IMG/VR virus record: IMGVR_UViG_2579778631_000021 | Length of the DNA: 37,649 nt | Source of the DNA: a virus | Lineage: Duplodnaviria > Heunggongvirae > Uroviricota > Caudoviricetes | Direction: 5' to 3' (one strand) | Shown: piece by piece, positions 1 through 37,649 of the stretch | How the letters are laid out: each line of letters starts with the position of its first letter | Numbering within the stretch: position 1 is the first letter of the stretch | Notes under the pieces: model-generated | The model's input: the letters and a program-made list of their open reading frames with translations, nothing else | Databases searched by the model: none | What the model was told of the DNA's origin: nothing | Translations under genes and position numbers: made by a program

Positions 1-1284
1 CTACTTCTTCGCCTCTGCAACCACTTTGCTACCCACGCCGCGGTTATTGTATTCCCACATGCGGTTGTAGTTAGTGTCATTCAGATTGCGCTGTACTTCG
101 TCGTTATCATCAACGCTGCCGGTGTTACCCGCGAATGGACGATTGGAAATCACCGCATCGGCCCACGGTTTCGCCGTGTTAAAACCTTCGTTGATGGCGC
201 TATCACGGATCACCACCTGACCGTTGGTATTGGCATCAACATCCAGCGAGCGGCCCAGTTGCGCCACACCATCACCGGAAGCATTGAAACGGCTGTTTAC
301 GGCGAGGAAACCGTAGTAAATGTTGGACAGCGTAGCCGGTGCAAACACATACGCTTCTTGCTGGGTACGGGAGTTCACCACGCGGAATTCGGTGTTATCG
401 AACACCACTGCGCCGCGACCAGAAACGATATCCACATCTCCTTCGATGTAACTGTTGGTCACCAGCGTACGCGGCTGACGATTCGTTTCCAGACGGTTTT
501 GCACACCGCTGTTGGTGACAAAGAAGGTGTTCTGACGACCGAGAATGTTGACGTTATTGATCTGCACTTTGTCGCCATCAGTACGCAGTGCCACCGCCGG
601 ATGGTTACCCGCATCTACGCTATCGCCCAGCGTGTTTTCGATGGTCAGGTTTTGCAGTTGCAGGCCATTGTTTTGTGACCAGAAGACCGCAGAGCAGAGA
701 ACACCGATACTGTCGCTGCGTTTACTCTGGCAGCTATCGTACATATACCACGCCGGTTTACCTGGCATATATTTGCCGCGCGGGTTGACGTCGTGACGCC
801 AGTCGGCAGGGCTCATGCCACCATCAAGGGAAAGCCCAATCTTCACATCAATCGGTTTTTCACCTGTACCGTACAGAGTAATTCCACCCGGAGCGGCAGG
901 GACATACACCGTTCCCTGATACTCACCAGGCATCACGGCAATATACTGGCGCTTGTTGGTACGCTTGATAATTGCCGCATCTACCGCCGCCTGAATCGTG
1001 GTATGCGTTACACCTTGAGTACCCGCCGGGCCGACAACAAAGTCAGGTTGCGCAGGCAGGGTAATCGGGGAAGGATTCCACGCTGCCGCACCTGGTGTCA
1101 GGGATGCAAAATAGTGTTGAGCATCGAAATTCTGCGCTTCTTTTGCCGACAGAATCGGGCGCGAAGAGGTACCAGGCGCGGTTTGATCAGAAGGACGTTG
1201 ATCGGGCGGTGTTGAGCTACAGGCGGTCAGCGTCACGCCAAAAGCCAATGCCAGCGCCAGACGGGAAACTGAAAATGTGTTCAC
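1..1284 (-). CDS. ybhC: Host outer-membrane lipoprotein YbhC (pectinesterase-like), flanking lambda attB
   Basis: Complete 427-aa ORF with lipoprotein signal peptide (LTAC lipobox); recalled as the host gene on the ybhC side of attB-lambda; immediately followed by att core. Confidence 0.7.
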   Translation of the reverse strand: MNTFSVSRLALALAFGVTLTACSSTPPDQRPSDQTAPGTSSRPILSAKEAQNFDAQHYFASLTPGAAAWNPSPITLPAQPDFVVGPAGTQGVTHTTIQAAVDAAIIKRTNKRQYIAVMPGEYQGTVYVPAAPGGITLYGTGEKPIDVKIGLSLDGGMSPADWRHDVNPRGKYMPGKPAWYMYDSCQSKRSDSIGVLCSAVFWSQNNGLQLQNLTIENTLGDSVDAGNHPAVALRTDGDKVQINNVNILGRQNTFFVTNSGVQNRLETNRQPRTLVTNSYIEGDVDIVSGRGAVVFDNTEFRVVNSRTQQEAYVFAPATLSNIYYGFLAVNSRFNASGDGVAQLGRSLDVDANTNGQVVIRDSAINEGFNTAKPWADAVISNRPFAGNTGSVDDNDEVQRNLNDTNYNRMWEYNNRGVGSKVVAEAKK

Positions 1285-1330
1285 AGGTTGCTCCGGGCTA
1301 TGAAATAGAAAAATGAATCCGTTGAAGCCT

Positions 1331-1345
1331 GCTTTTTTATACTAA
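1331..1345. other. attL: attL core (lambda-type overlap region GCTTTTTTATACTAA)
   Basis: Exact lambda att core; left flank GTTGAAGCCT matches the attB B arm, right flank GTTGGCATTATAAAAAAGCATTGCTTATCAATTTGTTGCAACGAACAGGTCACTATCAGTCAAAAT matches the lambda P' arm with Int arm-type sites. Confidence 0.85.
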
Positions 1346-1418
1346 GTTGGCATTATAAAAAAGCATTGCTTATCAATTTGTTGCAACGAACAGGTCACTA
1401 TCAGTCAAAATAAAATCA

Positions 1419-2489
1419 TTATTTGATTTCAATTTTGTCCCACTCCCTGCCTCTGTCATCACGATACTGTGATGCCATGGTGTCCGACTTATGCCCGAGA
1501 AGATGTTGAGCAAACTTATCGCTTATCTGCTTCTCATAGAGTCTTGCAGACAAACTGCGCAACTCGTGAAAGGTAGGCGGATCCCCTTCGAAGGAAAGAC
1601 CTGATGCTTTTCGTGCGCGCATAAAATACCTTGATACTGTGCCGGATGAAAGCGGTTCACGACGAGTAGATGCAATTATGGTTTCTCCGCCAAGAATCTC
1701 TTTGCATTTATCAAGTGTTTCCTTCATTGATATCCCAAGAGCATCAACATGCAATGTTGTTGGGATGGCAATTTTTACGCCGGTTTTGCTTTGCTCGACA
1801 TAAAGATAGCCATCTACGATATCAGACCACTTCATTTCGCATAAATCACCAACTCGCTGCCCGGTAACAACAGCCAGTTCCATTGCAAGTCTAAGCCAAC
1901 ATGGTGATGATTCTGCTGCTTGATAAATTTTCAGGTATTCGTCAGCCGTAAGTCTTGATCTCCTTACCTCTGATTTTGCTGCGCGAGTGGCAGCGACCGG
2001 GTTTGTTGTTATATGGCCTTCAGCTATTGCCTCTCGGAATGCATCGCTCAGTGTTGATCTGATTAACTTGGCTGACGCCGCCTTGCCCTCGTCTATGTAT
2101 CCATTGAGCATTGCCGCAATTTCTTTTGTGGTGATGTCTTCAAGTGGAGCATCAGGCAGACCCCTCCTTATTGCTTTAATTTTGCTCATGTAATTTATGA
2201 GTGTCTTCTGCTTGATTCCTCTGCTGGCGAGGATTTTTTCGTAGCGATCAAGCCATGAATGTAACGTAACAGAATTATCACTGTTGATTCTCGCTGTCAG
2301 AGGCTTGTGTTTGTGTCCTGAAAATAACTCAATGTTGGCCTGTATAGCTTCAGTGATTGCGATTCGCCTGTCTCGGCCTAATCCAAACTCTTTACCCGTC
2401 CTTGGGTCCCTGTAGCAGTAATATCCATTGTTTCTTATATAAAGGTTAGGGGGTAAATCCCGGCGCTCATGACTTCGCCTTCTTCCCAT
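1419..2489 (-). CDS. int: Tyrosine integrase, lambda Int type
   Basis: 356-aa ORF; N-terminal arm-binding region and C-terminal catalytic motifs (HELRSL...LGH...Y); sequence recalled as essentially lambda Int; adjacent to attL. Confidence 0.95.
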   Translation of the reverse strand: MGRRRSHERRDLPPNLYIRNNGYYCYRDPRTGKEFGLGRDRRIAITEAIQANIELFSGHKHKPLTARINSDNSVTLHSWLDRYEKILASRGIKQKTLINYMSKIKAIRRGLPDAPLEDITTKEIAAMLNGYIDEGKAASAKLIRSTLSDAFREAIAEGHITTNPVAATRAAKSEVRRSRLTADEYLKIYQAAESSPCWLRLAMELAVVTGQRVGDLCEMKWSDIVDGYLYVEQSKTGVKIAIPTTLHVDALGISMKETLDKCKEILGGETIIASTRREPLSSGTVSRYFMRARKASGLSFEGDPPTFHELRSLSARLYEKQISDKFAQHLLGHKSDTMASQYRDDRGREWDKIEIK

Positions 2490-2685
2490 TTCTGATCCTC
2501 TTCAAAAGGCTACCTGTTACTGGTCGATTTAAGTCAACCTTTACCGCTGATTCGTGGAACAGATACTCTCTTCCATCCTTAACCGGAGGAGGGAATATCC
2601 TGCATTCGCGCACCCATCGACGAACTGTTTCAAGGCTTCTTGGGCGCCGCTGGCGTGCGTTCCACTCCTGAAGTGTTAAGTACAT
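2467..2685 (-). CDS. xis: Excisionase Xis
   Basis: 72-aa ORF MYLTLQEWNARQRRPRSLETVRRW... overlapping int start, as in lambda. Confidence 0.9.
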   Translation of the reverse strand: MYLTLQEWNARQRRPRSLETVRRWVRECRIFPPPVKDGREYLFHESAVKVDLNRPVTGSLLKRIRNGKKAKS

Positions 2686-2712
2686 CGCAAAGTCTCCGCA
2701 ATTACACGCAAG

Positions 2713-2732
2713 AAAAAACCGCCATCAGGCGG
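2713..2732 (-). terminator. Hairpin CCGCC-ATCA-GGCGG with T-run on minus strand, between small ORF and xis
   Basis: 5-bp GC stem, 4-nt loop, followed on minus strand by TTTTTTCT; stop codon of upstream ORF lies in the loop. Confidence 0.4.
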
Positions 2733-2892
2733 CTTGGTGTTCTTTCAGTTCTTCAATTCGAATATTGGTTACGTCTGCATGTGCTATCTGCGCCCATATC
2801 ATCCAGTGGTCATAGCAGTCGTTGATGTTCTCTGCTTCGATAACTCTGTTGAATGGCTCTCCATTCCATTCACCTGTCACCCGGAAGTGCAT
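2725..2892 (-). CDS. Small hypothetical protein (55 aa), lambda orf55-like position
   Basis: ATG with GGAG SD 8 nt upstream; translation MHFRVTGEWNGEPFNRVIEAENINDCYDHWMIWAQIAHADVTNIRIEELKEHQAA; below the 60-aa cutoff of the ORF track. Confidence 0.5.
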   Translation of the reverse strand: MHFRVTGEWNGEPFNRVIEAENINDCYDHWMIWAQIAHADVTNIRIEELKEHQAA

Positions 2893-2904
2893 TTATCATC
2901 TCCA

Positions 2905-2929
2905 TAAAACAAAACTCGCCGTAGCGAGT
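2905..2929 (-). terminator. Hairpin ACTCGC-CGTA-GCGAGT followed by TTTTGTTTT on minus strand
   Basis: Perfect 6-bp stem, 4-nt loop, T-rich tract abutting the SD of the 55-aa ORF. Confidence 0.45.
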
Positions 2930-2964
2930 TCAGATAAAAGAAATCCCCGCGAATGCGAGGATTG

Positions 2965-3249
2965 TTATTCATTGCCGATATTCACTTTTATCGCGAACAC
3001 CTTTACCGGTTTATCACCGAAGTGCGGATGTGTGATTGTCTTGATTTCATATCCGTCATACGGGACGTCAATTCTTCGGCTGGAATCGTCGCGCTTCGGA
3101 TATCCCTTCGTGATAATCAGGCGGTCATACTCCCGGAACATAATTCGCTTATTCCAGTAGTCATTACACAGGCGATACTCTTCCGTTTTCTCTCCGCGAA
3201 TCATGGCATCGAAGTATTCACCTTTGACAGCAAGTTGCAGGTTAGCCAT
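2965..3249 (-). CDS. Hypothetical protein, possible ASCH/PUA-like domain
   Basis: Start ATG at 3249 (MANLQLAVKGEYFDAMIRGEKTEEYR) with GGAGG SD; G-x-K-x-x-E-x-R motif reminiscent of ASCH; family assignment is a guess. Confidence 0.4.
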   Translation of the reverse strand: MANLQLAVKGEYFDAMIRGEKTEEYRLCNDYWNKRIMFREYDRLIITKGYPKRDDSSRRIDVPYDGYEIKTITHPHFGDKPVKVFAIKVNIGNE

Positions 3250-3509
3250 TACCGCACCTCCAGTCTCCATACCGCCTGACCAATCCGGCTGGCATAGGTA
3301 TCTTTGGATACTGCTCCGTCTTTAGCCAGCTCCATAAGAATTTTGCGCAAATCTGCCGAACGCCATTCTTCATCAGGAAATTCCTTCTCCATTGCCAACC
3401 GCAGATTCCAGGTTGCTATCGTGAATGGATATTCCCCGCCGAGAGCTTTCTCTTGCAGGGCAGCACGGGAACGCATCACCTGCAAAACCTTCTCTTTTAC
3501 ATCCATCAT
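3249..3509 (-). CDS. Hypothetical phage protein (86 aa)
   Basis: Start MMDVKEKVLQ with GGAGG SD; start overlaps stop of upstream gene (ATGA). Confidence 0.4.
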   Translation of the reverse strand: MMDVKEKVLQVMRSRAALQEKALGGEYPFTIATWNLRLAMEKEFPDEEWRSADLRKILMELAKDGAVSKDTYASRIGQAVWRLEVR

Positions 3510-3895
3510 TTTGCCTCCTGCGGCGGTTCTGGTAGCGGCATCCAGTGTGATGGTATCCACGACGCACCAGGTATTACCCACCCATCATTAGCGTCAGGAT
3601 GCCCCGGGATGTAAGTCGCCCATTTCATTCGCCAGTCACCTTTCCTGTCAAACTCCCTGGCAACAAGAACGGCTGTTTTGGTATCCGGCATTCGCTCACT
3701 ACAGCTTATCCAGCCATCCGGAGTTACCGGATAGTTGCCCGACATCTCGTTCAACTTGTAAGTCTGGCTTACAAGTTCGGCTTCCAGCGATGCCAGTGCA
3801 ATCCGTGCCAGTTCCATTTGTTCGCCACGGGTAAGCCCGTTTTCAAGCGGGGATTTAATGAACAATTCGATACGTTCTTTAGTGATAGTGCTCAT
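3506..3895 (-). CDS. DUF551-like phage protein
   Basis: Start MSTITKERIELF with AGGAG SD; C-terminal W-rich segment ending SHWMPLPEPP typical of DUF551. Confidence 0.55.
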   Translation of the reverse strand: MSTITKERIELFIKSPLENGLTRGEQMELARIALASLEAELVSQTYKLNEMSGNYPVTPDGWISCSERMPDTKTAVLVAREFDRKGDWRMKWATYIPGHPDANDGWVIPGASWIPSHWMPLPEPPQEAK

Positions 3896-3896
3896 A

Positions 3897-4451
3897 TCAC
3901 TCTCCTTTGATGCGAATGCCTGCGGCGCGCTCGGCTTCACTTTGTTCCCAAAACCACTTGTGAAGCTCCATAAGCTTTTCGTCAATCGGTGCATATTTGC
4001 GATTAAAGTAGGCCTGAGCATCTTTCTCAGATTCGTCCGGCAATTCGCCAGGGCCAAACAGTGTGTTATAAATCCATGCCAGTCCGCTCTTAGCGTCGCC
4101 AGTTGCCTGCCATTCGATAATGGCAGCCTGCATGACCAGAATGTTTTTCCCGATTAACAGGTCAAGTTCTTTGTACCGGTTGCGGATGTATGCATTCTCG
4201 CTTTGTAATTTTGCGTTGCGCTTCTCTGCTGCTTCCAGCTCAACACGCAGCTTCCCTACCGTTAGCGCAATATCCTCGTTCTCCTGATCGCGGCTTTTGA
4301 TGTATTGCAGGTTTCTTTCCCGTTCATCCAGCATTGCCAGCACAATCGATGGTGTTACCAGCTCATGGAAAAGGTCCGCGTCAAATCCCCAGTCGTCATG
4401 CATTGCCTGCTCTGCCGCCTCACGCAGTGCCTGATGGTCAATTTTGCTCAC
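3897..4451 (-). CDS. Ead/Ea22-like protein
   Basis: 184-aa ORF MSKIDHQALREAAEQA... with central coiled-coil; resembles Ea22-family proteins of lambdoid b2-region; recalled similarity only. Confidence 0.45.
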   Translation of the reverse strand: MSKIDHQALREAAEQAMHDDWGFDADLFHELVTPSIVLAMLDERERNLQYIKSRDQENEDIALTVGKLRVELEAAEKRNAKLQSENAYIRNRYKELDLLIGKNILVMQAAIIEWQATGDAKSGLAWIYNTLFGPGELPDESEKDAQAYFNRKYAPIDEKLMELHKWFWEQSEAERAAGIRIKGE

Positions 4452-4707
4452 TGGCTGCCTCCGCTTCCCACGTTTTCAAACTTTCACCACAGAACGGGCA
4501 AAAGCACATTGCAACGCCACGACCGATATATTTCCCCGAGTGAATTTGAGCAATATCTATGCATGACTCGCCGGTGTTTATGTTCACACGCTCCGGGATA
4601 AATATGCCTTTACTCTTGAATGTTGGATTTCCATATTCGAGAGATTTTGCCAACGCCGCGCACGGTTCTATCTTGTTGCCATTAATTTGGCATTTTGACT
4701 CACTCAC
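4438..4707 (-). CDS. Hypothetical protein with Cys-rich C-terminus (possible zinc ribbon)
   Basis: 89-aa ORF; CFCPFCGESL motif; overlaps neighbours at both ends. Confidence 0.4.
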   Translation of the reverse strand: MSESKCQINGNKIEPCAALAKSLEYGNPTFKSKGIFIPERVNINTGESCIDIAQIHSGKYIGRGVAMCFCPFCGESLKTWEAEAASEQN

Positions 4708-5135
4708 TGGTTGCCTCCTTTGCGAAGCTCAGCGGCGAAGGCTACTGCGTGATCATGATGTTCAAGTGTGTATGCGCACTCAGCAAACATCTCCACGCCC
4801 TGTGCCCGTACATCAGCCAGGAAAGCATCGGTGGCTGGGGTGTCTGATTGCAGAGACTTTGCGCGATAGTCATTCCACCCTCTTGCATACATGGGATTAA
4901 CTTGCACTCCATCTTTTACGCAATATGCCTGACCTCCACGGTTGATAACCTTGATTTCGTCCATTGCGCCAGACTTCATCCCCGCATTCTCCGCTGCCAG
5001 CGCCGCGCACTTGGCCTCCGCTTCAGCAAATTTACGCACCAGATACTCAGCGTTTGTTTCGTTAACCTTTAAATCTCGTGGGATGCATTTACCTTTCAGA
5101 AATCCATCCATCTCAATTAGCGTCATTTGTTTCAT
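4704..5135 (-). CDS. Hypothetical phage protein (143 aa)
   Basis: Start [12 protein letters not shown] overlapping upstream stop (ATGA). Confidence 0.45.
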
Positions 5136-5296
5136 TTCTTCCCACTCCACCACATCGCATTCAGGTATTTGTTTTGATTTACTGATGGAAAAGAATTTCT
5201 CTTAAGCAATTCCTCTCTCGATGGCATTGGCTTTACGCGTTGGCGAATAATCATTTCTGCTGGAAGAATGCCGGGATTGTATGCAAGTCCTCTCAT
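5132..5296 (-). CDS. Small hypothetical protein (54 aa)
   Basis: Start MRGLAYNPG with GAGGA SD; stop overlaps next gene start. Confidence 0.3.
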
Positions 5297-5306
5297 GGTA
5301 AATTCC

Positions 5307-5603
5307 TCAGTCATTACTGATAGCGCCATAGCGTGAGCGGTAATTACGCAGGCGCGGGTCGATATATTCAGGGAAGTGGGTATATGTGGCTTTGCGGAAT
5401 GGTCGGATTGATGTCTGGTAAATTCGCTCGCGTTCTTCTTTCTCTGCAAGCCATATACAATGGCGAAATTCCTTTTCCTCTTTCGTTTCCTGCGGTAGCG
5501 ACATTATCAGGTCGTAGTTTTTCCTGAATTTATCCAGCACCTCCGATACGGAATTGCCGGAACAGCGGCGCGCGTCATCCGCACCATACAAAGGCGCTGG
5601 CAT
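5307..5603 (-). CDS. Hypothetical phage protein (98 aa)
   Basis: ATG with GGAG SD; basic C-terminus. Confidence 0.45.
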
Positions 5604-5619
5604 GTTTTTCTCCGGTTGA

Positions 5620-6168
5620 TTATTTAGCTAACTTTTTCCAGATCGCTGAAACGTATTTGGCTTGGTGGATGGCATCATCAAGCGCGTTGTGGCGAGTTCC
5701 TTTGAATGGCATATCTCGCTTAGGGTCGAATCCTATTACCTTTCCAAGCTCGACGATTGTTCTTACGTCGCGGTCATTCCACCACTGCCACGGAACTGGC
5801 TGCCCTGTCAGCGAATAACTGTTGCGGAGAATAACGCAGTCAAATGATGCTCCATTCCCCAAAACCTGAACGAATTTGTGGTTAGCGTTCTTTATGATGA
5901 ATTCAGATAACCATGAAAGAGCCGTTGAAAGCTCTTGAGTGTTGCTGGTTAGCGATTTTCTGGCTTCTTCACTCTGTTCCATCCACCATAAAATCGTTGA
6001 AGCGTCAGGACGCGCCCGATATCGCATTGATGACTCAAGCGAGATATTTACCGAGAACTCTTCTCCTGTTTCTCCGGTATTCGGGTCAAAGAATACTGCC
6101 CCAATAGAAATAACTGGCGCGTATGGCCCGTTGCCCATTGTTTCAAGGTCAACCATTAAGTGATTCAT
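5620..6168 (-). CDS. DEDDh-type 3'-5' exonuclease (DnaQ-like fold)
   Basis: N-terminal MVDLETMG (Exo I motif), internal and C-terminal acidic/His motifs (HNALDDA). Confidence 0.7.
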   Translation of the reverse strand: MNHLMVDLETMGNGPYAPVISIGAVFFDPNTGETGEEFSVNISLESSMRYRARPDASTILWWMEQSEEARKSLTSNTQELSTALSWLSEFIIKNANHKFVQVLGNGASFDCVILRNSYSLTGQPVPWQWWNDRDVRTIVELGKVIGFDPKRDMPFKGTRHNALDDAIHQAKYVSAIWKKLAK

Positions 6169-6176
6169 GTAAGTCC

Positions 6177-6692
6177 TTAAATTGCGTGAATAGCGTGACG
6201 AGGGAAGGGGAGAGTTACTGGTGCAAAGGGGATTTCATCGTCGAAGTTCATAGGTGGTTCGCCGTAATTCCCATGCTGCTGAGATTGCTGTCTTTGTTGC
6301 TGGCCGTTATTTCGCTGAGGTGAAGACTGTTCATTGCTTCCTTGCTTGCCACCAAGCATTTGCATGGCTCCACCAACGCCCACGATAACTTCTGTAGTGA
6401 ACCGATCCTGTCCGCTTTGATCCTGCCATTTTCTTGTCCGCAATTTGCCTTCAAGATAAACCTCTGAGCCTTTTCGCAGATATTCGCTGGCAATTTCTGC
6501 CAGTTTCCCGCTCATTACCACACGGTGCCACTCCGTCTGCTCCTTTTGCTCTCCAGTTTGCTTATCACGCCATTGTTCTGACGTAGCAACTGTAAGGTTT
6601 GCAAATGCCGTTCCTGATGGTGAATATCTGATTTCTGGATCATGCCCAAGGCGACCAATAATGATCACCTTATTTACGCCTCTGCTTGCCAT
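6177..6692 (-). CDS. ssb: Single-stranded DNA-binding protein
   Basis: OB-fold N-terminus [23 protein letters not shown]..., Gly/Gln-rich linker, acidic DDEIPF tail motif. Confidence 0.9.
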
Positions 6693-7400
6693 TTATGCCG
6701 CCTGTTTTAGCTCGTTAACTCTGATGTTCATTACCTGAACGCATTTAGCCTGCGCCTCCTCGTTTCCAGCCATTAATTGCCAGTCACGCTGATAACGCTC
6801 GATGAGTTTTTTCTTGTCAGTTTCTGTTGACGCATAATCGCTGAAGTCTTTCAGGATTTGTTCGCAGTCAACCGATGGAGATTTCTGGTTGGTATTTTCT
6901 GGTGATGGTTTGTTATCTGATGCTGGGATTGCCCATCCCGGCAGTGATGGAGGGAGCCAGTAAAATCCTGTTCCATCCTTCAGTTTTGCCCTGTGCCACC
7001 CCTGCTTTTTATCGAGAGATGTTTGTGCGAAACCTTCCTCAAGGTTATACAGATACCGACCGATTCCCCACTGAACGGCAGCGCGCTTCATTGCACCGGA
7101 ACGACCACCTTTGACGGCTTCTACCTGCGTGTTTTCAGCAGCATCCCATTTGGTTACCCATTCGGAATCAATCTTTATTGATATGCCGCATTCAACGCCG
7201 CCGTTGTTGGGAATATCGCGGTATTCATTGCGCCATCCTGCTTTGCCGCAAACATCGTCCAGACGTTTCATGATTGCCCGGTTCGTGACATAAGCCAGCA
7301 CCATAGCCCACACTTTGCCATCGCGTGTTTTACCGCTTTGCTGTATTCGCCATTCGATATCTTCAGGGCTGAATGGCTCATCGAATTTATTCAAATCCAT
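6693..7400 (-). CDS. Rad52-like single-strand annealing protein (Sak-type recombinase)
   Basis: 235-aa ORF directly upstream of ssb; recalled resemblance to phage Rad52/22 family annealases; GAGG SD. Confidence 0.6.
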   Translation of the reverse strand: MDLNKFDEPFSPEDIEWRIQQSGKTRDGKVWAMVLAYVTNRAIMKRLDDVCGKAGWRNEYRDIPNNGGVECGISIKIDSEWVTKWDAAENTQVEAVKGGRSGAMKRAAVQWGIGRYLYNLEEGFAQTSLDKKQGWHRAKLKDGTGFYWLPPSLPGWAIPASDNKPSPENTNQKSPSVDCEQILKDFSDYASTETDKKKLIERYQRDWQLMAGNEEAQAKCVQVMNIRVNELKQAA

Positions 7401-7487
7401 AATTCACCTCAGAATGGACACGGCCCAAGGAAATAACGCTGATTTAATACTTCAGTCTTTGCCGCATTTAAAAATACGCGAACACCT

Positions 7488-7658
7488 TCACGATCTCCCT
7501 TCTGGCGATACATTAACGCCTGCTGCGTGTACATGCGTCTCTGTAACTTGCTCTCCTTCACTGTGGTTGCAAGTGACATGAATATCTCCTTCGTTACCGA
7601 TTAATTCTTTCATCTGACGAATGAATTCTTCGTCTGACCAGTTATCTGTAAAACTCAT
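7488..7658 (-). CDS. Small hypothetical protein (56 aa), acidic
   Basis: Start MSFTDNWSDEEF; ATG overlaps stop of upstream small ORF (ATGA). Confidence 0.35.
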   Translation of the reverse strand: MSFTDNWSDEEFIRQMKELIGNEGDIHVTCNHSEGEQVTETHVHAAGVNVSPEGRS

Positions 7659-7807
7659 TTCCTGCGATACCACGGAAGGTTGATAGCTGATTTCATCGCT
7701 TTATTTGCTTCAAGCCACATTTTTGAATCACCAATAAATCTGGCTATTACTGCTTTGTTCTGTGCAGCTCGAAGCATCTGGTGATTAATGGCTATTTCAT
7801 TGCGCAT
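7655..7807 (-). CDS. Small hypothetical protein (50 aa)
   Basis: MRNEIAINHQMLRAAQNKAVIARFIGDSKMWLEANKAMKSAINLPWYRRK; GAGG SD; below ORF-track cutoff. Confidence 0.3.
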   Translation of the reverse strand: MRNEIAINHQMLRAAQNKAVIARFIGDSKMWLEANKAMKSAINLPWYRRK

Positions 7808-7923
7808 AATAAGACCTCAACTCTTTTCCATCCGTCACGTAATTTACGGGTGATTCGTTCAAGTAAAGATTCATTTAGTTGGAAGGCACCCATGCGAGCG
7901 CCTCCCGCGATTGCGTAAATCAT
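7792..7923 (-). CDS. Small hypothetical protein (43 aa)
   Basis: MIYAIAGGARMGAFQLNESLLERITRKLRDGWKRVEVLLCAMK; AAGGAA SD; below ORF-track cutoff. Confidence 0.25.
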   Translation of the reverse strand: MIYAIAGGARMGAFQLNESLLERITRKLRDGWKRVEVLLCAMK

Positions 7924-7947
7924 GGGTGGTTCCTTATGTTGGTTTTA

Positions 7948-8916
7948 TTAGTAGGTTATTTTTGTTGCGAATACTTCGCCTTTTACGATGGCTGTTATGA
8001 TATTTTTAGCAACATCTTCTGATGCACCAACCTTGATAAGGTCAGCAAGTATTTTGTTATTCACTTCTTTCCGGTGAGCTTTATCCTTTGCTCTACGCTC
8101 TTCTTCGTCCTTGATTCTTTTTTCTTCTGCTATTCTGGCTTGCTCTTTTGCTTCAGCCTCGCGACGGATTCGTTCAGCCTCCTCCTGTGCTTTTCTGCGT
8201 TCTGCTTCAATTGCTGCCTGCTTTTCTCTTTCAGCTCGTTCTGCTGCCTCTTTTGCTTCGCGCTGTGCTCGTTGCTCGGCTTCAATGCGTTCACGCTCTG
8301 CACGTTCTGCTGCGGCCTTAGCTTCTGCTTCTCGCCTTGCTGCTGCTTCAATTTCGGCTTTTGCCTTTGCTTCGGCTTCTGCTCTGGCTTTCTCTTCAGC
8401 TTCTCTTTTTAAGCGTTCTTCATGCTCTCGCTTTTCCTGCTCCGCTTTGAGTCTTGCCTCTTCTCTTTGGCGGTCAAATTCGCGATCCATCAAAATAGCT
8501 ATTTCATGGTCAGACTCAATTTGCTTTGCGAGAGCTTCAGCTTCTGCCTTAGCTTCTTCTTCGGCTTTAATCCGCGCCTGTTCTTCCTCATAATCAGTAA
8601 GAGGCTGGCGCGCCTTGGCTTTCAGCTCATCAAGGCGATCGCGCACTGTCTTGCGGTTGGCATCAATTAGCTTTGGAATTTCCTTCAGTTCAGCAACAAG
8701 GTCTTTGCCAAGACCATCGAGATATGTTTTCGTCTGCGCAACTTTATACGCCAGAGAAGCGATCTCCTTTCTGCCCTTTGCCGTTGTGATATCAGGCACA
8801 AAGGACATAACTTCACGTTCAACCTTTTGAAGGATTTCTTCAATCTGGTCGGCAGACTGAAATACAGTCATTGCATTTGCTTTTTCAATAACAACTAAAT
8901 CTGTTACTTCACTCAT
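7948..8916 (-). CDS. Phage protein with long E/A/K/R-rich coiled-coil low-complexity region
   Basis: 322-aa ORF, strong GGAGGA SD; residues about 110-290 are EAKR repeats; function unknown. Confidence 0.5.
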   Translation of the reverse strand: MSEVTDLVVIEKANAMTVFQSADQIEEILQKVEREVMSFVPDITTAKGRKEIASLAYKVAQTKTYLDGLGKDLVAELKEIPKLIDANRKTVRDRLDELKAKARQPLTDYEEEQARIKAEEEAKAEAEALAKQIESDHEIAILMDREFDRQREEARLKAEQEKREHEERLKREAEEKARAEAEAKAKAEIEAAARREAEAKAAAERAERERIEAEQRAQREAKEAAERAEREKQAAIEAERRKAQEEAERIRREAEAKEQARIAEEKRIKDEEERRAKDKAHRKEVNNKILADLIKVGASEDVAKNIITAIVKGEVFATKITY

Positions 8917-8928
8917 ATATCCTCCGTC

Positions 8929-8956
8929 AAAAAATTGCCCTCACACTGGAGGGCAA
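8929..8956 (-). terminator. Rho-independent terminator on minus strand (tL1-like) upstream of recombination genes
   Basis: 8-bp stem TTGCCCTC/GAGGGCAA, 6-nt loop, followed on minus strand by 6-7 T; abuts SD of 322-aa gene. Confidence 0.5.
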
Positions 8957-9168
8957 AGAAGATTTCCAATAATCAGAACAAGTCGGCTCCTGTTTAGTTA
9001 CGAGCGACATTGCTCAGTGTATTCACTCGTTGGAATGAATACACAGTGCAGTGTTTATTAGTATGCCTGTCTTTTAACCACATCAGGCTCGGTGGTTCTC
9101 GTGTACCCCTACAGCGAGAAATCGGATAAACTCTATTCACCCCTACAGAGAGCAAAAGAGAAACGCCG

Positions 9169-9750
9169 ATGAACAACTCATGGTGGCAGGAACTAATGCA
9201 TTTTTTCCTGCAAGGAATGACACTTAAACAGTTGATTCATATGCTAATCATCCTAATCATATTGATTATTGTTATGCCTGTAAGCGTAAAAGAATGGATA
9301 AACCTGCATAATCCAGAAATCCTTCCTCATTACTGGATGTATTACATCCTGTTGTTTTGCGTTAGCTATGTGCTTAACGGCGTTGTTAATTCCGCTTATC
9401 ACGCTGTGACTGAAAGAATTGAGATATTCGCTGCTCAGAAGCGCAAATCTAAAGAAGAGAAATACGTGCAAGATTTGTTTGATTCGTTAACTCTTGGAGA
9501 AAGAGCGTATTTGGCATTCGCTGTAGCCGCTAATAACCAGCTAAAGACAGAAAAGGGAAGCCCTGAAGCAATCTCATTGCTCGAAAAAGGGCTTCTTATT
9601 CGGGTACCTTCTGCTACTGGATATCCTGAAATCGACCGTTTTGTTATCCCGGAACGCTATAGAAATGAGTGCTACATTAGGTTTGCTGGGAAGAAAGACA
9701 GTCTTATGGATGAACTTATCGCTCAGGATAAGCATGGCAAAAACAAGTAA
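9169..9750 (+). CDS. SieB-like superinfection exclusion membrane protein
   Basis: 193-aa ORF on opposite strand to pL operon, AT-rich, N-terminal hydrophobic segments; position and size as for lambdoid sieB; recalled similarity only. Confidence 0.45.
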   Translation: MNNSWWQELMHFFLQGMTLKQLIHMLIILIILIIVMPVSVKEWINLHNPEILPHYWMYYILLFCVSYVLNGVVNSAYHAVTERIEIFAAQKRKSKEEKYVQDLFDSLTLGERAYLAFAVAANNQLKTEKGSPEAISLLEKGLLIRVPSATGYPEIDRFVIPERYRNECYIRFAGKKDSLMDELIAQDKHGKNK

Positions 9751-9766
9751 TTAGCAAATTAATTTA

Positions 9767-10039
9767 TCATCTCGCCGTCAGTTGTTTTGATTTCCGGTAG
9801 CCTGCCGCGTAAATGGCTACGTTTGGCAGGCAAATACTTCCACTGCATTCATCTGCCTTCTTGCAGCGAAGGCTTCCGAGTGATGCTGCTTTGTCTGCTC
9901 TGACGCAACCAGAGAGCTTTAGCGCAATTTTTCGCGCCAGTCGCTGTTCTTGCATTGCCTGCTCACGTTGAGCCTGTCTGCGTGCTCTGCGGCGATTTCT
10001 GGCGTTATCGTCAGCCAGATATGTAATGACTACTGCCAT
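9767..10039 (-). CDS. N-like transcription antiterminator
   Basis: First gene downstream of pL and nutL; arginine-rich motif NARNRRRARRQAQREQ near N-terminus; GGAGG SD. Confidence 0.6.
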   Translation of the reverse strand: MAVVITYLADDNARNRRRARRQAQREQAMQEQRLARKIALKLSGCVRADKAASLGSLRCKKADECSGSICLPNVAIYAAGYRKSKQLTAR

Positions 10040-10147
10040 GTTGACCTCCGATGATTGACTTTGGCGGTGACGCGCCGGGTGCTTATCTTCCGGTTGCCGT
10101 CGTGCAGCTGCACTTCACGTCACCCCAAAGCCAACTACTCTTTGGTT

Positions 10148-10187
10148 CCCGCATTTCGGCGGGACAATCCCATCAATGTTAAAGAGC
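10148..10187 (-). promoter_or_regulatory. nutL (boxA GCTCTTTAACA + boxB hairpin CCCGC-CGAAAT-GCGGG on minus strand)
   Basis: boxA close to CGCTCTTTAACA consensus at 10177-10187 (minus); boxB hairpin 10148-10163 identical to the boxB at nutR. Confidence 0.6.
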
Positions 10188-10233
10188 CTGCCAATCTGTT
10201 CCGTTTGGCTACCAGCGTCCTGCTGATGGCTAA

Positions 10234-10277
10234 AGAATACTGTAGGTATTTTATTGTGTAAATACCCGAGGTATTTA
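10234..10277 (-). promoter_or_regulatory. pL promoter with OL operators
   Basis: Minus strand -35 TTTACA (10257-10262), 17-nt spacer, -10 TATTCT (10234-10239); inverted repeats AATACTGTAGGTATT (10236-10250) and AAATACCCGAGGTATTT (10260-10276). Confidence 0.55.
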
Positions 10278-10406
10278 TTTTTGGTGAAATAATGATAAGC
10301 AAATGAATACAAAGGATATTTATTTTTTCGGTGTCTGCTTGTTCAGTGCTTTTTATGCGGGATATGTGAAGTGGATCCCGATAGCTATTGCTGCCGGGAT
10401 TATGGG

Positions 10407-10775
10407 TTAGTCAGCGAAGGTTAAGACGAGAATTACCTTAATGATGTCTGCTACAACAGACACGGCCATAGATAAACCAAAGACGATCCAAGCCATAGAG
10501 ATGTCTTCACTACCATCGTATAGAGTTCCGTAATCACTGGTGTAAGGCGTAAATGTCGCGCCTTGATACAATAGGTATAAGCTTGATCCATAGAGGATAA
10601 ATGCAGATATCCCTTGTATTGCCATGATCACCAGAATCATGAAACGAGCTGATCTATGCGCCCAAGCCTGGCTTATTTTTTCTGATAGAGATTTCGCAAT
10701 AAAAGCATGCGCTAAGCCGTAAATTGTTGAGATTGCCAACATCCCCAAAAAGCTTGCTATAGCGGTTCCAACCAT
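10407..10775 (-). CDS. Small polytopic membrane protein in rexAB position, co-transcribed with cI
   Basis: ATG at 10775 with AAGGGG SD (TTG at 10796 overlaps cI stop); about 122 aa with 3-4 hydrophobic helices; lies between cI and OL. Confidence 0.6.
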   Translation of the reverse strand: MVGTAIASFLGMLAISTIYGLAHAFIAKSLSEKISQAWAHRSARFMILVIMAIQGISAFILYGSSLYLLYQGATFTPYTSDYGTLYDGSEDISMAWIVFGLSMAVSVVADIIKVILVLTFAD

Positions 10776-10792
10776 AATCGCCCCTTGCGTGA

Positions 10793-11509
10793 TCAAACCA
10801 GCCTTAGTTTTGTCTCAATTGCAACGCCTATAATCTTGCAGTTTCCATTGATTGGCACGAGAGGCCATGCAGGATTAAGTCCCTTGAGGTATTTATTTCC
10901 GCCGTCGATTATCAGCTTCTTGAATGTTGCTTCGTTAGAGTCAGAAAGTTTTGCTATGACCAAGCTGCCGTTGATCGCCTCCCTTCCGGTATCGAAAAGA
11001 ACGAATGTTCCCTCTGGAATGCTTAACCCAACCGGTGCCGTCATTGAATCACCTTCCACTTTAAGCCAGAACGCATTACCTTGAATATGCGCGTCAGACT
11101 CAAGCCAAACATCTATGTCTTTAATGGTGTATGGTTCGCATGCTTCACACCACGAGCCAGCCTGGATACTGCTTAACACCGGATACCTCTTTCCTGCTCT
11201 GTATTCCCCTGCATACCTTACGTTGGCATCGCTCTTAAGGCTTTCTGCCTGTTCTGCAACCTTGGCAGCAATTGACTGGCTAAAATCAGCAATTGAGACT
11301 TGCAACAATCGTGCAAAACCAGATGCAACCTCAACGTTTAGCGCGTTTCTGCCATTAAGATAATGCCCTACCGCTCCTTGGGTGATACCCAGTTCATCAG
11401 CGATTGAGTATTGGGTTATTCCCAATTCTTTCTTTTTTGACTCATACAAAGCCTTAAGACGCTTAGCGTCTTCGAGCTGTTCTGTCGTCAGTGATTTTTT
11501 ATTTTCCAT
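10793..11509 (-). CDS. cI: CI repressor (HTH N-terminus, S24 LexA-like autocleavage C-terminus)
   Basis: 238 aa; N-terminus MENKKSLTTEQLEDAKRLKALYESKKKELGITQ resembles lambda cI; C-terminal GDSM and FKKL catalytic Ser/Lys motifs. Confidence 0.9.
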   Translation of the reverse strand: MENKKSLTTEQLEDAKRLKALYESKKKELGITQYSIADELGITQGAVGHYLNGRNALNVEVASGFARLLQVSIADFSQSIAAKVAEQAESLKSDANVRYAGEYRAGKRYPVLSSIQAGSWCEACEPYTIKDIDVWLESDAHIQGNAFWLKVEGDSMTAPVGLSIPEGTFVLFDTGREAINGSLVIAKLSDSNEATFKKLIIDGGNKYLKGLNPAWPLVPINGNCKIIGVAIETKLRLV

Positions 11510-11544
11510 AGCTTAATTCTAATAGCTAAGGTACTTAAACTAAA

Positions 11545-11586
11545 AATACCCTAAGTATTGATTGCTTTGAATACCTGTAGTATTCT
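11545..11586. promoter_or_regulatory. OR operators with pR (and probable pRM on opposite strand)
   Basis: Inverted repeats AATACCCTAAGTATT (11545-11559) and GAATACCTGTAGTATTC (11569-11585); pR -35 TTGATT (11558-11563), -10 TATTCT (11581-11586); minus-strand TAGAAT close to cI ATG suggests near-leaderless pRM. Confidence 0.6.
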
Positions 11587-11615
11587 TTGTTCATGGTTAA
11601 TAACGGAGAGTGCAT

Positions 11616-11810
11616 ATGATTCGAATGACACTTGCCGATTACGCCAAAATCCATGGACAGGCTAAAGCAGCCAGTGACTTTGGTGTAATCCAGTGCGCTA
11701 TCAGCAAGGCCATTCTGGCAGGCCGTAACATCATGGTTACGGTAAAGCCTGATGGCAGTGTGATTGGAGAGGAAGTTCGTCCTTTCCCAAGCAACAAGAA
11801 AAACAAATAG
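11616..11810 (+). CDS. cro: Cro repressor
   Basis: [62 protein letters not shown] strongly resembles lambda Cro; GGAGAG SD. Confidence 0.85.
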
Positions 11811-11816
11811 TAACAC

Positions 11817-11859
11817 CGCTCTTTAACAGTCATGGTCATCATTCCCGCCGAAATGCGGG
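11817..11859 (+). promoter_or_regulatory. nutR (boxA CGCTCTTTAACA + boxB CCCGC-CGAAAT-GCGGG), followed by tR1-like hairpin
   Basis: boxA 11817-11828, boxB 11844-11859; downstream hairpin GCGCAT-ACGTTG-ATGCGC then T-rich tract. Confidence 0.6.
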
Positions 11860-11918
11860 AATACAACGCGCATACGTTGATGCGCATAACTTCTTATTTG
11901 TTAAGGAAATACTTACAT

Positions 11919-12197
11919 ATGGAACTTACAAGTACTCGCAAGAAAGCGAATGCAATTACAAGCAACATCCTGAATCGAATTGCTGTACGTGGTCAGCGAA
12001 AGGTTGCTGATGCATTAGGGATCAATGAATCGCAAATTTCGCGATGGAAAGACAGCTTTATCCCAAAGATGGCCATGCTTCTGGCTGTACTGGAGTGGGG
12101 TGTTGAAGACGAGGAGTTGGCGGAACTGGCTAAGAAAGTAGCCAGAATGCTGACAAAAGAAAAAGCCCCGAAGAACGGCGAATTCTTCGAGGCCTGA
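11919..12197 (+). CDS. cII: CII transcriptional activator
   Basis: 92 aa; KSQISRWKDSFIPKMAMLLAVLEWGV motif nearly as in lambda CII. Confidence 0.85.
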   Translation: MELTSTRKKANAITSNILNRIAVRGQRKVADALGINESQISRWKDSFIPKMAMLLAVLEWGVEDEELAELAKKVARMLTKEKAPKNGEFFEA

Positions 12198-12231
12198 TGT
12201 AGAAAGACTGGATCAATCCACAGGAGTAATT

Positions 12232-12876
12232 ATGACATACGAAAATGACAAATTCCAGGTTCTGAAGAGCATGAAGGTGCCAGATGATTTTAAATCAAAT
12301 GGCTTTGTTTATGTGCTTTCGAATGAGTGCATGCCAGGAATTTATAAGATTGGGATGACTAAGCATTCACCAGAAGTTAGGGCTAAAGAAATTTCAGCCT
12401 CTACTGGCGTTCCTAAGCCATTTAAGGTGATAGCAGCCTTTCATTCAAATAATCCCGCATCAGATGAAAAACTCATTCATAAAGCCTTTGCAAAAGAGAG
12501 GCTTAGTGATAATCGAGAGTTTTTCAAGCTTGAAGATAATGATCTTTCTGAATCTCTAAATGAAATAAGGGCGCTGGTTGGCCCTGAAAGAAATGGCGAG
12601 ACGGCAGAATACGCAATTTACGACTCATTCATTTCTTTTCGCCATGAAAATGAGCTTGATCTTAATGAGGAGCTTATAGAGCAAGGTCTGGGTAGTGTAG
12701 TTGGTCATCTTCCTGCGGTGAAAAATTTCCTTATTCGCGCCGGAATTGCTTACGCGAAGCAACTGATAAGCAAATATAACTCATCGATAGTTATTAATAC
12801 AGATGGCAGTGTGGTGATGGTTAAGTCTCTTGAAGCCCAATGCTTTGATGCGGAGGTTGGAAATGAGCCTGGCTGA
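12232..12876 (+). CDS. T5orf172 (MUG113/GIY-YIG-like) domain protein, moron between cII and O
   Basis: N-terminal GFVYVLSNECMPGIYKIGMTKHSPEVRAKEISASTGVPKPFKV matches the T5orf172 signature; CAGGAG SD; AT-rich codon usage. Confidence 0.6.
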   Translation: MTYENDKFQVLKSMKVPDDFKSNGFVYVLSNECMPGIYKIGMTKHSPEVRAKEISASTGVPKPFKVIAAFHSNNPASDEKLIHKAFAKERLSDNREFFKLEDNDLSESLNEIRALVGPERNGETAEYAIYDSFISFRHENELDLNEELIEQGLGSVVGHLPAVKNFLIRAGIAYAKQLISKYNSSIVINTDGSVVMVKSLEAQCFDAEVGNEPG

Positions 12877-13705
12877 AGTATTTTACCTGCCGAAGAGTGA
12901 ACCTGTTGAACAGGAGCGAAGAGTGGCTGATATCGATGATGGTTACACCAGATTCGCTAACGAGCTGCTGGAAGCTATCGCAAGTGCCGATTTAACCGCT
13001 CGCCAGTTGAAAGTTATGCTGGCCTACGTCCGGAAAACATATGGATTCAATAAGAAAACAGATCGAATAGCCGATGAGCAAATTGCTCAGTTAACAGGAC
13101 TGTCAAGGCAGAATGTTAACAAGGCTAAAAAAGAACTGATTTCAATGAATTGCCTGTTTATGGATGGAAATCAAATCGGTGTAAACAGTGAGGTATCTGC
13201 GTGGCAATTCAGCAAGTGTCTCCAAGTTAGCAACTTTGTCTCGAAGTTAGAGACAAAAAATGTCTCCAAATTAGAGACACTCAATGTCTCGAAGTTAGAG
13301 ACACACAAAAGACATTCTTTAAAGACAAAAGAAAATATTAATAACCCCCCTATATCCCCCAAAAAAGTTTCTCAGAAGTTCGACCCGCTAGAAACAGAGT
13401 TGCCTGATTGGTTATCAGCAGAAACATGGTTGTCGTGGGTTACCTATCGCAAGGAGATAGGTAAGTCGATCAAGTCTAAGCAAAGTGTCACTCAGGCTAT
13501 CAACGTTCTAAGCAGAAGTCTGGAGAAGGGATATACACCTGAAGAAATTATAAACCAGAGCATCGCCAGTGGTTGGCAGGGGATTTTTGAGCCCAAGACT
13601 TCAAAGGGGAAATCTCAACCGAGGCCGCAGCATCGAGCTATGCAGGAAAACTTTGCCACCAAAGATTACGGACAAACTGAAATGCCTTCATGGGCGCAGG
13701 AGTGA
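12863..13705 (+). CDS. O: Replication initiator O-like protein (origin-binding)
   Basis: In-gene iteron array encoding repeated VSKLET; position after cII; GGAGG SD. Confidence 0.8.
   Translation: MSLAEVFYLPKSEPVEQERRVADIDDGYTRFANELLEAIASADLTARQLKVMLAYVRKTYGFNKKTDRIADEQIAQLTGLSRQNVNKAKKELISMNCLFMDGNQIGVNSEVSAWQFSKCLQVSNFVSKLETKNVSKLETLNVSKLETHKRHSLKTKENINNPPISPKKVSQKFDPLETELPDWLSAETWLSWVTYRKEIGKSIKSKQSVTQAINVLSRSLEKGYTPEEIINQSIASGWQGIFEPKTSKGKSQPRPQHRAMQENFATKDYGQTEMPSWAQE
13213..13303. repeat. Origin iterons: 4 copies of TGTCTC(G/C)AA(G/A)TTAGAGACA at 24-bp period, followed by AT-rich tract
   Basis: Repeats at 13217, 13237, 13261, 13285; each is itself an inverted repeat (TGTCTC...GAGACA). 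Confidence 0.75.
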
Positions 13706-13707
13706 AC

Positions 13708-14553
13708 ATGACGCTGGATGAAAAGATCTTCCAACTGGAGAAAAAACTTGCAGAATTGAGTTCTCCGCCAATTGCTATCGAGCATACAGCTGTAGAAATT
13801 GGCACTGGCATCTGTGAAAAACATGGTGAGTTTGAGCAGCGTAACCGTTACTCGACTGGGCCAATTAAGTTTGCCTCAAGACCTAGCGAATGCCCGGAAT
13901 GCATGAGAGATGAGCTTATTCGGCTACAGGCAGAGAAGATTAAAATCGACGAGGAATCACGTAAGCGCAATGTCGAGTTTCTGTTGAATAATCTTGATAT
14001 TCCTGAACGATTCAAGGGTTGCACACTACAGAACTACGAGCCAGTCAACGACGATGCAAAGAGAGTGCTCAGGGTGTGTCAGGCATACGCCAGCAAATGG
14101 CCTGAGAGGTTACAGAAAGGCGGTGGGCTGGTTATGTGTGGAAAGCCTGGTACTGGAAAGAATCATCTTGCACTGGCTATCGCCTGGCACGCAATTACGG
14201 AACATCAAAGCTCAGCTATTTTCACAACGGCGCTGAAAATTGCCAGAGAATATAAATCAACATGGTCGAAAAACTCCACCCGCACTGAGGATGAAGTGAT
14301 CCGACAGTTCACTAAACCTGACCTGCTAATTATCGATGAGGTTGGTGTGCAGTTTGGAAGCGAGGCGGAAAAGATGATCATGTTCGAAATCATCAACACC
14401 CGCTACGAGCGTATGAAGCCAACAATCCTGATTAGCAACCAGAGCAAAGATGAACTGTCTGCATTCATTGGTGAGCGTGTTATTGACAGGATGAATGATG
14501 GCGGCGGATGCACCCTTGCGTTTACATGGGATAGTTACAGGAGCAGATCGTGA
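13708..14553 (+). CDS. DnaC-like helicase loader (IstB/AAA+ ATPase)
   Basis: Walker A GKPGTGKNHLA, Walker B LLIIDEVG; start overlaps O stop. Confidence 0.8.
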   Translation: MTLDEKIFQLEKKLAELSSPPIAIEHTAVEIGTGICEKHGEFEQRNRYSTGPIKFASRPSECPECMRDELIRLQAEKIKIDEESRKRNVEFLLNNLDIPERFKGCTLQNYEPVNDDAKRVLRVCQAYASKWPERLQKGGGLVMCGKPGTGKNHLALAIAWHAITEHQSSAIFTTALKIAREYKSTWSKNSTRTEDEVIRQFTKPDLLIIDEVGVQFGSEAEKMIMFEIINTRYERMKPTILISNQSKDELSAFIGERVIDRMNDGGGCTLAFTWDSYRSRS

Positions 14554-14840
14554 CTGGAAAAGAAATCATCCTGGAATATCTGAAAACTCATGAACAATTC
14601 TCCCCACATGAATTAGCACTGATCACCGGAATACCAAATAACAGAATCGCTCAAGCAGCAAGGCATATGGTGAAACAAGGACATTTGAGTGTTGTTGAGC
14701 GTAAGTGGAAGACGGTTATTTATGCAAAACGCAAAGTGAAGAAGGAGCCAATTAAAAGAAATCCAGATGGTACGGGGTGGGGATGTGCAAATCCAATGAC
14801 GGCGTTTATTAATAGGGCGCTTATGGAGGTAAGGCAATGA
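14550..14840 (+). CDS. Hypothetical protein, possible winged-helix
   Basis: GTG start with AGGAG SD overlapping DnaC-like stop; 96 aa. Confidence 0.4.
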   Translation: MTGKEIILEYLKTHEQFSPHELALITGIPNNRIAQAARHMVKQGHLSVVERKWKTVIYAKRKVKKEPIKRNPDGTGWGCANPMTAFINRALMEVRQ

Positions 14841-14865
14841 CCATCTACATCACTGAGCTAATAAC

Positions 14866-14897
14866 AGGCCTGCTGGTAATCGCAGGCCTTTTTATTT
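14866..14897 (+). terminator. tR2-like rho-independent terminator upstream of ninB
   Basis: 8-bp stem AGGCCTGC/GCAGGCCT, 8-nt loop, followed by TTTTTATTT. Confidence 0.6.
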
Positions 14898-14913
14898 GGG
14901 GGAGAGGGAAGTC

Positions 14914-15354
14914 ATGAAAAAACTAACCTTTGAAATTCGATCTCCAGCACATCAGCAAAACGCTATTCACGCAGTACAGCAAATTCTTCCAGACCCAACC
15001 AAACCAATCGTAGTAACCATTCAGGAACGCAACCGCAGCTTAGACCAAAACCGAAAGCTTTGGGCTTGCCTTGGTGACGTCTCTCGTCAGGTTGAATGGC
15101 ATGGTCGCTGGCTGGATGCAGAAAGTTGGAAGTGTGTGTTTACCGCAGCATTAAAGCAGCAGGACGTTGTTCCTAACCTTGCCGGGAATGGCTTTGTGGT
15201 AATAGGCCAGTCAACCAGCAGGATGCGTGTAAGCGAATTTGCGGAGCTATTAGAGCTTATACAGGCATTCGGTACAGAGCGTGGCGTTAAGTGGTCAGAC
15301 GAAGCGCGACTGGCTCTCGAATGGAAAGCGCGATGGGGAGATCGGGCAGCATGA
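14914..15354 (+). CDS. ninB: NinB recombination protein
   Basis: MKKLTFEIRSPAHQQNAIHAVQQILPDPTKPIVVTIQERNRSLDQNRKLWACLGDV recalled as near-identical to lambda NinB. Confidence 0.85.
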   Translation: MKKLTFEIRSPAHQQNAIHAVQQILPDPTKPIVVTIQERNRSLDQNRKLWACLGDVSRQVEWHGRWLDAESWKCVFTAALKQQDVVPNLAGNGFVVIGQSTSRMRVSEFAELLELIQAFGTERGVKWSDEARLALEWKARWGDRAA

Positions 15355-15878
15355 CTATCAAATCAAATACGCCAGCACACGACAAGGACTGCTGGCAAAC
15401 GCCGCTTTGGCTTTTTGATGCACTGGATATTGAGTTTGGATTCTGGCTGGATTCGGCAGCGAGCGACAAAAATGCTCTGTGTGCTCACTGGCTAACTGAG
15501 GCCGACGACGCGCTCAATTCTGAGTGGGTAAGCCACGGTGCAATCTGGAATAACCCACCGTACAGCAATATCAGGCCGTGGGTGGAAAAAGCCGCTGAGC
15601 AGTGCATACAACAGCGACAGACGGTAGTTATGCTTGTGCCAGAGGATATGTCAGTCGGATGGTTCAGCAAGGCTCTGGAGAGTGTCGACGAAGTTCGCAT
15701 TATCACTGATGGACGGATTAATTTTATCGAACCATCGACAGGGTTGGAGAAGAAGGGAAACAGCAAAGGCTCCATGCTGCTGATTTGGCGACCGTTCATC
15801 AGTCCTCGACGGATGTTTACTACCGTATCCAAAGCGGCATTGATGGCGATCGGGCAGGGCGTCAGGAGGGCGGCATGA
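15351..15878 (+). CDS. Phage Dam-like N6-adenine DNA methyltransferase (orphan)
   Basis: NPPY catalytic motif ([10 protein letters not shown]); start overlaps ninB stop (ATGA); no adjacent restriction gene. Confidence 0.75.
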
Positions 15879-16051
15879 GGCGACAGCGACGAAGTATCAC
15901 CGACATCATCTGCGAAAACTGCAAATACCTTCCAACGAAACGCTCCAGAAATAAACGCAAGCAAATCCCAAAAGAATCTGACGTAAAAACCTTCAACTAC
16001 ACGGCTCACCTGTGGGATATCCGGTGGCTAAGACATCGTGCGAGGAAATGA
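15875..16051 (+). CDS. ninE: NinE-like protein
   Basis: 58 aa [29 protein letters not shown]...; start overlaps methyltransferase stop. Confidence 0.6.
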
Positions 16052-16413
16052 CAATGGATTATTCACAGTTAAGTGATTTTGAAATTAACGTGGCGGTATT
16101 CGAAGCCATTCATAACGGATCACCGGATTACAAAGAAGGTGAGAATGGCGATATGGTGTTTGTCTCATTTGAGGGAGACATTGTAAACGGATACGCAGTT
16201 GAAGTAGAAGTTGAGCGCGGATCCTTTAACCCATGCGCAAACCCAGCAGACGCATGGCCGATTATTGAAAAATACAGGATTAGCATTATCAATCTCGATG
16301 AAGACGAGTGGGGTGCACGCGGTGTGGCCTACTGTAAATCTAAGCGAGCTATACATGAAAATCCCCTCCGCGCCGCCATGATTGTCTTTCTCATGATGCA
16401 GAGAATCCAATAA
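16048..16413 (+). CDS. DUF2591/NinX-like protein
   Basis: Start [14 protein letters not shown] overlapping ninE stop; nin-region position. Confidence 0.45.
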
Positions 16414-16589
16414 TGCTTAGCCCATCCCAATCCATTCAATACCAGAAAGAAAGCGTCGAGCGGGCTTTAACGTGCGCTAATTGCGGTCAAAAGCTGCATG
16501 TGCTGGAAGTTCACGTGTGTGAGCACTGCTGCGCAGAACTGATGAGCGATCCGAATAGCTCAATGTACGAGGAAGAAGACGATGAGTGA
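16413..16589 (+). CDS. ninF: NinF-like Cys-rich protein
   Basis: 58 aa [44 protein letters not shown]...; below ORF-track cutoff. Confidence 0.6.
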   Translation: MLSPSQSIQYQKESVERALTCANCGQKLHVLEVHVCEHCCAELMSDPNSSMYEEEDDE

Positions 16590-16794
16590 TTACCTGAAAT
16601 GGTATCTCTGCCACCGCTGGTTAATTAAGTTTGCTGTAAAAGACTGGATGACAGCGGATGCCAACAAGCTTAAGCAAAGAAAAGACTATTACTACGCCAG
16701 AATGAAGGAAAACTACTGCTCAATTCGCACTCGCATATTTATTAAAAAAGACCTTCAGTCAATTCTTCAATTGCGAGGGAAGGTAAATGGCTAA
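16582..16794 (+). CDS. Hypothetical nin-region protein (70 aa), AT-rich
   Basis: ORF overlapping ninF stop; no recognisable motif. Confidence 0.35.
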   Translation: MSDYLKWYLCHRWLIKFAVKDWMTADANKLKQRKDYYYARMKENYCSIRTRIFIKKDLQSILQLRGKVNG

Positions 16795-17077
16795 CCTACG
16801 CAAAGAAGCGCGCGGCAGAGAATGCCAGGTACGTATTTACGGCGTATGCAATGGCAATCCTGAAACTACAGTTCTGGCACATTACCGGATGGCTGGAATT
16901 TGCGGAACGGGAATGAAACCTGACGACATGATCGGCGCATGGGCTTGTAGCGCGTGTCACGATGAAATCGACCGACGCACCCATAACCTCGACAACAAAG
17001 ACGCCAGACTTTACCACCTCGAAGGCGTGATCAGGACGCAGGCGATACTGCTGAAGGAGGGGAAGATTAAGTCATGA
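16787..17077 (+). CDS. DUF1364 (YbcO-like) zinc-binding putative nuclease
   Basis: CxxC...CxxCH pattern (CQVRIYGVCNGNPETTVLAH...CSACHDEIDRR) typical of YbcO-like proteins upstream of rusA. Confidence 0.65.
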   Translation: MANLRKEARGRECQVRIYGVCNGNPETTVLAHYRMAGICGTGMKPDDMIGAWACSACHDEIDRRTHNLDNKDARLYHLEGVIRTQAILLKEGKIKS

Positions 17078-17436
17078 ACGAATATCAGTTTGTGCTTCCA
17101 TACCCGCCGTCGGTGAACACCTACTGGCGAAGACGGGGAAGCCAATACTACATCAGCGATAAAGGCCAGAAATACCGAAAAGACGTTCAGCAAATCATCC
17201 GCCAACTCAAGTTAGACATTTTCACCAAATCACGACTACGAATCAAAATAATCGCAGACATTCCGGACTCACGTCGCCGCGATCTCGACAACATCCTTAA
17301 ATGCTTGCTCGACTCCCTTATCCACGCCGGATTTGCGGAAGACGACGAGCAATTCGATGACATTCGCGTAATTCGTGGTGTGAAAGTACCAGGCGGAAGG
17401 CTTGGAATAAAAATCACCGAACTGGAGAACGTATGA
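17074..17436 (+). CDS. rusA: RusA Holliday junction resolvase
   Basis: 120 aa; MNEYQFVLPYPPSVNTYWRRRG... and acidic catalytic residues (DLDN) typical of RusA. Confidence 0.85.
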   Translation: MNEYQFVLPYPPSVNTYWRRRGSQYYISDKGQKYRKDVQQIIRQLKLDIFTKSRLRIKIIADIPDSRRRDLDNILKCLLDSLIHAGFAEDDEQFDDIRVIRGVKVPGGRLGIKITELENV

Positions 17437-17621
17437 ACGCCACAATTCAAACGATACCAGAGCTTCTTATCCAGACACGAGGCAATCAGACCGAAGTGGC
17501 GAGGATGCTTTCCTGCGCAAGAGGAACAGTGCTCAAGTACAACCGAGACAGCAAAGGCGAGCGTCATGTAATAGTTAACGGCGTCCTGATGGTCAAACAG
17601 GGCAAGAGGGGAAGACGATGA
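17433..17621 (+). CDS. ninH: NinH-like protein
   Basis: 62 aa with GNQTEVARMLSCARGTVLKY HTH-like motif as in lambda NinH. Confidence 0.6.
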   Translation: MNATIQTIPELLIQTRGNQTEVARMLSCARGTVLKYNRDSKGERHVIVNGVLMVKQGKRGRR

Positions 17622-18136
17622 GCATAAGAGAACTAAATCTCACCAAAGAGCAGCACGAGTGGCTGAATGGCTGGCTTGAACTGTGGGGCGCATGGGTTTA
17701 TTCAGGTCGTCTGGAAAAGCGCATGAGCAGCGTAATAGCGAAGTTCATGGAGAGCGTAGAGCCGGGAAGAGTTATGACAAGGCCAATGTGCAATGATGAT
17801 GATGGAATGTTGATTTCTCAGGTCGTCGATTCCGTCATGTACATTGACAAAAAAGCCTTTGGGATCCTCCTCAGCTACTACGCTCATGGTTCATCTAAGC
17901 GAGCAATTGCATCCTACTATCACGCGACTGCAAAGCCACGCAAGATGTGTGGACGTGGTGGCGAGGGATGGAGAAAACCTTCACTGGCAACCTGTAGAAA
18001 CGAAATTGACGACATCCTGAAAGCGTCGTTATTTGTTTTGTACCAACCAATGCAAAATGCTTTCAAAATGCGTAAACGTGTTGAGAAAGTTAAGCATGTT
18101 GCTGTTAAAAGCCTTGACATGCAATTAGCCATTTAG
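17618..18136 (+). CDS. Late-gene antiterminator Q (non-lambda type)
   Basis: 172-aa ORF immediately upstream of pR'-like promoter and lysis genes; Cys/His cluster; differs from recalled lambda Q. Confidence 0.6.
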   Translation: MSIRELNLTKEQHEWLNGWLELWGAWVYSGRLEKRMSSVIAKFMESVEPGRVMTRPMCNDDDGMLISQVVDSVMYIDKKAFGILLSYYAHGSSKRAIASYYHATAKPRKMCGRGGEGWRKPSLATCRNEIDDILKASLFVLYQPMQNAFKMRKRVEKVKHVAVKSLDMQLAI

Positions 18137-18143
18137 CCATAAT
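18114..18143 (+). promoter_or_regulatory. Late promoter pR' candidate
   Basis: -35 TTGACA (18114-18119), about 18-nt spacer, -10 CATAAT (18138-18143), overlapping the Q stop codon. Confidence 0.5.
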
Positions 18144-18155
18144 TAGCAGGTAAGC

Positions 18156-18197
18156 TGCCGTTAGTGACTCTTAAGTTGCAACGGTGGCTTTTTTATT
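18156..18197 (+). terminator. tR'-like terminator
   Basis: Hairpin followed by GGCTTTTTTATTTGCACAACAGG; T-run and downstream sequence recalled as lambda tR' region. Confidence 0.5.
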
Positions 18198-18435
18198 TGC
18201 ACAACAGGTAAGAGCATTCTCCCTTATGGGGCTTGGCTTAAATGCACCGAGTGCTCTTATCGTTGTGCTGAATTAAGCGAATGCCGGAAGCAGAACCGGA
18301 TCACCAAATGCGTACAGGCGTCATCGCCGCCCAGCAACAGCACAACCTAAACTGAGCCGTAGCCACTGGCTATCCTGAATTCATCAGTGATAGTTACGCT
18401 GCGGCCTTCTACACATGATCTTCGTGAAAGCGGGT

Positions 18436-18470
18436 GGCAGGAGGTCGCGCTAACAACCTCCTGCCGTTTT
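18436..18470 (+). terminator. Strong hairpin GGCAGGAGGT-loop-ACCTCCTGCC followed by GTTTT
   Basis: Perfect 10-bp stem, 10-nt loop, short T-run; lies about 120 nt upstream of S. Confidence 0.45.
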
Positions 18471-18590
18471 GCCCGTGCATATCGGTCACGAACAAATCTG
18501 ATTACTAAACACAGTAGCCTGGATTTGTTCTATCAGTAATCGACCTTATTCCTAATTAAATAGAGCAAATCCCCTTATTGGGGGTAAGAC

Positions 18591-18914
18591 ATGAAGATGC
18601 CAGAAAAACATGACCTGTTAGCCGCCATTCTCGCGGCAAAGGAACAAGGCATCGGGGCAATCCTTGCGTTTGCAATGGCGTACCTTCGCGGCAGATATAA
18701 TGGCGGTGCGTTTACAAAAACAGTAATCGACGCAACGATGTGCGCCATTATCGCCTGGTTCATTCGTGACCTTCTCGACTTCGCCGGATTAAGTAGCAAT
18801 CTCGCTTATATAACGAGCGTGTTCATCGGCTACATCGGTACTGACTCGATTGGTTCGCTTATCAAACGCTTCGCTGCTAAAAAAGCCGGAGTAGAAGATG
18901 GTGGAAATCAATAA
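18591..18914 (+). CDS. S: Holin S (class I, dual-start MKM)
   Basis: 107 aa [39 protein letters not shown]... recalled as lambda S; sdi hairpin CCCC-TTAT-TGGGGG just upstream. Confidence 0.95.
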
Positions 18915-19374
18915 TCAACGTAAGGCGTTCCTCGATATGCTGGCGTGGTCGGAGGGAACTGATAACGGACGTCAGAAAACCAGAAATCATGGTTATGACG
19001 TCATTGTAGGCGGAGAGCTATTCACTGATTACTCCGATCACCCTCGCAAACTTGTCACGCTAAACCCAAAACTCAAATCAACAGCAGCCGGACGTTACCA
19101 GCTTCTTTCCCGTTGGTGGGATGCCTATCGCAAGCAGCTCGGACTGAAAGACTTCTCTCCGAAAAGCCAGGACGCTGTGGCACTGCAACAGATTAAAGAG
19201 CGTGGCGCTTTACCGATGATTGATCGCGGTGATATCCGTCAGGCTATCGACCGTTGCAGCAATATCTGGGCTTCACTGCCTGGCGCTGGTTATGGTCAGT
19301 TCGAGCATAAGGCTGACAGCCTGATTGCAAAATTCAAAGAAGCGGGTGGAACGGTCAGAGAGATTGAGGTATGA
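18898..19374 (+). CDS. R: Endolysin R (lytic transglycosylase)
   Basis: 158 aa [39 protein letters not shown]... recalled as lambda R. Confidence 0.95.
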
Positions 19375-19808
19375 GCAGAGTAACCGCGATTATCTCCGCT
19401 CTGGTTATCTGCATCATCGTCTGTCTGTCATGGGCTGTTAATCATTACCGTGATAACGCCATGACCTACAAAGAGCAGCGCGATAAAGCCACATCCATCA
19501 TCGCTGATATGCAGAAGCGTCAACGTGATGTAGCTGAACTCGATGCCAGATACACAAAGGAGCTTGCTGATGCTAACGCGACTATCGAAAGTCTCCGTGC
19601 TGATGTTTCTGCTGGGCGTAAGCGCCTGCAGGTCGCCGCCACCTGTGCAAAGTCAACGACCGGAGCCAGCGGCATGGGCGATGGAGAAAGCCCAAGACTT
19701 ACAGCAGATGCTGAACTCAATTATTACCGTCTCCGAAGTGGAATCGACAGGATAACCGCGCAGGTTAACTACCTGCAGGAATACATCAGGACGCAATGCC
19801 TTCGATGA
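19371..19808 (+). CDS. Rz: Spanin inner-membrane subunit Rz
   Basis: N-terminal TM segment, coiled-coil periplasmic domain; overlaps R stop. Confidence 0.85.
19570..19755 (+). CDS. Rz1: Spanin outer-membrane lipoprotein Rz1 (embedded in +1 frame of Rz)
   Basis: Signal peptide with lipobox LLGVSAC, Pro-rich mature region; fully embedded in Rz. Confidence 0.7.
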
Positions 19809-20255
19809 TAGCGATAATTTTACTCATCATCCTTCACATCTGGCTCTGTAGACAGGGTGGTGATCACTTCTGGAGTGAATCCAGATTAAACATCTCATTG
19901 CTGATGCTTGATATTGAGCATCTGGCGCGCGGTAAGGGGCTGCGTTGAGATAAGAGCCAGTTCATTACAAAGCCTATCTACTGGTGGGCTTGATAATGAA
20001 ACCGGAATTTATTCTGGGTAACCAGTTACGGCAGTACCGCGAAACAACCCAAGCCAGTAAGTGGGGAAATAACACTGGCAGCCACTGAAAGATGAACCTC
20101 CTGCCTTATGGCAAAAAAGATTCTTTGTGGTGGCGGACTGATGGAAAGACATCGGTTATTGCAGAGGCCATTCAATGAGTGGTCTCGACAATGGCTTATA
20201 CCCTACACGGGATAACTTAACTGATATCCCTTTTAACGGATAAACGGAGCCAACA

Positions 20256-20498
20256 ATGGCAGAGATTATTCCCATGACTGAAGAACAGAAATTCAAGTTA
20301 GAAATTTACCGACTGCTATCTAAGAACAATTCAGCGGCAGAGGAAGCGTTTGCATTCATTGGTGCTGACCAGTTGAAACTGGAATTGTTCAAGTTGCACT
20401 ACAACGATGGCGGTGCAAATCCAGACTTCACATCTCGCACTATCGAAGCGGTGCGTAAATCGAAGGAAGCGTTAGACCTGTTCACTACCGGAGGGTAA
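20256..20498 (+). CDS. Hypothetical protein (80 aa), P22 orf80-like position
   Basis: ORF with ACGGAG SD; located between lysis genes and small terminase. Confidence 0.45.
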   Translation: MAEIIPMTEEQKFKLEIYRLLSKNNSAAEEAFAFIGADQLKLELFKLHYNDGGANPDFTSRTIEAVRKSKEALDLFTTGG

Positions 20499-20501
20499 GA
20501 G

Positions 20502-20789
20502 ATGACTGAACAAGAAATGCCGAGATACCAGTGCCACAAAAAAGTTCGCGCCCTGAAGATTGGCTCTATAGAACATAAGCCAAACCCAGATCAGTCTGGT
20601 AAGACTGGCTCTTCTAGTTATGGGGCAATTATTCATCCGGATGATAAGAAATACGCAGCATTTGATGTTAGCGCGGAATATATCTGTAAGCACCGACCAA
20701 TGTCTGGAGGCTATTACGTTGTCTATGAGGATGGATATGAATCATATTCTCCTGCTGAGGTATTTGAGTCTGGATATTCAAAATTATAG
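20502..20789 (+). CDS. Hypothetical protein (95 aa)
   Basis: ORF with GGAGGG SD directly after previous gene. Confidence 0.45.
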   Translation: MTEQEMPRYQCHKKVRALKIGSIEHKPNPDQSGKTGSSSYGAIIHPDDKKYAAFDVSAEYICKHRPMSGGYYVVYEDGYESYSPAEVFESGYSKL

Positions 20790-20808
20790 GAATCCTCTAT
20801 GACAAGCG

Positions 20809-20988
20809 TCGTTGATCTTGGTAAGGAGAAGAAATTCCCAATTACTCAAGAGCTATACGAGCGGCTGGAAAGCGTCATTCATGATTACGATGGTGAAATC
20901 AGTTTATGCGAGGCGATTGGCACACTCGAATTGCTGAAGCAGTCACTGATTGAAGGCGCGAAAGAGTCCTCAGCCTGAAATGACAATT
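20809..20988 (+). CDS. Small hypothetical protein (59 aa)
   Basis: [59 protein letters not shown]; below ORF-track cutoff. Confidence 0.3.
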
Positions 20989-21001
20989 AAGTGAGATAAA
21001 T

Positions 21002-21490
21002 ATGGCAGCACCAAAGGGCAACCGATTTTGGGAGGCCCGCAGTAGTCATGGGAGAAACCCTAAATTCGAATCGCCTGAGGCGCTGTGGGCTGCTTGTTGT
21101 GAATACTTCGAGTGGGCTGATGATAACCCACTATGGGAGGGTAAGGTATTTTCATATCAGGGAGAAATAATTAAGGCTAATGTCCCTAAGATGCGAGCCA
21201 TGACTATTTCAGGATTGTGTACCTTCCTTGATATCACCAGGCAAACGTGGGGAACCTTCCGGTCAATGGAAGGTTTTTCTGACGTCACATCACGAGCGGA
21301 AGACATCATCTACGACCAGAAATTCTCTGGCGCAGCCGCTGACCTTCTCAACGCTAACATAATCGCCCGCGATTTGGGCCTCAAAGAGCAGTCGCAAGTT
21401 GAAGACGTGACACCTGATAAGGGAGATCGCGATAAGCGACGCTCTCGTATCAAGGAGCTTTTCAACCGTGGAACTGGACGCGATTCTTGA
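21002..21490 (+). CDS. Terminase small subunit (P22 gp3-like)
   Basis: 162 aa [38 protein letters not shown]... recalled as P22 gp3. Confidence 0.85.
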
Positions 21491-22967
21491 TAACCTGAGC
21501 GACGAAGAGCAAATCGAATTGCTCGAGCTACTCGAAGAAGAAGAGAACTACCGGAACACACACCTGCTATATGAATTTACGCCATACAGCAAACAGCGTG
21601 AGTTCATCGACGCCGGGCATGACTATCCAGAGCGCTGTTTTATGGCTGGTAACCAGCTTGGTAAGTCATTTACTGGTGCTGCTGAAGTCGCGTTTCACCT
21701 TACAGGGCGTTATCCGGGCACAAAAGGCTATCCTGCTGATGGTAAATATGGCGGTGAGTGGAAAGGTAAGCGTTTCTATGAGCCTGTTGTCTTCTGGATT
21801 GGCGGCGAGACAAACGAGACTGTAACCAAAACGACTCAACGCATCCTGTGCGGTCGTATCGAAGAGAATGATGAGCCTGGCTACGGTTCCATACCGAAAG
21901 AAGACATCATTAGCTGGAAGAAGTCTCCTTTCTTTCCGAACCTTGTTGATCATCTTCTGGTTAAGCATCACACGGCTGATGGCGTTGAAGATGGCATTTC
22001 AATCTGCTACTTCAAACCATACTCGCAAGGCCGCGCTCGCTGGCAGGGTGACACAATCCACGGCGTGTGGTTTGACGAAGAGCCACCATACAGCATTTAT
22101 GGCGAAGGTCTTACCCGTACCAACAAATACGGGCAATTCTCAATTCTGACGTTTACCCCGCTGATGGGGATGTCTGACGTTGTTACCAAGTTCCTGAAGA
22201 ATCCCAGCAAGTCGCAGAAAGTGGTCAACATGACCATCTATGACGCTGAGCACTACACCGACGAGCAGAAAGAGCAAATCATCGCATCATATCCTGAGCA
22301 TGAGAGAGAGGCGCGTGCTCGCGGTATTCCTACGATGGGTAGCGGGCGAATCTTCCAGATACCGGAAGAGACGATTAAGTGTCAGCCGTTTGAGTGCCCT
22401 GATCACTTCTACGTAATTGGCGGGATGGATTTCGGATGGGATCACCCGCAGGCGCAGGTTCAGCTTTGGTGGGATAAGGACGCAGACACAATCTACGTTT
22501 CACGCGTGTGGAAGGCGAAAGAAAAAACAGCCGTTCAGGCATGGGGAGCTGTTAAATCATGGGCGCATAAAGTGCCAACAGCATGGCCTCATGACGGAAA
22601 CCAGCATGAGAAGGGCGGCGGTGAGCAGCTCAAAGGGCAGTATGCAGATGCTGGTTTTATGATGTTGCAGGAGCATGCGACATGGCCTGATGGCGGTAAT
22701 GCTGTTGAGCCTGGCATCACTGAATTGCGAGACATGATGCTTGATGGTCGCTTCAAAGTATTCAACACCTGTGAGCCATTCTTTGAGGAGTTTCGCCTCT
22801 ATCACCGTGATGAAAACGGGAAGATCGTCAAGCTTAACGATGACGTTCTCTCCGCCGTTCGCTATGCATACATGATGCGCCGCTTCGCCAAAATGATGCG
22901 CGACATCAAAAAACCAAAAGAGAAAAAGATACCAGCCCCAATCAGGCCCATCGCACGGAGAACTTAA
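21468..22967 (+). CDS. Terminase large subunit (P22 gp2-like)
   Basis: 499 aa, GTG start overlapping gp3; Walker A GNQLGKS; nuclease domain acidic motifs. Confidence 0.9.
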
Positions 22968-25133
22968 ATGGCCGACGAAAACAGACTCAATTCCATTCTG
23001 TGTAAGTTTGACGCAGACTGGATGGCGAGCGATGAAGCCAGAACCGAGGCGACAAATGACCTGTATTTTAGCCGAGTGTCGCAATGGGATGACTGGCTAT
23101 CAAACTACACCACCCTGCAATATCGCGGACAATTCGATGTTGTTCGCCCGGTGGTCAGGAAACTGGTCGCAGAGATGCGCCGGAACCCTATCGACGTTCT
23201 CTTCCGACCCAAAGACGGCGCTAATCATGATGCAGCCGATGTGTTGATGGGGATGTATCGTACTGATATGCGCCATAACACGGCAAAGATTGCCGTTAAC
23301 GTTGGCGTTCGTGAGCAGATAGAGTCCGGCGTTGGTGCATGGCGTCTGGTCACACAGTACGAAGACAACGACCCAACAAGCAACAATCAGGTAATCAGAC
23401 GCCTGCCAATTCATGAAGCCTGCTCACACGTCATATGGGACGCCAACAGCAAGCAGATGGATAAGAGCGACGCTAAGCACTGCACGGTGATTAACGCCTT
23501 GTCGCGCAATGGCTGGAAAGAGTTCGCAGAGGATTACGGTATTGATCCGGACACCTTGCCATCTTTCCAGAATCCGAACGATACATGGCTGTTTCCGTGG
23601 GTATCGAATGATGTCGTCTACGTCGCTGAGTATTACGAGGTCGAAGAGAAGAAAGAGAAGGTCTTCATCTACCGCGACCCGCTGACAGGTGAGCCGGTCA
23701 GCTATTACCAGCAGGATATCAAAGACGTCATCGACGACCTGGCTAATCGTGGATTCATTAAGGTAGCAGAGCGTAAGGTCAAGCGTCGGCGTGTGTATAA
23801 GTCGATCATCACCTGCACGCAGATACTGAAAGACCGCGAGAAGATAGCCGGAGAGCATATTCCAATCGTTCCAGTGTATGGCGAATGGTCATTCGCTGGT
23901 GACAAGGAGTGCTACGAAGGAGTGGTAAGGCTGACGAAAGACGGTCAGCGCCTTCGTAACATGATCATGTCGTTCAACGCCGATATCGTTGCTCGTTCAC
24001 CGAAGAAGAAACCGACCTTCTTCCCTGAGCAAGTCGAAGGCTACGAATACATGTACGGTGGAAATGATGACTATCCGTACTATCTGCAGAACAGGACCGA
24101 TGAAAACGGTAACGACCTGCCGATTGGTCCAATCTCCTACATGGAAAACCCTGAAGTGCCGCAAGCCAACGCTTACATGCTTGAGGCTGCCACCAACGCA
24201 GTGAAAGAGGTGGCTAGTCTTGGCGTGGATGCGCAGGCGGCAAATGGTCAGGTCGCTTTCGATACCGTCAATCAACTGAACATGCGGGCAGACCTTGAGA
24301 CATACGTGTTTCAGGATAACCTGGCTACCGCAATGCGACGTGATGGCGAGATTTATGCCTCAATGGTCAACGATATTTATGACGTTCCTCGTCATGTAAC
24401 GCTGACACTTGAAGATGGAAGCGAGAAAGACGTTCAACTCTATGCGCAAGTTGTCGATTACCAGTCCGGCAATGTGGTCACACTCAACGACATTCGTGGT
24501 CGATATGAGTGCTATACAGACGTTGGGCCATCCTTCCAGAGTATGAAGGAACAGAACCGCGCAGAGATTCAGGAGTTGCTCACCAAGGTTCCGCAAGGTA
24601 CTCCAGAGTTCCAGATGCTGATGCTGCAATACTTCACGCTGCTTGACGGTAAAGGCGTCGAGATGATGCGAGAGTACGCGAACAAGCAACTGGTAATGAT
24701 GGGGCTGAAGAAACCAGAAACACCTGAAGAGATGGAGATGGTGCAACAGGCACAACAACAGCCGCAGCAGCCATCAGCAGAGCAAATTCAGGCGCAGGGT
24801 ATCCTTCTGCAAGGTCAGGCTGAATTGCTCAAGGCAGAGAACCAACAGGCGCAGATTCAGGTTGAAGCTGCCAAGGTTGAAGCTCAAAACCAACTCAACG
24901 CCGCGAAGATTGCAGAAATCTTCAACAATATGGATCTCGACAAGCAGGCAGAACTGCGTGAGTACCTCAAGCTCGTAGGTCAATTCCAGCAACAGCGCAG
25001 CAAAGATGCTCGTGCTAACGCTGAGCTGCTTCTTAAAGATGCAGACCAGACTCATTCACAACGCATGGATTTCGCGAATCTTATGCGTCAAGTTCAAATC
25101 CCCTCCGGCGGAGTAGCCGAGACACCTCAATAA
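22968..25133 (+). CDS. Portal protein (P22 gp1-like)
   Basis: 721 aa, [18 protein letters not shown]...; Q-rich C-terminal barrel region; recalled near-collinear with P22 portal. Confidence 0.95.
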
Positions 25134-25146
25134 GAGAGAGTTAATC

Positions 25147-26058
25147 ATGGACCAAACCACCGACATTCAGGCTTCTGAAGAATTAACCCTGCCCGGCAAT
25201 CATGCAGCGGCATCTGCTGATGGCTTAGTTGTCGATAATGCCAACGACAACGCAGGTCAGGAAGAAGGCTTCGAGATTGTCCTGAAAGACGATGAGAAAC
25301 CAAAACAAGACCCGGCAACTAATGCTGAATTTGCCCGTCGCCGCATCGAACGCAAACGCCAGCGTGAGCTTGAGCAGCAGATGGAAGCGGTTAAGCGTGG
25401 AGAGTTGCCGGAGCACCTGCGGGTGAACCCTGAGTTACCAAAACAACCAGACCCTAACGATTATCTTTCCGAAGATGCACTGGCTAAGTACGACTATGAC
25501 CAGAGCCGCGCACTGGCTGCCTTCCAGCAGGCAAACAGTGAATGGCAGATCAAGGCTATGGACGCACGAAGCCAGGCTGTCGCCGAGCAGGGTCGCAAAA
25601 CTCAGGAGTTCACCCAGCAATCAGCGCAATACGTCGAGGCAGCCCGTAAGCACTACGACGCAGCGGAAAAGCTCAATATCCCTGACTATCAGGAGAAAGA
25701 GGATGCATTCATGCAACTGGTGCCGCCAGCAGTCGGTGCCGACATCATGCGCCTCTTCCCGGAGAAATCCGCTGCTCTCATGTATCACCTTGGTGCTAAT
25801 CCTGAGAAAACACGCCAGTTGCTGGCGATGGACGGGCAATCCGCGCTGATTGAACTCACTCGACTGTCAGAACGTTTAACTCTCAAGCCTCGAGCCAAGC
25901 CTGTTTCAGAAGCCCCGTTACCTGATGAACCCATTCAGGGACACGCTGTTGCTGCAAATATCTCTGCGATTGAAAAGCAGATGGAAGCGGCAGCAAACAA
26001 AGGGGATGTAGAGACATACCGCAAGCTCAAGGCGCAACTGAATAAAGGAATTCGATAA
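25147..26058 (+). CDS. Scaffolding protein (P22 gp8-like)
   Basis: 303 aa, acidic N-terminus, C-terminal helix-turn-helix coat-binding region. Confidence 0.9.
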
Positions 26059-27353
26059 TGGCATTAAATGAAGGTCAACTGGTCACGTATGCTCTGGATG
26101 AAATCATCGAAACCGTCCAGAACCTGACGCCAATGGCGTCTAAAGTGACAAAATACACCCCTCCGGCAGAATCCATGCAGCGTTCAAGCAACACCGTGTG
26201 GATGCCTGTTGAGCAGGAAGCGCCAACCCAGACTGGCTGGGATTTAACTGGCAACGCAACCGGGATTCTGGAACTCTCCGTGAAATGCAACATGGGCGAT
26301 CCGGATAACGATTTCTTCGAGCTTCGTGCAGATGACCTGCGTGATGAGCGTTCTTACCGTCGCCGCATCCAGGCATCCGCCAAAAAACTGGCGAATAACA
26401 TTGAGTCAGCGATTGCCAAACAGGCAACTGAAATGGGCTCGCTTGTTGTTCACGATACCCGCGCAATTGGTCCATCTACTGGCCTGTCTGGCTGGGATTT
26501 TGTGTCTGATGCAGAGCGCCTGATGTTCTCCCGTGAGCTAAACCGCGATATGGGCATCAGTTACTTCCTGAACCCTGACGATTACCGCAAAGCAGGCCGC
26601 AACCTGGTAGATGGTGACATCTTTGGGCGCGTTCCTGAAGAAGCGTATCGCAACGGTACTATTCAGCGTCAGATTGCTGGCTTTGATGAAATTCTTCGCT
26701 CACCGAAACTTCCGGCAGTTACCAAGTCAACCGCTACTGGTGTAACTGTTTCTGGTGCGCAGAAGTTTAAGCCGCAGGCATACACCCTTGATACCGATGG
26801 TAACAAAGAGAACGTCGACAACCGTGTTGCAACGGTGACCGTATCCTCCACCACCGGATTTAAGCGCGGCGACAAAATCAGCTTCACTGGTGTGAAATTC
26901 CTGTCTCAGATGGCGAAGAACGTGCTGACTGATGACGCGACTTTCTCAATCACCCGTGTGATCGATGGTACTCACATCGAAATCACGCCGAAGCCGATTG
27001 CGCTGGATGACGCGTCACTGACAAAAGAAGAGAAGGCTTACGCTAACGTAAACACCTCTCTTGCTGATAGCACTCCGGTAAACGTTCTGAACGTGGCAAC
27101 AACCACCGCTAACGTGTTCTGGGCTGATGACTCAATCCGTCTGCTGTCTCAGCCGATCCCGGTAACCCATGAACTGTTTGCTGGCATGAAAACGTCTTCC
27201 TTCAGCATTCCTGGTATTGGTGTTAACGGCATCTTCGCAACGCAGGGTGATATCAACACTCTGTCTGGTAAGTGCCGTATTGCTGTGTGGTATTCAGCAT
27301 GTGCTGTACGACCAGAGGCAATTGGTGTTGGTCTGCCTAACCAGACTGCGTGA
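26058..27353 (+). CDS. Major capsid (coat) protein (P22 gp5-like)
   Basis: 431 aa [30 protein letters not shown]... recalled as P22 coat homolog. Confidence 0.95.
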
Positions 27354-27361
27354 TAACCAGA

Positions 27362-27384
27362 GGGAGCTTCGGCTCCCTTTTTTA
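27362..27384 (+). terminator. Rho-independent terminator after coat gene
   Basis: Stem GGGAGC-TTCG-GCTCCC followed by TTTTTTAT. Confidence 0.65.
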
Positions 27385-27397
27385 TCTGGAGACAAGC

Positions 27398-27628
27398 ATG
27401 ACACACATGATCTTTCGTCATGGCGACATGAAGAAGTGGAAAGGCGTTGGCTACGACTTTGAAATCGTGAAAGCCGAAGAGCTTCAGGAATATCTGGATG
27501 CTGGTTGGTTTTCACATCCTGATGACCTTTTGAAGGATGTTGCAGAGCCAGAGCCAGAAGAAAAACAGCGTAAAAAGCCTGGTCGAAAACCTAAGGCGGC
27601 AGCATATGAACCTGACAACGAAGGGTGA
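27398..27628 (+). CDS. Small hypothetical protein (76 aa) between coat and gp4
   Basis: Start [14 protein letters not shown] after terminator; basic Pro/Lys-rich C-terminus. Confidence 0.4.
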
Positions 27629-28106
27629 TTTAGTTCTTGCGGCATTACGTAAACTCGGTGTGGCATCAAATGCCACGTTAACCGATGTCGAACCGCAGTC
27701 TATGGAAGACGGCGTCAACGACCTTGAAATGATGATGGCTGAATGGCTTGGCGGTGATGTGTCACCTGGTATCAACGTTGGCTACATTTTCGCTGATGCA
27801 GATGTCTCTCCAGATCCGGGCGATGAGCACGGTTTATCAAATAACGCTATCAATGCTGTCATTTTCAACCTTGCCTGCCGCATTGCACCGGATTATGCGC
27901 TGGAAGCGCCTGCAAAACTTATAACCACTGCCAGATACGGGAAAGAGCGACTCGTCAAACTGTCTGCAATGGACAGAGCAAAAGCCGCTAAATGTAAGTC
28001 CGGTTATCCAAACCGTATGCCTGTTGGTAGCGGTAATCAGTTGGCGAAGTGGAACGGTTGGAATTACTTCCACCGAAAGGAACCTTGCGATAACGGGAGC
28101 GAATAA
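27606..28106 (+). CDS. Head completion/tail accessory protein gp4-like
   Basis: 166 aa [33 protein letters not shown]... resembles P22 gp4. Confidence 0.8.
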
Positions 28107-29525
28107 ATGCCTATTCAGCAACTTCCGCTTATGAAAGGTGTCGGCAAAGACTTCCGAAACGCAGACTATATCGACTATCTGCCAGTGAATATGCTGGCTA
28201 CACCCAAAGAAATCCTGAACAGCAGCGGATATCTTCGCTCATTCCCGGGCATTGCCAAACGTTCCGACGTGAACGGCGTATCGCGGGGCGTCGAGTACAA
28301 CATGGCGCAGAGTGCTGTTTATCGCGTGTGTGGTGGGAAGCTCTACAAAGGCGAAAGCGAAGTCGGTGACGTCGCCGGAAGTGGTCGTGTATCAATGGCG
28401 CATGGTCGGACATCTCAGGCTGTAGGCGTTAATGGTCAACTGGTCGAGTATCGCTATGATGGCACGGTTAAAACCGTCTCAAACTGGCCTACAGACAGCG
28501 GATTCACACAGTATGAGTTAGGCTCAGTCCGCGATATTACGCGCTTGCGTGGGCGTTATGCGTGGTCAAAAGACGGTACTGATTCATGGTTTATCACTGA
28601 CCTTGAAGACGAATCACATCCTGACCGTTACAGCGCACAATATCGTGCCGAGTCTCAGCCTGACGGCATCATCGGCATAGGAACATGGCGAGACTTCATC
28701 GTCTGCTTTGGTTCATCGACGATTGAATATTTCTCCCTGACTGGTGCAACCACCGTTGGTGCCGCTTTGTATGTCGCACAGCCATCGCTGATGGTGCAGA
28801 AAGGTATTGCCGGGACTTACTGCAAAACACCATTCGCTGATTCTTATGCGTTCATCAGCAATCCGGCAACAGGTGCGCCGTCTGTGTATATCATCGGCTC
28901 CGGTCAGGTATCACCAATCGCCAGCGCGAGCATTGAGAAAATCCTTCGTTCCTACACTGCTGATGAACTGGCTGATGGTGTGATGGAATCGCTGCGATTT
29001 GATGCTCATGAGTTGCTGATTATCCATCTTCCGCGCCATGTCCTCGTATACGACGCATATTCAAGCGCCAATGGTCCGCAATGGTGTGTGCTGAAAACAG
29101 GCCTGTATGACGATGTGTACCGCGCTATCGACTTTATTTACGAAGGCAATCAGATAACGTGCGGCGATAAGCTGGAGTCCGTGACCGGGAAATTGCAATT
29201 CGACATCAGCAGCCAGTACGACAAGCAACAGGAACACCTGCTGTTTACTCCACTGTTCAAAGCGGATAACGCCAGAGTTTTCGACCTTGAAGTTGAATCT
29301 TCAACTGGCGTTGCGCAGTATGCTGACCGCCTGTTCCTCTCTGCAACCACTGACGGCATAAATTACGGTCGTGAGCAGATGATTGAGCAGAATGAACCGT
29401 TCGTTTACGACAAACGCGTTTTGTGGAAGCGTGTCGGGCGAATCAGGAAAAATGTCGGCTTCAAACTTCGCGTTATCACGAAGTCACCTGTAACTCTGTC
29501 TGGCGCTCAGATAAGGATTGAGTAA
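28107..29525 (+). CDS. Tail hub/head completion protein gp10-like
   Basis: 472 aa, same length and position as P22 gp10. Confidence 0.85.
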
Positions 29526-30226
29526 TGGCGGATTCATCACTGAATAATCCTGTCGCGGTTCAGGCTACGCGCCTTGATGCTTCAATTTTGCCACGCAATA
29601 TATTCAGCCAGTCTTACCTGCTGTATGTCATTAATCAGGGGGCTGATGTCGGCGCAATTGCCGGGAAGGCAAATCAGGCTGGTCAGGGCGCTTACGATGC
29701 TCAGGTGAAAAACGATGAACAGGATGTCGAACTGGCTGATCACGACGCAAGAATCACCGCAAACACAAAAGCGATAAATCTCCTTGAGGTCAGGTTAACA
29801 ACCGCCGAAGGGAAGATAGTCGTACTGCGTAGCGATGTTGATTACTTGCTGGATGAGGTTATCGATATTCAGGCGCATCTGGTCACTGTTGACCAAAGAC
29901 TGGATGGCGTAGAAAGCGATGTCTCTGGCATTAAGAGTGATTACGTATCGAAAACCGTAACAGAATCGCAGTCTCTTGCGTCACCGCTGGATGTAAAAAC
30001 ATCATATTCAGTTGATGGAATTCAGGTTGTTGGAGCAAGAAATACCGGATGGACTGCAGCCACAGGTACGCCACTTCTTGGCTCATTCAACGCTAACCAG
30101 TCATACACGGTCGGCACTACGTACACACAATCCGAAGTCGCAGCTATCGCTACAGGTTTGGAGCAGGCGCGGCAGCGTATTCTGGCGCTTGAAACAGCAC
30201 TTAGATTACATGGGCTGATTGACTGA
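29525..30226 (+). CDS. Tail needle gp26-like
   Basis: 233 aa [36 protein letters not shown]... with trimeric coiled-coil heptads and conserved C-terminus [17 protein letters not shown]. Confidence 0.9.
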
Positions 30227-30681
30227 TGATTACATTCAAACCAACGCGAAACATCGACCTGATCGAAGCAGTCGGAAATCACCCTGACATTATCGCCGGT
30301 AGCAACAACGGCGATGGATACGACTACAAACCTGAATGCCGTTACTTTGAGGTGAACGTGCACGGGCAGTTCGGCGGAATTGTTTACTATCAGGAGATTC
30401 AGCCGCTGACCTTTGATTGCCACGCCATGTACCTGCCAGAGATTCGCGGATTCAGCAAGGAAATCGGGCTGGCTTTCTGGCGATACATTCTGACTAACAC
30501 CACCGTTCAGTGCGTCACATCGTTCGCTGCACGCAAATTCCGCCACGGGCAGATGTACTGCGCAATGATTGGCCTTAAGCGTGTAGGAACCATCAAGAAA
30601 TACTTCAAAGGCGTGGATGACGTGACGTTTTACAGCGCCACACGCGAAGAACTAATCGACTTCCTGAATAACGGGAGATAG
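30226..30681 (+). CDS. gp14-like ejection/assembly protein
   Basis: 151 aa ORF at the P22 gene 14 position; start overlaps gp26 stop. Confidence 0.7.
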   Translation: MITFKPTRNIDLIEAVGNHPDIIAGSNNGDGYDYKPECRYFEVNVHGQFGGIVYYQEIQPLTFDCHAMYLPEIRGFSKEIGLAFWRYILTNTTVQCVTSFAARKFRHGQMYCAMIGLKRVGTIKKYFKGVDDVTFYSATREELIDFLNNGR

Positions 30682-30683
30682 CC

Positions 30684-31376
30684 ATGTTATATGCATTTAA
30701 GCTGGGCAGAAAACTGCGCGGCGAGGAACCTTATTGCCCTGAAAAAGGCGGGAAAGGTGGTAGCTCTGATAAAAGCGCAAAGTATGCCGCAGAAGCTCAG
30801 AAGTATGCAGCAGACCTGCAAAATCAGCAGTGGCAGACGATCATGAAAAACCTTGCTCCGTTCACGCCTCTTGCGGAGCAGTATGTTAACCAGCTTCAGA
30901 ACCTTTCCAGTTTAGAAGGTCAGGGGCAGGCACTTAATCAGTATTACAACTCTCAGCAGTATAAAGACCTTGCAGGTCAGGCTCGTTACCAGAGTCTTGC
31001 TGCTGCGGAGGCTACGGGAGGACTTGGTTCGACAGCCACAAGCAATCAACTGGCTACGATCGCGCCGACTCTCGGTCAGTCTTGGTTATCAAACCAGATG
31101 AGCAATTACAACAATCTGGCAAACGTTGGGCTTGGTGCTCTGCAAGGTCAGGCAAACGCCGGGCAGACGTACGCCAACAACATGAGCAGCATTGCACAGC
31201 AAAGCGCAGCTCTTGCCGCTGCTAATGCCAACAAACCATCAAGTCTTCAGACAGCAATTAGTGGCGGAACGTCTGGTGCGATTGCCGGTGCAGGTCTTGC
31301 CAGCCTTTTGGGAACATCAACACCTTGGGGCGCTGGCATTGGTGCTGGTATCGGATTGCTTGGCTCGTTGTTTTAA
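30684..31376 (+). CDS. Ejection protein gp7-like
   Basis: 230 aa with Gln/Ala/Gly-rich region and hydrophobic C-terminus. Confidence 0.8.
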   Translation: MLYAFKLGRKLRGEEPYCPEKGGKGGSSDKSAKYAAEAQKYAADLQNQQWQTIMKNLAPFTPLAEQYVNQLQNLSSLEGQGQALNQYYNSQQYKDLAGQARYQSLAAAEATGGLGSTATSNQLATIAPTLGQSWLSNQMSNYNNLANVGLGALQGQANAGQTYANNMSSIAQQSAALAAANANKPSSLQTAISGGTSGAIAGAGLASLLGTSTPWGAGIGAGIGLLGSLF

Positions 31377-31385
31377 GGGGTAATC

Positions 31386-32717
31386 ATGGCTACTTGGCAA
31401 GGATCAAATGGCGGATTGTTAGCTGGTATCGGCGGCGTCAACTCAAACGCCCCGAGCGTAAATGACATCGGCAATACGCTTCAGCTTATCAGGCAGAACA
31501 ATGATATTGAGCGTTCAGGCGCTAACAATGTTGGGCTGACTGCTTTGCAAGGTCTTTCAGGTATTGCAGGGGTGTTTCAGCAGGAAAAGCAGGCTCAGCG
31601 GCAGAAAGAATTTCAGCAGGCGTACGCTAATGCTTATGCGTCTGGTGATCGCGGTGCTTTGCGTCAGTTGGCTACTCAATATCCAGACCAGATTGAATCC
31701 GTTCGTAAAGGCATGGGATTCATTGATGAAGATCAGCGTAATTCTATCGGCACCTTAGCGGCTGGCGCACGCCTTGCGTCATCGTCTCCAGAAGCAATGC
31801 AATCATGGCTGCAAAACAACGCCGGTGAGTTAGCTCGTGTTGGCGTTAATCCTCAGGACGTCGCTCAGATGTACCAACAGAACCCGCGGCAGTTCGGCGA
31901 ATTTGTCGATCACCTGGGGATGAACAGTCTCGGACCCGAAAAATACTTTGACCTACAGGATAAAATGCAGGGTCGCCAGGTTACCATGCGCGGTCAGGAC
32001 CTGGATTCGCAAACCGCCGCTCGGAATCAGGCAATCACAATGCGCGGGCAAGATATCCAGGCGAATTTAGGTCAGCAGCGCATTAATCTGGACGCAGAAA
32101 CAAACCGCATTAACAACGAAAATAAGCGCCTTGACCGGATGCTATCAGCAGAAACTAACGACCTGAAGCGCCAGGAAATACAGAGCCGCATAGCAGCCAA
32201 CAACCAGCAGTTGCAGCAGAAGCAGCAAGCGCTAAATGATGGCTACAAAGACGGCATCAACACTCTCACAACAAGCATGTTCACTCTGAACGATATCGTT
32301 AGTTCTCCTTCACTTAAGAGCATTACAGGCTTACGTGGAGTAATCCCCAACGTTCCAGGCTCACAGGCTGCAGACACTCAGGCACGACTTGATACCTTTA
32401 AATCCCAAGCATACCTGACAGCGGTTCAGGCCATGCGAGGCATGGGCGCACTTTCTGATGCCGAGGGCAAAAAGCTCGACCAGGCTGTTGGTTCGCTGCA
32501 GAACTCGCAGAGCGAGGAGTCCTTTCGTCGCAACGCTGGCGTCATCCTGAACACGCTCAACCAGAAGCGTAATGAGGCGGTTGGTAAGTACGTTCAGCAA
32601 AACGGTATCAAGCGAGTGGAAGCGCCTCAGGCTTCTATAGATTACCTGAAGCAGCACCCCGAGCTGTCAATCGACTTCATTAATCGCTACGGATATCTTC
32701 CATCTTTGGGGCAGTAA
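31386..32717 (+). CDS. Ejection protein gp20-like
   Basis: 443 aa at the P22 gene 20 position. Confidence 0.75.
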   Translation: MATWQGSNGGLLAGIGGVNSNAPSVNDIGNTLQLIRQNNDIERSGANNVGLTALQGLSGIAGVFQQEKQAQRQKEFQQAYANAYASGDRGALRQLATQYPDQIESVRKGMGFIDEDQRNSIGTLAAGARLASSSPEAMQSWLQNNAGELARVGVNPQDVAQMYQQNPRQFGEFVDHLGMNSLGPEKYFDLQDKMQGRQVTMRGQDLDSQTAARNQAITMRGQDIQANLGQQRINLDAETNRINNENKRLDRMLSAETNDLKRQEIQSRIAANNQQLQQKQQALNDGYKDGINTLTTSMFTLNDIVSSPSLKSITGLRGVIPNVPGSQAADTQARLDTFKSQAYLTAVQAMRGMGALSDAEGKKLDQAVGSLQNSQSEESFRRNAGVILNTLNQKRNEAVGKYVQQNGIKRVEAPQASIDYLKQHPELSIDFINRYGYLPSLGQ

Positions 32718-35111
32718 ATGGCTAATTACCGTGATTTGTTAGAGCAGGCTGGCGCACGTTACGGTGTGCCAGAAGGGTTGATGACTGCACTGGGTGCCAA
32801 GGAGTCTTCTTACAACCCTGCCGCAGTAAGCTCCGCCGGGGCTGTAGGATTGACTCAGGTCATGCCTGGGACATGGCGTGATATGGGTTATACCGATGAG
32901 CAAATGCAAAACCCCGAATATCAGGCTGACGCTGGCGCGCGCTATCTGGCAAAGATGTACCAGCAGTTTGGTAACTGGCGTGACGCTCTTCAGGCTTATC
33001 ACGACGGTCCCGGCAACGTTATGAAGGCAAAGCGTGGTGAATATACTCCAGGACCTGAAGGCCGCGGTTACGTTGATGATCGCTTTGCTCAATGGGCGGG
33101 TGACCCGGTGACAGACTCAACAGTCGAACAGCGCGCCACCTCTGCAAAGGTACATCCTCAGCAAGACCCTAACAACCCGTTTGCACAACTGGAAGCACAG
33201 TCATCCGAACAAGTATCGGCATCAGGCGTGCAGTCAGACCCAAATAATCCATTTGCTCAGATTGAGCAGCAGGCAGACAGTCAGCAGCCACCTCAACCCG
33301 TAAGTTCTGTCACACCGAAACCTGTTCAGCAGCAAGGCGGAATAATGTCTGACCTTGGTAATGGACTTGCTGAAACCGGGCGCGGCTTACTACAGGCAGG
33401 AATCAACGTAGCGAACATACCTGCTGAACTCACTGATGCTGTAACAAGCGCGGCGGCTTGGGCTGGCGGTAAACTCGGTATTGGCGATGGTACATATCAA
33501 CCAGCACCACGAGTAACAACGCAGGGATTAGAGCAGGACTTTGGCCTTCAGCAAGGCGCGCTGACTCCACAAACGACAGAGGGAAGGGTATTTGCTGAAG
33601 CATTGCCTTACCTCACTCCTGCTGGCGTTGAGAGAACGGCAACACAGGCACCAACACTTGCTGGTCGAATTGCTCATGGGGCAACACGACTTCTCGCAGA
33701 AAACGCAGTTGGATCACTTGCTGCAAATAGTGCGAAAGATGATGCGGAAGCACTCGCCACCGATTTAGGCGTTGGTGTGTTGGCTGGCGGTGCTATTAAC
33801 GCTGCCGGACGTGGATTAGGTGCTGCTTATCGTGGCGTTCGTGGTGCTATTGCGCCAGAAGCGCAGCAGGCTATCAGATTTGCAGAGCGTGAAGGAGTTC
33901 CTCTGCACACCACAGACCTGTTACAGCCTACTTCCCGCGTCGGGAAAATGGCGCAGACTACAGCAGAAAATATCCCCCTGGCTGGCACAAGCGGAATGAG
34001 AGCAACGCAACAGGAAGCGAGAAGTCAGTTGGTGCAGAGATTTGCTGATAAATTCGGCGAGTACGATCCGGCAGTTGTTATTGACAGCCTTAAAGCGAAA
34101 ACATCAGGAATTCGGCGTGCCGCCGGTAATCGACTGGAGCAGGTTCAGAATGCTATGGCGGGAATAAACATTCAGCCTGCAAGAGCAATTCAGCAGATTG
34201 ATACAGAAATATCTAACCTGCAGAAGCTTGGTAAGGTTGCTGATAACGAGACTATTTCAAAACTTCAGTCCTATCGTGATGAGCTTGTTCGCAATGCTGG
34301 TCCTGATGGCCCGGTAAATCTGGATTTGAAGCAATTAAGCGATCTGCGCAGCCAGTTCAGAATGGACGTGAAGGGGGAGCGACCAGTGTTACCAAACCGT
34401 TCCGATGCTGCCATTCAGCGCGTTTACAAGGCGATGACAGACGATATCAATGGTGCCATTGGTCAGAATCTTGGCAACGATACTCTCCGTAAATATCAGC
34501 AGGCCAATGCCGTCTACGCTGACGAAGCGGCGAAACTAAAGAATACCAGGCTGAAGAATGTTCTCATGAAAGGCGACCTGACGCCGGAAGTTGTCAACAA
34601 CATGCTATTCAGCAAGAACAAATCGGAAATTAAGACGCTGTATAACTCAGTTGGTCGTGTTGGCAGGGCGCAAATGCGCAATGGCATCATTGGAAAGGCG
34701 ATGGAGAAATCAGGTGGTTCCCCTGACCAGTTCCTTCGACAGCTTAACATCCTGCAAAACCAGACTGGCATCACATTTAAAGGTCAGGATGCTGCTTATC
34801 TGAAAGGATTGAAAAACTACCTTCAATCCACGCAGCAGGCTGCAAAAGCGGCAGTAACAACACCAACAGGGCAGCAAACCATCCCGTTCATTATCGGATA
34901 TGGGACAGCAATGAACCCTGCGACAACTGGCGCAGCAGTAAGCTACGGACTTCTGACTCGCGCCTATGAGAGCGAGCCATTCAGAAATGCAATGCTCCGA
35001 ATGGCAAACACCCCACGCGGATCAACAGCGTTTGAGAAAGCCATGCAGCAGGCACAAAAGGCCATTAACGCCCTGACTCAGGGGGCTAAGTCTGATGCGT
35101 TGTCAGAATAG
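32718..35111 (+). CDS. Ejection protein at gp16 position with N-terminal soluble lytic transglycosylase (SLT) domain
   Basis: 797 aa; N-terminal KESSYNPAAVSSAGAVGLTQVMPGTW...AYHDGPG matches SLT-domain motifs; remainder is Ala/Gly/Gln-rich. Confidence 0.7.
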   Translation: MANYRDLLEQAGARYGVPEGLMTALGAKESSYNPAAVSSAGAVGLTQVMPGTWRDMGYTDEQMQNPEYQADAGARYLAKMYQQFGNWRDALQAYHDGPGNVMKAKRGEYTPGPEGRGYVDDRFAQWAGDPVTDSTVEQRATSAKVHPQQDPNNPFAQLEAQSSEQVSASGVQSDPNNPFAQIEQQADSQQPPQPVSSVTPKPVQQQGGIMSDLGNGLAETGRGLLQAGINVANIPAELTDAVTSAAAWAGGKLGIGDGTYQPAPRVTTQGLEQDFGLQQGALTPQTTEGRVFAEALPYLTPAGVERTATQAPTLAGRIAHGATRLLAENAVGSLAANSAKDDAEALATDLGVGVLAGGAINAAGRGLGAAYRGVRGAIAPEAQQAIRFAEREGVPLHTTDLLQPTSRVGKMAQTTAENIPLAGTSGMRATQQEARSQLVQRFADKFGEYDPAVVIDSLKAKTSGIRRAAGNRLEQVQNAMAGINIQPARAIQQIDTEISNLQKLGKVADNETISKLQSYRDELVRNAGPDGPVNLDLKQLSDLRSQFRMDVKGERPVLPNRSDAAIQRVYKAMTDDINGAIGQNLGNDTLRKYQQANAVYADEAAKLKNTRLKNVLMKGDLTPEVVNNMLFSKNKSEIKTLYNSVGRVGRAQMRNGIIGKAMEKSGGSPDQFLRQLNILQNQTGITFKGQDAAYLKGLKNYLQSTQQAAKAAVTTPTGQQTIPFIIGYGTAMNPATTGAAVSYGLLTRAYESEPFRNAMLRMANTPRGSTAFEKAMQQAQKAINALTQGAKSDALSE

Positions 35112-35200
35112 CTTCGCAAACACCAGGAACGTGCAAAAACCAAATATGTAGAACGCAATATTCAGCATATCTCTTTGCATATATCCTCCGTAACTGATAG

Positions 35201-35461
35201 TTAGCTGCTGTCTTTTTTATATAGCTCTTTGAGCGTATCAAAGACAATTTTCTTAACCATATCAGATTGTTGTTCTGCCATACGCTCTGCATCGTCAATG
35301 TAAACTGATGCAGAGCTTTGTTTAGCCAATGATTCTTCAATCGCTGCAATTATCTCTGAGTTCAGCGACCTGTTATTCATCTTCGCGCGCTGTTTAATTT
35401 TCGCGTGGAGTTCATGCGGAAGTCTCAAGTGAAACTGCGCCTCGTCGTATTTGCTGTACAT
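35201..35461 (-). CDS. mnt: Mnt-like ribbon-helix-helix repressor
   Basis: 86 aa from MYSKYDEAQFHLRLPHELHAKIKQRAKMNNRSLNSEII...; resembles P22 Mnt (RHH N-terminus, C-terminal DAERMAEQQSDMVKKIVFDTLKELYKK). Confidence 0.75.
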   Translation of the reverse strand: MYSKYDEAQFHLRLPHELHAKIKQRAKMNNRSLNSEIIAAIEESLAKQSSASVYIDDAERMAEQQSDMVKKIVFDTLKELYKKDSS

Positions 35462-35582
35462 CCTTGATGCCTCACCAGTTGGGTGGAATGGCATCGTAAC
35501 CTACTGGATAAATACTCAATAGTACCATTTCGGTATGTAATCATATCATGGTTGCATCATATCATTCGTCTGGAGCAATGAA

Positions 35583-37649
35583 ATGTCAGATATCACCGCA
35601 AATGTTGTGGTAAGCATGCCTTCGCAACTCTTCACTATGGCGCGTTCTTTTAAAGCCGTAGCCAATGGCAAAATTTATATCGGTAAAATTGACACTGACC
35701 CTGTAAATTCTGAAAACCAGATTCAGGTTTATGTGGAGAACGAAGATGGCTCTCACGTTCCTGTATCGCAACCAATCATCATTAACGCTGCTGGTTACCC
35801 GGTATATAACGGACAGATTGCCAAATTCGTTACCGTGCAAGGCCATTCAATTGCTGTTTATGATGCGTATGGTGCGCAGCAGTTCTATTTTCCTAATGTG
35901 CTGAAGTATGACCCTGACCAACTAAGACAGGAGTTAGATGGTGTTGGTGGGGTTAATTTAGTAAATGGGGCATTACATGGTGCCATGGATTCAGATCCAA
36001 ATGTTGGTTTTAAAATCACCACATCCTCAGGTGAGATTTACGAATATGCTCCGGGAATTACAGGTCTTGCCGATGGGTTTTCGGTATCAGCATCACAGTT
36101 ATATTTAACAAGGAATGGCCTATCTTATAAATACTCTTCACCTCATAACACACTGGTTTGGCCATCTCAGTATATCGATACGAGTGCTGATGCGAAATAT
36201 TCAATTGAATCTATTATGGCGCACGGATTGAATGTGGACCTTAACGGAACTACAGTTAAAGCCAGCACCATTAATATTACGAAAGATTTGATTAATGGTG
36301 AAATTGTTGCTATCGGAGATGAAGGATCATTTATAACAGTAAACTCATGCATGCTTAACAATATTAAAGTTAACTGCAATATGATGGCAATTAGAAGGCC
36401 TGTTCATATCAAAACAGGGGCTGTTAATCCAGTAGTTAAGAATGTTGATGTTTTTGATAGTAATGGTTCTCAACTAACTTATGGTATTTTCATAGATGCA
36501 AATTCTGTATTGAATTTTGTCGTTGATAACATATCAATACATAATATTACCACCATTGGAAATGGTATTCAGGGTGATGTAATTGGGCCATGTCGAGGGA
36601 TTCTTGTAGGAACGGCACTTGATCCAGTACCATCAAATGATGATGAGGTATCAAGTGGAGTTATAAGTAACGTAAGGATTTACAAGCTAAACCCTTGGGA
36701 AGATGCTGATGGTGTTGTTATTCAGATTTACAACTCATCATCAAATATGCTCAGCGGGAAGAAAATAAAGGTTGATGGCGTTTATACTTACAATGCACTT
36801 AAGCGAGCAGTCAAAGTTCAGGCCAATGATGTTACAGTAACAAATGTATTTGCGGTTTGTGATGACGCCTCAGCAACTAACCCTATGTATAGTTGTGTTA
36901 GTGTTTATGGTAGTTCCTGTGTTGTTCGTGGTGTTAGTGGGCGAGGAAGGATTGGCAATGGTGTTGATTCATCTGATGGGTTCAATACTATCAGTGATGT
37001 TTATCTTAAGACGACAGCAACCTATGAGCTAAGCGCAGGTCTACAGATAACTTCCGGGCAGGTAAACGCGAATAACATTCACTCTGAAGGATCAAGATAC
37101 ATAGTCGCAATTCGGGCAGTTAATAACACAACACCGTATGTAAATATTAATGGCATATATGGGCAAGGTTATGACGGGGCGATTTTGTTAGAAATCAGAT
37201 ACGGATTTAATATTGGTAATGTTTACTTAAGTGATATTTCAGTATCAAGTTCAAATCCCACAAGGTCTTCATTCTTCTTTGATATATTATCAGGTGGAAG
37301 TATATCTCTGATCAGCGTGTCAGACGTCAAGAGAATCAGTCAGGCATTTAACGGAGCAGATATAAACATTTCTGGTGGGGTTGCAAAAGCTATTGTTAAA
37401 AATTCAGTTTTTGAGAGTGGTTCGTCAAGCGTTGGTGTATCAATGACAACTGGTACTTTAGTTGCATCAAATATATCAGCACAAAGTAAATCTTATGCTG
37501 TCAACGCTGTACAAACCACAAATTCACTTATAAATAACATTGATGGAATCGTTAGGGTTGATAGCACAACCAACAGTAATGTCGGCCTTTACAGAGGGAT
37601 TACCTCTGTTGGGACTAACACAGGACTGAAAACTGTTTTCTATCAATAA
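35583..37649 (+). CDS. Tailspike protein (P22-type head-binding domain + divergent receptor-binding beta-helix)
   Basis: First ~110 aa ([42 protein letters not shown]...VLKYDPDQ) match the conserved P22 gp9 N-terminal domain; remaining ~575 aa is a Ser/Asn/Val/Gly-rich repeat-like domain with lower GC. Confidence 0.9.

Follow-up and report, generated by a model that had tools for sequence, protein, structure and literature searches.

An intact-looking, short-tailed P22-type prophage of Escherichia coli with the integration system of phage lambda

Which phage is integrated next to ybhC in this DNA, and does its combination of lambda-like and P22-like genes reflect a cross between these two phages? 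An earlier note on the stretch of 37,649 nt analyzed here (the window) described a mosaic prophage in the lambda att site, with lambda-like integration and lysis modules and a P22-like virion module. According to our analysis, the window very probably covers 36.3 kb, counted from the left end, of a temperate lambdoid prophage of 37.3 kb that is P22-like (Lederbergvirus), has Int, Xis and attP of lambda specificity, and lies between ybhC and ybhB. Judged by its sequence, this prophage looks intact, is of the short-tailed P22 type in E. coli, and belongs to the E. coli P22-like lineage with lambda-type int/att; the reading as a lambda x P22 hybrid is dropped. The pairwise nucleotide alignment against lambda and P22 that the note had proposed as a check upheld both the lambda-type int/att and the P22-like structural genes. 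All features are collected in Table 1.

At its left end (1-1345), the window matches E. coli E2348/69 with 100% identity, and the gene there carries the annotation ybhC. The attL site reads GAAGCCT-GCTTTTTTATACTAA-GTTGGCATTATAAAAAAGC..., the canonical BOP' arrangement. By blastn, positions 1331-2968 match lambda 27724-29361 with 98.2% nucleotide identity; the match starts exactly at base 1 of the att core, and its end marks the right limit of the lambda-type int segment at 2968. Positions 1331-1418 are identical to lambda 27724-27811 in 88 of 88 bases and include the P' arm, which in lambda bears the Int arm-type sites and the IHF H' site. Int and Xis each share 99% of their amino acids with the lambda proteins (three substitutions in Int by tblastn, one in Xis), so that attL, int, and xis are indeed lambda-like.

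Because the last base of the window is that of the tailspike stop codon, attR is not part of it. The final 12,067 nt of the window recur without change in contig JICI01000002.1 (L010), which runs on past the tailspike gene into a lambda P arm (97.1% identity, lambda 27534-27742), followed by the core, B', ybhB, and bioA. Read from this separate contig, identical over 12 kb, attR appears as a lambda-type POB' site beside ybhB, which yields the prophage length of 37.3 kb and agrees with the proposed location in the lambda att site. For another P22-like phage, phiHS3, integration next to ybhC was found by lysogen sequencing (bioRxiv 10.64898/2026.05.19.726188).

All 13 virion genes (3, 2, 1, 8, 5, 4, 10, 26, 14, 7, 20, 16, and 9) are intact and arranged as in P22. 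With the lysis genes (13/19-equivalent) in front and mnt between 16 and 9, the order is that of P22 (AF217253). The claim that everything from small terminase to tailspike follows P22 in order and sequence holds for the order and for a tblastn match of each gene, yet nucleotide identity to P22 reaches only about 78% (36-93% at the amino acid level), and the E. coli phage IME10 (NC_019501, Lederbergvirus) is nearer, with 94-100% nucleotide identity per 500-bp window and mostly 97-100% amino acid identity by tblastn (99-100% for gp3, gp2, gp1, gp8, and gp5; 97-100% for gp4, gp10, gp26, gp14, gp7, gp20, and gp16). The similarity to IME10 comprises the lysis cassette, gene 3 up to the head-binding domain of the tailspike, the SLT-type gp16, and an immI remnant reduced to mnt. 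Gene calls and Pfam matches for the head-completion, needle, and ejection genes were taken from the identical contig. Neither Pfam, tblastn nor the gene calls revealed tail-tube or tape-measure genes in the late region, and with all P22-type head, tail-hub, needle, ejection, and tailspike genes present, the gene content supports the predicted short-tailed podovirus.

Of the P22 immI region, only the gene of the Mnt-like repressor (49% amino acid identity to P22 Mnt) is left; arc, ant, and sieA are missing. The tailspike combines a P22-type head-binding domain (residues 1-113) with a divergent beta-helix receptor-binding domain. Its N-terminus shares 72% of its amino acids with P22 and 88-96% with E. 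coli P22-like phages, and the protein matches IME10 over the N-terminal ~129 residues only (88%); the receptor-binding domain is 51% identical to a tailspike of Shigella boydii phage Gloob.

The regulatory circuit is complete and lambdoid, with HK620-type N/nut, cI/cro/OL/OR and cII, with cIII, followed by a phage-21-type Q with predicted pR' and tR'. Positions 9771-12237 are 98.7% identical to HK620 (NC_002730) and HK630, from N via hkaS, cI, and cro to cII, including operators and nut sites, and coordinates within this region were carried over from the HK620 feature table. The operators are of the HK620 type AATACnnnnnGTATT and not of the lambda type TATCACCGC, which bears out the earlier statement that the cI/cro operators are not those of lambda; three of the six are identical to HK620 and the other three are off by one or two bases. 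CI and Cro share 43% and 63% of their amino acids with the lambda proteins. In the adjoining replication module, the initiator and the helicase loader are 94% and 99% identical to those of phage N7; the initiator probably starts at ~12872, and a tandem repeat search located 24-bp ori iterons at 13237-13308 within the O gene. The nin region contains a 96-aa ORF, ninB, a Dam-type methyltransferase gene, ninE, ninX, ninF, a 70-aa ORF, DUF1364, rusA, and ninH.

Q, too, had been called non-lambda, and tblastn matched it neither to lambda Q nor to P22 gp23. Its residues 1-162 match the Q21 structures PDB 6JNX/6P18 (E 1e-91), and the DNA of the Q region is present in Sf6 with annotated phage-21-like qut, promoter, and terminator. 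pR' and tR' are predicted from consensus and fold, with the tR' hairpin folding at -20.2 kcal/mol (z-score -3.3). By blastn and comparison with lambda 44740-44800, lambda homology restarts at 18189 (lambda 44776), inside the tR' T-tract; hence the boundary proposed near 18170 was right to within 20 bp. From there to S, the leader is 95-100% identical to lambda, as had been noticed before.

For the lysis cassette, only half of the proposed lambda likeness stands. S and R are 99% identical to their lambda counterparts (one and two substitutions, respectively), and positions 18300-19400 match lambda with 93-100% per 100-bp window. In contrast, tblastn assigns Rz and Rz1 to the P22 type (91% vs 59% for Rz, P22 gene 15, and 96% vs 40% for Rz1, each P22 vs lambda); nucleotide identity to P22 is ~96% (95-97%) over 19405-19799, while identity to lambda drops to 79% in the Rz region and stops at 19619. 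Thus, the switch from lambda to P22 type lies at the R/Rz junction, ~19400, and not at the sharp boundary suggested for 19810-20250, which is by its identity profile a patchwork rather than a single sharp boundary. Neither lambda nor P22 has a match to positions 19800-20027, which contain the 50-aa ORF; identity to P22 is 93% over 20028-20214 and 94-99% in parts of 20800-21100. The Rz1 lipoprotein probably starts at 19570, with its Cys in the motif LGVSAC.

Upon induction, Int and Xis would excise the genome by recombination between attL and attR. N and then Q would antiterminate transcription, and the late operon would be transcribed from pR' through the lysis, terminase, procapsid, tail-hub, needle, ejection-protein, and tailspike genes. 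The expected product is a short-tailed virion, packaged by the headful mechanism, whose tailspike would recognize O-antigen. Subtle defects are common in prophages, and the element might be a cryptic one that looks complete but has lost excision or the formation of infectious particles. The reduction of immI to mnt fits this view, as does a search of gene 3 for a P22 pac sequence, which gave no match. However, all expected genes are full-length ORFs and match in size those of the phage isolates IME10, Huey, and N7, attL and attR are intact, Int retains its catalytic residues R212, K235, H308, R311, H333, and Y342, the size of 37.3 kb is near that of HK620 (38.3 kb) and Huey (38.6 kb), and IME10, E. 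coli PapM-32-1, and KD602 likewise carry a Mnt/Arc-family gene immediately before the tailspike gene, without arc or ant in between. We therefore regard a cryptic prophage as unlikely and an intact-looking temperate prophage as the better description.

The combination of lambda-type int/att with a P22-like virion was known before from complete genomes (PapM-32-1 and others) and from the isolated temperate Lederbergvirus Huey (PQ850609). Huey shares the lambda-type attP including the P arm, int (100%) and xis (99%), a Q21-type Q (98%, all amino acid identities), lambda-type S/R with P22-type Rz, and gp10, gp26, gp14, gp7, and gp20; it differs in immunity, replication genes, and tailspike, and its terminase, portal, scaffold, and coat are of another Lederbergvirus type (26-34% amino acid identity or no match). 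The prophage beside ybhC in PapM-32-1 (NZ_CP049204) has the same insertion site, lambda-type int/xis, HK620-type cI region, Q, and P22-type portal, scaffold, and coat (97-99% nucleotide identity), but not the same terminase, needle, gp20, tailspike, or replication genes; it carries tRNA genes after Q. The top matches 3CM, MFDS1019527, and fECg99.1 likewise list ybhC, a lambda-type int, and P22-type portal and coat. These relatives also bear on an assembly artifact, in which the end of a lambda-like prophage would have been joined to a P22-like one. In E2348/69, whose ybhC flank is identical, this attL is occupied by a siphovirus prophage of the lambda type (int/xis 98% identical), and draft assemblies can collapse such repeats; yet the independent contig joins P22-type late genes and tailspike to the lambda P arm, attR, ybhB, and bioA, closed genomes such as PapM-32-1 show the matching arrangement, and the packaged P22-like genome of Huey holds the complete lambda attP-int-xis, which makes a chimera highly improbable.

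The best relative changes from segment to segment, in turn lambda, HK620, N7, phage 21, and IME10, which confirms the modular exchange claimed earlier. Lambda (NC_001416) shares the integration site and, at 95-100% identity, the att core, P' arm, int, xis, orf55, post-tR' leader, S, R, and ninB, whereas its cos-packaging siphovirus virion module, immunity, O/P, Q, and Rz/Rz1 are absent here. P22 shares Rz/Rz1, sieB, and the overall lambdoid architecture, but has its own int at thrW, c2 immunity region, lambda-type Q (gp23), gene 19 lysozyme, a full immI (sieA, mnt, arc, ant), and gtrABC. HK620 differs by an IntS-type integrase, a lambda-like Q, the Sf6/HK620-type procapsid module, and an O18A1-specific tailspike, and IME10 by an IntS-type integrase (CPS-53/argW type), another repressor, a DnaB-type helicase, another Q, and another receptor-binding domain. 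A recent direct hybrid of lambda itself and Salmonella P22 itself, which int/xis and S/R (99% to lambda) and Rz/Rz1 with parts of 20800-21100 (94-99% to P22) might suggest, is ruled out by this identity profile, since the virion module is far closer to IME10 than to P22, the immunity, replication, and Q modules are of HK620, N7, and 21 type, and lambda-type S/R with P22-type Rz is the usual combination, seen in IME10, Huey, and N7.

The prophage is a genuine yet ordinary case of lambdoid module shuffling, known from other genomes and isolated phages. The patchwork very probably arose by recombination among lambdoid phages, with joints at gene or signal boundaries (the tR' T-tract, the R/Rz junction, and the tailspike, where its head-binding domain ends). 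For P22-like phages, early regions that are mosaic with those of other lambdoid phages have been known for a long time (PMC2629481; PMC11990801).

The gene of the T5orf172 domain protein between cII and O has no counterpart in lambda, P22, IME10, Huey, N7, or HK620 by tblastn and nucleotide comparison and is also missing in the PapM-32-1 prophage. It matches PADLOC PDC-S57 (E 6e-29) and a PD-Lambda-1 domain, which makes it a candidate for an inserted moron or defence gene, and a 98% identical copy (nucleotide level) is found in CurroJimenez_Bas106.

Table 1. Features of the window by position; modules precede their members.
Feature	Position	Strand	Basis
Host gene ybhC, 427 aa, gal-proximal side of lambda attB	1-1284	-	E2348/69 annotation
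attL core GCTTTTTTATACTAA, O of BOP', 15 bp	1331-1345	.	read from sequence; lambda alignment start
Lambda P' arm	1346-1418	.	lambda alignment
Lambda-type integrase, 356 aa	1419-2489	-	aa identity; Pfam Arm-DNA-bind_1, Phage_integrase
Lambda-type Xis, 72 aa	2467-2685	-	aa identity; Pfam Exc
Lambda orf55 (lambdap35) homologue	2725-2892	-	100% aa identity
Early-left accessory and recombination genes	2965-8916	-	tblastn vs P22, IME10, Huey, N7; Pfam; PHROGs; ORF translations; PapM-32-1 annotation
DUF551 gene	3506-4057	-	
Ea22-like gene	3897-4451	-	
abc2	5307-5603	-	
Rv2179c-like 3'-5' exonuclease gene	5620-6168	-	
ssb	6177-6692	-	
erf	6693-7400	-	
kil	7655-7807	-	
cIII	7792-7923	-	
Coiled-coil "TolA-like" protein gene	7948-8916	-	
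sieB, superinfection exclusion, 193 aa	9169-9750	+	85% aa to P22 SieB
HK620-type immunity region	9767-12197	.	HK620 nt match; Pfam Cro, Peptidase_S24 with HTH_3, N_peptide
N	9767-10039	-	HK620 annotation
nutL	~10147-10188		HK620 annotation
OL1-3	10235-10298		HK620 annotation
hkaS	10407-10775	-	HK620 annotation
cI	10793-11509	-	HK620 annotation
OR3-1	11520-11585		HK620 annotation
cro	11616-11810	+	HK620 annotation
nutR	~11817-11862		HK620 annotation
cII	11919-12197	+	HK620 annotation
T5orf172/MUG113-domain gene, 214 aa	12232-12876	+	Pfam
Replication module	12830-14553	+	aa identity to N7; Pfam Phage_rep_O, IstB_IS21; tandem repeats
O-like initiator ORF	12830-13705	+	Pfam Phage_rep_O
DnaC/IstB-like helicase loader	13690-14553	+	Pfam IstB_IS21
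nin region	14550-17621	+	tblastn vs lambda, P22, IME10, N7; N7, HK620, PapM-32-1 annotations
Late antiterminator Q, phage-21 type, 172 aa	17618-18136	+	PDB match; Pfam Phage_antitermQ
Predicted pR' (TTGACA, 18 nt spacer, CATAAT)	18114-18143	+	promoter scan, 11/12 matches
Predicted tR' hairpin, non-lambda; T-tract to 18198	18152-18190	+	fold
Holin S, lambda-type	18591-18914	+	aa identity to lambda
Transglycosylase R, lambda-type	18898-19374	+	aa identity to lambda
Spanins, P22-type: Rz (145 aa) with embedded Rz1	19371-19808	+	aa/nt identity to P22; Pfam Phage_lysis
Rz1 ORF, embedded in Rz	19543-19755	+	translation
Small ORFs between lysis and packaging genes	19796-20978	+	tblastn; PHROGs; patchy P22 identity profile
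50-aa ORF	19796-19948	+	98% identical to a Huey ORF
P22 ORF80 homologue	20256-20498	+	tblastn/PHROGs
95-aa ORF	20502-20789	+	
59-aa ORF	20799-20978	+	
Packaging and procapsid genes, P22-type	21002-27353	+	tblastn; Pfam GP3_package, Terminase_6N/6C, P22_portal, P22_CoatProtein
gp3 small terminase	21002-21490	+	82% aa to P22
gp2 large terminase	21468-22967	+	93% aa to P22
gp1 portal	22968-25133	+	78% aa to P22
gp8 scaffold	25147-26058	+	85% aa to P22
gp5 coat	26058-27353	+	73% aa to P22
Head-completion, needle, ejection genes	27398-35111	+	tblastn
Small ORF	27398-27628	+	
gp4	27606-28106	+	59% aa to P22
gp10	28107-29525	+	93% aa to P22
gp26 needle	29525-30226	+	62% aa to P22
gp14	30226-30681	+	93% aa to P22
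gp7	30684-31376	+	83% aa to P22
gp20	31386-32717	+	43% aa to P22
gp16, N-terminal SLT domain	32718-35111	+	36% aa to P22
Mnt-like ribbon-helix-helix repressor	35201-35461	-	Pfam Arc, Repressor_Mnt; L010 gene call
Tailspike gp9, complete, 688 aa	35583-37649	+	Pfam Head_binding; ORF with stop codon

Known modules are newly combined in the prophage, but the mosaic type itself is not new. Pairwise alignment of the window against the references lambda (NC_001416) and P22 (AF217253) by local blastn and tblastn, as the earlier note had proposed, largely confirmed the observation and supports its interpretation as lambda integration and lysis modules combined with a P22-like virion module. Two corrections are required, concerning Rz/Rz1 and the second module boundary. 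The matches are collected in the table. By blastn, lambda is further matched in a few short segments (nin and ea), and P22 in scattered pieces of the early region (abc2, sieB, cII, nin genes). A six-frame list of open reading frames reveals the usual lambdoid layout, in which a block from approximately 1400 to 11500 is oriented leftward and everything after it rightward. A scan for tRNA genes found none in the window, whereas some relatives carry tRNA-Asn and tRNA-Thr genes after Q; likewise, no Rfam family matched in the window at gathering thresholds.

Features of the window, with amino acid identities (tblastn) or, where marked nt, nucleotide identities to lambda and P22
Feature	Position (strand)	Versus lambda	Versus P22	Remark
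ybhC	1-1284			host flank
attL core	1331-1345			15 bp, GCTTTTTTATACTAA
Core and P' arm	1331-1418	88/88 nt, lambda 27724-27811		core to int stop codon
Left lambda match	1331-2968	98.2% nt, lambda 27724-29361		starts at att core base 1
Int		99%, 3 residues differ	none	356 aa
Xis		99%, 1 residue differs	none
orf55		100%	partial only, 68% over 25/55 aa
Exonuclease gene	5620-6168 (-)			between abc2 and ssb
Immunity region	9771-12237			98.7% nt to HK620 and HK630
hkaS	10407-10775 (-)			122-129 aa, directly 3' of cI
T5orf172 gene	12232-12876 (+)			214 aa, between cII and O-like gene
Iterons	13237-13308			three of 24 bp, in O-like gene
Q	17618-18136	none	none (gp23)
Predicted promoter	18114-18143			TTGACA, 18 nt spacer, CATAAT; near-consensus
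Predicted hairpin	18152-18190			-20.2 kcal/mol, z-score -3.3; T-tract next
Right lambda match	18189-19619	92.2% nt, lambda 44776-46235
S		99%	90%
R		99%	none
Rz		59%	91%	145 aa, as in P22 (lambda 153 aa)
Rz1		40%	96%
Gene 15 (Rz) match	19405-19799		95.9% nt
Unmatched segment	19800-20027	none	none	50-aa ORF, 98% identical to Huey's
P22 segment	20028-20214		93% nt
ORF80 segment	20242-20493		81% nt
Segment without P22 match	~20494-20819		none
95-aa ORF	20502-20789 (+)
Virion gene match	20820-31531		76-79% nt	upstream of gene 3 through start of gene 20
gp3			82%
gp2			93%
gp1			78%
gp8			85%
gp5			73%
gp4			59%
gp10			93%
gp26			62%
gp14			93%
gp7			83%
gp20			43%
gp16 homologue	32718-35111 (+)		36%, P22 residues ~138-601 only	797 aa (P22 609 aa)
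Mnt-like repressor	35201-35461		49%
gp9 N-terminal domain			72%; 70% nt in head-binding region	head-binding domain aa 1-113 (Pfam)
Receptor-binding domain	35985-37649			tailspike aa ~135-688; G+C 0.38
IS605-family OrfB/TnpB gene	13751-14881 of contig JICI01000002.1			376 aa, between ybhB and bioA

At the left end, attL, int and xis proved as lambda-like as had been claimed. The host/phage junction reads ...GAATCCGTTGAAGCCT-GCTTTTTTATACTAA-GTTGGCATTATAAAAAAGCATTGCTTATCAATTTGTTGCAACGAACAGGTCACTATCAGTCAAAATAAAATCATTATTTG..., i.e., BOP', and the stretch comprising core and P' arm is identical to lambda at every position. Int contains the Pfam domains Arm-DNA-bind_1 and Phage_integrase and keeps all six catalytic residues (R212, K235, H308, R311, H333, Y342). 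The right end was read on contig JICI01000002.1 of assembly GCA_000691065.1, which was found by an exact look-up of the tailspike protein and matches the window over its final 12,067 nt with 0 mismatches. Past the window, this contig continues with a hexapeptide acetyltransferase gene and a P arm that matches lambda 27534-27742 at 97.1%, followed by the core and CTTGAGCGAAACG (B'), which constitute an attR of the form POB'. Beyond attR, ybhB, an IS605-family tnpB, bioA, bioBFCD and uvrB are encoded; the tnpB gene lies just outside attR. The element is thus inserted at the lambda attB between ybhC and ybhB, and would comprise about 37.3 kb bounded by lambda-type attL and attR, the latter taken from the contig. 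As judged by sequence, the lambda-specificity Int/Xis/attP module is complete, and both integration and excision are predicted.

Over 1-1345, the flank shares 100% identity with EPEC O127:H6 E2348/69, which also carries a prophage at the same attL. One might therefore regard this strain as the source of the element, or the element as a remodelled version of its prophage. Both possibilities are dismissed: int and xis of E2348/69 are only ~98% identical to those of the window, and the remainder of its prophage corresponds to a lambda-type siphovirus that carries the effector gene nleH past the tail genes. Divergence of int/xis together with the different remainder argues for different phages in one site rather than one remodelled prophage. 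Since the lambda attL of E2348/69 holds a true lambda-type siphovirus, the insertion site is uninformative on virion type. Typing by integrase or att site would misname the present prophage 'lambda-like' despite the P22-type podovirus that it encodes.

All 13 P22 virion genes were recovered full-length by tblastn in the order 3-2-1-8-5-4-10-26-14-7-20-16-9, so that the P22 gene order postulated from small terminase to tailspike holds throughout. Pfam assigns GP3_package, P22_portal, P22_CoatProtein and Head_binding to proteins of the window, and P22_Tail-4, Phage_stabilise, P22_gp7, Inj_translocase and Phage_P22_gp16 to those of the identical contig. The late operon extends from the lysis genes to the tailspike and is followed, on the contig, only by the acetyltransferase gene and attR; genes for a long tail (tail tube, tape measure, sheath) were not found from lysis to attR. 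A short-tailed virion is predicted on good grounds. From gp3 to gp16, the proteins share 97-100% identity with those of IME10, an isolated Lederbergvirus phage, and from the 99-100% identity of gp3, gp2 and gp1 to this phage we infer podovirus morphology and headful (pac) packaging. A search for a putative P22 pac sequence, allowing up to 3 mismatches, found no match, which carries little information, as gp3 itself is only 82% identical to that of P22. The gp16 homologue is longer than its P22 counterpart and carries an N-terminal SLT domain (aa 7-110). It is 99% identical in IME10, and numerous E. coli prophages have it annotated as 'lytic transglycosylase domain-containing protein'.

By transfer of the HK620 annotation, N, nutL, OL1-3, hkaS, cI, OR3-1, cro, nutR and cII were placed in the immunity region. 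The operators (GAATACTGTAGGTATTT, AAATACCCGAGGTATTT, GAATACCTGTAGTATTC etc.) are of HK620 type, three of the six being identical and three differing by 1-2 bases; they are unrelated to lambda operators of the TATCACCGCCAGTGGTA type, as the earlier note had recognized. Q, likewise described there as foreign to lambda, matches Q of phage 21 (PDB 6JNX, 6P18; E 1e-91). Residues 1-102 are almost identical, while identity amounts to about two-thirds over residues 103-162 and a 10-residue C-terminal extension follows; the sequence suggests a recombination joint inside Q. The DNA from Q to pR' also occurs in CUS-3, HK75, Huey and Sf6; the Sf6 annotation assigns it to a phage-21-like qut. Altogether, the lambdoid circuit is complete, with divergent cI/cro, tripartite OL and OR, N with nutL/nutR, cII, cIII, Q and predicted pR'/tR'. 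Its elements are recognized through homology to the annotated HK620 genome, with specificities of HK620 and 21 type rather than of lambda type. The hkaS gene, which belongs to PHROG 6534 with function not assigned, shows no Pfam or PADLOC match; it occupies the place that rexAB has in lambda, so that expression from the prophage is presumed.

The first module joint lies at tR'. Compared with lambda 44740-44800, the hairpin differs from that of lambda, and identity starts in the T-tract (TTTTTTAT.TGCACAACAGGTAAGAGCATT), which puts the joint within the terminator and no more than 20 bp from the position near 18170 where a boundary had been proposed. Downstream, of the four lysis genes that had been called lambda-like, S and R are so, while Rz and Rz1 are of P22 type. 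In 100-bp steps, lambda identity amounts to 95-100% over 18300-19000, 93-97% over 19000-19400, 91% over 19400-19500 and 79% over 19500-19600, and ends at 19619; P22 identity is 95-97% over 19405-19799. As lambda identity falls while P22 identity rises, the switch is located at the R|Rz junction, with Rz/Rz1 on the P22-type side. The sharp second boundary suspected at 19810-20250 was therefore not recovered; instead, 19800-20820 is a patchwork of the segments listed in the table, and P22 identity reaches 94-99% from 20820 onward into the 5' portion of gene 3. Lambda-type S and R are likewise combined with a P22-type Rz in IME10, Huey and N7. This shared composite cassette indicates a normal feature of E. 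coli P22-like phages rather than a fresh lambda import. Within the patchwork, a 95-aa ORF aligns to PHROG 11049 over positions 1-94 of 182 only and may represent a truncated gene, left just ahead of the packaging genes by a deletion or a recombination joint.

A third joint, besides the tR' T-tract and the R|Rz boundary, is the end of the tailspike head-binding domain. Only the N-terminal ~129 residues of the tailspike match IME10 (88%), and G+C drops in the receptor-binding domain. This domain is rare in closed genomes, where it was found in 1 of 5426 (strain KD602); among draft assemblies, about 298 index blocks hold the exact tailspike protein. The nearest phage relative is a tailspike of Shigella boydii phage Gloob (51% aa). 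In every locus shown (L010-L015 and L008, L010 being contig JICI01000002.1), the tailspike is followed by the same antisense gene for a 183-aa hexapeptide acetyltransferase. The pair is accompanied by lambda attP/int in L010, and in KD602 and L011-L015 by an IntS-type integrase gene adjacent to yfdC; in KD602 this integrase is annotated intS and lies beside a tRNA-Arg gene. This distribution suggests a mobile tailspike-plus-conversion cassette that would move between lambda-int and IntS-type P22-like phages.

Divergent from the tailspike and 121 bp upstream of it, an orphan Mnt-like repressor with Arc and Repressor_Mnt domains is encoded. In comparison with P22, arc, ant and sieA are absent, such that immI is reduced to the mnt-like gene. 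IME10, the strain PapM-32-1 and KD602 also carry a Mnt/Arc-family gene directly upstream of the tailspike. The target of the repressor might be a tailspike-proximal promoter; an inverted-repeat search of the mnt-tailspike spacer revealed no clear palindrome as Mnt operator.

Turning to the relatives in the collections, both halves of the window group with P22-like (Lederbergvirus) coliphages in megablast searches of the phage collection, such as N7, HF4s, mEpX2, IME10, HK620, Sf6 and CUS-3. For the left half, no phage record reaches 80% coverage, and the right half is covered only by IME10 (two records, 86%). Among the complete E. coli RefSeq genomes, none covers 80% of the first 25 kb. Because no record has that coverage, the exact module combination is absent from the searched phage and complete E. 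coli RefSeq collections, in which each individual piece does occur. P22-like phages are a recognized lambdoid branch, whose early regions exchange with lambda, HK97, ES18 and others (PMC2629481; PMC11990801). Along this line, the closed genome of PapM-32-1 has lambda int at ybhC together with an annotated P22-type virion, the same pairing is found in 3CM, MFDS1019527 and fECg99.1 among the matches listed, and the isolated temperate phage Huey possesses lambda attP from lambda 27534, int and xis. The closest experimental precedent for integration at the lambda site is P22-like phiHS3, whose lysogen is reported to carry the prophage next to ybhC (bioRxiv 10.64898/2026.05.19.726188). The value of the present element is thus mainly illustrative, as a fully mapped case of lambdoid modular exchange.

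Only the cargo genes, i.e., those for the T5orf172 protein, hkaS, sieB, tailspike and acetyltransferase, merit follow-up. The replication genes, an O-like initiator (94% aa) and a DnaC/IstB-like loader (99% aa), are of N7 type. Upstream of them, a gene for a T5orf172/MUG113 (GIY-YIG-like) protein is inserted, which is absent from lambda, P22, IME10, Huey, N7 and HK620, but 98% identical at the nucleotide level in phage CurroJimenez_Bas106. It matches the PADLOC candidate family PDC-S57 (E 6e-29) over the N-terminal half of the profile only, and also the T5orf172 domain of PD-Lambda-1. A joint reading, in which this protein serves as prophage anti-phage defence and the rare receptor-binding domain forms a matched O-antigen cassette with the acetyltransferase, appears rather unlikely to us; if it were true, the tailspike would recognize the O-antigen and the acetyltransferase would convert it. 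PADLOC was run on ten accessory proteins, of which only the T5orf172 protein and an exonuclease (weak DEDDh) matched; hkaS, sieB, a TolA-like protein and the small ea-region ORFs did not. The exonuclease gene belongs to the Rv2179c-like 3'-5' exoribonuclease/DEDDh family (E 1e-71). Lambda, P22, IME10, Huey and N7 lack it; the prophage of PapM-32-1 has it.

Follow-up and report, generated by a model that had tools for sequence, protein, structure and literature searches.

The locus studied here raises the question whether a 3'-5' exonuclease can serve as the nuclease partner of a single-strand annealing protein, in the place where lambda has the 5'-3' exonuclease of its Red system. The DNA analysed is a stretch of 37,649 nucleotides (the window) from a virus of the Caudoviricetes, IMG/VR record IMGVR_UViG_2579778631_000021, for which the original prediction had named a Rad52-type annealase, a phage SSB and a DEDDh exonuclease as the recombination module. 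The three open reading frames were found exactly where they had been placed, contiguous on the minus strand: the annealase at 6693-7400 (235 aa), the SSB at 6177-6692 (171 aa) and the exonuclease at 5620-6168 (182 aa). The module does not end with these three genes, however, and the prediction, which stopped at 5620, had left out abc2 (5307-5603), the small reading frames at the position of P22 arf, and kil.

All of these genes lie on the minus strand, and the recombination block is located between kil and the ea/int region. Upstream, and part of the early-left (pL) operon as well, lies kil (7655-7807), the inhibitor of host division (PF06301 Lambda_Kil, E 1.7e-20; phrog_2055). It is followed by an ORF of 61 aa in the arf position (7488-7673), which overlaps the next ORF and occupies the same place as Sf6 gp30 and mEpX2 gp35, two counterparts that carry the annotation 'recombinase'; it had no match in the Pfam search and aligned with P22 Arf through a weak SDEEFI match (E 0.07). 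Directly upstream of the annealase lies an ORF of 56 aa (7409-7579) of the Sf6 gp29 / HK97 gp42 type (phrog_1723, E 4.5e-34), which is kept in this position in most related loci. The genes between 5307 and 7400 are contiguous with intergenic gaps of 0-16 nt, and no promoter-like site was found on the minus strand from 7625 to 5000; by its layout, the recombination module appears to form one transcription unit.

The assignment of the annealase was supported both by sequence profile and by predicted fold. PF04098 (Rad52_Rad22) matched aa 4-136 with 91.9 bits (cutoff 20.3; E 5e-26), and the same domain is carried by 120 of the 120 annealase homologues listed. The family sequence profile did not retrieve RAD52 from the PDB, where its best match was an unrelated ribosomal protein (E 0.13), and so a comparison of folds was needed for the link to RAD52. 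In the Foldseek search of the PDB with the AF2 model (pLDDT 82.8), ranks 1-17 were all Mgm101 or human RAD52, with probabilities up to 1.00 and low TM-scores of 0.2-0.45. PF04404 (ERF), which marks the ERF-type N-terminal annealing domain, had no match in the protein. The annealing domain is thus of the Rad52/Sak type, not of the Erf or RecT type, as had been proposed, and the profile searches moved neither the annealase nor the exonuclease to a different family.

The annealase is, judged from its alignments, a chimera. Its N-terminal domain (aa 1-160; 6921-7400) adopts an annealing fold of the Rad52/Mgm101 type, with a W/P-rich beta module at its end (aa ~131-160); the remainder (6693-6920, stop codon included) consists of a linker, aa 161-178, and a C-terminal three-helix bundle, aa 179-235. 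In the model the linker is predicted to be disordered and the helices span residues 179-192, 196-209 and 214-234. When compared with P22 Erf by BLASTP, only aa 157-235 aligned, to Erf residues 134-205, with 63% identity (E 2e-29), so that the last ~75 residues are a C-terminal domain of the P22 Erf kind, and it is this shared domain that explains the label 'Erf-like' in the databases and PHROG. Matches to the C-terminal 70 aa were obtained in 172 phage records. We presume that the bundle is a partner-interaction domain; a Klebsiella prophage in which Abc2 has diverged too carries another domain in its place, and its type co-varies with the type of Abc2, a covariation that comprises two variants only. 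The W/P pattern of the beta module is invariant across the annealase family. A WW domain was considered for this segment, but the phmmer matches to the PRP40 WW domain were weak (E 0.1-0.6) and no Pfam WW model was matched even at E 10, and we regard it as a resemblance only. Phage Rad52-like annealases often lie beside an ssb gene and are not accompanied by a dedicated exonuclease (PMC2896510; Lopes et al., 2010). The present protein shares the Rad52_Rad22 annealing domain with Sak of the lactococcal phage ul36 and other members of that group, and differs from Sak in having the Erf-type C-terminal domain and the W/P-rich beta module, and in residing in an Abc2-containing enterobacterial module.

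The second gene encodes the phage's own SSB, as predicted. Its body (6225-6692) is composed of an OB fold, a Gln/Pro-rich linker and an acidic tip that ends in NFDDEIPF (PF00436, E 2.6e-38; TIGR00621, 180 bits against a cutoff of 54, E 4.5e-53); the OB fold, the disordered linker and the DDxIPF motif, here DDEIPF, are thus all present. In a canonical SSB the IPF tip is the true C-terminus and offers a free Phe carboxylate for docking of partners, whereas here exactly 15 residues follow IPF, close to the number originally given.

The third gene is a member of the Rv2179c-like / T4 DexA family (PF16473, 240 bits against a cutoff of 27, E 1.3e-71). Like the Pfam values of the annealase and the SSB, this one lies well outside what chance would give. 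Residues D7, E9, D110, H160 and D165 compose an intact DEDDh catalytic set in the three Exo motifs when aligned with T2/T4 DexA, in agreement with the predicted DnaQ fold. DexA is a DNA exonuclease, yet the Pfam family is named after an exoribonuclease. The 3'-5' polarity of the window enzyme, its choice between DNA and RNA and any dependence on SSB are suggested by fold and superfamily. Its only sequence matches in the PDB were 8KEL and 8KEN (E 2.7e-12), which are structures of T4 DexA (PMC12153337). The identity to DexA is only 28-34% by alignment; with 182 aa against 227 aa the window enzyme is devoid of the extra loops of DexA, S87 and D90, residues of the DexA tetramer, have no conserved counterparts in the alignment, and the genomic context in T4 is entirely different. 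E. coli exonuclease I is much larger (~475 aa, which include an SH3-like domain and a C-terminal domain) and has no sequence relationship to the window enzyme beyond the superfamily. ExoI (SbcB) is a DnaQ-fold 3'-5' single-strand exonuclease that works on SSB-coated DNA by binding the C-terminal tip of SSB with a Kd of ~98 nM (PMC6393309).

The phrase 'rather than Red exo/bet/gam' of the original prediction is correct as far as homologues are concerned, since the module contains none of Red Exo, Bet or Gam, but a counterpart of Gam had been missed. The protein encoded by abc2 (PF11043, E 4e-62) is 93% identical over 98 aa to P22 Abc2, an anti-RecBCD protein, and would be the functional counterpart of lambda Gam. 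According to the published model, Abc2 hijacks RecBCD and turns it into a resection nuclease for phages that do not encode their own (PMC9836394). No 5'-3' exonuclease of the lambda Exo/YqaJ or RecE PD-(D/E)XK type was matched among the early-left and nin ORFs scanned. The window also encodes NinB/Orf and RusA. Chi sites are absent from both strands, which is uninformative because only ~0.5 per strand would be expected.

Several known systems are close to the module. P22 (arf, erf, abc1, abc2) has the same operon order, from kil through the arf slot and the annealase to abc2, and presumably the same logic of RecBCD hijacking; it differs in that its annealing domain is ERF and not Rad52/Sak-type, and the module has no homologue of P22 Abc1, in whose place stand the SSB and the exonuclease. 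Lambda Red (exo, bet, gam) occupies the same operon position and serves the same purpose, RecA-independent single-strand annealing together with neutralisation of RecBCD, and Red-beta is also a distant Rad52-fold annealase with a three-helix C-terminal domain that binds partners (PMC6393309). In contrast to lambda, the window module has no 5'-3' exonuclease, has its own SSB, carries a DEDDh 3'-5' nuclease that is dispensable in relatives, and would modify RecBCD through Abc2 where lambda blocks it with a DNA mimic. Red and RecET are two-component systems, in which the annealase binds its exonuclease, defined by a 5'-3' double-strand exonuclease and by obligate co-occurrence of nuclease and annealase; such a nuclease was not matched among the ORFs scanned, and co-occurrence is not obligate here.

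The module type as such is known: it has already been sequenced, annotated and classified. The published ES18 functional type is defined by a contiguous early-left set of anti-RecBCD protein, SSB, nuclease and strand-annealing protein, with no extraneous genes (PMC12315714). The block at 5307-7400 has this composition and is 86% identical to the module of epsilon34 (genes 33-36), the prototype of the present sub-type. A module with these four functions, ordered as annealase, SSB, 3'-5' nuclease and Abc2, is annotated in mEpX2, mEp235, epsilon34, g341c and Bas106, with 86-98% nucleotide identity. The chimeric architecture of the annealase is also that of the epsilon34 type (PMC2629481), from which the window shows no substantive difference, being a combination of an Sf6-type SSB allele and the exonuclease cassette, with no HNH gene. 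DnaQ-like 3'-5' nucleases in lambdoid Rec modules have been described with epsilon34 as the cited case (PMC12315714; Genome Research 2025). To call a 3'-5' nuclease unusual in an annealase module was fair; this had been said for epsilon34 in 2008 (PMC2629481) and was generalised in 2025 (PMC12315714), where it was noted that a 3'-5' exonuclease acting on single strands as a rule works against recombination, since it degrades the 3' tails.

What does not hold is a fixed partnership of the exonuclease with the annealase. We counted 80 loci seeded by an essentially identical annealase (79 distinct after dereplication). SSB and Abc2 were encoded in 80 of the 80, while the exonuclease was found in only 27 (27/79 after dereplication). 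An HNH gene, which adjoins the exonuclease slot in some relatives, was present without the exonuclease in 16 loci, the exonuclease without HNH in 24, both in 3 and neither in 37, where the slot is empty; the two genes co-occur less than expected (odds ratio ~3.5 favouring exonuclease without HNH, p 0.06-0.09), although the counted loci are phylogenetically related and these frequencies are descriptive. The junctions of the exonuclease cassette are clean, between the stop codon of the SSB gene and the ribosome-binding site of abc2, and in Salmonella and Citrobacter prophages the annealase, SSB and Abc2 are present with the exonuclease absent. The occurrence in 27 of 79 loci as a discrete cassette argues that the exonuclease is an optional accessory, not an obligate or fixed partner of the annealase and not a substitute for Red Exo.

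The relatives of the exonuclease differ in their surroundings. Within the clade of 90-100% identity the gene is always located between SSB and abc2, relatives at 78-88% identity still follow an SSB, and the adjacency of SSB and exonuclease recurs in an unrelated Vibrio phage. A sister clade of ~60% identity resides beside xis/int. Neither this clade nor the more distant relatives sampled have an annotated annealase adjacent, and most lack a neighbouring SSB too; the surroundings of these relatives are xis/int or a replication module, and some are fused to a RecE scaffold. The sister clade and the distant relatives argue that the family has no intrinsic tie to annealing. The fusions, from EHEC-type prophages, carry RecE residues 458-591 (67% identity) and, immediately after them, a domain that is 57% identical to the window exonuclease; no Pfam model covers their N-terminal part, and the RecE portion was identified by direct BLASTP against K-12 RecE. 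RecE itself (Rac exonuclease VIII) has a 5'-3' PD-(D/E)XK catalytic domain and is followed by recT, whereas the window exonuclease is a stand-alone domain; the place that lambdoid early-left operons reserve for a nuclease is taken by the fusions as well as by the window gene.

The explanation that we favour, with restrained confidence, is that these genes form the recombination module of a temperate P22-like phage, located in the pL operon and belonging to the epsilon34 sub-type of the ES18 functional type, in which Abc2 supplies resection and the exonuclease is an accessory, neither the resection nuclease nor an equivalent of Red Exo. Abc2 would bind host RecC and convert RecBCD into a Chi-independent resection machine that produces 3' single strands and has its loading diverted from RecA, as was shown for the P22 protein, to which the 93% identity connects the present one. 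The phage SSB, by homology, would then coat the single strand, and the Rad52-fold annealase, probably recruited through its Erf-type three-helix bundle, would pair it with complementary single-stranded DNA, for example at a second resected end or a replication fork. The exonuclease would most plausibly remove non-homologous or excess 3' tails or flaps on SSB-coated DNA, so that the annealed ends could serve as primers for synthesis or undergo ligation; analogues of such a step would be the action of T4 DexA in recombination-dependent homing and that of E. coli ExoI with SSB. A role of the exonuclease in recombination or single-strand processing is also favoured by the replacement of the 5'-3' nuclease domain by a DexA-like domain on the RecE scaffold of EHEC-type prophages, by the constant place between SSB and abc2 in the 90-100% clade, and by the neighbouring SSB in the 78-88% relatives and in the Vibrio phage.

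One could argue that the DEDDh enzyme and the annealase nevertheless compose a two-component recombinase of reversed polarity, in which the 3' strands are resected and the annealase works on 5' overhangs, replacing Red Exo and Bet. The adjacent, tightly packed and co-oriented genes of exonuclease, SSB and annealase would fit, as would the Rec modules of the 78-100% identity clade, where an SSB precedes the exonuclease with few exceptions and the annealase is mostly there as well; the substitution on the RecE scaffold in some prophages can be read this way too. However, 53 of the 80 loci with the same annealase lack the exonuclease while SSB and Abc2 are never missing, Abc2 already supplies a resection route via RecBCD, the RecE-scaffold fusions are followed by xis-int and not by an annealase, an annotated annealase is missing from the neighbourhood of every distant relative sampled, and the annealase shares its C-terminal domain with Erf of P22, a phage that has no such exonuclease. 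We consider a dedicated partnership of this kind quite unlikely. About equally improbable is an accessory of replication or nucleotide salvage, a proofreading-like or end-degrading nuclease for rolling-circle replication or for degradation of host or linear DNA, whose position in the Rec module would be incidental. Distant relatives do adjoin genes for DNA polymerase, helicase/primase or a P2-type primase, and T4 DexA scavenges host DNA, but lambdoid phages run on the host replisome, a phage polymerase is absent here, and the position of the exonuclease is invariant in its clade. Also, wholesale degradation of host DNA is not known from temperate phages.

A function outside recombination, in inter-phage competition, defence or anti-defence, is still unlikely in our judgement, though less so than the two readings just discussed; the enzyme could degrade hydroxymethylcytosine DNA of superinfecting T-even phages, or remove a nucleic-acid signal or substrate of host defence. 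EcD, a homologue of DexA from E. coli, reportedly cleaves 5hmC DNA and protects against T4, and the same study ties W152 of DexA to the recognition of 5hmC (PMC12153337); by residue counting, this tryptophan appears to be aligned with W130 of the window protein. The gene behaves as a mobile, optional cassette, 173 of 5426 complete E. coli genomes have it (184 of the 185 places are chromosomal), and the int-proximal end at which its sister clade sits is a common location of accessory genes. Against this, the gene belongs to the pL operon and has no separate promoter-like site, so that expression in the lysogen is not expected; within its clade it is always embedded between SSB and abc2; and the numbering of EcD (HAK9828821.1), in which A78 corresponds to DexA D90, exactly fits neither the window protein nor the ~60% clade. 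PADLOC returned for the exonuclease only a generic CRISPR-associated DEDDh match (E 1.3e-4) and nothing for the other proteins. The least probable reading is that the exonuclease serves a neighbouring HNH endonuclease by processing cleaved 3' ends, the task that DexA has in T4 when the I-TevI intron homes. The preference of DexA for single-stranded DNA and its contribution to homing are documented (PMC12153337), and some relatives have an HNH gene in the adjoining slot, Bas106 having both, but the window has none and the two genes occur together in only 3 of the 80 loci, fewer than expected. A functional linkage of HNH and exonuclease was accordingly rejected, as there is no positive association among the annealase-seeded loci.

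The most interesting detail of the module is the conserved extension of the SSB (6177-6224, 15 codons and the stop). Exactly 15 residues follow IPF in 116 of 120 close SSB homologues, conservation of the extension reaches to the SSBs of Vibrio, Hafnia and Klebsiella phages, and it ends the protein with the pattern AP[VI][TG]L-x6-[IMF][HF]-x-I. At the DNA level its 45-nt core (6177-6221) is a junction element that shows 100% identity among five phages whose SSB bodies have diverged, and it is present in 158 of 160 loci, across all four cassette combinations, with the site of the HNH cassette on its 5' side and that of the exonuclease cassette on its 3' side. By this conservation, the extension appears to be a selected peptide. 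In Sf6-type phages a free-standing HNH gene is inserted exactly between IPF and the extension and splits the SSB. The AF2 model of the SSB (alignment of 51 sequences, mean pLDDT 55, tail near 30) is uninformative on the extension, and a search of open-access papers for the tail sequence 'IPFAP' returned nothing relevant. Tentatively, the extension might act as a functional re-targeting peptide: the buried Phe carboxylate might keep host proteins of the SSB interactome (among them ExoI, RecQ, RecO and PriA) off the phage recombination intermediates, or the peptide might recruit the W/P-rich beta module or the C-terminal domain of the annealase, or the DexA-like exonuclease; the HNH insertion in Sf6-type phages might then restore a canonical SSB tip and hand the peptide to the endonuclease. 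If this is true, single-stranded DNA would be reserved for the phage pathway.

The window is one more instance of a classified module and leaves the general picture unchanged. Its value is that it sharpens the question of the role that a 3'-5' exonuclease has in a module for single-strand annealing, a question that was raised but not analysed in the 2025 survey, and natural near-isogenic modules that differ in the presence of the exonuclease, or in that of HNH, exist as ready material for a clean genetic test. The SSB extension, if functional, would bear on how phage recombination intermediates are insulated from host proteins, and on the pairing of an annealase with its cognate SSB when recombineering systems are moved to another host.

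The module comprises three back-to-back ORFs on the (-) strand, located exactly where the original prediction had placed them: a 235-aa annealase (6693-7400), a 171-aa SSB (6177-6692) and a 182-aa exonuclease (5620-6168). Pfam profiles agree with the predicted family of each protein, and all three matches are well over the curated cut-offs: PF04098 (Rad52_Rad22, E 5e-26), PF00436 (E 2.6e-38) and PF16473 (Rv2179c-like 3'-5' exonuclease, E 1.3e-71). The prediction had also set this module against Red exo/bet/gam. It is indeed not Red-like, but the implied lack of Gam does not hold, since the Gam counterpart abc2, which had been missed, lies 16 bases downstream of the exonuclease (5307-5603, (-); PF11043, E 4e-62). 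Its product shares 93% identity with P22 Abc2, a protein that has been studied experimentally. A homologue of P22 ORF56 (DUF2737 type; 5132-5449, (-), or 5138-5296; 74% identity over 53 aa) is found just past abc2; genes of this type follow abc2 in P22, Sf6, HK75 and mEpX2 and are always linked to the distal end of the module.

At the other end, the position of P22 arf is taken by two overlapping (-) ORFs of 56 aa (7409-7579) and 61 aa (7488-7673), with kil upstream of them. Both are labelled 'recombinase' in databases without evidence, and the 61-aa product has the SDEEFI motif alone in common with P22 Arf (E 0.07). Between a tL-like terminator and kil lies a 322-aa protein of the Sf6 gp33 type (7948-8916, (-); phrog_1376), which is extremely charged, rich in Glu, Lys, Arg and Ala, coiled-coil-like and without a match in a Pfam search. 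No promoter-like site was found on the (-) strand from 7625 to 5000, thus the block looks like a single segment of the pL early-left operon. The remaining gene content shows that the window is a P22-like temperate phage: it encodes an integrase (1419-2489), SieB for superinfection exclusion (9169-9750, (+)) adjoining the immunity region, a 238-aa ORF assigned by position to the place of cI (10793-11509, (-)), O/P-like replication genes, Q, and portal-sized (721 aa) and coat-sized (431 aa) ORFs assigned from size and position only. The nin region, on the (+) strand, carries the recombination mediator NinB/Orf (14896-15354), a DNA methyltransferase (15291-15878) and a RusA-type Holliday junction resolvase (17074-17436). 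Neither strand of the window contains a Chi site, with about 0.5 expected per strand.

This module has already been sequenced, annotated and classified. The 2.3-kb block is 97.9% identical to that of Bas106, 92.5-92.6% identical across its full length to those of mEpX2 and mEp235, and 86% identical to those of epsilon34 and g341c, and the records of all five annotate the same genes. The epsilon34 genome paper of 2008 had termed the gene 34 nuclease 'unusual' for its setting and found gene 36 similar to Erf over its C-terminal 56 residues alone (PMC2629481). A later study, which cites epsilon34, defined a functional type composed of anti-RecBCD, SSB, nuclease and strand-annealing protein and found that 25 of the 314 enterobacterial phages carry it (PMC12315714); the window belongs to this type.

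The annealase was modeled with AlphaFold2 from a 52-sequence alignment (mean pLDDT 82.8), and the model predicts an alpha/beta domain (aa 1-160), a disordered linker (aa 163-176) and a three-helix bundle (aa 179-234). In a Foldseek comparison with the PDB, yeast Mgm101 and human RAD52 alone fill ranks 1-17 (probability up to 1.00, E from 8e-4), albeit with low TM-scores of 0.2-0.45, and no RecT or Red-beta structure is among the 50 matches listed. Over its C-terminal 79 residues the protein aligns with P22 Erf 134-205 at 63% identity (E 2e-29), whereas the two have unrelated N-terminal domains. Therefore, the annealase is chimeric, with a Rad52/Sak-type annealing domain joined to an Erf-type C-domain, and the latter accounts for its PHROG label 'Erf-like'. 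A Klebsiella prophage (L254:2829-4877, compared with window 5307-7400) joins the same annealing domain to another C-domain, and its gene in the abc2 position encodes a product with 35% identity to P22 Abc2. The C-domain thus appears to co-vary with the Abc2 type, P22-type Abc2 modules having the Erf-type C-domain, in a comparison of two variants only. This pattern fits a C-domain that acts as a partner-interaction module, as it does in Red-beta (PMC6393309). The preceding W/P-rich segment, aa ~131-160 (6921-7010, (-); GWHRAKLKDGTGFYWLPPSLPGWAIP), has an invariant pattern, is not covered by the Rad52 match in Pfam and is modeled with high confidence as beta strands. It matches the PRP40 WW domain weakly (E 0.1-0.6), and Pfam gives no WW domain there. 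The SSB extension being proline-rich, this segment could be a proline-peptide-binding module, which is an attractive lead and no more.

The exonuclease carries the DEDDh set D7, E9, D110, H160 and D165, which aligns with T2/T4 DexA, and its sole solved matches by sequence, 8KEL and 8KEN (E 2.7e-12), are structures of T4 DexA (PMC12153337). It had been proposed as the partner of the annealase, yet it proved to be an optional cassette that is missing from most loci with the same annealase. We compared 80 IMG/VR loci with an essentially identical annealase (79 distinct contexts at 99% identity): SSB and Abc2 are encoded in all 80, the SSB-abc2 slot is empty in 37, and the others carry the exonuclease alone (24 loci), an HNH endonuclease alone (16) or both (three). 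The cassette junctions are exact: in HK75 CAATTTAA runs directly into TCAGGAGAAAAACATG (abc2), while in the window CAATTTAA is followed by the cassette, which runs from GGACTTACATG through the exonuclease to AAATAA, and then by TCAACCGGAGAAAAACATG. SSB alleles ~95% and ~70% identical to that of the window each occur with and without the cassette; diverged copies in Salmonella and Citrobacter prophages lack the exonuclease, and the one in a Klebsiella prophage has it.

The wider family, which tblastn finds in 1,788 phage records with all T4-type dexA genes among them, occurs in several contexts. Relatives 90-100% identical lie between SSB and abc2, and those 78-88% identical still follow an SSB, though abc2 was not detected in every case. 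A ~60% identical clade (~60 IMG/VR loci, L188-L247, and phage phiNP, L166) consists of stand-alone genes beside xis/int, often preceded by a DUF2303 gene, and neither an SSB nor an annealase lies close by. A few prophages encode the exonuclease domain as a fusion, placed after a RecE scaffold: the preceding 148 residues are 67% identical to RecE 458-591 (E 2e-62), up to the point where the 5'-3' nuclease domain of RecE would begin, and the genes downstream of these fusions are xis-int, not recT. The fusion protein of ~820 aa (L165:1588-4055, prophage PPompW_14744, LC567820.1, a frameshifted copy; also in L201 and L242) has a DexA-like 3'-5' domain where RecE has its 5'-3' PD-(D/E)XK domain. 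Distant relatives adjoin an SSB in Vibrio 1.106.O, an Enc34-type ssDNA-binding protein and a DNA polymerase in RcWhiteOak, and a helicase and a primase in Carvaje; others are located in a P2-type early operon or beside integrases. The cassette pattern and these varied contexts suggest a mobile, optional, general-purpose DNA-end enzyme, which is not an obligate partner of the annealase.

As has been shown for P22 Abc2, to which it is 93% identical, Abc2 would bind RecC, and the modified RecBCD would keep its helicase and 5'-nuclease and lose its Chi response; RecBCD in this state is further proposed to load the phage annealase in place of RecA. The phage SSB would then coat the 3' strand, the Rad52-fold annealase would pair it with complementary single-stranded DNA, and NinB/Orf and RusA would help mediation and resolution. 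Most tentatively, the DexA-like exonuclease might trim 3' single-stranded tails or flaps on the intermediates. There are two precedents: T4 DexA prefers single-stranded DNA, and its 3'-5' activity contributes to recombination-dependent intron homing (PMC12153337); in E. coli, the 3'-5' enzyme ExoI has a DnaQ fold and docks at the tip of SSB (PMC6393309). Counting against trimming, 3'-5' single-strand exonucleases generally oppose recombination (PMC12315714).

EcD, a DexA homologue from E. coli that reportedly cleaves 5hmC DNA and restricts T4, points to a possible role in defence or competition. However, membership of EcD in the clade of the window exonuclease could not be established, PADLOC gives a generic DEDDh match alone, and the window gene lacks a separate promoter-like site. 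Support of HNH homing is not favoured, as no HNH gene is present in the window and the HNH and exonuclease genes are found together less often than expected. The distant relatives are compatible with replication or salvage, but a lambdoid phage uses the host replisome, and this role fits those relatives only.

The least expected result is the conservation of the SSB extension. As predicted, the protein continues past its DDEIPF motif; ...NFDDEIPF is followed by exactly 15 residues, a length kept in 116 of the 120 closest cluster representatives (73-99% identity; Escherichia, Klebsiella, Salmonella, Citrobacter and Phytobacter), with conservative variation only ([AS]P[VI]TLPFPRH[AT][IV][HY][AV][IL]). 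Length and skeleton are unchanged in the SSBs of unrelated phages, with the C-terminal consensus AP[VI][TG]L-x6-[IMF][HF]-x-I: APIGLMHPTHAIFSI in Hafnia Pocitis76, APVGLQFGKKFMHVI in Vibrio K435 and 1.106.O, APIGLMHNNNFMHCI in Vibrio 1.036.O and APIGLPYGRNFIHCI in Klebsiella Seu621 gp39. The extension occupies 6177-6224 (-) of the window, and SSB-like proteins that carry it are encoded at L172:2066-2584, L173:2048-2584, L174:2069-2584, L167:2901-3458 and L175:864-2084. Therefore, the extension is a selected peptide and not a read-through accident. Our search of the open-access literature found no paper with this motif, and structure prediction of the SSB was uninformative on the extension.

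In Sf6 (L002:2817-3779, genes 26-27) and Bas106 (L003:3378-4340) the IPF codon and the extension are separated by a free-standing HNH gene inserted exactly at their boundary, so that the SSB has the canonical end ...DIPF and the HNH protein inherits the 14-residue tail. The 45-nt element at this junction (6177-6221) was found in 158 of 160 loci, in all four combinations of SSB or HNH before it and exonuclease or abc2 after it. Phages with diverged SSB bodies share this tail DNA at 100% identity, and it serves as a junction for two independent cassettes.

Known SSB partners dock on the terminal Phe and its carboxylate. Such docking is partly supported by published work (PMC5872125), and an extension beyond this residue would therefore be expected to alter the choice of partners. 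What remains of interest in this module is the role of its 3'-5' nuclease and the conserved extension of its SSB.

Follow-up and report, generated by a model that had tools for sequence, protein, structure and literature searches.

Two textbook genes, cIII and kil, and two small catalogued genes stand in a row upstream of a phage annealase gene

The micro-gene cluster between the EAKR-rich protein gene and the annealase gene is genuine but unremarkable. It comprises four consecutive small genes instead of three: the two textbook genes cIII and kil, followed by two small genes that are already catalogued, here called ORF3 and ORF4 (Table 1). The order on the minus strand of the window, which is the whole stretch of 37,649 nucleotides analysed, is from 5' to 3' EAKR, cIII, kil, ORF3, ORF4 and annealase. 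An earlier note on this DNA had reported a cluster of three micro-ORFs of 43, 50 and 56 aa between the EAKR protein and the annealase. All three are found on the minus strand at the positions listed in Table 1. By homology, the 43-aa ORF is CIII and the 50-aa ORF is Kil. The note missed the fourth gene; the interval 7401-7487, which it left unexplained, belongs to ORF4. With the four genes as described here, the cluster very probably lies within the early left operon, transcribed from pL under N antitermination, of a P22-like lambdoid prophage, in the middle or promoter-distal part. ORFs of at least 25 aa are frequent by chance (70 per 4.5 kb here), so the reality of the cluster genes rests on homology and selection and not on the openness of the frames.

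Table 1. Positions of the cluster genes, their translation signals and the neighbouring features in the window
Feature	Positions	Strand	Assignment or basis
Integrase	1419..2489		
Abc2	5307..5603		
Annealase, Rad52/Rad22-type single-strand annealing protein (235 aa)	6693..7400	minus	Pfam Rad52_Rad22 5e-26; phrog_1097
ORF4 stop TGA	7411..7409	minus	runs into annealase SD
Annealase SD GAGGTG	7410..7405	minus	
ORF4 (56 aa)	7409..7579	minus	HK97 gp42 / Sf6 gp29 family
ORF4 SD GAAGGAG	7592..7586	minus	
ORF3 (56 aa counted from ATG)	7488..7658	minus	HK97 gp42.1 / Sf6 gp30 family
ATGA overlap (kil stop TGA and ORF3 start ATG)	7655..7658	minus	direct sequence reading
kil (50 aa)	7655..7807	minus	Kil homologue
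kil SD GAGG	7818..7815	minus	
cIII (43 aa)	7792..7923	minus	CIII homologue
cIII SD AAGGA	7935..7931	minus	
EAKR-rich protein (322 aa)	7948..8916	minus	
Terminator-like hairpin upstream of EAKR gene	8935..8956	minus	terminator scan; position of Sf6 tL2A
SieB	9169..9750	opposite to cluster	
N antiterminator homologue	9767..10039		
CI-like repressor	10793..11509		

Besides the genes in Table 1, the window also encodes Ead/Ea22, an Rv2179c-like exonuclease, SSB and a tailspike with a P22 head-binding domain. The hairpin upstream of the EAKR gene sits at the position of Sf6 tL2A, which implies expression of the cluster from pL under N antitermination. After induction or infection, N-antiterminated transcripts from pL would pass this tL-like hairpin and continue into EAKR, cIII, kil, ORF3, ORF4, annealase, ssb, exonuclease and abc2. 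The promoter scan gives no internal promoter above the chance rate, and the Rfam scan of the whole window gives no RNA family.

CIII matches the Pfam model Lambda_CIII (PF02061) with 56 bits, well above the gathering cut-off of 25.7 (E=4e-15), and phrog_550 with 1.6e-20. In the central 17 residues, ESLLERITRKLRDGWKR, there is no difference from lambda CIII. This central amphipathic-helix region is the active part of CIII. The RefSeq product name of the gene is 'protease FtsH-inhibitory lysogeny factor CIII'. Kil matches Lambda_Kil (PF06301) with 72.6 bits (cut-off 27.6, E=1.7e-20), with all 31 profile positions covered, and phrog_2055 with 1.2e-35. The product is 100% identical to the annotated Kil of HK97 and 47% identical to lambda Kil. 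NCBIfam gives no significant match for any of the four ORFs. Among related loci, drawn from IMG/VR and from phage records, 53/53 have an intact cIII and 109/109 an intact kil. The variants of cIII include 9 synonymous and 4 nonsynonymous changes, while 23% synonymous is expected (P=6e-4), and those of kil include 23 synonymous and 14 nonsynonymous changes, with 26/37 of them at third codon positions (P=3e-8). No such synonymous signal is seen in the two remaining same-strand frames across cIII and kil. Both genes are under purifying selection. By homology to lambda, CIII would competitively inhibit the host protease FtsH, so that CII is stabilised and lysogeny is favoured. Lambda Kil blocks FtsZ-ring assembly (PMC3961180), and the Kil of the window would likewise transiently block FtsZ-ring assembly and cell division after induction.

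The four starts are quite different in the strength of their ribosome-binding sites. For each start, the 20 nt in front of it were paired with the 16S rRNA tail, and the pairing energy was ranked against all 1432 ATGs of the window. ORF4 has the best site of the cluster, at -8.8 kcal/mol with a spacer of 5 nt (top 2% of ATGs). The kil site scores -6.6 kcal/mol with a spacer of 5 nt (top 6%) and the cIII site -6.2 kcal/mol with a spacer of 6 nt (top 8%). At the ORF3 start, AGGA abuts the ATG with a spacer of 0-1 nt and scores -4.3 kcal/mol (top 21%); ORF3 is without a usable SD. The suggestion that each of the three originally listed ORFs has its own SD is thus right for cIII and kil and wrong for ORF3. 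Translational coupling through two ATGA-type overlaps had also been proposed. One such overlap is present, between the kil stop and the ORF3 start, while the overlap of cIII with kil spans 16 nt (7792..7807). ORF3 shares its last 92 nt with ORF4 in the +1 frame, and the SD of ORF4 is located inside codons 22-24 of ORF3. From the end of ORF4 to the annealase ATG there are 8 nt.

The gene order and the overlaps are read directly, and it is from them that we infer coupling between the cluster genes. cIII and kil would each initiate from their own SD, and the two may be coupled because the kil start lies inside the cIII end. Ribosomes finishing kil at the UGA would restart at the overlapping AUG of ORF3 by termination-reinitiation, if ORF3 is made at all. 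Initiation of ORF4 would be independent, from its strong SD. Termination of ORF4 within the annealase SD probably couples annealase translation to ORF4.

Of the two genes with no assigned function, ORF4 is the better supported. It makes a full-length match to the phrog_1723 family including the ...FLGxxPF end (E=4.5e-34), and it is intact as a 56-62-aa ORF in 222/223 loci, which were collected with three different family members as queries. Variants were counted as differences between the two common alleles and among the rarer variants. In the overlap with ORF3, 20/28 are synonymous in the ORF4 frame and 23 fall at the third codon position (P=5.6e-9), and in the ORF4-only part 20/30 are synonymous (P=1e-6). 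ORF4 is under purifying selection. When 1.84 billion representative proteins are searched with a profile, the family comes to only about 17 clusters at 50% identity; their members have 54-60 aa and without exception end in PF, in nearly every case as [YF]FLGxxPF. Residues P55 and F56 are invariant. The AF2 model (pLDDT 87.5) shows a helical hairpin (H7-27 and H30-49) and then a flexible, less ordered tail of 7 residues. In a fold search against the PDB this model gives generic helical hairpins only, none at E<=0.001, and the PDB sequence search gives no meaningful match.

The annealase gene follows ORF4 at a distance of 7-16 nt in 223/223 loci. The annealases were split by N-terminal sequence, and for each type a single representative was searched against Pfam; the exception is the common MSKEFY form, which is annotated as P22 Erf-like in HK97. 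The type next to ORF4 is Rad52_Rad22 in 122 loci, ERF in 93, divergent ERF in 6 and AAA_24 / Sak4-like in 2. A C-terminal module of ~57 residues with 14 invariant positions is common to all four types. In this setting the likeliest role of ORF4 is that of an accessory in the phage module for single-strand-annealing recombination. It could instead be a micro-protein of separate function, directed at the host or against its defences, which has the annealase gene as neighbour only through a shared mosaic boundary, a reading that we regard as possible but rather doubtful. Small proteins of early operons are often host-directed, and both main ORF4 alleles combine freely with ERF and Rad52 types of annealase. 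The C-terminal module is also present in P22 Erf, where Arf takes the upstream place of ORF4, which also speaks against a link of ORF4 to recombination. However, the adjacency to the annealase gene holds at every locus and across four core types, the ORF4 stop is embedded in the annealase SD, and the family is never seen elsewhere in the sets examined. This constant adjacency, together with the flexible and invariant ...PF-COOH end, suggests that ORF4 may dock on a recombination protein much as SSB tips do, which bind Sak4 (PMC5928155) and the C-terminal domain of Red-beta (PMC6393309). An SSB-like tip of ORF4 would dock on the ~57-residue module that the four unrelated annealase cores share, or on host SSB-binding proteins; we give this as a lead only and rate it as unlikely. 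The more elaborate proposal makes ORF4 an annealase-module adaptor whose ...PF-COOH tip mimics the SSB tip and would load or regulate the annealase, with ORF3 as an Arf-like partner made by reinitiation after kil. In this complete form it is distinctly unlikely. In HK620, the non-homologous gene hkaM at the ORF4 position is dispensable for oligonucleotide recombineering (PMC5928155). HkaM was considered as an ORF4 homologue and rejected; it is absent among the 60 of 69 tblastn matches listed, consistent with its description as an orphan (PMC5928155). As it is strictly tied to annealase genes, ORF4 is a cheap candidate for a recombineering helper.

ORF3 is less simple, and the two halves of its frame behave differently. 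The match to phrog_2123 (E=4e-40, residues 1-52 over profile positions 1-52 of 52) says no more than that ORF3 is predicted by gene callers in related phages. The first ~26 codons are its own and form the likely functional core, ~7580..7658 (MSFTDNWSDEEFIRQMKELIGNEGDI). Conservation of the three frames in relatives had been named in the earlier note as a check; it is found for cIII and kil and also for the first 26 codons of ORF3, which are intact together with the start in 153/156 loci, but the ORF3 tail is unconstrained. In the overlap with ORF4, 3/28 variants are synonymous in the ORF3 frame vs the 20 in the ORF4 frame, and where ORF4 starts, the variation pattern takes on the ORF4 frame. 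The length of ORF3, 52 or 56 aa, is set by the ORF4 allele. The C-terminal 30 codons of ORF3 are an unconstrained read-through of the 5' part of ORF4.

We think that ORF3 probably makes a functional peptide. If so, only its first ~26-35 residues would matter, made by reinitiation after kil. ORF3 would then be a short acidic Arf-like peptide and the rest of the 56-aa frame an accidental read-through over ORF4. The N-terminus MSFTDNWSDE[ET]FIR.M.E is retained with three different continuations; the first 18-20 residues are kept across these three contexts, one of which is a free-standing 35-aa gene in a RecT module without ORF4. The ATGA junction at the ORF3 start is kept under two upstream genes: in 108 loci the gene is kil, in 46 an unrelated cIII-like one. 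Within the unique 79 nt the third codon position is richest in variants (18/39), and there is a weak, position-consistent match to Arf. The opposite view is that ORF3 encodes no functional peptide and that nothing keeps the frame open but the youth and near-invariance of the sequence. ORF3 would then be at most a translational bridge, in which ribosomes that re-initiate at the kil stop read through the SD and start of ORF4 and tune the translation of ORF4 and the annealase. This agrees with the lack of a usable SD and with a synonymous excess in the unique 79 nt that is not significant (9/39 vs 16% expected, P=0.14), the tail showing no coding signal. Codons 22-26 are fixed by the SD of the downstream gene in all three variants, and the AF2 model has one short helix (residues 9-20) with pLDDT <50 in the tail. 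In many Salmonella phages kil is joined directly to ORF4 by ATGA with no ORF3, and PGAP does not call ORF3 in the closest RefSeq genome. The retention of the N-terminus in three different contexts stands against this view, which we judge possible but rather doubtful. A further reading takes ORF3 and ORF4 as a single 83-aa gene like HK97 gp42.1, either broken by a frameshift into a pseudogene or expressed by programmed +1 frameshifting. It draws on the HK97 GenBank record, in which 2 extra nt fuse both frames (gp42.1, 83 aa), on scattered fused proteins of 81-82 aa in a large protein collection, and on an SD-like GGGAG just upstream of the ORF3 stop. The insertion is, however, private to HK97 (1/223 loci). 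No other net frameshift occurs among 170 aligned loci and no other split match among the matches listed (69 phage records), and the exact 27-mer that bears the insertion occurs in a single IMG/VR contig. Most of the fused proteins stand as singleton clusters (1-4 member sequences), and hardly any two of them are joined at the same point, a scatter that sequencing errors would produce. ORF4 starts from an ATG of its own behind a strong SD and occurs without ORF3, the ORF3 stop differs between ORF4 alleles with no shared slippery codon, and the variation turns to the ORF4 frame exactly where ORF4 begins. Because the insertion is private, the junctions are scattered and no slippery site is shared, the fusion, pseudogene and programmed-frameshift readings are rejected, and a single gene is extremely improbable.

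The cluster is widespread. Over its 581 nt the cluster region shares 99% identity with phage N7 and 94.5% with Sf6, and parts of it are found in 344 phage records. Among 5426 complete E. coli genomes, 2185 (~40%) carry at least part of the cluster and 461 carry at least 80% of it. Sf6 annotates all four as genes 32, 31, 30 and 29, and HK97 annotates cIII, kil, 42.1 and 42; the cluster is also annotated in HK022 and in RefSeq E. coli, where the product names are in agreement. The annotation is inconsistent: PGAP calls ORF4 and not ORF3, N7 annotates ORF3 and not ORF4, and HK97 fuses both. PHROGs 1723 and 2123 are labelled 'recombinase', although their members are 52-58 aa and have no annealase or recombinase domain. 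No experimental basis for this label of phrog_1723 or phrog_2123 was found, and the literature on HK97 gp42.1 and the mEp phage records contained nothing on the small proteins of ORF3 and ORF4. The label is misleading on both of these tiny proteins; any recombination role of ORF3 or ORF4 is something we infer. For annotation, two of the micro-ORFs can be named cIII and kil, and ORF3 needs a cautious entry, as its C-terminal half is not a conserved protein.

The early left operon of lambda has the order N ... cIII-kil-gam-bet-exo, and the operon of the window is arranged likewise as far as kil. Downstream of kil lambda has gam, whereas the window has ORF3. The CIII of lambda, P22 C3 and the CIII of HK97 belong to the same family as the CIII of the window and occupy the same place in the pL operon. 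In lambda, too, the kil start lies within the 3' end of cIII. The CIII of the window is shorter than that of lambda (43 vs 54 aa); lambda CIII ends in ...ILNQPGVPKNGSNTYGYPD and the window CIII in ...VEVLLCAMK, which is of the HK97/HK022 type. Kil follows cIII with an overlap in both phages, of 32 nt in lambda and 16 nt in the window. The conserved core IA.FIGD..M..EA is present in the Kil of the window, which has an N-terminal extension of 8 residues. HK97 gp42 and gp42.1 and Sf6 gp29 and gp30 are near-identical to ORF4 and ORF3 in sequence and arrangement, with the difference that the HK97 record alone fuses the two frames through its 2 extra bases.

The comparison of ORF3 with P22 Arf is more delicate. 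PMC12315714 cites Poteete et al. 1991 for Arf as an accessory recombination function and describes Arf as a non-essential recombination helper of unknown molecular function. ORF3 gives no match to the Pfam Arf model PF17585 even at E<=10, while every P22 Arf homologue in the comparison carries it. The match of ORF3 to the Arf family phrog_2445 is weak (E=0.042), and hhalign against the P22 Arf family gives a probability of 36% (E=3.7e-4) over 17 N-terminal columns only. The N-terminal motif [FW]SDEEFI is common to ORF3 and to Arf, where the start reads FSDEEFI. Both are genes for small acidic peptides between kil and the annealase gene, and both overlap tightly with the upstream neighbour. The P22 order is kil-arf-erf and that of the window is kil-ORF3-ORF4-annealase. 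Arf has 47 aa and abuts erf, whereas ORF4 stands between ORF3 and the annealase, and the C-terminal half of ORF3 reads ORF4 out of frame. ORF4 was also tried as the C-terminal half of P22 Arf (LNLA..E..N vs INLAAE..N) and rejected, with an hhalign probability of 0.1%. By position and by the weak motif match, ORF3 looks like a recombination accessory of the Arf kind rather than a host-takeover gene. The proposal that this is the place of lambdoid host-takeover or regulatory genes such as kil, cIII and gam is borne out by two of the ORFs, which are cIII and kil themselves, and would not extend to ORF3.

ORF4 can be set beside the SSB proteins. ORF4 lacks the OB fold; the motif conserved in its tail, [YF]FLGxxPF, is longer, and the acidic run of SSB tips is mostly missing. 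The resemblance, which is given as a lead, lies in the ends: SSB tips read ...DDDIPF in E. coli and ...NDYPPF in HK620, and the ORF4 family tails end likewise in PF-COOH (...GPCPF, ...GEPPF, ...SELPF, ...ENLPF). ORF4 is always encoded beside an annealase, and in this window beside SSB as well.

The C-terminal end of the annealase looks like a swappable interaction domain. Annealases built on four cores that are unrelated to one another (Rad52_Rad22, ERF, divergent ERF and AAA_24/Sak4-like) share the same module of ~57 residues. The comparison included the window annealase, those of loci L006, L091, L213, L219 and L221, and P22 erf in L004. Within the module, 14 positions are invariant, and identity to the window copy is 34–51%.

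The neighboring phage SSB runs on past the canonical C-terminal tip. Partner binding by SSB normally requires a free ...IPF-COOH, and the SSB of Sf6 and N7 indeed terminates in ...DIPF. In the window, ...FDDEIPF is followed by 15 further residues, and therefore this SSB with its extended tip may behave differently. The HNH-like gene 26, which comes next after the SSB gene in Sf6 and N7, ends with these same 15 residues and is missing from the window. The 15-residue extension is likewise present in another allele of the SSB, that of E. coli NZ_OW968111.

Features in the window and in compared loci
Feature	Location	Strand	Remark
Annealase C-terminal ~57 residues	window 6693..6866	(-)	module common to several annealase cores
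Phage SSB gene	window 6177..6692	(-)	C-terminal end beyond canonical tip
Rv2179c-like 3'-5' exoribonuclease-domain protein	window 5620..6168	(-)	Pfam 1.3e-71
EAKR-rich protein, 322 aa	window 7948..8916	(-)	phrog_1376; Sf6 gp33
56-aa protein labelled CIII in PHROGs	L005 (Salmonella phage SPN9CC) 2302..2472; L224 2334..2504
HK97 gp42.1/gp42 fusion site	L002 (HK97 AF069529) 2502..2753; record positions about 24,860-24,880		two extra bases

The EAKR-rich protein, counterpart of Sf6 gp33 and similar to D3 Orf53, has no Pfam match. Several E. coli genomes carry it under the PGAP name 'cell envelope biogenesis protein TolA', which probably arose as an artefact of low complexity. PHROGs 1723 and 2123 (52–58-aa families; window 7409..7658) are labelled 'recombinase', and RefSeq phage records copy this label. 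Neither family contains a recombinase domain, and the label seems to derive from position alone. The gp42.1 and gp42 frames are fused by two extra bases in the HK97 reference record only, probably a sequencing error of this 1990s record that was then, in all probability, passed on by copying to NC_002167 and IMG/VR.

Upstream of ORF3 (the gp42.1 family) some phages carry the CIII-labelled protein in place of cIII and kil. This protein, MQQFAIAGAASVRPF...KQQGRP, has no Pfam match and shares with CIII only an N-terminal ..AIAG motif. Within the recombination module, the Rv2179c-like gene is flanked by ssb and abc2, a place taken by different genes in Sf6 and N7.

Follow-up and report, generated by a model that had tools for sequence, protein, structure and literature searches.

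The 322-aa open reading frame at 7948..8916, on the minus strand of the window (the whole 37,649-nucleotide stretch of viral DNA analysed), belongs to the early-left operon of a lambdoid prophage and is a functional protein-coding gene that evolves under purifying selection. It lies directly upstream of a single-strand-annealing module, as its homologs do in temperate phages of gamma-, beta- and alpha-proteobacteria, whichever annealing family these phages use. The product belongs to the Sf6 gene 33/phi80 agt (mog) family and has a three-part build, in which a variable-length spacer joins a conserved N-terminal domain to a conserved C-terminal mini-domain. We propose that it would be a non-enzymatic adaptor or tether of the recombination module, made as a delayed-early protein and built around a single-helix spacer; we put the probability of this explanation as a whole at roughly 0.55.

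A functional gene heading the leftward recombination operon

The ORF list gives a coding sequence of 322 codons plus stop, with an ATG start. Inspection of the minus strand before the ATG revealed a Shine-Dalgarno sequence, GGAGG, at 8921..8925, 4 nt from the start codon, in keeping with the strong ribosome-binding site claimed in the preliminary description of this DNA. Further upstream on the same strand, a consensus scan picks out an intrinsic terminator-like hairpin followed by TTTTTT (8929..8956; stem 8956..8935). The stem has 8 bp, 5 of them G-C pairs, and the T-run ends ~12 nt upstream of the start codon. The terminator had been likened to tL1; that a terminator precedes the gene is correct, but the Sf6 record labels the one at the corresponding position tL2A.

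The gene is promoter-proximal to a leftward transcription unit (5307..7923, minus strand) in which all the Pfam matches exceed the gathering score. In order of transcription this comprises cIII (7792-7923), kil (7655-7807), two small ORFs, a Rad52-type annealing protein (6693-7400), SSB (6177-6692), an Rv2179c-like 3'-5' exonuclease (5620-6168) and the Abc2 anti-RecBCD protein (5307-5603), all on the minus strand. The preliminary description was therefore right to place the gene first in the leftward recombination operon.

Is the ORF a gene at all, or a spurious or decaying frame kept open by its low-complexity composition? Interruption of the ORF in related phages had been named beforehand as the finding that would speak against a functional gene. 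Of 83 near-identical copies, 78 (94%) are intact; the only disrupted ones are that of CUS-3, which has a 1-nt insertion at codon 113, and four metagenomic copies with a nonsense or frameshift mutation. Sites across the gene are under constraint, with dN/dS at 0.13 overall and at 0.06, 0.15 and 0.25 in the N-domain, the low-complexity tract and the C-domain, respectively. The gene occurs in 530 of 5,426 complete E. coli genomes (about 10% with this allele). The broken copies, and the existence in PHROGs of separate families for the two halves of the protein, are the points in favor of decay. Against it stand the purifying selection, which includes the tract, the high proportion of intact copies, and the end domains, which are not of low complexity and are kept across thousands of clusters. 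We accordingly reject this reading, which has hardly any probability left, and regard the 322-aa ORF as the genuine gene it was first taken to be. The entries "hypothetical protein (x2)" in some phage records do not denote a split gene; in the record checked, that of phage Louie, the second feature is a small neighboring ORF.

The gene also contains opposite-strand ORFs of 112 and 160 aa, which the preliminary description had put down to repetitive DNA. The ORFs are indeed present in the ORF list, but repeats in the DNA are weak: Tandem Repeats Finder gives a top score of 48, the period-6 unit has a 63% match, and the direct-repeat families are 61-75% alike. When the codons of the tract were shuffled, the mean open antisense stretch was 183 codons, compared with 171 observed (p = 0.57). 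The base composition of the tract (72% purine and 9% T on the coding strand), rather than DNA repeats, therefore accounts for these antisense ORFs.

Family membership and the TolA label

The protein matches phrog_1376 (PHROG 1376) over its full length (residues 1-322, E = 3.5e-110), and its gene is 98-99% identical in DNA to 35 phage records, including Sf6 gene 33. The genes of PHROG 1376 called Orf53 in IME10 and "TolA" in HK544, mEp043, mEp213 and mEp234 are, at this 98-99% DNA identity, the same gene in substance. Agt of phi80 (Lula) has the same length, 322 aa, and is 51% identical end to end (BLASTP, E = 1e-64), while D3 Orf53 is 55% identical in the N-domain and likewise lies upstream of Erf and Exo; D3 and other Pseudomonas members differ in having longer tracts (about 355 aa). 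Residues 1-117, in the N-domain, are matched by 4,939 cluster representatives at 50% identity, always at their N-terminus, with a median protein length of 328 aa. A Pfam scan of the query and 114 family members found no family at E <= 1, and an NCBIfam scan of the protein gave nothing usable. It is a large family, of about 4,900 clusters at the 50% level, for which Pfam holds no model.

Database names for the protein include "cell envelope biogenesis protein TolA", both in RefSeq and in several phage records. It had been suggested that tracts of this kind are often misannotated as TolA-like, and this proved to be so here: the protein scores 8.6 bits with TIGR02794 (tolA_full), for which the curated cut-off is 59.45. 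The name arises because the Ala/Lys/Glu-rich helical region resembles TolA domain II, which is likewise a long helical region rich in these residues. That resemblance, and the presence of the name in many records, are all that speak for a TolA-like cell-envelope protein. No N-terminal anchor or other membrane segment is present (Kyte-Doolittle values over 19-residue windows peak at 1.03, at residue 293), and neither the query nor the 114 relatives have a Pfam match to TolA domain III. The context is also a phage recombination module and not a tol-pal operon. We therefore exclude a TolA identity on the TIGR02794, anchor and domain III tests, and consider a cell-envelope role very improbable.

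Association with single-strand-annealing modules

Genes of this family almost always have phage recombination genes beside them. For a census of the neighborhood, 73 diverse prophage loci were scanned over the two large ORFs nearest downstream of the gene, giving 141 ORFs in all. Single-strand annealing proteins account for 56 of the 141 (ERF 25, RecT 18, Rad52 6 and Sak4-type AAA_24 7), and the same set includes 34 YqaJ, 6 DUF3799 and 14 SSB proteins. A homolog lies directly upstream of recombination genes in D3, JBD44, phiLM21, phi80, Klebsiella ST101-KPC2phi6.1 and Edwardsiella GF-2; in Vibrio V039C it is just downstream of ERF and SSB. The same allele is found joined to three different annealing-protein modules. 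Synteny of this kind is a correlation and not a mechanism.

An accessory early gene with no part in recombination, for instance one for anti-defense or host takeover, could also be carried in one mosaic block with the recombination genes, cIII and kil. Accessory genes such as ral and sieB are known from the early-left stretch between N and cIII, and this family is not among the components listed in a survey of 325 lambdoid recombination modules (PMC12315714). In D3, escape mutants lacking orf52-66, a span that includes the homolog orf53, reach normal titre, so that the homolog is dispensable there, and only Exo and Erf are needed to license Gabija, the other 15 genes having no effect when expressed alone (PMC12407980). 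A simple co-traveler does not, however, account for adjacency to four unrelated annealing families in alpha-, beta- and gamma-proteobacterial phages, or for an association that survives mosaic exchange of modules. Furthermore, a PADLOC scan gave no usable match (only LmuB, E = 0.032, 10.5 bits, over the low-complexity tract), and the gene sits behind a terminator in an N-dependent transcript, not in a cassette expressed from the prophage. We consider an accessory role of this kind unlikely.

The phi80 antitoxin label and GamL

The preliminary description had called the function unknown. It is indeed undefined, but the phi80 ortholog carries a functional label in GenBank: agt (PHI80_40) is entered as "anti-toxin for Gam; Mog", and gamL as "toxic without Mog". 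Rotman et al. (2012) is reportedly the source paper behind the agt label; our literature search on Agt/Mog found nothing relevant. Both proteins have the three-part layout, including a DHE..LM..FDR island and a C-terminal ...I.Y, and phi80 agt likewise heads the leftward recombination genes. The genes that follow differ: in phi80, gamL, RecT and exo come straight after agt, whereas in the window the order is cIII, kil, Rad52-type annealing protein, SSB and Abc2, with no GamL.

Could the protein be a GamL-specific antitoxin, which would bind and neutralize a toxic RecBCD/SbcCD inhibitor encoded just downstream? The phi80 annotation, and the full-length likeness of Agt to a protein equally long, point this way. 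So does the fact that GamL, where present, starts 8-9 nt past the homolog's stop codon, a spacing that could allow translational coupling; the same order is found in Klebsiella ST101-KPC2phi6.1. But of 78 diverse loci only 9-10 have GamL after the homolog, and the window lacks it, its anti-RecBCD gene being Abc2; the Gam-antitoxin label cannot therefore describe a general function. D3, JBD44 and phiLM21 run from the homolog to Erf and then to the exonuclease. Nor is the conserved island tied to GamL: it was found in 36 of 74 diverse loci independently of GamL, and we accordingly rejected it as a marker of GamL-linked members. We judge a GamL-specific antitoxin improbable.

The E/A/K/R tract resembles a single alpha-helix

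The preliminary description reported an E/A/K/R-rich tract of ~180 residues, and this holds: residues 108-285 (8062-8595, minus strand) are 79% E/A/K/R and the core, residues 146-285 (8062..8481, minus strand), is 84%. It also called the tract coiled-coil-like, which is not borne out, since the tract has no heptad core and its charges follow the pattern of an ER/K single alpha-helix (SAH). Opposite-charge pairs at i/i+4 number 54 against 25.7 expected (z = +7.5) and like-charge pairs 5 against 25.4 expected (z = -5.2); the mean z-scores for 59 family members are +4.5 and -3.6, respectively. The a/d positions are occupied by I, L, V, M, F, W or Y at 0.08-0.12 in every register, and there is no hydrophobic periodicity in the tract (power 0.06-0.07 at periods of 3.5-3.6 residues). 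Heptad-type periodicity is confined to helix 46-110 of the N-domain. In a PDB profile search, the tract matched best to the Zuotin charged helix and to myosin-VI region 867-1029. This pattern suggests a single helix held by salt bridges rather than a coiled coil.

SAH domains such as the myosin VI medial tail, the Zuotin charged region and the CAF-1 KER have in common with the tract its composition, the excess of i/i+4 salt bridges and the lack of a hydrophobic seam. The analogy is one of physical type and not homology, and Ala is unusually abundant here (24%). SAH domains serve as rigid connectors or spacers (PMC5812594), and the KER helix of CAF-1 as a DNA-binding spacer (PMC10335832). Our literature search found no characterized phage example. 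In this family, with members of 197 to 410 aa, the tract ranges from about 35 to about 230 residues, and it is here that natural in-frame length changes, from -77 to +11 residues, are concentrated. A helix built on the tract would be about 21 nm long for the core and about 27 nm for residues 108-285.

A canonical coiled coil has nevertheless to be weighed, either as a parallel oligomer or as an antiparallel hairpin returning the C-terminal mini-domain onto the N-domain, in the manner of an SMC/Rad50-arm-like rod. In the AlphaFold2 model of the full-length 322-aa protein the helix is broken, with low confidence, at residues 172-182, about halfway along the helical region, which leaves some room for a folded-back hairpin. 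The amphipathic helix 46-110 could oligomerize, and with Ala counted in, a weak periodicity of 3.67 residues emerges in the tract. Strictly hydrophobic residues, however, make up 10% of the tract and prefer no heptad register, and the charge pattern is that of an isolated helix. AlphaFold2 predicts a natural 206-aa short form as one continuous helix over residues 46-179 (134 residues, pLDDT 90), and one-sided deletions of 13-77 residues are found in nature without any change that would compensate for them. On these last two grounds we set the hairpin aside, and we judge a coiled coil of either kind improbable. The single-helix reading of the tract is consistent with a protein predicted to be soluble, elongated, all-helical and rod-shaped.

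The end domains and a possible relation to DUF1351

The N-terminal conserved helical domain spans residues 1 to about 120 (8557..8916, minus strand). Residues R49, G70, K78, D85, R88 and E110 are invariant family-wide, and helix 46-110 is amphipathic, with a hydrophobic periodicity peak at 3.6 residues (power 1.94). Within the helical region lies a conserved island that is not of low complexity, QIESDHEIAILMDREFDRQR (residues 131-150; 8467..8526, minus strand). Phi80 Agt and the closer subfamily retain it, the natural short forms lack it, and across the whole family it is an optional element.

The C-terminal mini-domain (residues 286-322; 7951..8061, minus strand) is conserved family-wide and is predicted to form a short helix and a tail. 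The consensus for these ~40 residues, which end the protein, is D..HR..IN..A...L...G.....AK....AIA.G.I.NV.I.Y. A profile search with the mini-domain gave weak matches to RuvA chains (E = 0.07-1.5), below the scores of designed helical repeats; against whole E. coli RuvA the profile scores 16 bits, while 2,000 shuffles reach at most 10.2. The likeness to RuvA domain III and UBA-like helical hairpins is weak, and we take it as a lead only.

The protein has no catalytic motifs, and no partner, DNA-binding motif or known fold was found for it. A PDB sequence search with the single protein returned low-complexity matches only; Foldseek searches with the 206-aa short-form model found only family members in BFVD and no match with E < 6 in the PDB. 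KfrA-like and SMC-like readings were also considered and dropped because no domain match backs them.

DUF1351 (PF07083) offers a possible relative. In Firmicutes phages its genes hold an analogous position beside annealing genes (PMC8093625). Like the family described here, DUF1351 adjoins Erf, RecT/Redbeta or Sak4 genes and is of similar size (about 290-350 aa), and both have the motif K..L.K..K..D..R...P..(F/W/Y)E near residues 50-110. DUF1351 differs in lacking the ER/K tract and in its C-terminal part; its gene order relative to the annealing gene varies in Firmicutes, and it has itself no known function. Aligning the N-domain with the N-terminal part of DUF1351 by hhalign gave a weak score of 31.9 (P = 1.3e-4, probability 54%, 47 columns), a signal seen only with an 11-sequence profile limited to N-terminal parts. 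In column-shuffled controls the mean was 12.3 and the maximum 16.7, so that none of 40 reached 31.9 (a gap of about 10 SD), and the reversed template scored 18.1. The full-length comparison gave P = 0.0022, single-sequence and 5-sequence profile comparisons were not significant, and the PF07083 gathering score was not reached by the query or any of the 114 family members.

Proposed function and significance

In the adaptor model, the gene would be transcribed from pL only when N allows read-through of the terminator ~12 nt before the start codon, so that the product would be a delayed-early protein made together with the recombination functions. The N-domain and the C-terminal mini-domain would each bind one partner, whether DNA ends or phage or host end-processing proteins, and the stiff helix would set a distance of about 20-27 nm between these two modules. 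As a result, the end-processing and anti-RecBCD activities of the phage would be modulated and made tolerable. The phi80 record states such a tolerance effect for GamL. Since this prophage has no GamL, the partner would have to be a different one: Abc2, the annealing protein, SSB, the exonuclease or a host factor. For plaque formation the gene can probably be dispensed with, as the normal growth of the D3 deletion mutants suggests.

A more far-reaching version can be offered only tentatively. The family could be a so far unrecognized fifth component of phage single-strand-annealing systems, beside the annealing protein, exonuclease, SSB and anti-RecBCD protein, and perhaps the proteobacterial counterpart of DUF1351. 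It would act as a molecular ruler, in which an ER/K helix of tunable length (about 5-35 nm) separates the N-module from a C-terminal helical-hairpin module; this separation would either tether DNA ends or both position and restrain end-processing proteins. If that is correct, genome circularization, the toxicity of recombination functions and possibly the efficiency of recombineering would be affected.

The family has been systematically misnamed TolA, yet it comprises thousands of clusters across the Proteobacteria. The annealing-protein modules with which it travels are the basis of recombineering, and the recent survey of such modules overlooked it. Should the gene modulate end-processing or anti-RecBCD toxicity, this would explain why some modules are hard to clone and could improve portable recombineering; should it not, what is gained in practice is a corrected annotation. 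The family would also be a well-populated case of an ER/K spacer in bacterial viruses, and its natural length variants would provide a ready test of the ruler idea.

Gene order around the 322-residue ORF

The window contains a lambdoid prophage inserted beside a host lipoprotein gene; at this border (window positions 1-2685) the lipoprotein gene, of 427 aa, runs past the left end. The integrase and excisionase (356 and 72 aa, 1419-2685) presumably correspond to the lambda pair at the lambda attachment site beside ybhC. Going along the minus strand from cI (10793-11509), one meets a 129-aa membrane protein directly downstream (10407-10796), an N-type antiterminator (9767-10039), sieB (9169-9750, on the strand opposite to the early-left genes), a terminator-like hairpin with a T-run (8956-8935), the Shine-Dalgarno sequence GGAGG (8921-8925) and the 322-aa ORF (8916-7948). 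Then follow, on the same minus strand, cIII, kil, two small ORFs, a Rad52-type single-strand annealing protein, SSB, an Rv2179c-like 3'-5' exonuclease (5620-6168; Pfam E = 1.3e-71) and lastly Abc2. The preliminary description was accurate on the ORF and its start codon, on the Shine-Dalgarno sequence and on the terminator, except that it called the terminator tL1-like; the Sf6 record (98% identical here) labels it tL2A.

The 129-aa protein has hydrophobic, membrane-like stretches and no Pfam match. It occupies the position of rexAB in lambda and may be an exclusion or defence factor that the prophage expresses. The gap between sieB and the terminator (8917-9168) is about 250 nt of non-coding DNA, and its Sf6 equivalent is marked as the mosaic "boundary sequence" bsq4. 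A 32-aa ORF annotated over the terminator in phage Louie is probably spurious. The Rv2179c-like exo(ribo)nuclease is of a type unusual for a recombination gene block.

A real gene with a wrong name

The 322-aa ORF is a real gene. It is found at 95-99% identity in 35 phage records, including Sf6 (gene 33), IME10 (Orf53), HK544, HF4s, mEp043, mEp213 and mEp234, and in 530 of 5,426 complete E. coli genomes. Interruption in related phages had been put forward as a reason to doubt its function, but 78 of the 83 full-length copies in hand are intact and dN/dS among 74 alleles is 0.13 (0.06 in the N-domain, residues 1 to ~120; 0.15 in the charged tract; 0.25 in the C-terminal mini-domain, residues 286-322), which argues against that doubt. 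The five disrupted copies are that of CUS-3, a metagenomic one with a 1-nt deletion and three metagenomic ones sharing one nonsense codon. In CUS-3 (locus L002, 2501-3470) codon 113 has gained one extra T, which leaves ORFs of 116 and 214 aa; the insertion may be either a genuine mutation or an error of sequencing. PHROGs 17211 and 21365 match exactly the two CUS-3 halves, so the split form is now inside reference families.

Using residues 1-117 as query retrieved 4,939 cluster representatives (50%-identity clusters) at E <= 0.001, 3,420 of them at E <= 1e-10, and the matching region was always N-terminal in the target protein. The typical family protein, judged from the best 144 of the 4,939 matches, has 290-350 aa. 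The family alignment falls into three parts: a conserved N-domain in which R49, G70, K78, D85, R88 and E110 are invariant; a helical, charged tract whose length varies; and a conserved C-terminal segment of ~45 residues ending in ...I.Y. The 322-aa protein shares this three-part helical architecture and belongs to the Sf6 gp33 / phi80 Agt family. A length of 322 aa dominates in Enterobacter, Cronobacter, Citrobacter and Salmonella (76-79% identity) and also occurs in phi80 (51%). The gene is already present in many sequenced phages and is orthologous to a named phi80 gene. None of 114 family members matches any Pfam family, and the PHROGs entry, phrog_1376, is listed as of unknown function.

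RefSeq and several phage records use the name "cell envelope biogenesis protein TolA". As the preliminary description foresaw, this name is wrong. All TolA features tested fail: the full-length TolA model scores 8.6 bits (cut-off 59.45), and the hydrophobic anchor is absent. The 322-aa protein has no Pfam domain and no match in PADLOC.

Homologs of proteobacterial type also occur on contigs labelled Actinomycetes MAG, Chryseobacterium sp., Coriobacteriia MAG and Woesearchaeota MAG (loci L094, L101, L147 and L170), the Actinomycetes MAG copy being 100% identical to the E. coli gene. These probably reflect contamination or misbinning rather than true host range.

The charged tract

E, A, K and R make up 79% of residues 108-285 and 84% of the core, 146-285, in keeping with the ~180-residue tract first noticed. 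Natural in-frame indels change the length of the E. coli allele by -77 to +11 residues, and every one lies inside the tract; naturally short proteins of 197-215 aa retain both end domains around a tract of only ~45 residues.

The antisense ORFs attributed to repetitive DNA do exist (112 and 160 aa), but the repeats are not their cause. The tract DNA is not truly repetitive (top Tandem Repeats Finder score 48; direct-repeat families 61-75% alike), and shuffling its codons left equally long open antisense stretches (mean 183 codons versus 171 observed, p = 0.57). These arise because the coding strand is 72% purine and 9% T.

Nor, contrary to what had been proposed, is the tract coiled-coil-like in the heptad sense: strictly hydrophobic residues make up 10% of it and no heptad register is favoured. 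Against composition-preserving shuffles of residues 146-285, opposite-charge i/i+4 pairs are in excess (54 versus 25.7 expected, z = +7.5) and like-charge ones depleted (5 versus 25.4, z = -5.2), with no effect at i+2 or i+3; mean z values in 59 relatives are +4.5 and -3.6. Such a charge pattern characterises an ER/K single alpha-helix, a rigid connector stabilised by salt bridges (PMC5347031, PMC5812594). When the family profile is compared with the PDB, a charged helix region of Zuotin and residues 867-1029 of myosin VI match best.

AlphaFold2 models the 322-aa protein (pLDDT 82) as two helices, 46-171 and 183-295, separated by a break of low confidence. The natural 206-aa form (pLDDT 90) is modelled as a single unbroken helix, 46-179, that has the small N-terminal element at one end and the small C-terminal one at the other. 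Since the helix of the shorter form is unbroken and its ends lie apart, we favour a protein shaped like a dumbbell or rod over a hairpin, with a predicted spacer of ~21-27 nm. Helix 46-110, which is amphipathic, could serve in oligomerisation or in binding a partner. The hairpin and the oligomeric coiled coil are minority possibilities. The tract appears to be a patterned single-helix spacer, not junk or a coiled coil.

Association with recombination modules

In distant phages the homolog adjoins recombination genes, mostly lying directly upstream of them. Its neighbors are Erf then an exonuclease in Pseudomonas D3 and JBD44 (so annotated in D3, with ORFs of similar size but no annotation in JBD44); ERF, a YqaJ exonuclease and NinB in Sinorhizobium phiLM21; GamL, an annealing protein and Exo in phi80 and Klebsiella ST101-KPC2phi6.1, the annealing protein being RecT in the former and recorded as "Bet" in the latter; cIII, with a recombination protein further on, in Edwardsiella GF-2; and, on its upstream side, ERF and SSB in Vibrio V039C. 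We surveyed 73 diverse prophage loci from one-genome-per-species assemblies, taking the first two downstream ORFs of at least 150 aa. Among the resulting 141 proteins were 56 annealing proteins (ERF 25, RecT 18, Rad52 6, Sak4-type AAA_24 7), 34 YqaJ, 6 DUF3799 and 14 SSB. The family is therefore syntenic with annealing-protein modules, and because the E. coli allele is joined to three different such modules in different prophages, what the family is linked to is the recombination module itself rather than any single partner family. In four prophages (cluster C28; L057 7514-8029 and related loci) the same allele precedes genes for a putatively RecT-like protein of 304 aa and for one of 171 aa that looks, by eye, like Sipho_Gp157, another gene type adjoining annealing-protein genes in Firmicutes phages (PMC8093625).

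In those phages a DUF1351, DUF2483, Sipho_Gp157 or Mu-Gam type gene commonly adjoins erf, recT or sak4, and analogous functions have been suggested for them (PMC8093625). Comparing N-terminal parts by hhalign, with an 11-sequence DUF1351 profile from phage records, paired residues 70-121 of the 322-aa protein with DUF1351 residues 52-98 (score 31.9, P = 1.3e-4, probability 54%) around a common motif, K..L.K..K..D..R...P..(F/W/Y)E. Column-shuffled templates averaged 12.3 (SD 2.0, maximum 16.7; 0/40 reached 31.9) and the reversed template gave 18.1. The alignment hints at a distant homology but is no proof of it. The C-terminal profile bears a weak resemblance to helix-turn-helix hairpins (RuvA domain III, UBA domains); this is just a lead, because designed helical repeats score higher.

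Possible function

GenBank labels the phi80 ortholog agt, "anti-toxin for Gam; Mog (modifier of Gam)", a label copied in the HF4s record, and the phi80 gamL annotation reads "toxic without Mog". Only 9-10 of 78 diverse loci have a GamL-like gene, 8-9 nt past the stop codon of the homolog, and the window has none; neutralising Gam is thus not the general role, and a Gam-specific antitoxin role in this phage is improbable, far less likely than the adaptor reading given below. Spontaneous D3 deletions of orf52-66, including the homolog orf53, are well tolerated (PMC12407980), so the family is probably dispensable for lytic growth in the laboratory. In D3, Gabija is licensed only by Exo and Erf (PMC12407980).

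Our overall reading, held at a probability of roughly 0.55, is that this real, syntenic Sf6 gp33 / phi80 Agt-family gene with its single-helix pattern encodes a delayed-early, non-enzymatic adaptor. It would be expressed through N-dependent read-through of the terminator, would act as a tether keeping its two end modules ~20-27 nm apart, and would modulate the end-processing or anti-RecBCD functions of the module.

The family goes unmentioned in a 2025 survey that covered 325 lambdoid recombination modules (PMC12315714). The finding is of moderate interest on three counts: the TolA name in databases is incorrect; the tract appears to be a patterned single-helix spacer; and a very large family lacking a Pfam model is a consistent yet overlooked neighbor of phage recombinases.

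Follow-up and report, generated by a model that had tools for sequence, protein, structure and literature searches.

A probable sieB-esc-sas superinfection-exclusion locus in a lambdoid phage, with upstream repeats that appear to belong to a conserved RNA module of prophage accessory genes

The window, i.e. the whole stretch of 37,649 nucleotides that was analysed, contains an open reading frame of 193 codons that begins with ATG and lies directly downstream of N, on the strand opposite to the pL operon. The coding features at this locus are as follows.

9169-9750, plus strand: sieB coding sequence (193 aa), superinfection exclusion / abortive infection protein, assigned from Pfam PF14163, identity to P22 SieB and annotated relatives
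9241-9750, plus strand: putative esc, encoding truncated Esc, which inhibits SieB, from an in-frame internal ATG at codon 25 (M25)
9767-10039, minus strand: N antiterminator gene (Pfam N_peptide PF25694, 57.5 bits), convergent with sieB

The deduced SieB protein matches PF14163 with 90.4 bits (cut-off 26), covering profile positions 2-144 of 147. It shares 85% identity with P22 SieB over 191 aa and 24% with lambda SieB (E 4e-7). The annotated sieB genes of VT1-Sakai and phiSTEC801-Stx1a are 99% identical to the window gene at the nucleotide level, and a protein identical throughout is encoded in 25 IMG/VR loci. Judged by these similarities, the open reading frame is a true SieB, which agrees with the SieB-like identity proposed in the initial annotation. 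The same annotation described an AT-rich gene of 193 codons for a membrane protein, embedded antisense in the pL operon and convergent to N, and each of these points was borne out. The GC content is 39.9% compared with 47.9% for the window, N is found at the expected place on the minus strand, and the protein has a single strong hydrophobic segment at about residues 16-45, where the Kyte-Doolittle average over 19 residues exceeds 1.6 for window starts 12-29 and peaks at 3.0. The position and orientation of sieB are the same in lambda, P22, HK140 and VT1-Sakai. The surroundings include cI (10793-11509, minus strand), followed by Cro and CII, as well as the Kil gene (7655-7807, minus strand) and a Rad52-type recombinase gene (6693-7400, minus strand), and the immunity region around sieB is a normal lambdoid one. 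In superinfecting relatives, SieB halts the synthesis of macromolecules halfway through the lytic cycle, and abortion of the lytic growth of superinfecting phages that lack Esc is the known phenotype of both P22 and lambda SieB (PMC10461980).

The promoter, the RNA start and the esc coding sequence of P22 were taken from the curated record BK000583 and carried over to the window, which aligns without gaps to P22, lambda, HK140 and 2G7b. The block carrying the transferred promoter and RNA start is 96-100% identical. The 'sieB RNA start site' of P22, at 29727, falls on position 9139 of the window.

9102-9132, plus strand: PsieB promoter, by homology to P22 feature 29690-29720, with -35 TGTACC at 9102-9107 and -10 TAAACT at 9127-9132
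9105-9114, plus strand: direct-repeat copy 1, ACCCCTACAG, over the -35 position of PsieB and within the hairpin at 9097-9119, of which it makes up the loop, the 3' arm and the final base of the 5' arm
9139-9148, plus strand: direct-repeat copy 2, ACCCCTACAG, the first A of which is the mapped P22 sieB RNA start and, by homology, the 5' end of the sieB mRNA

The two hexamers are weak matches to the consensus and were missed by a consensus promoter scan. By homology to P22, the window phage would have its sieB promoter at 9102-9132 and start the RNA at 9139. In the P22 record, the esc coding sequence begins 72 nt downstream of the sieB ATG; the window ATG at 9241 aligns with this start, and the sequence around it is nearly identical to that of P22. 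The Esc start is conserved.

The direct repeats had been noticed in the initial annotation with the right spacing of 34 bp, but at 9095-9104 and 9129-9138, and the coordinates had to be moved by 10 nt to those listed above. The repeat extends to 17 nt, 15 of which are identical between the copies. The 37.6-kb window has two exact copies of ACCCCTACAG and no more, both of them upstream of sieB; for a one-mismatch search, 0.82 chance matches are expected per whole window. The annotation had also taken the repeats upstream of the gene, a palindrome included, to mark a regulated promoter. This holds for the direct repeats, which sit in the P22-mapped sieB promoter, but not for the palindrome, which lies outside the promoter region.

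The same stretch corresponds, on the opposite strand, to the small antisense RNA sas of P22.

9064-9173, minus strand: homologue of the P22 antisense RNA sas, from alignment of P22A-sas; beyond the 5' 35 nt, the remainder folds into predicted stem-loops
9097-9119, minus strand: sas hairpin II, UCUCG-c-UGUA-GGGG-UACA-CGAGA, predicted in every fold, with the antisense of copy 1 as its loop and 5' arm
9064-9097, minus strand: motif of about 32 nt (plus strand TGCCTGTCTTTTAACCACATCAGGCTCGGTGG) with interleaved complementary segments, candidate H-type pseudoknot and 3' domain of sas

P22A-sas was found to be 127 nt long by RNA-seq in a 2026 study (PMC13397905, Table 2), and the reported sizes disagree, since a review gives 105 nt. 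It aligns with the minus strand of the window from 9173 to 9064 with three substitutions and one indel over 111 nt. Over its first 35 nt, at the 5' end, the homologue is complementary to the 5' UTR and the start codon of sieB, and it contains the antisense of both direct-repeat copies. The sieB ATG (9169) is covered by its span, and the esc ATG (9241) lies outside. Later publications on the 1993 work describe sas as shifting translation of the sieB mRNA from SieB to Esc, which lets the phage escape its own exclusion (PMC12197685, PMC7067206). Homology with the published P22A-sas suggests that a leftward sas RNA may also be made by the window phage. A promoter scan gave no sigma-70-like candidate from which sas could start at 9173, and the sole minus-strand candidate in the 5' part of sieB has its predicted start near 9249. 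The P22 record AF217253 contains no sas feature.

Among 84 related loci the 110-nt block 9064-9173 hardly varies, even in those whose SieB is only 91-92% identical to the window protein. Two natural variants fall in hairpin II. One, 9114 G>A, affects the bulge and was seen in 15 loci; the other, 9101 G>A in 9 loci, leaves a G.U pair that exists on the minus strand alone. Across related loci, a repeat matching at least 10 of 12 positions at an offset of 32-35 nt was present in 46 of 107 distinct loci, compared with a maximum of 9 of 12 in shuffled sequences. This survey is the strongest evidence against a chance origin of the direct repeat. The diverged versions, which come from Klebsiella, Enterobacter, Salmonella F1055, Photorhabdus, Proteus, Providencia, Xenorhabdus and others, fall into the repeat classes ACCCCTACAG, ACCCCTACAA, TCCCCAACAACA and TTCCACAGTCAA; within each lineage the copies match one another at the offset of 32-35 nt, and copy 2 is preceded, about 7 nt away, by a TAnnnT hexamer in every diverged version. 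Outside the repeat core, the two copies of the 34-nt unit are about 50% identical. Since both copies change together in diverged prophages while the rest of the unit has fallen to this level, the core appears to be held identical by selection. A hairpin is retained at the position of hairpin II in the diverged loci, with different arm sequences. When G.U and A.C pairs were compared between strands in these variable hairpins, the minus-strand fold was more stable in 50 of 63, whereas individual wobble pairs point both ways, so that the strand asymmetry is mixed evidence.

The motif at the 3' end of the sas region has a much wider distribution. At least 120 viral contigs and many genomes of Enterobacterales carry the sequence TGCCTGTCTTTTAACCACATCAGGCTCGGTGG, always in the same orientation and in the same slot between the early-left genes and the repressor/cro genes. 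This slot with its motif occurs in Escherichia, Salmonella, Klebsiella, Enterobacter, Proteus, Providencia, Photorhabdus and Xenorhabdus, and in the Rac prophage of K-12. The motif lies upstream of more than 45 unrelated small open reading frames of unknown function. Ten slot proteins were sampled. All stayed below the Pfam thresholds; eight could be assigned to PHROG families, each to a different one and each of unknown function, and the remaining two had no PHROG match. A genome-wide scan with the motif pattern, in which 16 bases are specified, returned mostly chance matches in unrelated phyla, and only the Enterobacterales matches are real; a second scan for stem variants gave the Rac type and chance matches only. 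Directly after the motif comes a hairpin of variable sequence, of which 77 distinct versions with 38 different 3' arms were collected (mean z -2.1).

Within the motif, GCCUG..CAGGC is interleaved with CCAC..GUGG, which is the topology of an H-type pseudoknot, and the loops on the minus strand (3 nt, and 7 A-rich nt) fit such a fold. The GCCUG/CAGGC stem has compensatory variants in Rac (GCCCGG/CCGGGC) and in the related locus L298, and its wobble variants (L298 and the L377 type) pair on the minus strand only. No variation was seen in the CCAC/GUGG stem. A covariation count over 85 sequences showed pairing in 99.1% of cells and one double change, in a collection whose search pattern itself fixes the stems. 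We hypothesise that 9064-9097 may form a pseudoknot on the minus strand.

Relatives with a 'short' architecture have a single repeat copy; this architecture differs from the 'long' one seen at sieB by about 34 nt. The motif of the short relatives includes a site resembling an extended -10 promoter, and the predicted RNA start is at the hairpin loop. The Shine-Dalgarno sequence is overlapped by the 3' arm of their hairpin, and an ATG follows within about 15 nt.

To the left of the sas region lies a further conserved block that had been counted with the upstream repeats of sieB.

9007-9054, minus strand: palindrome hairpin of the pL-direction transcript, with a 12-bp core at 9017-9044
8929-8956, minus strand: tL2a-type intrinsic terminator of the pL operon, from a terminator scan, with stem 8935-8942/8949-8956 and U run 8934-8929

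The inverted repeat consists of GTGTATTCA at 9017-9025 and TGAATACAC at 9036-9044; a 9-bp inverted repeat had been reported here earlier and is present, with its end one nucleotide farther on than the 9043 given. The arms of the hairpin can be extended to 22 nt (9007-9028 and 9033-9054; 82% complementary) around a 4-nt loop. On the minus strand the core is 12 bp long with one G.U pair, and the same position on the plus strand is a C.A mismatch. Eight pairs (five G-C) and a loop of 6 nt make up the terminator hairpin, which is followed by TTTTTT on the minus strand; in HK620 the homologous site, located by an offset from the alignment, carries the annotation tL2A. The block 8929-9059 is 98.5% identical to lambda 33925-34055, and it folds strongly on both the minus strand (z = -6.4) and the plus strand (z = -4.8). 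Lambda, HK140, 2G7b and 39 of 81 IMG/VR loci carry ral, alone or accompanied by other genes, between the palindrome and the promoter block, a module that measures roughly 337 nt at the least, and P22 likewise has its ral module between the two. The palindrome and sas blocks are joined directly in 32 loci, as they are in the window and in VT1-Sakai. Because ral lies between the blocks in other phages, the palindrome is not part of the sieB control region, and it adjoins the sieB promoter in the window because the window phage has no ral. We read it as a probable RNA-type hairpin of the pL transcript, in a separate conserved block that ends at tL2a, and possibly as a processing or stabilising element. 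No Rfam family reached the gathering threshold anywhere in the window, and a search of 8900-9300 gave chance-level matches only, namely a RyhB-like one on the terminator (19 bits, E 0.42) and miRNA/lncRNA models.

Taken together, the region is in all likelihood a lambdoid prophage's sieB-esc-sas locus for superinfection exclusion, with the same organisation as that of P22. In the lysogen, a weak constitutive PsieB with its -10 at 9127-9132 would start the sieB mRNA at 9139. This mRNA would be translated into full-length membrane SieB, which would abort the lytic growth of superinfecting relatives, and also into the N-terminally truncated Esc from 9241, which would antagonise SieB. When pL fires, leftward transcription would pass over the 5' end of sieB and give rise to sas, from about 9173 to 9064 or beyond. 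As in P22, sas would block translation of SieB and spare that of Esc, so that the phage does not kill itself.

In this scheme the direct repeat acquires a possible function. Copy 2 would be the first 10 nt of the sieB mRNA, and the antisense of copy 1 would supply the loop (GGGG) and the 5' arm of hairpin II. Since the antisense of copy 1 forms a hairpin loop and arm and the mRNA begins with copy 2, the 5' end of the mRNA is expected to be complementary to that loop and arm. Identity between the repeat copies may be maintained because it allows pairing to nucleate between the 5' end of the mRNA and the sas hairpin loop, in the style of IS10 RNA-IN and RNA-OUT. We infer this role from the predicted folds and the co-variation of the copies. 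The short relatives lend it support, as their predicted topology is the same and the mRNA 5' end would there be the direct complement of the loop. The long form at sieB would then have arisen by a 34-nt duplication that moved the promoter downstream and kept the complementarity.

The same repeat could be accounted for in other ways. It might be the neutral relic of a 34-bp tandem duplication that shifted the promoter, with its conservation due to the recent recombinational spread of one block. The units 9105-9138 and 9139-9172 are indeed about 65% identical overall, the difference of about 34 nt between the long and short architectures fits such a relic, and the sas/promoter block is a mosaic unit common to otherwise different phages. 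However, a core of 10-13 nt is identical in both copies of each diverged lineage while the remainder of the unit has decayed, and at least three sequence classes show this same pattern; independent recent duplications in every lineage are improbable, and we consider a neutral origin unlikely. A little less probable still, in our judgement, is that the copies are tandem DNA sites, at -35 and +1, for one host or phage protein that regulates PsieB. These positions are typical of repressor sites, a spacing of 32-35 bp is close to three helical turns, and a protein bound to both copies would explain equally well why they co-vary between lineages. Yet there is no candidate for such a protein, phages whose regulatory genes differ (lambda, P22, HK620 and Rac) share the repeat sequence, and the single copy of the short relatives argues against tandem sites. 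We rate protein binding below loop pairing because copy 1 is always found in a hairpin with covarying arms, which a simple DNA site would not need.

Two further readings have very little probability. If the motif and hairpin acted on the plus strand, as a riboswitch-like or Shine-Dalgarno-sequestering 5' leader of sieB, the arrangement of hairpin arm, Shine-Dalgarno sequence and ATG in the short relatives would be fitting; against this, the P22-mapped sieB RNA start is downstream of both elements, the extended -10-like site of the short relatives would start the mRNA in the hairpin loop, the abundant small RNA of P22 is on the minus strand (PMC13397905), and the wobble variants of the motif stem favour that strand too. 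A leader function is hence very improbable. The chances are slighter again that the palindrome at 9017-9044 is an operator-like site through which the prophage cI regulates the sieB promoter, as the initial annotation had thought possible from its GAATAC half-site. Its arms do hold GTATTC and GAATAC, the half-site words of the phage operators, and each arm is overlapped by a match to the operator pattern AATAC-N5-GTATT. However, exact copies of that pattern exist in the window only at 10236, 10261, 11545 and 11570, and in the palindrome the half-sites stand in the reverse order, GTATTC-N12-GAATAC, 12 nt apart instead of 5. The match at each arm has two mismatches, and such matches number 24 in the window, true operators included, against 14.4 expected by chance, which is near chance level. 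The palindrome block is also present in phages with other repressors. The operators of lambda are of the TATCACCGCCAGTGGTA type, unrelated to those of the window; since the block is nevertheless almost identical in heteroimmune lambda, it cannot be an immunity-specific operator. The gap of at least 337 nt between palindrome and PsieB in phages with ral (lambda, HK140 and 39 IMG/VR loci) points the same way. We therefore rejected the palindrome as a cI operator, and cI control of sieB by this route is unsupported.

Returning to pairing between the sieB mRNA and the loop of sas, it is conceivable, though we advance it tentatively and at somewhat less than even chances, that the motif and its covarying hairpin make up a conserved antisense-RNA module, that sas-type control is general in the accessory-gene slot and works through pairing of the loop with the 5' end of the accessory-gene mRNA, and that the sieB repeat is the trace of a 34-nt promoter shift which preserved the complementarity between loop and 5' end. 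As a general device, pL transcription would produce a hairpin-plus-pseudoknot antisense RNA, which at the lytic switch would silence exclusion or defence genes that the prophage expresses. The structured repeats form part of an RNA-level control unit that appears to be common to a hypervariable accessory-gene slot in many enterobacterial prophages. If true, the module would explain how temperate phages avoid harm from their own prophage-expressed exclusion genes, and the motif with its hairpin would serve as a sequence tag for new prophage-expressed genes, possibly unrecognised defence genes.

The sieB gene, its promoter, Esc and sas have been known since 1993, and identical sequences are annotated in public phage records. 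That the upstream repeats belong to a conserved RNA module common to many prophage accessory genes appears to be undescribed. A literature search for the motif and repeat sequences found them in context only in the P22 small-RNA paper (PMC13397905); we found no description of the motif-hairpin module in the literature, and no Rfam family covers the region.

Among known systems, the leftmost elements of the locus can be compared with lambda and with Rac. In lambda, tL2a (tL2A in HK620, AF335538) is a G+C-rich 8-bp stem with a U run at the homologous position, directly upstream of the first gene past the ral/sieB region; the gene downstream of it is ea10 in lambda and a 322-aa open reading frame in the window. 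In the Rac prophage of E. coli K-12, KilS (b4833) is a leftward Hfq-associated small RNA that ends at an intrinsic terminator (PMC8175672). Its place between sieB and the first early-left gene is equivalent to window 8929-9059, which makes it a positional analogue; the two share no real homology, only a patch of 17 in 20 nt, and we rejected the palindrome/tL2a block as a KilS homologue. KilS does not correspond to the sas region either, as the motif and hairpin of Rac are found some 60 nt to the right of it.

The closest counterpart is the sieB/esc/sas system of P22, which was reportedly described by Ranade and Poteete in 1993. Apart from the closely similar protein in the same position and orientation, the promoter, the RNA start and the Esc start align exactly, and P22 sas differs from the corresponding region of the window at four places in 111 nt. 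Unlike P22, the window phage has no ral, orf78 and orf87 to the left, so that the 3' region of sas adjoins the tL2a block, and its repressor, operators and N gene are of a different type. Lambda sieB (NP_597779, 34482-35036) is more distant, with only 24% protein identity, and its promoter was identified by homology to P22. Lambda 34396-34480 nevertheless matches window 9064-9148 at 94%, both repeat copies included; the homology of this upstream block ends at the end of repeat copy 2, and ral and orf28 lie between the palindrome and promoter blocks of lambda.

In its predicted mechanism the locus resembles the antisense control of IS10, where the 5' end of RNA-IN nucleates on the loop of RNA-OUT and where the pairing is said to have been analysed by Kittle et al. 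in 1989. In both, the 5' end of the target mRNA would be complementary to the loop and one arm of a convergent antisense hairpin, with an overlap of about 35 nt. In contrast to IS10, no dedicated antisense promoter was found for sas, and the loop sequence of the long form is a duplicate of the target site rather than a true antisense copy of it. Furthermore, sas carries an extra conserved 3' domain.

Between the early-left genes and the repressor/cro genes of Enterobacterales prophages, at the accessory-gene position occupied by sieB, more than 45 unrelated small ORFs are preceded by a near-invariant 32-nt motif and an adjoining covarying hairpin. The motif loci counted are those of the window (9064-9097), of the related loci L090-L209 and L212-L327 (real hits), and of the Rac prophage locus L330. 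Two architectures are found downstream of the motif: the distance from its first nucleotide to the start codon is approximately 68 nt in one and approximately 102 nt in the other, with the 34-nt direct repeat present in the longer one. Among 10 sampled proteins encoded behind the motif, none reached the Pfam threshold, and eight matched PHROG entries, which belong to eight different families, all of unknown function. A single protein family (MSKQNDIPTFPV... / MSQKDDIPVFPV...) was found behind the short architecture as well as behind the long one (L141 vs L089), and contig L168 carries two motif-headed cassettes approximately 970 nt apart.

In the pL transcript, the conserved intergenic stretch 8929-9059 (minus strand), which corresponds to the lambda ral-ea10 spacer, folds strongly compared with shuffled sequences (z of -6.4), and its 3' end is a tL2a-type terminator. 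The strong fold and the terminator together make this block resemble in shape a small RNA that ends at a terminator; in Rfam, its sole match was a weak RyhB-like one (19 bits, E 0.42). A mosaic junction is located at 9059|9064; at this point lambda, P22-like and HK140-like phages have ral, either alone or together with orf28 and other genes. Of 81 related loci, 32 have the two sides joined as in the window and 39 contain an insert of approximately 337 nt; additional junctions near 9016 and 9049 are present in some related loci.

Within sieB, the following sites were noted:

9329-9343 and 9335-9349, within the coding sequence: a match to the operator pattern of the phage with one mismatch, ATTACTGGATGTATT, and an overlapping small hairpin, GGATGTATTACATCC
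9284-9256, minus strand: CTTACA-17-TATGAT, a promoter-like site with 9/12 matches

On the plus strand, a T-rich run comes after the small hairpin. By rough estimate, about one operator-pattern site with one mismatch is expected by chance alone. Judged from its sequence, the promoter-like site would start transcription near 9249 and leftward, antisense to the starts of esc and sieB; it does not agree with the published sas 5' end.

Three other ORFs of the window were also recorded:

10407-10796, minus strand: a hydrophobic ORF of 129 aa directly downstream of cI, with a 4-nt overlap with the cI end
7948-8916, minus strand: a 322-aa ORF, the first gene past the tL2a terminator
12232-12876, plus strand: immediately downstream of cII, an ORF carrying T5orf172 / MUG113 (GIY-YIG-like) domains

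No Pfam match was obtained for the 129-aa or the 322-aa ORF. The former, which occupies the same position as lambda rexAB, may be another prophage-expressed accessory gene. The latter has in its middle a long charged run with many E, A, K and R residues. Downstream of it lie Kil (7655-7807) and a Rad52-type recombinase (6693-7400).

Two further cases of the upstream module were noted, in HK620 and in Rac. The annotation of HK620 hkaP (L086 1002-1496) is that of a putative superinfection exclusion protein. Although it shows no similarity to SieB, its gene has the motif, hairpin and direct repeat upstream in common with sieB. The E. coli K-12 Rac prophage has the following version:

L330 4560-4672: a diverged motif copy and hairpin, upstream of sieB b1353

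KilS, an annotated small RNA of Rac, lies approximately 60 nt further left than this motif copy. The second repeat copy in Rac is slightly decayed (ACCCTTACAG), and the motif stem shows the compensatory pair GCCCGG/CCGGGC where the window-type motif has GCCTG/CAGGC. Rac shares the CCCC-loop hairpin with the window-type module.

Follow-up and report, generated by a model that had tools for sequence, protein, structure and literature searches.

The interval at positions 10148-10330 of the window, by which we mean the whole 37,649-nucleotide stretch of viral DNA analysed here, is very probably the left early control region of a lambdoid phage that is P22-like and carries HK620-type immunity. Homology and co-variation are what point to this function. 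In the same way, the boxB specificity of its two nut sites appears to match the arginine-rich motif (ARM) of the resident N protein, a reading supported by the natural exchange of N domains among related phages. As a whole the window is a mosaic, P22-like Escherichia coli phage or prophage, with HZ41, IME10 and HK620 as nearest relatives.

Positions 9771-12237 of the window are 98.7% identical to coliphage HK620 (GenBank AF335538). The AF335538 record and PMC2629481 both cite Clark et al. 2001, J Mol Biol 311:657. The HK620 record, deposited in 2001, annotates nutL, pL, OL1, OL2, OL3, tIMM, OR1-3, pR, nutR and tR1, all labelled 'putative'. Since the elements discussed here are already in that record, the finding is already known, and the control elements of 10148-10330 are correctly identified but nothing new relative to the HK620 annotation.

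Control elements around pL and pR

The gene order N, nutL, pL/OL, hkaS-like ORF, cI, OR/pR, cro, nutR, cII is that of the lambdoid layout, with cI and cro diverging from OR (Table 1). HK620 features were transferred to the window by adding 8270 to the locus coordinate, which places HK620 nutL at 10147-10188 and nutR at 11817-11862. No Pfam family was found for the hkaS-like ORF (10407-10796), which may encode a prophage-expressed exclusion or membrane protein. Two further observations concern the surroundings of cII. A strong terminator-like hairpin of 14 pairs followed by a T-run (12163-12195, minus strand) lies antisense to the cII 3' end, at the position of the oop RNA terminator of lambda and P22, and an ORF of 214 aa with T5orf172/MUG113 domains (12232-12876, plus strand) separates cII from the O-like replication gene, a place where HK620 has only the small hkaW.

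Table 1. Coordinates of genes, operators, promoters, nut sites and terminator-like sites in the window.
Feature	Position	Strand	Basis and remarks
Intrinsic-terminator-like site, leftward transcript	8935-8956	-	terminator scan; past N and past sieB, which points the other way
sieB	9169-9750	+	next to N on its left, as in P22
N-like antiterminator gene, 90 aa	9767-10039	-	ORF list; Pfam PF25694 N_peptide, E 2.1e-15
Long N-leader hairpin	10054-10135	-	fold of 10228->10030; between nutL boxB and N ribosome-binding site
nutL boxB hairpin UCCCGC-CGAAAU-GCGGGA	10147-10164	-	exact match, fold; inside HK620 annotated nutL
nutL boxA GCTCTTTAACA	10177-10187	-	exact match; HK620 nutL feature
pL: -35 TTTACA (10262-10257), 17-nt spacer, -10 TATTCT (10239-10234)	10234-10262	-	promoter scan; HK620 pL maps to 10227-10262
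OL1 AATACTGTAGGTATT	10236-10250		0 mismatches; over pL -10; HK620 OL1 maps to 10235-10251
OL2 AATACCCGAGGTATT	10261-10275		0 mismatches; over pL -35; HK620 OL2 maps to 10260-10276
Candidate third OL operator AATACAAAGGATATT	10306-10320		half-site match at 9/10 positions
hkaS-like ORF, 129 aa, hydrophobic	10407-10796	-	between OL and cI, at the lambda rexB position
cI repressor gene	10793-11509	-	Pfam HTH_3 + Peptidase_S24; HK620 cI
OR3 11521-35 (2 mismatches), OR2 11545-59, OR1 11570-84	11521-11584		pattern search; HK620 OR1-3
pR: TTGATT, 17-nt spacer, TATTCT	11558-63, 11581-86		sequence reading; HK620 pR feature
cro	11610-11810	+	Pfam Cro, E 3.6e-26
nutR: boxA GCTCTTTAACA 11818-28, 15-nt spacer, boxB hairpin 11843-60	11818-11860	+	exact matches, fold; HK620 nutR feature
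cII	11919-12197	+	ORF map
Intrinsic-terminator-like site, rightward transcript	14866-14889	+	terminator scan, ORF map; between replication genes and ninB (lambda tR2 position)

Within the 37.6-kb window the operator pattern AATAC-N5-GTATT is matched exactly four times, always in OL or OR (OL1, OL2, OR2 and OR1). Allowing up to one mismatch gives six matches in the window, five of which are at OL/OR, including 10306-20. The longer form (A/G)AATAC-N5-GTATT(T/C/G) describes six sites, namely OL1, OL2, OR1, OR2, OR3 with two mismatches and the site at 10306-20 with one. Operator centres are spaced 24-25 bp apart both between OL1 and OL2 and along OR1/OR2/OR3, and the 10306 site is 45 bp from OL2. 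The operators overlap the hexamers of both pL and pR. A first-pass annotation, made from the sequence alone, had described a leftward promoter TTTACA-17-TATTCT overlapped by OL half-sites of the same family as those of OR; the promoter scan recovers this promoter, and the pattern is exact at both OL and OR. Both of the OL sites listed in that annotation are present, but the third, at 10306-10320, was absent from its list.

The palindrome at 10306-10320 is kept in all 62 of the 62 related loci that have this OL2. The HK620 record assigns it to the terminator tIMM and annotates OL3 elsewhere, at what corresponds to 10282-10298 in the window. There the best fit to the half-site pattern has mismatches in at least 6 of 10 positions, and on this ground we rejected the annotated site as a third operator. 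The half-site pattern suggests that 10306-10320 is the better OL3 candidate, and the HK620 OL3 annotation probably needs moving.

Both nut sites lie just downstream of their promoters, pL and pR, and each consists of boxA followed by a boxB hairpin, the distance between the two on the transcript being 13 nt at nutL and 15 nt at nutR. The boxB 16-mer CCCGCCGAAATGCGGG occurs in the window as two exact copies, at 10148-10163 (minus strand) and 11844-11859 (plus strand), with no further match at up to two mismatches (shuffle expectation 0.01). Identity between the copies runs one base further 5' and two bases further 3', to a total of 19 nt, TCCCGCCGAAATGCGGGAA. RNA folding gives both copies a 6-bp stem, UCCCGC/GCGGGA, and a 6-nt loop, CGAAAU (nutL dG -10.5 kcal/mol, z -3.7; nutR dG -10.7, z -3.0), and in this loop a C-U mismatch may close a GAAA tetraloop. 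BoxA, GCTCTTTAACA, which we take to be the rrn-type consensus, has its sole exact copies in the window at the two nut sites. Matches to it with up to two mismatches occur at chance level, so that position and orientation are what counts. The boxA and identical boxB pair of the first-pass annotation, for which folding of the stems had been proposed as a check, are thus found as described, with coordinates correct to within one base. A scan of the whole window against Rfam at the gathering threshold returned no family; Rfam apparently has no nut or boxB model, so this null result is uninformative either way.

At the tR1 position, directly past the nutR boxB, stands another hairpin, GCGCAT-N6-ATGCGC (11868-11885, plus strand; dG -9.0, z -2.0), with a U-rich tract behind it; its pairing is kept in variant loci, whose changes are only G-U-compatible. 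The boxB hairpins themselves were considered as intrinsic terminators and rejected, because neither has a U-tract behind it and because they co-vary with the ARM.

Association of boxB with the arginine-rich motif of N

The N protein of the window is a three-part mosaic, composed of an HK620-type ARM segment (residues 1-36), a phi21-like middle (residues 37-64, 96% identical to phi21 N) and a P22/933W-like C-terminus (residues 67-90, about 92-95% identical to 933W/VT2 N), and nearly every combination of these modules occurs among related phages. The ARM proper, NARNRRRARRQAQREQ, spans residues 12-27; in alignment with the ARMs of lambda, P22 and phi21, Ala13, Arg16, Arg20 and Arg21 are invariant across the four ARM types aligned. 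Its core RRRARR is in register with lambda RRRERR, and lambda Trp18 stands opposite Ala28 in the alignment. By analogy with lambda N, the middle and C-terminal segments are predicted to be the NusA- and RNA polymerase-binding parts. Proteins of the N family are disordered when free, and a PDB sequence search with the window N found no relative, only spurious low-complexity matches to RNF168.

The predicted leader hairpin, which separates nutL boxB from the ribosome-binding site of N, has a stem of about 20 bp, and the whole folded segment (10228->10030) has a z of -2.9. Its position is presumably that of the lambda N-leader hairpin, an RNase III site. The 12-mer GGCTTTGGGGTG, just upstream of the leader hairpin and downstream of nutL boxB, is common to the window and lambda nutL.

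The modular structure of N allows the ARM to be separated from the rest of the protein in natural recombinants, which we identified by tblastn. CUS-3 and IME10 N have residues 1-64/66 in common with the window and a phi21/lambda-type C-terminus. HK629 N matches the window N at 98% identity over residues 37-90 and has a phi21-type ARM, and 1H12 N combines the window-type C-terminus with a P22-type ARM. The phages with the HK620-type ARM (the window, HK620, CUS-3 and IME10) carry the window's boxB at both nut sites, those with the phi21-type ARM (DE3/imm21, mEp235, PA28 and HK629) carry phi21 boxBs, HK629 at both nut sites, and those with the P22-type ARM (P22 and 1H12) carry P22 boxBs, 1H12 again at both. 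In all three ARM groups of named phages the boxB type is therefore independent of the N C-terminus that is attached.

The same association is found in a larger set of loci. In IMG/VR, scans that used N of the window, HK629, 1H12 or CUS-3 as query yielded 318 loci, including 23 duplicates that were removed before counting. The loci are not phylogenetically independent, many being near-identical prophages. The cognate boxB was present at nutL in 157 and at nutR in 151 of 160 loci with the HK620-type ARM, in 74 and 71 of 76 with the P22-type ARM, and in 55 and 53 of 55 with the phi21-type ARM. Among about 290 loci a boxB of another type was never found at nutL and was found once at nutR, in a rearranged locus, and each ARM type was combined with two or more types of N C-terminus. 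Where a nut site is missing, the locus is truncated or rearranged, and no intact mismatched system was found among these loci.

Because the nutL boxB sits with the leader and the ARM in a single uninterrupted block of about 250 bp, linkage could account for the association at nutL taken by itself. The situation at nutR is different. Nine unrelated immunity cassettes of 1.1-3.4 kb lie between nutL and nutR in the 151 loci that have the HK620-type ARM and both nut sites, and physical linkage to N cannot explain the association there. The mosaic joint at nutR lies immediately 5' of boxA.

These data also bear on the possibility that the two boxBs are identical through recent duplication, gene conversion or hitch-hiking within mosaic blocks and not through selection for one cognate N. 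All loci with the HK620-type ARM belong to closely related enterobacterial phages, nutL is physically near the ARM, and nutR lies at the margin of a conserved nutR-cII block, as such a history would have it. Identity between the two nut sites is, however, confined to boxA (11 nt) and boxB with its flanks (19 nt), while the spacers between them differ in length (13 against 15 nt) and in sequence. The pairing of ARM and boxB moreover holds across the nine immunity cassettes and two N C-terminal types, with a parallel pairing for the phi21 and P22 types, and in phi21 and P22 the two boxBs are unlike each other and still travel with the ARM. We therefore regard this explanation as very improbable. 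The proposal of the first-pass annotation that a single cognate N-like protein serves both boxBs gains comparative support from the co-variation of ARM and boxB in the named phages and in about 290 loci.

Several of the loci without a regular nutL show where the region has been disrupted. In L003 an IS-like end lies between the nutL position and N (about 530-760) and nutL has been removed. In L052 and L064 an insertion directly follows the boxB position on its 3' side, and in L296 the upstream region has been exchanged as far as the ribosome-binding site. L064 has tandem N genes (2218-4273): an N with a lambda ARM (2516-2848) stands behind a lambda-type nutL, and about 1.1 kb downstream a second N with the HK620-type ARM (4001-4273) is accompanied by a mutated boxB remnant, CCCTCCGAAATGCGGG, at 3626, without boxA. 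An insertion of about 244 nt, located exactly 3' of the nutL boxB in the N leader and absent from the window, recurs in about 20 related loci (L064 3644-3887, L005, L031, L043, L073, L081, L030, L263 and others). Its variants are 85-87% identical to each other, with conserved arms and a variable centre; the insertion has no Rfam match, its MFE z is -0.3 and its covariation term is near 0.

Proposed mechanism and other readings of the nut sites

In the mechanism that we propose, cI dimers would bind the AATAC-N5-GTATT sites, OL1 covering the pL -10 and OL2 the -35, with a probable third site 45 bp further out, and this binding would shut off pL as the OR sites would shut off pR. The derepressed pL would start near 10227, and boxA, about 40 nt downstream, would be available to NusB/NusE. 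BoxB, 13 nt past boxA, would be bound by the arginine-rich N-terminus of N, which is encoded about 110 nt further downstream, and the pL transcript would contain in order boxA, boxB, the long leader hairpin at 10054-10135 and N. With the middle and C-terminal parts of N engaging NusA and RNA polymerase, the modified elongation complex would read through 8956-8935 on the left and, from nutR, through 11868-11885 and 14866-14889. The same N would be expected to act at nutR because the nutR boxB is identical. We infer the binding of N and cI, the dependence on Nus factors and the readthrough of terminators from the N systems of lambda, P22 and phi21 together with the co-variation of ARM and boxB. 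Both terminators named in the first-pass annotation were recovered by the scan as terminator-like sites, at 8956->8935 (minus strand) and 14866-14889 (plus strand). These two sites and the hairpin at 11868-11885 are pattern matches only, and Rho-dependent sites lie outside the prediction.

Antitermination could in principle rest mainly on a boxA of rrn consensus and on host Nus factors; boxB and N would then be dispensable or only modulatory. The boxA of the window, GCTCTTTAACA, presumably of rrn type, is indeed unlike lambda CGCTCTTA. Antitermination in phi21 and P22 is N-dependent, and these phages have the same boxA core, GCTCTTTA(A/C)C, as the window; in addition, hundreds of loci have kept N intact, its ARM conserved, directly downstream. 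Both points speak against this reading, to which we give hardly any credence.

An equally slight chance is left to the suggestion that the identical hairpins are other RNA signals placed after boxA, such as pause or attenuator sites, RNase III or other processing sites, or weak terminators, and do not bind N: the boxB hairpin is stable (dG about -10.5), a further hairpin with a U-rich tract lies past nutR and no Rfam family matched the boxBs, but neither boxB hairpin has a U-run directly behind it, the order boxA, spacer, hairpin, downstream of pL and of pR, is that of a nut site, and in natural recombinants boxB switches together with the N ARM, as a generic processing signal would not.

Binding of boxB by the resident N thus remains our preferred reading, and its wider interest lies in the pairing itself. 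For genome annotation the result has little effect, as the region labels are transferable from HK620. The natural domain swaps speak, on comparative grounds, for the textbook rule under which boxB specificity depends on the ARM alone, and the block of nutL boxB, leader and ARM has remained matched to the distant nutR boxB through many mosaic exchanges. Our search of the openly readable literature (including PMC2629481, PMC11893012 and PMC8022706) found no experimental work on the HK620-type N/boxB pair. Whether the HK620-type ARM NARNRRRARRQAQREQ, which lacks a Trp at the W18 position, and its boxB, with a 6-bp G+C stem and a CGAAAU loop that is maybe a C-U-closed GAAA tetraloop, constitute an experimentally uncharacterised peptide-RNA class, possibly orthogonal to those of lambda, P22 and phi21, highly abundant among E. 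coli prophages and with two nut sites whose boxBs are strictly identical, is a question on which we judge the case evenly balanced. Such an ARM/boxB pair could become another orthogonal RNA-tethering pair beside lambda N, P22 N and phi21 N.

Comparison with HK620, lambda, phi21 and P22

HK620 has the same order of elements as the window (N, nutL, pL, OL, hkaS, cI, OR, pR, cro, nutR, cII), identical boxA and boxB sequences at both nut sites, and an N protein that is 97% identical. By direct alignment both control regions are 99% identical between the two, and the differences, single bases in the centres of OL2 and OR2, the nutR spacer and the loop of the post-nutR hairpin, besides some in the flanks, leave boxA and boxB untouched. 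The central bases of OL2 and OR2 that differ are presumably non-contacted. Outside this region the two diverge. HK620 has hkaQ/hkaP to the left of N, where the window has sieB directly, as do HK140 and P22, and the replication genes of HK620 are O and a P helicase, in contrast to the O-like and DnaC-like genes of the window.

Lambda resembles the window in the succession of an operator-overlapped promoter, boxA, a short spacer, the boxB hairpin, a structured leader and N, and in having an ARM core of the form RRRxRR with a conserved Ala. The first-pass annotation had called for a comparison of boxB with those of lambda, 21 and P22, and the boxB of the window proves to be of a different sequence type from these, with its G+C-rich 6-bp stem and CGAAAU loop. 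In the annotated lambda record nutL has boxA CGCTCTTA, which is shorter than the boxA of the window, and boxB GCCCT-GAAGA-AGGGC, with a 5-bp stem and a 5-nt loop where the window has six of each. The loop of the lambda nutR boxB is GAAAA. The N proteins of lambda and the window are about 27% identical overall, and Trp18 of lambda corresponds to Ala28 of the window. Given the 6-nt loop (5-nt in lambda and P22) and the missing Trp at the W18 position, the lambda mode of recognition is not simply transferable to this pair.

The nut sites of phi21 and P22 are like those of the window in their consensus boxA core GCTCTTTA(A/C)C and unlike them in boxB. In phi21 (DE3/imm21) the boxBs are CTCAACC-TAACC-GTTGAG at nutL and TCACC-TCTAACC-GGGTGA at nutR, and in P22 they are GCGCT-GACAA-AGCGC and CCGCC-GACAA-CGCGG. 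In both phages the nutL boxB thus differs from the nutR boxB, whereas the pair in the window is identical. The same division is seen in the proteins: phi21 N and P22 gp24 differ from the window N in having another ARM, while the C-terminal 24 residues of the window N (LPNVAIYAAGYRKSKQLTAR) are of the P22/933W type.

Follow-up and report, generated by a model that had tools for sequence, protein, structure and literature searches.

The HK620-type immunity module and its cargo gene

The stretch of DNA analyzed here (the window, 37,649 nucleotides in length) carries one small minus-strand ORF, between cI and OL/pL, as a sequence-only reading of the window had noted. The ORF spans positions 10407 to 10796 and gives a protein of 129 aa if read from a TTG codon (10794..10796) that overlaps the cI stop, or of 122 aa if read from an ATG at 10775, 17 nt past that stop; both starts had been pointed out, and both are seen in the sequence. 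The TTG was rejected. Because its seven-codon extension is not conserved, because in the Salmonella homologue a TAA in the same frame immediately precedes the ATG, and because a Shine-Dalgarno sequence, AAGGGG (10781..10786, minus strand), sits 5 nt upstream, we take the ATG at 10775 to be the real start. The coding sequence is then 369 bp long (10407..10775, minus strand) and closes with a TAA stop at 10407-10409. A Shine-Dalgarno sequence of the AAGGA type (AAGGA or AAAGGA) is kept in the Salmonella and Hafnia-like loci.

The encoded protein is 95.8% identical to the HkaS protein of coliphage HK620 (AAK28867), for which the HK620 record gives the label “unknown” (the genome paper is Clark et al. 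2001). It is matched over residues 1 to 122 of 122 by PHROG 6534, also labeled “unknown function” (E = 1.7e-78), and the identical protein is in NCBI as a “hypothetical protein”, clustered with AAK28867 at 90%. As a sequence the ORF is not new: it is already annotated both as hkaS in HK620 and as PHROG 6534. By sequence identity and position, we identify the window ORF as hkaS, the one gene that the HK620-type immunity module carries as cargo.

The gene upstream of hkaS in the operon encodes the cI repressor (10793..11509, minus strand; 238 aa), which has HTH_3 and Peptidase_S24 domains according to Pfam and is 99.6% identical to HK620 cI. Pattern matches and the HK620 annotation place the OL operators at 10236-10250, 10261-10275, and 10306-10320 (minus strand, within 10234..10320), and the same evidence, mapped onto the window, places OR2 and OR1 at 11545-11559 and 11570-11584 (no strand assigned). 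The operator pattern AATAC-N4-RGTATT gave 10 strand matches at five palindromic sites, compared to 0.92 expected by chance. One more operator-like sequence, within hkaS at 10606-10620, is two mismatches from the consensus and outside the one-mismatch list, and was judged to be a chance resemblance. A promoter scan found a pL-like promoter, TTTACA-17-TATTCT, reading from 10262 to 10234 on the minus strand, away from hkaS. The first pL gene is the N antiterminator (9767..10039, minus strand; Pfam N_peptide), and cro (11616..11810, plus strand; Pfam Cro, coordinates mapped from HK620) belongs to the same module. The neighboring gene at 9169-9750 encodes a SieB homologue (PF14163, E = 1.1e-25).

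With OL, the pL-like promoter, and N beyond it, hkaS sits exactly where phage lambda carries rexA-rexB, in agreement with the proposal that a single gene here occupies the rexAB slot. The slot is empty in P22 and in some relatives of this cI, and other prophages have different cassettes in it. Genes of the lambdoid cI-to-OL slot are made in every lysogenic cell. The suggestion that such genes are classically exclusion or abortive-infection factors agrees with what is documented for rexAB and bstA: the cI-to-N slot has been described as a frequent location of accessory (moron) genes, and bstA as co-transcribed with cI (bioRxiv 10.1101/787010).

The architecture of the region is likewise consistent with the proposed co-transcription of cI and hkaS. 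Only 17 nt separate the two genes, no terminator-like site was found on the minus strand between them, and in the HK620 record tIMM (“termination of cI transcript”) is downstream of hkaS. Immediately past the gene, no canonical intrinsic terminator was found; there is a stem-loop just 3' of the stop codon (10375..10400, minus strand; centroid -13.7 kcal/mol in RNA folding), largely retained in sequence in alignments with HK620 and the Hafnia-like locus, and since it has no U-run it is not a canonical intrinsic terminator. The lytic promoters, pL and pR, both read away from hkaS and so should not transcribe it. The source of a cI-hkaS transcript would then be OR3/pRM, just upstream of cI, in the lysogen, and pRE during the establishment of lysogeny, with hkaS presumably using a ribosome-binding site of its own on the mRNA shared with cI.

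Distribution and selection

The hkaS gene is also present in phages HK140, mEpX2, and HK630 and in Stx2c phages, with the same cI just upstream and OL beyond it. Identity to the window protein is 95.8 to 99.2% in 15 of 16 phage records and 91% in HF4s; the window allele differs, for example, at L10, M51, and S93/M94. Among 5,426 complete E. coli genomes, 146 (about 2.7%) carry hkaS with an HK620-type cI, the cI search having returned 146 records at an identity of at least 95%; O145:H28 and O111:H8 strains are among the carriers. The gene also occurs in Salmonella and Enterobacter, and in the Salmonella contigs and those with a Hafnia-named variant it again lies directly downstream of cI. Homologues of the same length, 122 aa, reach down to 54% identity, and in rare variants the N terminus is scrambled. 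The family is very narrow.

In every case hkaS was found within one module, (N)-OL-hkaS-cI-OR-cro, and never with any other set of cI, cro, and operators. The whole unit from OR through cI and hkaS to OL is present in 79 of 80 related IMG/VR loci, with cro linked in 79 and N in 77 of the 80. The search of homologous prophages for co-varying partners that had been suggested was carried out on these 80 loci and returned nothing beyond cro, N, and cII, which suggests that HkaS acts either alone or with host factors.

Over a synonymous divergence that is saturating, the dN/dS ratio of hkaS is 0.15 to 0.2. All 82 of the E. coli copies examined are intact, the length and start codon are kept down to 54% identity, and the Shine-Dalgarno sequence is kept at 54 to 60% identity. 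The dN/dS ratio, the intact copies, and the 122-aa homologues together show that hkaS is a real gene under purifying selection. Polymorphisms are much more often non-synonymous in hkaS (25 non-synonymous to 22 synonymous) than in cI (6 to 39; Fisher p = 6e-5), and the non-synonymous changes in hkaS are conservative and fall mainly in the transmembrane segments. This pattern looks more like relaxed constraint than like an interaction surface in an arms race.

Predicted structure and relatives of HkaS

Hydropathy analysis predicts three transmembrane segments in HkaS, at about residues 3 to 27, 45 to 70, and 93 to 121, and an AlphaFold2 model agrees with this three-helix topology (pLDDT 90.7). 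The earlier estimate of three to four helices was thus too wide, no fourth helix being predicted by either method. A basic loop at residues 28 to 44 and an acidic one at residues 71 to 92 imply that the N terminus is outside and the C terminus inside, and HkaS is thus predicted to be an inner-membrane protein with a periplasmic N terminus and a cytoplasmic C terminus.

The first segment (TM1, 10695..10769, minus strand; AF2 helix at residues 2 to 29) has 32% invariant columns and is, together with TM2 (10566..10643, minus strand), the least conserved part of the protein, although TM2 includes the invariant residues Q54 and S65. The predicted cytoplasmic loop between them (10644..10694, minus strand), with a short AF2 helix at residues 31 to 38, has a mean pairwise identity of 73% and a positive-inside set of charges, with K28, K33, R41, and R44 against E32. 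The predicted periplasmic loop (10500..10565, minus strand) is rich in Tyr and Gly, appears to form a beta-hairpin (AF2 strands within residues 78 to 86), and contains D81, D87, E90, and D91 and not one Lys or Arg. It also carries the invariant motif QGATF.xY.S.YG..Y.G; 55% of the loop's columns are invariant, and no other segment has so few non-synonymous polymorphisms. TM3 (10413..10499, minus strand) holds the invariant residues D110 and K113; it and the loops are the most conserved parts of HkaS.

Relatives outside the narrow HkaS family were sought with Pfam, NCBIfam, PADLOC, PDB sequences, and fold comparison, and none was found. Likewise, neither 1.84 billion proteins, scanned exhaustively with HMMER, nor the GTDB species-representative genomes yielded a relative beyond the family, and the HkaS profile had no match among PDB sequences at E ≤ 10. 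None of the 5,027 models of PADLOC-DB v2 matched the window protein at E ≤ 1 or four other members at E ≤ 10. Neither the annotated Sie PHROGs nor the SieB model (PF14163) matched HkaS.

It had been remarked that the protein does not resemble lambda RexB, and every comparison that we made supports this: BLASTP gave an E value of 9.2, hhalign a probability of 0.3%, and the RexB models of Pfam and PADLOC missed the HkaS members scanned while recovering lambda RexB itself, as a positive control, at 8.5e-92 and 8.6e-61, respectively. Homology to P22 SieA was rejected as well (hhalign probability 0.3%), and the transmembrane protein of the LF82 phage Perceval, encoded near that phage's cI, has no similarity to HkaS. 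A Pfam match to TssN (E = 0.048; 13.5 bits, below the cut-off of 30.3) is noise from hydrophobic segments and was rejected. The exhaustive HMMER scan also matched a protein of 5,949 aa (P0014) at E = 2.8e-7, through nine repeats of a motif of about 18 aa (ATFQTYSSGYTTLYEWKG); since its score is summed over near-identical repeats, we did not take it as homology.

Possible functions and comparison with known systems

The position and architecture of hkaS make it a reasonable candidate for a defense or exclusion gene. In the literature searched, we found no report of its function, expression, or phenotype, nor of exclusion by lysogens with HK620 immunity. Tentatively, and short of calling it probable, we prefer the reading that HkaS is a stand-alone exclusion factor that blocks phage genome entry at the membrane. 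The protein would then protect the lysogen against other, heteroimmune phages, interfering at the inner membrane with genome entry in the manner of Sie proteins, and its conserved loops and the polar pair D110/K113 in TM3 may bind a conserved component of the envelope or of the entry route. The small, membrane-only design of HkaS, the precedent of SieA, and the variable, accessory nature of the slot all favor exclusion. Against it stand the conserved loops, which imply a conserved and perhaps host-encoded partner and would fit a role outside defense equally well, and the narrowness of the family, which one would not usually expect of a defense with wide use. The failure of the PADLOC and Sie PHROG searches, the polymorphism pattern, and the want of a canonical terminator after the gene also count against it.

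A role unrelated to phage attack is rather less likely in our estimation, and still a serious candidate. Here HkaS would be a membrane protein made in the lysogen that serves the phage life cycle or host fitness, for instance by modulating a host protease, transporter, or sensor and thereby affecting how lysogeny is established or how stable it is, or else induction or the tolerance of stress. The conserved loops would suit a conserved host partner, expression from pRE as lysogeny is established (as the architecture suggests) would suit such a role, and RexA and RexB have been reported to help lysogens pass into lytic growth (bioRxiv 10.1101/2021.04.19.439022). Strict co-inheritance with one set of cI, cro, and operators points the same way, but linkage of that kind is expected of any gene between OL and OR and does not imply functional coupling. 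Furthermore, the slot is empty in P22 and in some cI relatives, so the switch itself can work without hkaS.

It is unlikely, by our assessment, that HkaS is an abortive-infection effector, a one-gene analogue of RexB. Such a protein would form an oligomeric gated pore or channel, triggered by an infecting phage to depolarize the membrane so that the cell dies before progeny are made. The slot and orientation shared with rexB are in accord with this, as are the invariant polar residues within the transmembrane helices (Q54, S65, D110, and K113), and other characterized genes of the slot, RexAB and BstA, act by abortive infection (for BstA, PMC8585504). However, there is no gene for a RexA-like sensor and no other linked partner, HkaS lacks sequence or profile similarity to RexB, and it has three transmembrane helices rather than four and no sizeable cytoplasmic domain with which infection might be sensed.

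More doubtful again is the bolder proposal that HkaS is a one-gene anti-phage device of a new fold, which both senses and stops the phage and replaces RexAB functionally. Sensing would then fall to the invariant periplasmic hairpin or to the cytoplasmic loop, and arrest would come from closing the entry route at the inner membrane or from gated depolarization.

We consider it very improbable that HkaS gives immunity-like protection from a membrane-damaging toxin, such as a bacteriocin that forms pores or an externally acting holin. Immunity proteins of the E1 colicin type have three helices in about 110 aa, similar in size and helix number to HkaS. The membrane orientation of ImmE1 is, however, the opposite of that predicted for HkaS; no toxin gene is linked to hkaS; and no Pfam colicin or microcin immunity family matched the window protein at E ≤ 1 or the four other members at E ≤ 10. 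Finally, the selection analysis largely refutes, and leaves scarcely credible, the notion of a functionless ORF decaying or hitch-hiking within the immunity region, which would suit the very narrow family, the relative excess of non-synonymous changes over cI, and the scrambled N termini of rare variants, but not the low dN/dS ratio, the 82 intact copies, the retention of length, start, and Shine-Dalgarno sequence at 54 to 60% identity, or the confident AF2 model.

RexAB and BstA have both come from the cI-to-OL slot of lambdoid prophages, and hkaS is carried by several Stx2c-converting phages as well as by the model phage HK620. If HkaS does act in exclusion, a very small membrane protein that is an orphan in sequence would join the known exclusion factors, with a bearing on the prediction of phage host range and on phage therapy against strains that carry hkaS. 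If it instead modulates lysogeny or host physiology, hkaS would offer a new case of a passenger of the repressor operon with a role outside defense.

Like lambda RexB (PF15968), HkaS is a small polytopic protein predicted to lie in the inner membrane, encoded on the cI strand between cI and OL, and it shares with RexB, which is expressed in the lysogen, a location in the immunity operon. RexB has four transmembrane helices and forms the membrane part of RexAB, an abortive-infection system by which T4 rII and other phages are excluded through membrane depolarization. In contrast to RexB, HkaS has 122 rather than 144 aa and no sequence or profile similarity to it, and a gene for a RexA-like partner is absent, with a gap of 17 nt between cI and hkaS and no further gene before OL.

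Another protein encoded by one accessory gene following cI is BstA of the Salmonella prophage BTP1, a P22-like prophage in which the gene fills the cI-to-N slot. Its role in defense is proven; BstA is reported to localize where phage DNA is replicated and to work through abortive infection (PMC8585504), and it differs from HkaS in not being a small membrane protein.

T4 Imm and HK97 gp15 are blockers of DNA entry at the inner membrane, of the same kind as SieA; our comparison of HkaS with these two was made through annotated PHROG and Pfam families. SieA itself, from P22-like prophages, is located in the inner membrane and blocks the step of DNA delivery across the periplasm and inner membrane (PMC10883804). 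In contrast to hkaS, sieA is expressed outside the cI operon, from a promoter of its own in the immI region. With P22 SieA, HkaS has in common that it is a small protein, predicted in its case to be in the membrane, that has no enzymatic domain and would act on its own.

Layout and predicted expression of the immunity region

Overall, the window is a P22-like (Lederbergvirus-type) prophage, with a lambda-type integrase gene at 1419-2489 and a tailspike gene with a P22 head-binding domain from 35583 onwards. On the minus strand, 10793-11509 encodes a cI-type repressor of 238 aa (HTH_3 and Peptidase_S24 domains), upstream of the hkaS ORF, which occupies 10407-10796 on the same strand. The sequence-only reading had placed an ORF directly after cI, in the rexAB slot, and both points are confirmed: hkaS stands alone between cI and OL/pL, whereas the same interval in lambda holds rexA and rexB. 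Read from a TTG, the ORF encodes 129 aa; read from an internal ATG at 10775, 17 nt past the cI stop codon, it encodes 122 aa. The true start is the ATG, since a Shine-Dalgarno sequence, AAGGGG, precedes it by 5 nt, an AAGGA-type motif is kept at the equivalent site in the divergent loci from Salmonella and the Hafnia-like variant (named Hafnia paralvei), and an in-frame TAA directly 5' of the ATG in the Salmonella locus means that the TTG extension cannot be conserved.

Operator copies with the consensus AATAC-N4-RGTATT are found downstream of hkaS (10236-10250, 10261-10275, and 10306-10320) and upstream of cI (11545-11559 and 11570-11584), which amounts to 10 strand matches where chance would give 0.92, and the operator sequences are conserved across the Salmonella and Hafnia-like loci. 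A pL-like promoter (10262 to 10234) leads away from hkaS to the N antiterminator gene (9767-10039). The HK620 GenBank record gives the order OR3-OR1, cI, hkaS, tIMM ("termination of cI transcript"), OL3-OL1/pL, nutL, N. By consensus the third OL operator-like site is 10306-10320; the HK620 OL3 maps to window positions 10282-10298, and tIMM maps to 10295-10325, overlapping the consensus site, and this annotation may need to be revisited. The sequence AATACAAGGGATATC (minus strand, 10606-10620, hkaS codons 52-57) equals OL3 at 13 of 15 positions; with two mismatches to the operator consensus it falls outside the one-mismatch list and is probably a chance occurrence.

No terminator-like site was found on the minus strand between cI and hkaS. 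Given this, the 17-nt gap, and the direction of pL and pR, both of which face away from the gene, we infer from the architecture that the only evident sources of hkaS transcription would be pRM in lysogens and pRE while lysogeny is being established. A stable hairpin without a U-run follows the hkaS stop codon (10375-10400). The interval between cI and N is a common accessory (moron) site, and bstA of BTP1 is co-transcribed with cI (bioRxiv 10.1101/787010); in the LF82 prophage Perceval, a transmembrane protein two genes past cI is reported to be expressed in the lysogen 81-fold over the prophage background (PMC9928086). Such published transcriptomics support, by analogy, the general principle that accessory genes are expressed with cI.

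Linkage to cI and variable neighboring genes

In all contexts examined, hkaS lies directly 3' of an HK620-type cI, with a gap of 17-20 nt, and before OL and N. The adjacency is kept on Salmonella contigs (cI 86% and HkaS 60% identical) and on contigs of the Hafnia-named variant (95% and 81%). Among complete E. coli genomes, hkaS is present in 146 of 5,426, and a search for the HK620-type cI returned 146 records at ≥95% identity. The whole OR-cI-hkaS-OL unit is found in 79 of 80 IMG/VR loci, the last ending at a contig edge. A search for co-varying partner genes, proposed in the sequence-only reading, found none across these 80 loci beyond the immunity-module genes cI, cro, N (77/80), and cII; sieB (9/80) and the genes for replication and recombination all vary from locus to locus. 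hkaS thus travels as the only passenger gene of one immunity module, which is shared among P22-like, lambda-like, and Stx phages by movement between them. The linkage by itself does not show functional coupling to cI, since it is expected of any gene between OL and OR.

The slot between cI and OL is variable in content. It is empty in P22 and in one of the E. coli prophages whose cI is related; another of these prophages has a 103-aa soluble ORF there. Epsilon34 has two orphan genes there "like rexA and rexB" (PMC2629481). Two E. coli lambdoid prophages whose cI proteins are related in the C-terminal domain (L092, 3235-4736; L093, 3052-4460) carry a two-gene cassette encoding a DUF6932 protein and a 305-310-aa hypothetical protein, which is a further uncharacterized candidate. 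Perceval (OV696612, 33309-35674) has two genes after cI in a layout resembling Rex: the first is a 340-aa ORF, and the second encodes a membrane protein of 168 aa that contains several hydrophobic segments and is unrelated to HkaS.

Elsewhere in the window, a 214-aa ORF with T5orf172/MUG113 domains (12232-12876, plus strand; E ~1e-16), between cII and replication gene O, looks like an inserted accessory gene, since only 7 of 80 related loci have it. The pL operon contains an ORF of 322 aa (7948-8916, minus strand), extremely rich in Glu, Lys, and Ala, that had no Pfam matches and occurs in 16 of the 80 related loci; another E. coli prophage (L095) has a 322-aa gene at a similar position labeled "TolA" by PGAP. 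The tailspike gene is closely preceded by a lone Mnt/Arc-like repressor gene (35201-35494, minus strand). The space between the two has no long ORF, and so no arc, ant, or sieA; the region looks like a reduced immI region compared to the P22 layout.

The HkaS family, its topology, and selection

The sequence-only reading had named the gene a candidate for an undescribed defense or exclusion function; the ORF has long been annotated, with function unknown. By tblastn, 16 phage records contain it (91-99% identity), among them HK620, HK140, mEpX2, HK630, a pair of Stx2c-converting phages, and EHEC podophages; the HK620 record names it hkaS, product "unknown," and the protein aligns over its full length with PHROG 6534 ("unknown function"; E 1.7e-78). 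The identical protein occurs in NCBI on 216 contigs as a "hypothetical protein," and all named members of its cluster are "hypothetical" or "HkaS protein."

The family is narrow. A word-indexed search of 5.8 billion proteins returned 11 clusters, from E. coli, the Hafnia paralvei-named variant (81%), and Salmonella (60% and 54%), with Enterobacter among the members, and a profile search with HMMER, run exhaustively over 1.84 billion cluster representatives, yielded a single full-length cluster plus one fragment and a spurious repeat match. No HkaS was found in GTDB species-representative genomes or among PDB sequences; Pfam, NCBIfam, and PADLOC gave no matches for the window protein or the divergent members scanned, and fold searches returned only generic helical bundles. 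A 5,949-aa protein (P0014) has nine copies of ATFQTYSSGYTTLYEWKG at residues ~3900-4300, resembling ATFTPYTSDYGTLYDGSE of the HkaS periplasmic loop, which we judge to be a short-motif coincidence amplified through repetition.

Three to four transmembrane helices had been proposed; hydropathy supports three (residues ~3-27, 45-70, and 93-121) and not a fourth. The 28-44 loop has K28, K33, R41, and R44 against one acidic residue, and the 71-92 loop has D81, D87, E90, and D91 and no basic residues. By the positive-inside rule, the N terminus and the 71-92 loop are predicted to be periplasmic and the 28-44 loop and C terminus cytoplasmic. The AlphaFold2 model built with the family alignment is confident (pLDDT 90.7, pTM 0.77), with helices at 2-29, 31-38, 41-74, and 89-121, a short beta-hairpin at 78-86, and no soluble domain. 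Across divergent family members, invariant columns and mean pairwise identity are 32% and 58% for TM1 (3-27), 47% and 73% for the cytoplasmic loop (28-44), 38% and 56% for TM2 (45-70), 55% and 67% for the periplasmic loop (71-92; motif YLLYQGATF.xY.S.YG..Y.G), and 48% and 66% for TM3 (93-121), where D110 and K113 are invariant. In three rare variants (P0005, P0008, and P0009), the first ~30 residues are swapped for non-hydrophobic sequence before the frame resumes, consistent with paired indels or assembly errors; TM1 would be absent from them.

hkaS is a real gene under selection. Compared with the Hafnia-like allele (81% amino acid identity), its dN/dS is 0.15-0.16 at dS ~0.65, and comparing the Salmonella allele with the Hafnia-like one gives ~0.2; over the same comparisons, the value for cI is 0.03. 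All 82 collected E. coli copies (80 IMG/VR loci, HK620, and the window) are intact and of equal length. Polymorphism is less constrained in hkaS than in cI (22 synonymous and 25 nonsynonymous changes versus 39 and 6; Fisher p = 6e-5), and the amino acid changes are conservative (I/V/L/M, S/T, A/S) and chiefly in transmembrane segments, with only two singleton changes in the periplasmic loop. These data largely refute the idea that hkaS has no function, which we regard as highly improbable.

Candidate function and comparison with exclusion proteins

With the ORF, its position beside cI, and its membrane segments borne out, hkaS is a legitimate candidate exclusion or defense gene, although positive evidence for the defense function proposed from the sequence was found neither in this analysis nor in the searchable literature. 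Since HkaS has no soluble domain and no partner gene, it must act within or at the inner membrane, and would do so through TM3's polar face and the two short loops that are conserved. Our favored reading, held tentatively, is a Sie-type block of phage genome entry, for which P22 SieA, an inner-membrane protein sufficient alone for blocking DNA delivery (PMC10883804), sets the precedent. Across genera the periplasmic loop is nearly invariant, which suggests that the partner of HkaS is conserved and probably of the host, rather than a fast-evolving phage protein; this cuts both ways, fitting equally a non-defense role in lysogeny or host physiology, which we consider possible and somewhat less probable than the Sie-type block. 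Less likely again is a RexB-like abortive-infection pore working without a separate sensor; lambda rexB has rexA beside it, whereas hkaS has no such neighbor. A bacteriocin-immunity-like protein at the membrane seems improbable.

The window also carries a sieB homolog (9169-9750, plus strand; Pfam E 1.1e-25, PHROG 1301 E 6e-124), adjoining N on the opposite strand. It is a separate gene, independent of hkaS, since only 9 of 80 hkaS loci carry it.

The dissimilarity to lambda RexB noted from the sequence held throughout: BLASTP detected no similarity, the Pfam and PADLOC RexB models recognized lambda RexB and missed all HkaS family members scanned, and profile-profile comparison gave a probability of 0.3%. 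P22 SieA was rejected as a relative at the same value (0.3%). HkaS thus appears to lie outside all characterized exclusion families. This lack of homology weakens the proposition that HkaS is one of these proteins and leaves untouched the proposition that it works like one of them. hkaS would be expected to join a class already known rather than to define a novel type of system.

Follow-up and report, generated by a model that had tools for sequence, protein, structure and literature searches.

A predicted right operator region of the HK620 immunity type between divergent cI and cro genes in a Caudoviricetes sequence

In this study, the gap between the divergent genes cI and cro was analyzed in a virus sequence of the Caudoviricetes (IMG/VR virus record IMGVR_UViG_2579778631_000021). 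The whole stretch of DNA, 37,649 nucleotides long, is called the window, and all coordinates refer to it. The gap from the cI ATG to the cro ATG (11616) is exactly 11510-11615, a length of 106 bp. The locus raises the question of whether this gap is the right operator region (OR) of a lysis-lysogeny switch, how many operators it holds, where the cI transcript begins, and whether the operators define a new immunity type. A first-pass annotation had quoted palindromes, promoter hexamers and a cI start signal in the gap. When these elements were checked against the sequence, every one of them was in its given place.

The region 10200-11830 was compared with known sequences by megablast. It matched HK620, mEpX2, HK630, HK140, HF4s and others over its full 1631 bp with an identity of 99.0-99.2%. 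Of 5426 complete E. coli genomes, 146 matched the region at a coverage of at least 80%, and the region was also found in some Stx2c phages. The GenBank record of HK620 (AF335538 / NC_002730; Clark, Inwood, Cloutier & Dhillon 2001) annotates OR1-3, pR, OL1-3, and pL. OR1, OR2, OR3, pR, OL1, OL2, and pL of that record map exactly onto features of the window, and the OR of the window differs from that of HK620 by one base (11553, in the OR2 spacer). The remainder of the window differs from HK620, being another P22-like/lambdoid mosaic with different replication genes, and single phage records covered at most about 51% of its first 25 kb. The OR is of the HK620 immunity type, which has been annotated since 2001, and the feature is an ordinary one that was already known. 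The operators in the HK620 record may themselves have been annotated by sequence prediction only; literature searches on the operators of HK620 and mEpX2 yielded neither binding data (footprint, EMSA) nor mapped transcription starts for this type.

The genes around the gap, with the cro ribosome-binding signal, are as follows.
9767-10039: N gene, with a Pfam N_peptide antiterminator domain; pL lies upstream of it
10793..11509, minus strand: cI repressor gene, 238 aa, with Pfam matches to HTH_3 (8e-10) and Peptidase_S24 (5e-24); cI in HK620
11605..11608, plus strand: cro Shine-Dalgarno sequence GGAG, 7 nt before the cro ATG
11616..11810, plus strand: cro, 64 aa, with a match to Pfam Cro PF09048 (3.6e-26); cro in HK620

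The cI protein has an N-terminal helix-turn-helix domain and a C-terminal S24 autopeptidase domain, and it was 43% identical to lambda cI over 233 aa. When the two proteins were aligned, the Ala117-Gly118 cleavage site, Ser155, and Lys197 were invariant. Asp38, a positive-control residue of lambda cI, was also invariant. Cro was 63% identical to lambda Cro. The closest solved structures were those of lambda repressor (3bdn and 1lmb) for cI and of lambda Cro (1cop and 6cro) for Cro. The gene after cro encodes a CII-family protein according to Pfam.

Three predicted operators and a rightward promoter were located in the gap. The operators were scored with a position-weight matrix (PWM).
11520-11536: predicted OR3, degenerate, TAATAGCTAAGGTACTT; two mismatches in 10 arm bases; annotated as OR3 in HK620
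11544-11560: predicted OR2, AAATACCCTAAGTATTG; exact arms; PWM score 21.4; annotated as OR2 in HK620 and kept in relatives
11569-11585: predicted OR1, GAATACCTGTAGTATTC; exact arms; PWM score 21.3; annotated as OR1 in HK620
11558-11563, plus strand: predicted pR -35 hexamer TTGATT, inside the pR annotated in HK620
11581-11586, plus strand: predicted pR -10 hexamer TATTCT, after a 17-nt spacer; inside the pR annotated in HK620
11558-11593: pR as annotated in HK620, in window coordinates

The first-pass annotation had described two palindromic operators overlapping a rightward promoter, TTGATT / TATTCT. The promoter hexamers are present with a 17-nt spacer, and the palindromes do overlap them. 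OR2 overlaps the -35 hexamer by 3 bp, and OR1 covers the spacer and 5 bp of the -10 hexamer. One of the palindromes, AATACCCTAAGTATT at 11545-11559, lies within OR2. The reading of the two palindromes as operators held, since they coincide with the OR2 and OR1 annotated in HK620; the count of two did not, since OR3 had been missed. The centres of OR1 and OR2 are 25 bp apart, and those of OR2 and OR3 are 24 bp apart.

The exact motif AATAC-N5-GTATT (AATACNNNNNGTATT) was searched for in all 37,649 bases. It occurred four times, with 0.03 copies expected from dinucleotide shuffles, and none of 100 shuffles reached four copies. The copies start at 11545 and 11570 at pR and at 10236 and 10261 at pL, and there were none elsewhere in the window. 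Because all four copies lie over early promoters and so few were expected, the observation was considered real and not a product of chance. The half-site derived from 26 exact half-sites was N-A-A-T-A-C-Y-N, on either side of a central base pair; positions 2 and 5 were A, and position 6 was C, in 26/26. OR1, OR2, OL1, and OL2 had the four highest PWM scores of the whole window. A search allowing two mismatches was noisy, so that only the exact-motif and PWM analyses separated signal from noise. By these measures, OR3 and a candidate third left operator (described below) are predicted sites at the noise boundary, and their assignment rests on position and conservation.

The promoters were also searched for with a consensus scanner. 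The predicted pR was not called, with 8/12 matches at a threshold of 9/12; pRM was not called either, and at that threshold no minus-strand promoter was called in OR. The scan of the window gave 3 promoter-like sites, compared with 6.8 in shuffles. As it returned fewer sites than the shuffles and missed both pR and pRM, the scan was uninformative here, and the promoter assignments rest on position, homology with lambda, and conservation. On the minus strand, the following elements were assigned to pRM.
11521..11516, minus strand: putative pRM -10 hexamer TAGAAT, 6 nt (TAAGCT) before the cI ATG (11509..11507)
11544..11539, minus strand: putative weak pRM -35 hexamer TTTAGT, with a 17-nt spacer and 3/6 consensus matches, placed by analogy with lambda

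A TAGAAT hexamer 6 nt from the cI ATG, in a layout resembling that of lambda, had been claimed for this strand. The hexamer is present, and lambda has TAGATT, 6 nt, and ATG. The promoter had also been called weak, and this label is reasonable because the -35 hexamer matches the consensus at only 3/6 positions, with a spacer of 17 nt. The putative -35 hexamer shares one base with OR2, and its sequence was not kept in relatives. OR3 overlaps the pRM -10 hexamer by 2 bp and also overlaps the pRM spacer. No Shine-Dalgarno sequence was seen upstream of the cI ATG. The cI mRNA is predicted to be leaderless. In lambda, the leaderless start of cI is experimentally established.

The left operator region (OL) lies upstream of N. 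Its features are as follows.
10227-10262: pL as annotated in HK620, in window coordinates
10262..10257 and 10239..10234, minus strand: -35 and -10 hexamers of pL (TTTACA-17-TATTCT), called by the promoter scanner
10235-10251: predicted OL1, GAATACTGTAGGTATTT; exact arms; PWM score 21.3; annotated as OL1 in HK620; overlaps the pL -10 hexamer
10260-10276: predicted OL2, AAATACCCGAGGTATTT; exact arms; PWM score 22.6; annotated as OL2 in HK620
10282-10298: OL3 as annotated in HK620, TGGTGAAATAATGATAA; PWM score -21.9, no motif
10305-10321: candidate third OL operator, GAATACAAAGGATATTT; one arm mismatch; PWM score 11.9, equal to that of OR3
10295-10325: terminator tIMM as annotated in HK620, in window coordinates

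The exact cores of OL1 (10236-10250) and OL2 (10261-10275) are 25 bp apart over pL, and OL2 overlaps the pL -35 hexamer (10262..10257) by 3 bp. The OL3 annotated in HK620 has a common polymorphism at 10284, and a 1-bp indel precedes it among HK620-type contigs. The candidate at 10305-10321 lies within AT-rich DNA that HK620 annotates as tIMM, at a distance of 45 bp from OL2. Its 15-mer was unaltered in 78 of the 79 HK620-type IMG/VR loci that hold OL, with a singleton change in the other. Tatumella saanichensis also has a third OL site at +45, and Serratia phage OS31 has one that is weaker; several other relatives have a third site at +21 or +29. We lean slightly towards the view that the third left operator of HK620-type phages is misplaced in the record and that 10305-10321 is the better assignment. 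If this is true, the same sequence in tIMM, the terminator of the cI operon, would serve both to bind repressor and to end the pRM transcript, and the third OL site in the wider AATAC-operator family would lie at +21, +29, or +45. The relocation of OL3 would be a minor correction to the annotation and does not reveal a new kind of system.

Diverged relatives were investigated by sensitive blastn and by a prophage scan with one genome per species. Hafnia phage Pocitis76, Serratia phage vB_SspS_OS31, and Erwinia phage vB_EhrS_49 (Ehr49) were found at about 70-72% nucleotide identity. Prophages were found in Tatumella, Serratia, Pantoea, Providencia, Pectobacterium, Yersinia, Morganella, Photorhabdus, and Xenorhabdus. 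The operators are unannotated in the Hafnia, Serratia, and Erwinia phage records. In these three phages and in the prophages of Tatumella, Pantoea, Providencia, Pectobacterium, Yersinia, and Photorhabdus, cI was 52-72% identical to the cI of the window, and the OR arms, the spacing, and the pRM/pR layout were shared. Their cI recognition helix (helix 3) reads QGAVGHY, then L, I or M, then NGR. The Cro helix, here and in the relatives, is QCAISK or QTAISK.

An alignment of 14 OR sequences, 56-72% identical to the window, was made; it included 13 diverged relatives from eight other enterobacterial genera, and the genera aligned were Escherichia, Hafnia, Serratia, Erwinia, Tatumella, Pantoea, Providencia, Pectobacterium, Yersinia, and Photorhabdus. 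The CAT of the cI start, ATTnTA (TAnAAT, the pRM -10 hexamer, on the other strand), the AATA of OR3, and the arms of OR2 were invariant or nearly so. AATAC and GTATT of OR1 were invariant in all 14 sequences. The pR -35 hexamer began with TTG or TTT, with TT near-invariant, and the pR -10 hexamer was TATTCT or TATTAT in all 14; the cro ATG was also kept. The GGAG before cro was present in 13 of the 14 sequences, and Serratia bockelmannii had AGAG. The operator centres and the DNA between the operators varied freely.

Conservation within the HK620 type was examined with 80 IMG/VR loci, all with a cI identical to that of the window; they were used for population SNPs and not for divergence. The OR varied at 14 positions among these loci, none of them in the AATAC/GTATT arms of OR1 or OR2. 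The number of arm SNPs was 0, compared with about 2.6 expected, and this difference was only marginally significant.

Operator sequences were then compared with the cI recognition helix. Every locus with the helix QGAVGHY or a close variant had AATAC-type sites at offsets of about 12, 36, and 60 from the ATG. Loci with the helices QSGVGAL, QSAIAAL, and QSAVGAI had TATCAC/AACAC-type sites, and no AATAC site with at most one mismatch was found at loci with lambda-type helices. A Yersinia group with the helix QSAVNQF had a third operator type. Many of the genome matches at 43% identity were lambda itself, and those inspected carried the lambda OR; they served only as a lambda-type control. A change of operator type goes along with a change of the cI recognition helix.

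The following marks of a lambda-type OR were present in the window: divergent cI and cro genes, three spaced predicted operators with OR1 and OR2 over pR and OR3 over pRM, an OL repeat upstream of N, and the autocleavage residues in cI. The region 11510-11615 is very probably the right operator region of a lambda-type lysis-lysogeny switch of the HK620 immunity type. From homology with lambda, we infer the binding, the order of occupancy, the activation, and the transcription starts. In a lysogen, cI dimers on OR1 and OR2 would block pR (TTGATT-17-TATTCT). The cI dimer at OR2, which would adjoin the weak pRM -35 hexamer, would contact RNA polymerase and activate pRM. Transcription from pRM (-10 TAGAAT) would start at or beside the A of the cI ATG, so that the cI mRNA would have no leader. 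OR3 would be bound by cI at high levels, or by Cro after induction, which would turn pRM off. The OL sites at 10235-10251, 10260-10276, and probably 10305-10321 would control pL by repression. Prophage induction would follow RecA-stimulated self-cleavage of cI at Ala117-Gly118, in which Ser155 and Lys197 would be used.

Other explanations of the locus were considered. The palindromes could be chance AT-rich inverted repeats or by-products of the promoters instead of protein-binding sites: each arm is only 5-6 bp long and AT-rich, part of the -35 (TTG) and of the -10 (TATT) comes from the right arms, and the search with two mismatches returned many background matches (24, with 14 expected). However, the exact copies far exceeded expectation, all at pR or pL with 25 bp between the members of each pair, and the arms were kept in place in relatives with 56-72% OR identity while the spacers drifted. 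The left AATAC arms are part of no promoter element, yet they were equally conserved, and the motif type switches along with the cI recognition helix. This explanation is extremely improbable. A reading of the arms as RNA hairpins was likewise rejected; the 5-6 bp AT-rich arms are kept as DNA half-sites at a fixed spacing, with freely varying spacers. A narrower alternative accepts OR1 and OR2 as functional and takes 11520-11536 as a decayed remnant, so that pRM would lack negative autoregulation through OR3. The two arm mismatches of OR3, its PWM score of 11.8, barely above the background maximum of 11.3, and its place as the OR3 furthest from the motif among the 14 aligned sequences are consistent with decay. 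On the other hand, a recognisable OR3 site lies 11-13 bp from the cI ATG in 13/13 aligned relatives, usually with at most one arm mismatch, the left arm AATA of OR3 is invariant in the alignment, and the HK620 record annotates the site as OR3. In lambda too, OR3 is the weakest cI site, and it is the place of Cro action. A two-operator OR was therefore considered improbable, and an OR of three operators was preferred.

The start of the cI transcript could also differ from the prediction even if the operators are real. TAGAAT would then not be the pRM -10 hexamer, and a leadered transcript would start upstream, for example between OR2 and OR1 or in cro. The silence of the promoter scanner on the minus strand of OR and the poor -35 hexamer TTTAGT are compatible with such a start. 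The distance from TAnAAT to the ATG was 6 nt in 11 of the 14 aligned sequences and 7 nt in the other three, and in Morganella and one group of Yersinia it looked shorter (about 3-5 nt). Against this, TAnAAT was invariant in all 14 sequences while the bases between the hexamer and the ATG varied, and at lambda-type loci TAGATT, TAAATT or TAGAAT likewise precedes the cI ATG by 6 nt. The cI ATG, which has no Shine-Dalgarno sequence before it, also stands in a layout identical to that of lambda with its established leaderless start. A leadered cI transcript was considered quite improbable, and the preferred reading is a near-leaderless pRM transcript beside a three-operator OR.

The arrangement of the window was compared with that of lambda (record NC_001416). 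Gene order is the same in both, the promoters diverge, and each has three operators of 17 bp built around a central base pair. The distances are as follows.
cI ATG to OR3 start: 11 bp in the window, 11 bp in lambda
cI ATG to OR2 start: 35 bp in the window, 34 bp in lambda
cI ATG to OR1 start: 60 bp in the window, 58 bp in lambda
cI ATG to cro ATG: 107 bp in the window, 101 bp in lambda
Operator centres: 25 and 24 bp apart in the window, 24 and 23 bp apart in lambda
OR2 centre from the A of the cI ATG: -43 in the window, -42 in lambda
OR2 and pR -35 overlap: 3 bp in both
OR1 and pR -10 overlap: 5 bp in the window, 4 bp in lambda
pRM -10 to cI ATG: TAGAAT-TAAGCT-ATG in the window, TAGATT-TAACGT-ATG in lambda, 6 nt in both

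Measured from the cI ATG, the operators lie within 2 bp of their lambda positions. The OR2 centre is 1 bp off its position in lambda, so the start site or the activation geometry may differ by 1 bp. Between cI and OL, the window has a small gene in place of rexAB, and its 122-129 aa protein had no Pfam match.

The predicted specificity of the operators differs from that of lambda. The half-site in lambda is TATCACCG (TATCACCGC) and in the window NAATACYN, and the half-site of lambda immunity was not found here. Compared with lambda T-A-T-C-A-C-C-G, positions 2, 5, 6, and 7 are shared, and positions 1, 3, 4, and 8 differ. Helix 3 of cI is QSGVGAL(FNG) in lambda and QGAVGHY(LNG) in the window; the changes are S45G, G46A, and A49H, while Q33, Q44, N52, N55, and K4 are kept. 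The assignment of these cI residues to particular base pairs, which we take from the 1LMB complex, is a lead.

The recognition helix of Cro is QSAINK in lambda and QCAISK in the window, with Ser changed to Cys at H2 and Asn changed to Ser at H5. In lambda Cro, Ser H2 and Asn make the contacts to positions 3 and 4 of the half-site (PMC6649833). These two positions differ in the window, and the same two contacting residues are exactly those that are changed (to Cys and Ser). Three pairings given in this source for the "evolutionary code" of Cro (Hall, Lefevre & Cordes) are Gln H1 with A+2, Ala H3 with A+5, and Lys H6 with C+6 (PMC6649833); Q26, A28, and K31 of the window Cro fit all three against N-A-A-T-A-C. 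The locus is a natural example of a lambda-like cI/Cro pair whose specificity is shifted mainly at half-site positions 3 and 4. A comparison across genera could serve work on the protein-DNA recognition code; it opens no new question.

The first-pass annotation had proposed a distinct immunity specificity from the difference between the half-sites and those of lambda, to be compared with known lambdoid groups. The comparison bore out the difference from lambda, which extends to the cI and Cro helices, and showed a match to the HK620 type; the predicted specificity is therefore distinct from that of lambda and is not a new type. The phage mEpX2, which by megablast carries the same immunity region as the window, is reported to fall in a different immunity group from lambda, HK022, phi80, and others, and double and triple lysogens of lambda and mEpX2 have been built (PMC3442831). 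The assignment to the HK620 type predicts which prophages confer superinfection immunity on one another. Its importance beyond correct annotation is small; the type occurs in some Stx2c-converting phages.

The third OL operator was considered by using a position-weight matrix (PWM) of the 17-bp predicted cI/Cro sites. The sequence at 10282-10298, annotated as OL3 in coliphage HK620 (GenBank AF335538), had a PWM score of -21.9, showed no likeness to the operator motif and was polymorphic. A candidate operator, AATACAAAGGATATT, was located at 10305-10321, 45 bp from OL2. It has one mismatch, falls within the annotated terminator tIMM, and is identical in 78 of the 79 OL-containing related contigs, whose encoded cI is identical to that of the window.

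The window carries rare alleles in two operator central spacers. At 11553 in OR2 it has A, and G was found in 73 of 80 related contigs; at 10268 in OL2 it has G, and A was found in all 76 (76/76). Both positions lie within non-contacted operator centres.

The genes and the antitermination site around the operators are as follows.

9169-9750, (+): SieB superinfection-exclusion gene (Pfam 1e-25)
10407-10796, (-): small gene between cI and OL, hkaS homologue
11817-11862: nutR, boxA plus boxB-like hairpin
11817-11826: nutR boxA, CGCTCTTTAA
11842-11861: nutR boxB-like hairpin, TTCCCGC-CGAAAT-GCGGGAA
12232-12876, (+): T5orf172/MUG113-domain protein gene, between cII and replication gene O

The orientation of the SieB gene opposes the pL operon. 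A near-operator sequence inside the gene (9328-9344) had a PWM score of 11.3 and is overlapped by a terminator-like hairpin at 9335-9349; this match is probably due to chance.

Several database records showed anomalies. In Serratia phage vB_SspS_OS31 (L005), the cI start is annotated 16 codons too far upstream (2730-2778), so the annotated CDS covers OR3 as well as the -10 of pRM; at 2730 lies the conserved start, MESKKSLTTEQ. Lambda-like cI matches of 43% identity in the one-genome-per-species scan (L111-L123, L126, and others) were on contigs in assemblies of unrelated organisms, among them Shewanella, Chromatium, Kitasatospora, Capnocytophaga, Paenibacillus, and Bradyrhizobium. Of these contigs, several were short or of low coverage, and the lambda OR sequence was present in all three inspected (L111, L123, and L126). 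These matches are almost certainly lambda DNA contamination. In Aeromonas phage AP1 (MT713136.1, 254 kb), 155 bp near the record end (253505-253659) were 100% identical to window 11676-11830, which comprises the cro 3' end and nutR. This match points to an artefact of assembly or contamination in the AP1 record.

The hkaS homologue is 129 aa by the ORF tool versus 122 aa in the HK620 record, and no Pfam domain was found in it. Its sequence looks hydrophobic and lysogens probably transcribe it together with cI, so it may function in exclusion or conversion. In lambda, rexAB occupies this place. The T5orf172/MUG113 domain is GIY-YIG-like; at the position of this gene HK620 has the small hkaW gene. 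The replication genes downstream encode an O protein and a DnaC/IstB-like loader, not a DnaB-type P helicase. The nutR of the window agrees with the annotated nutR of HK620, whose record notes an N of the phage 21/H-19B type.
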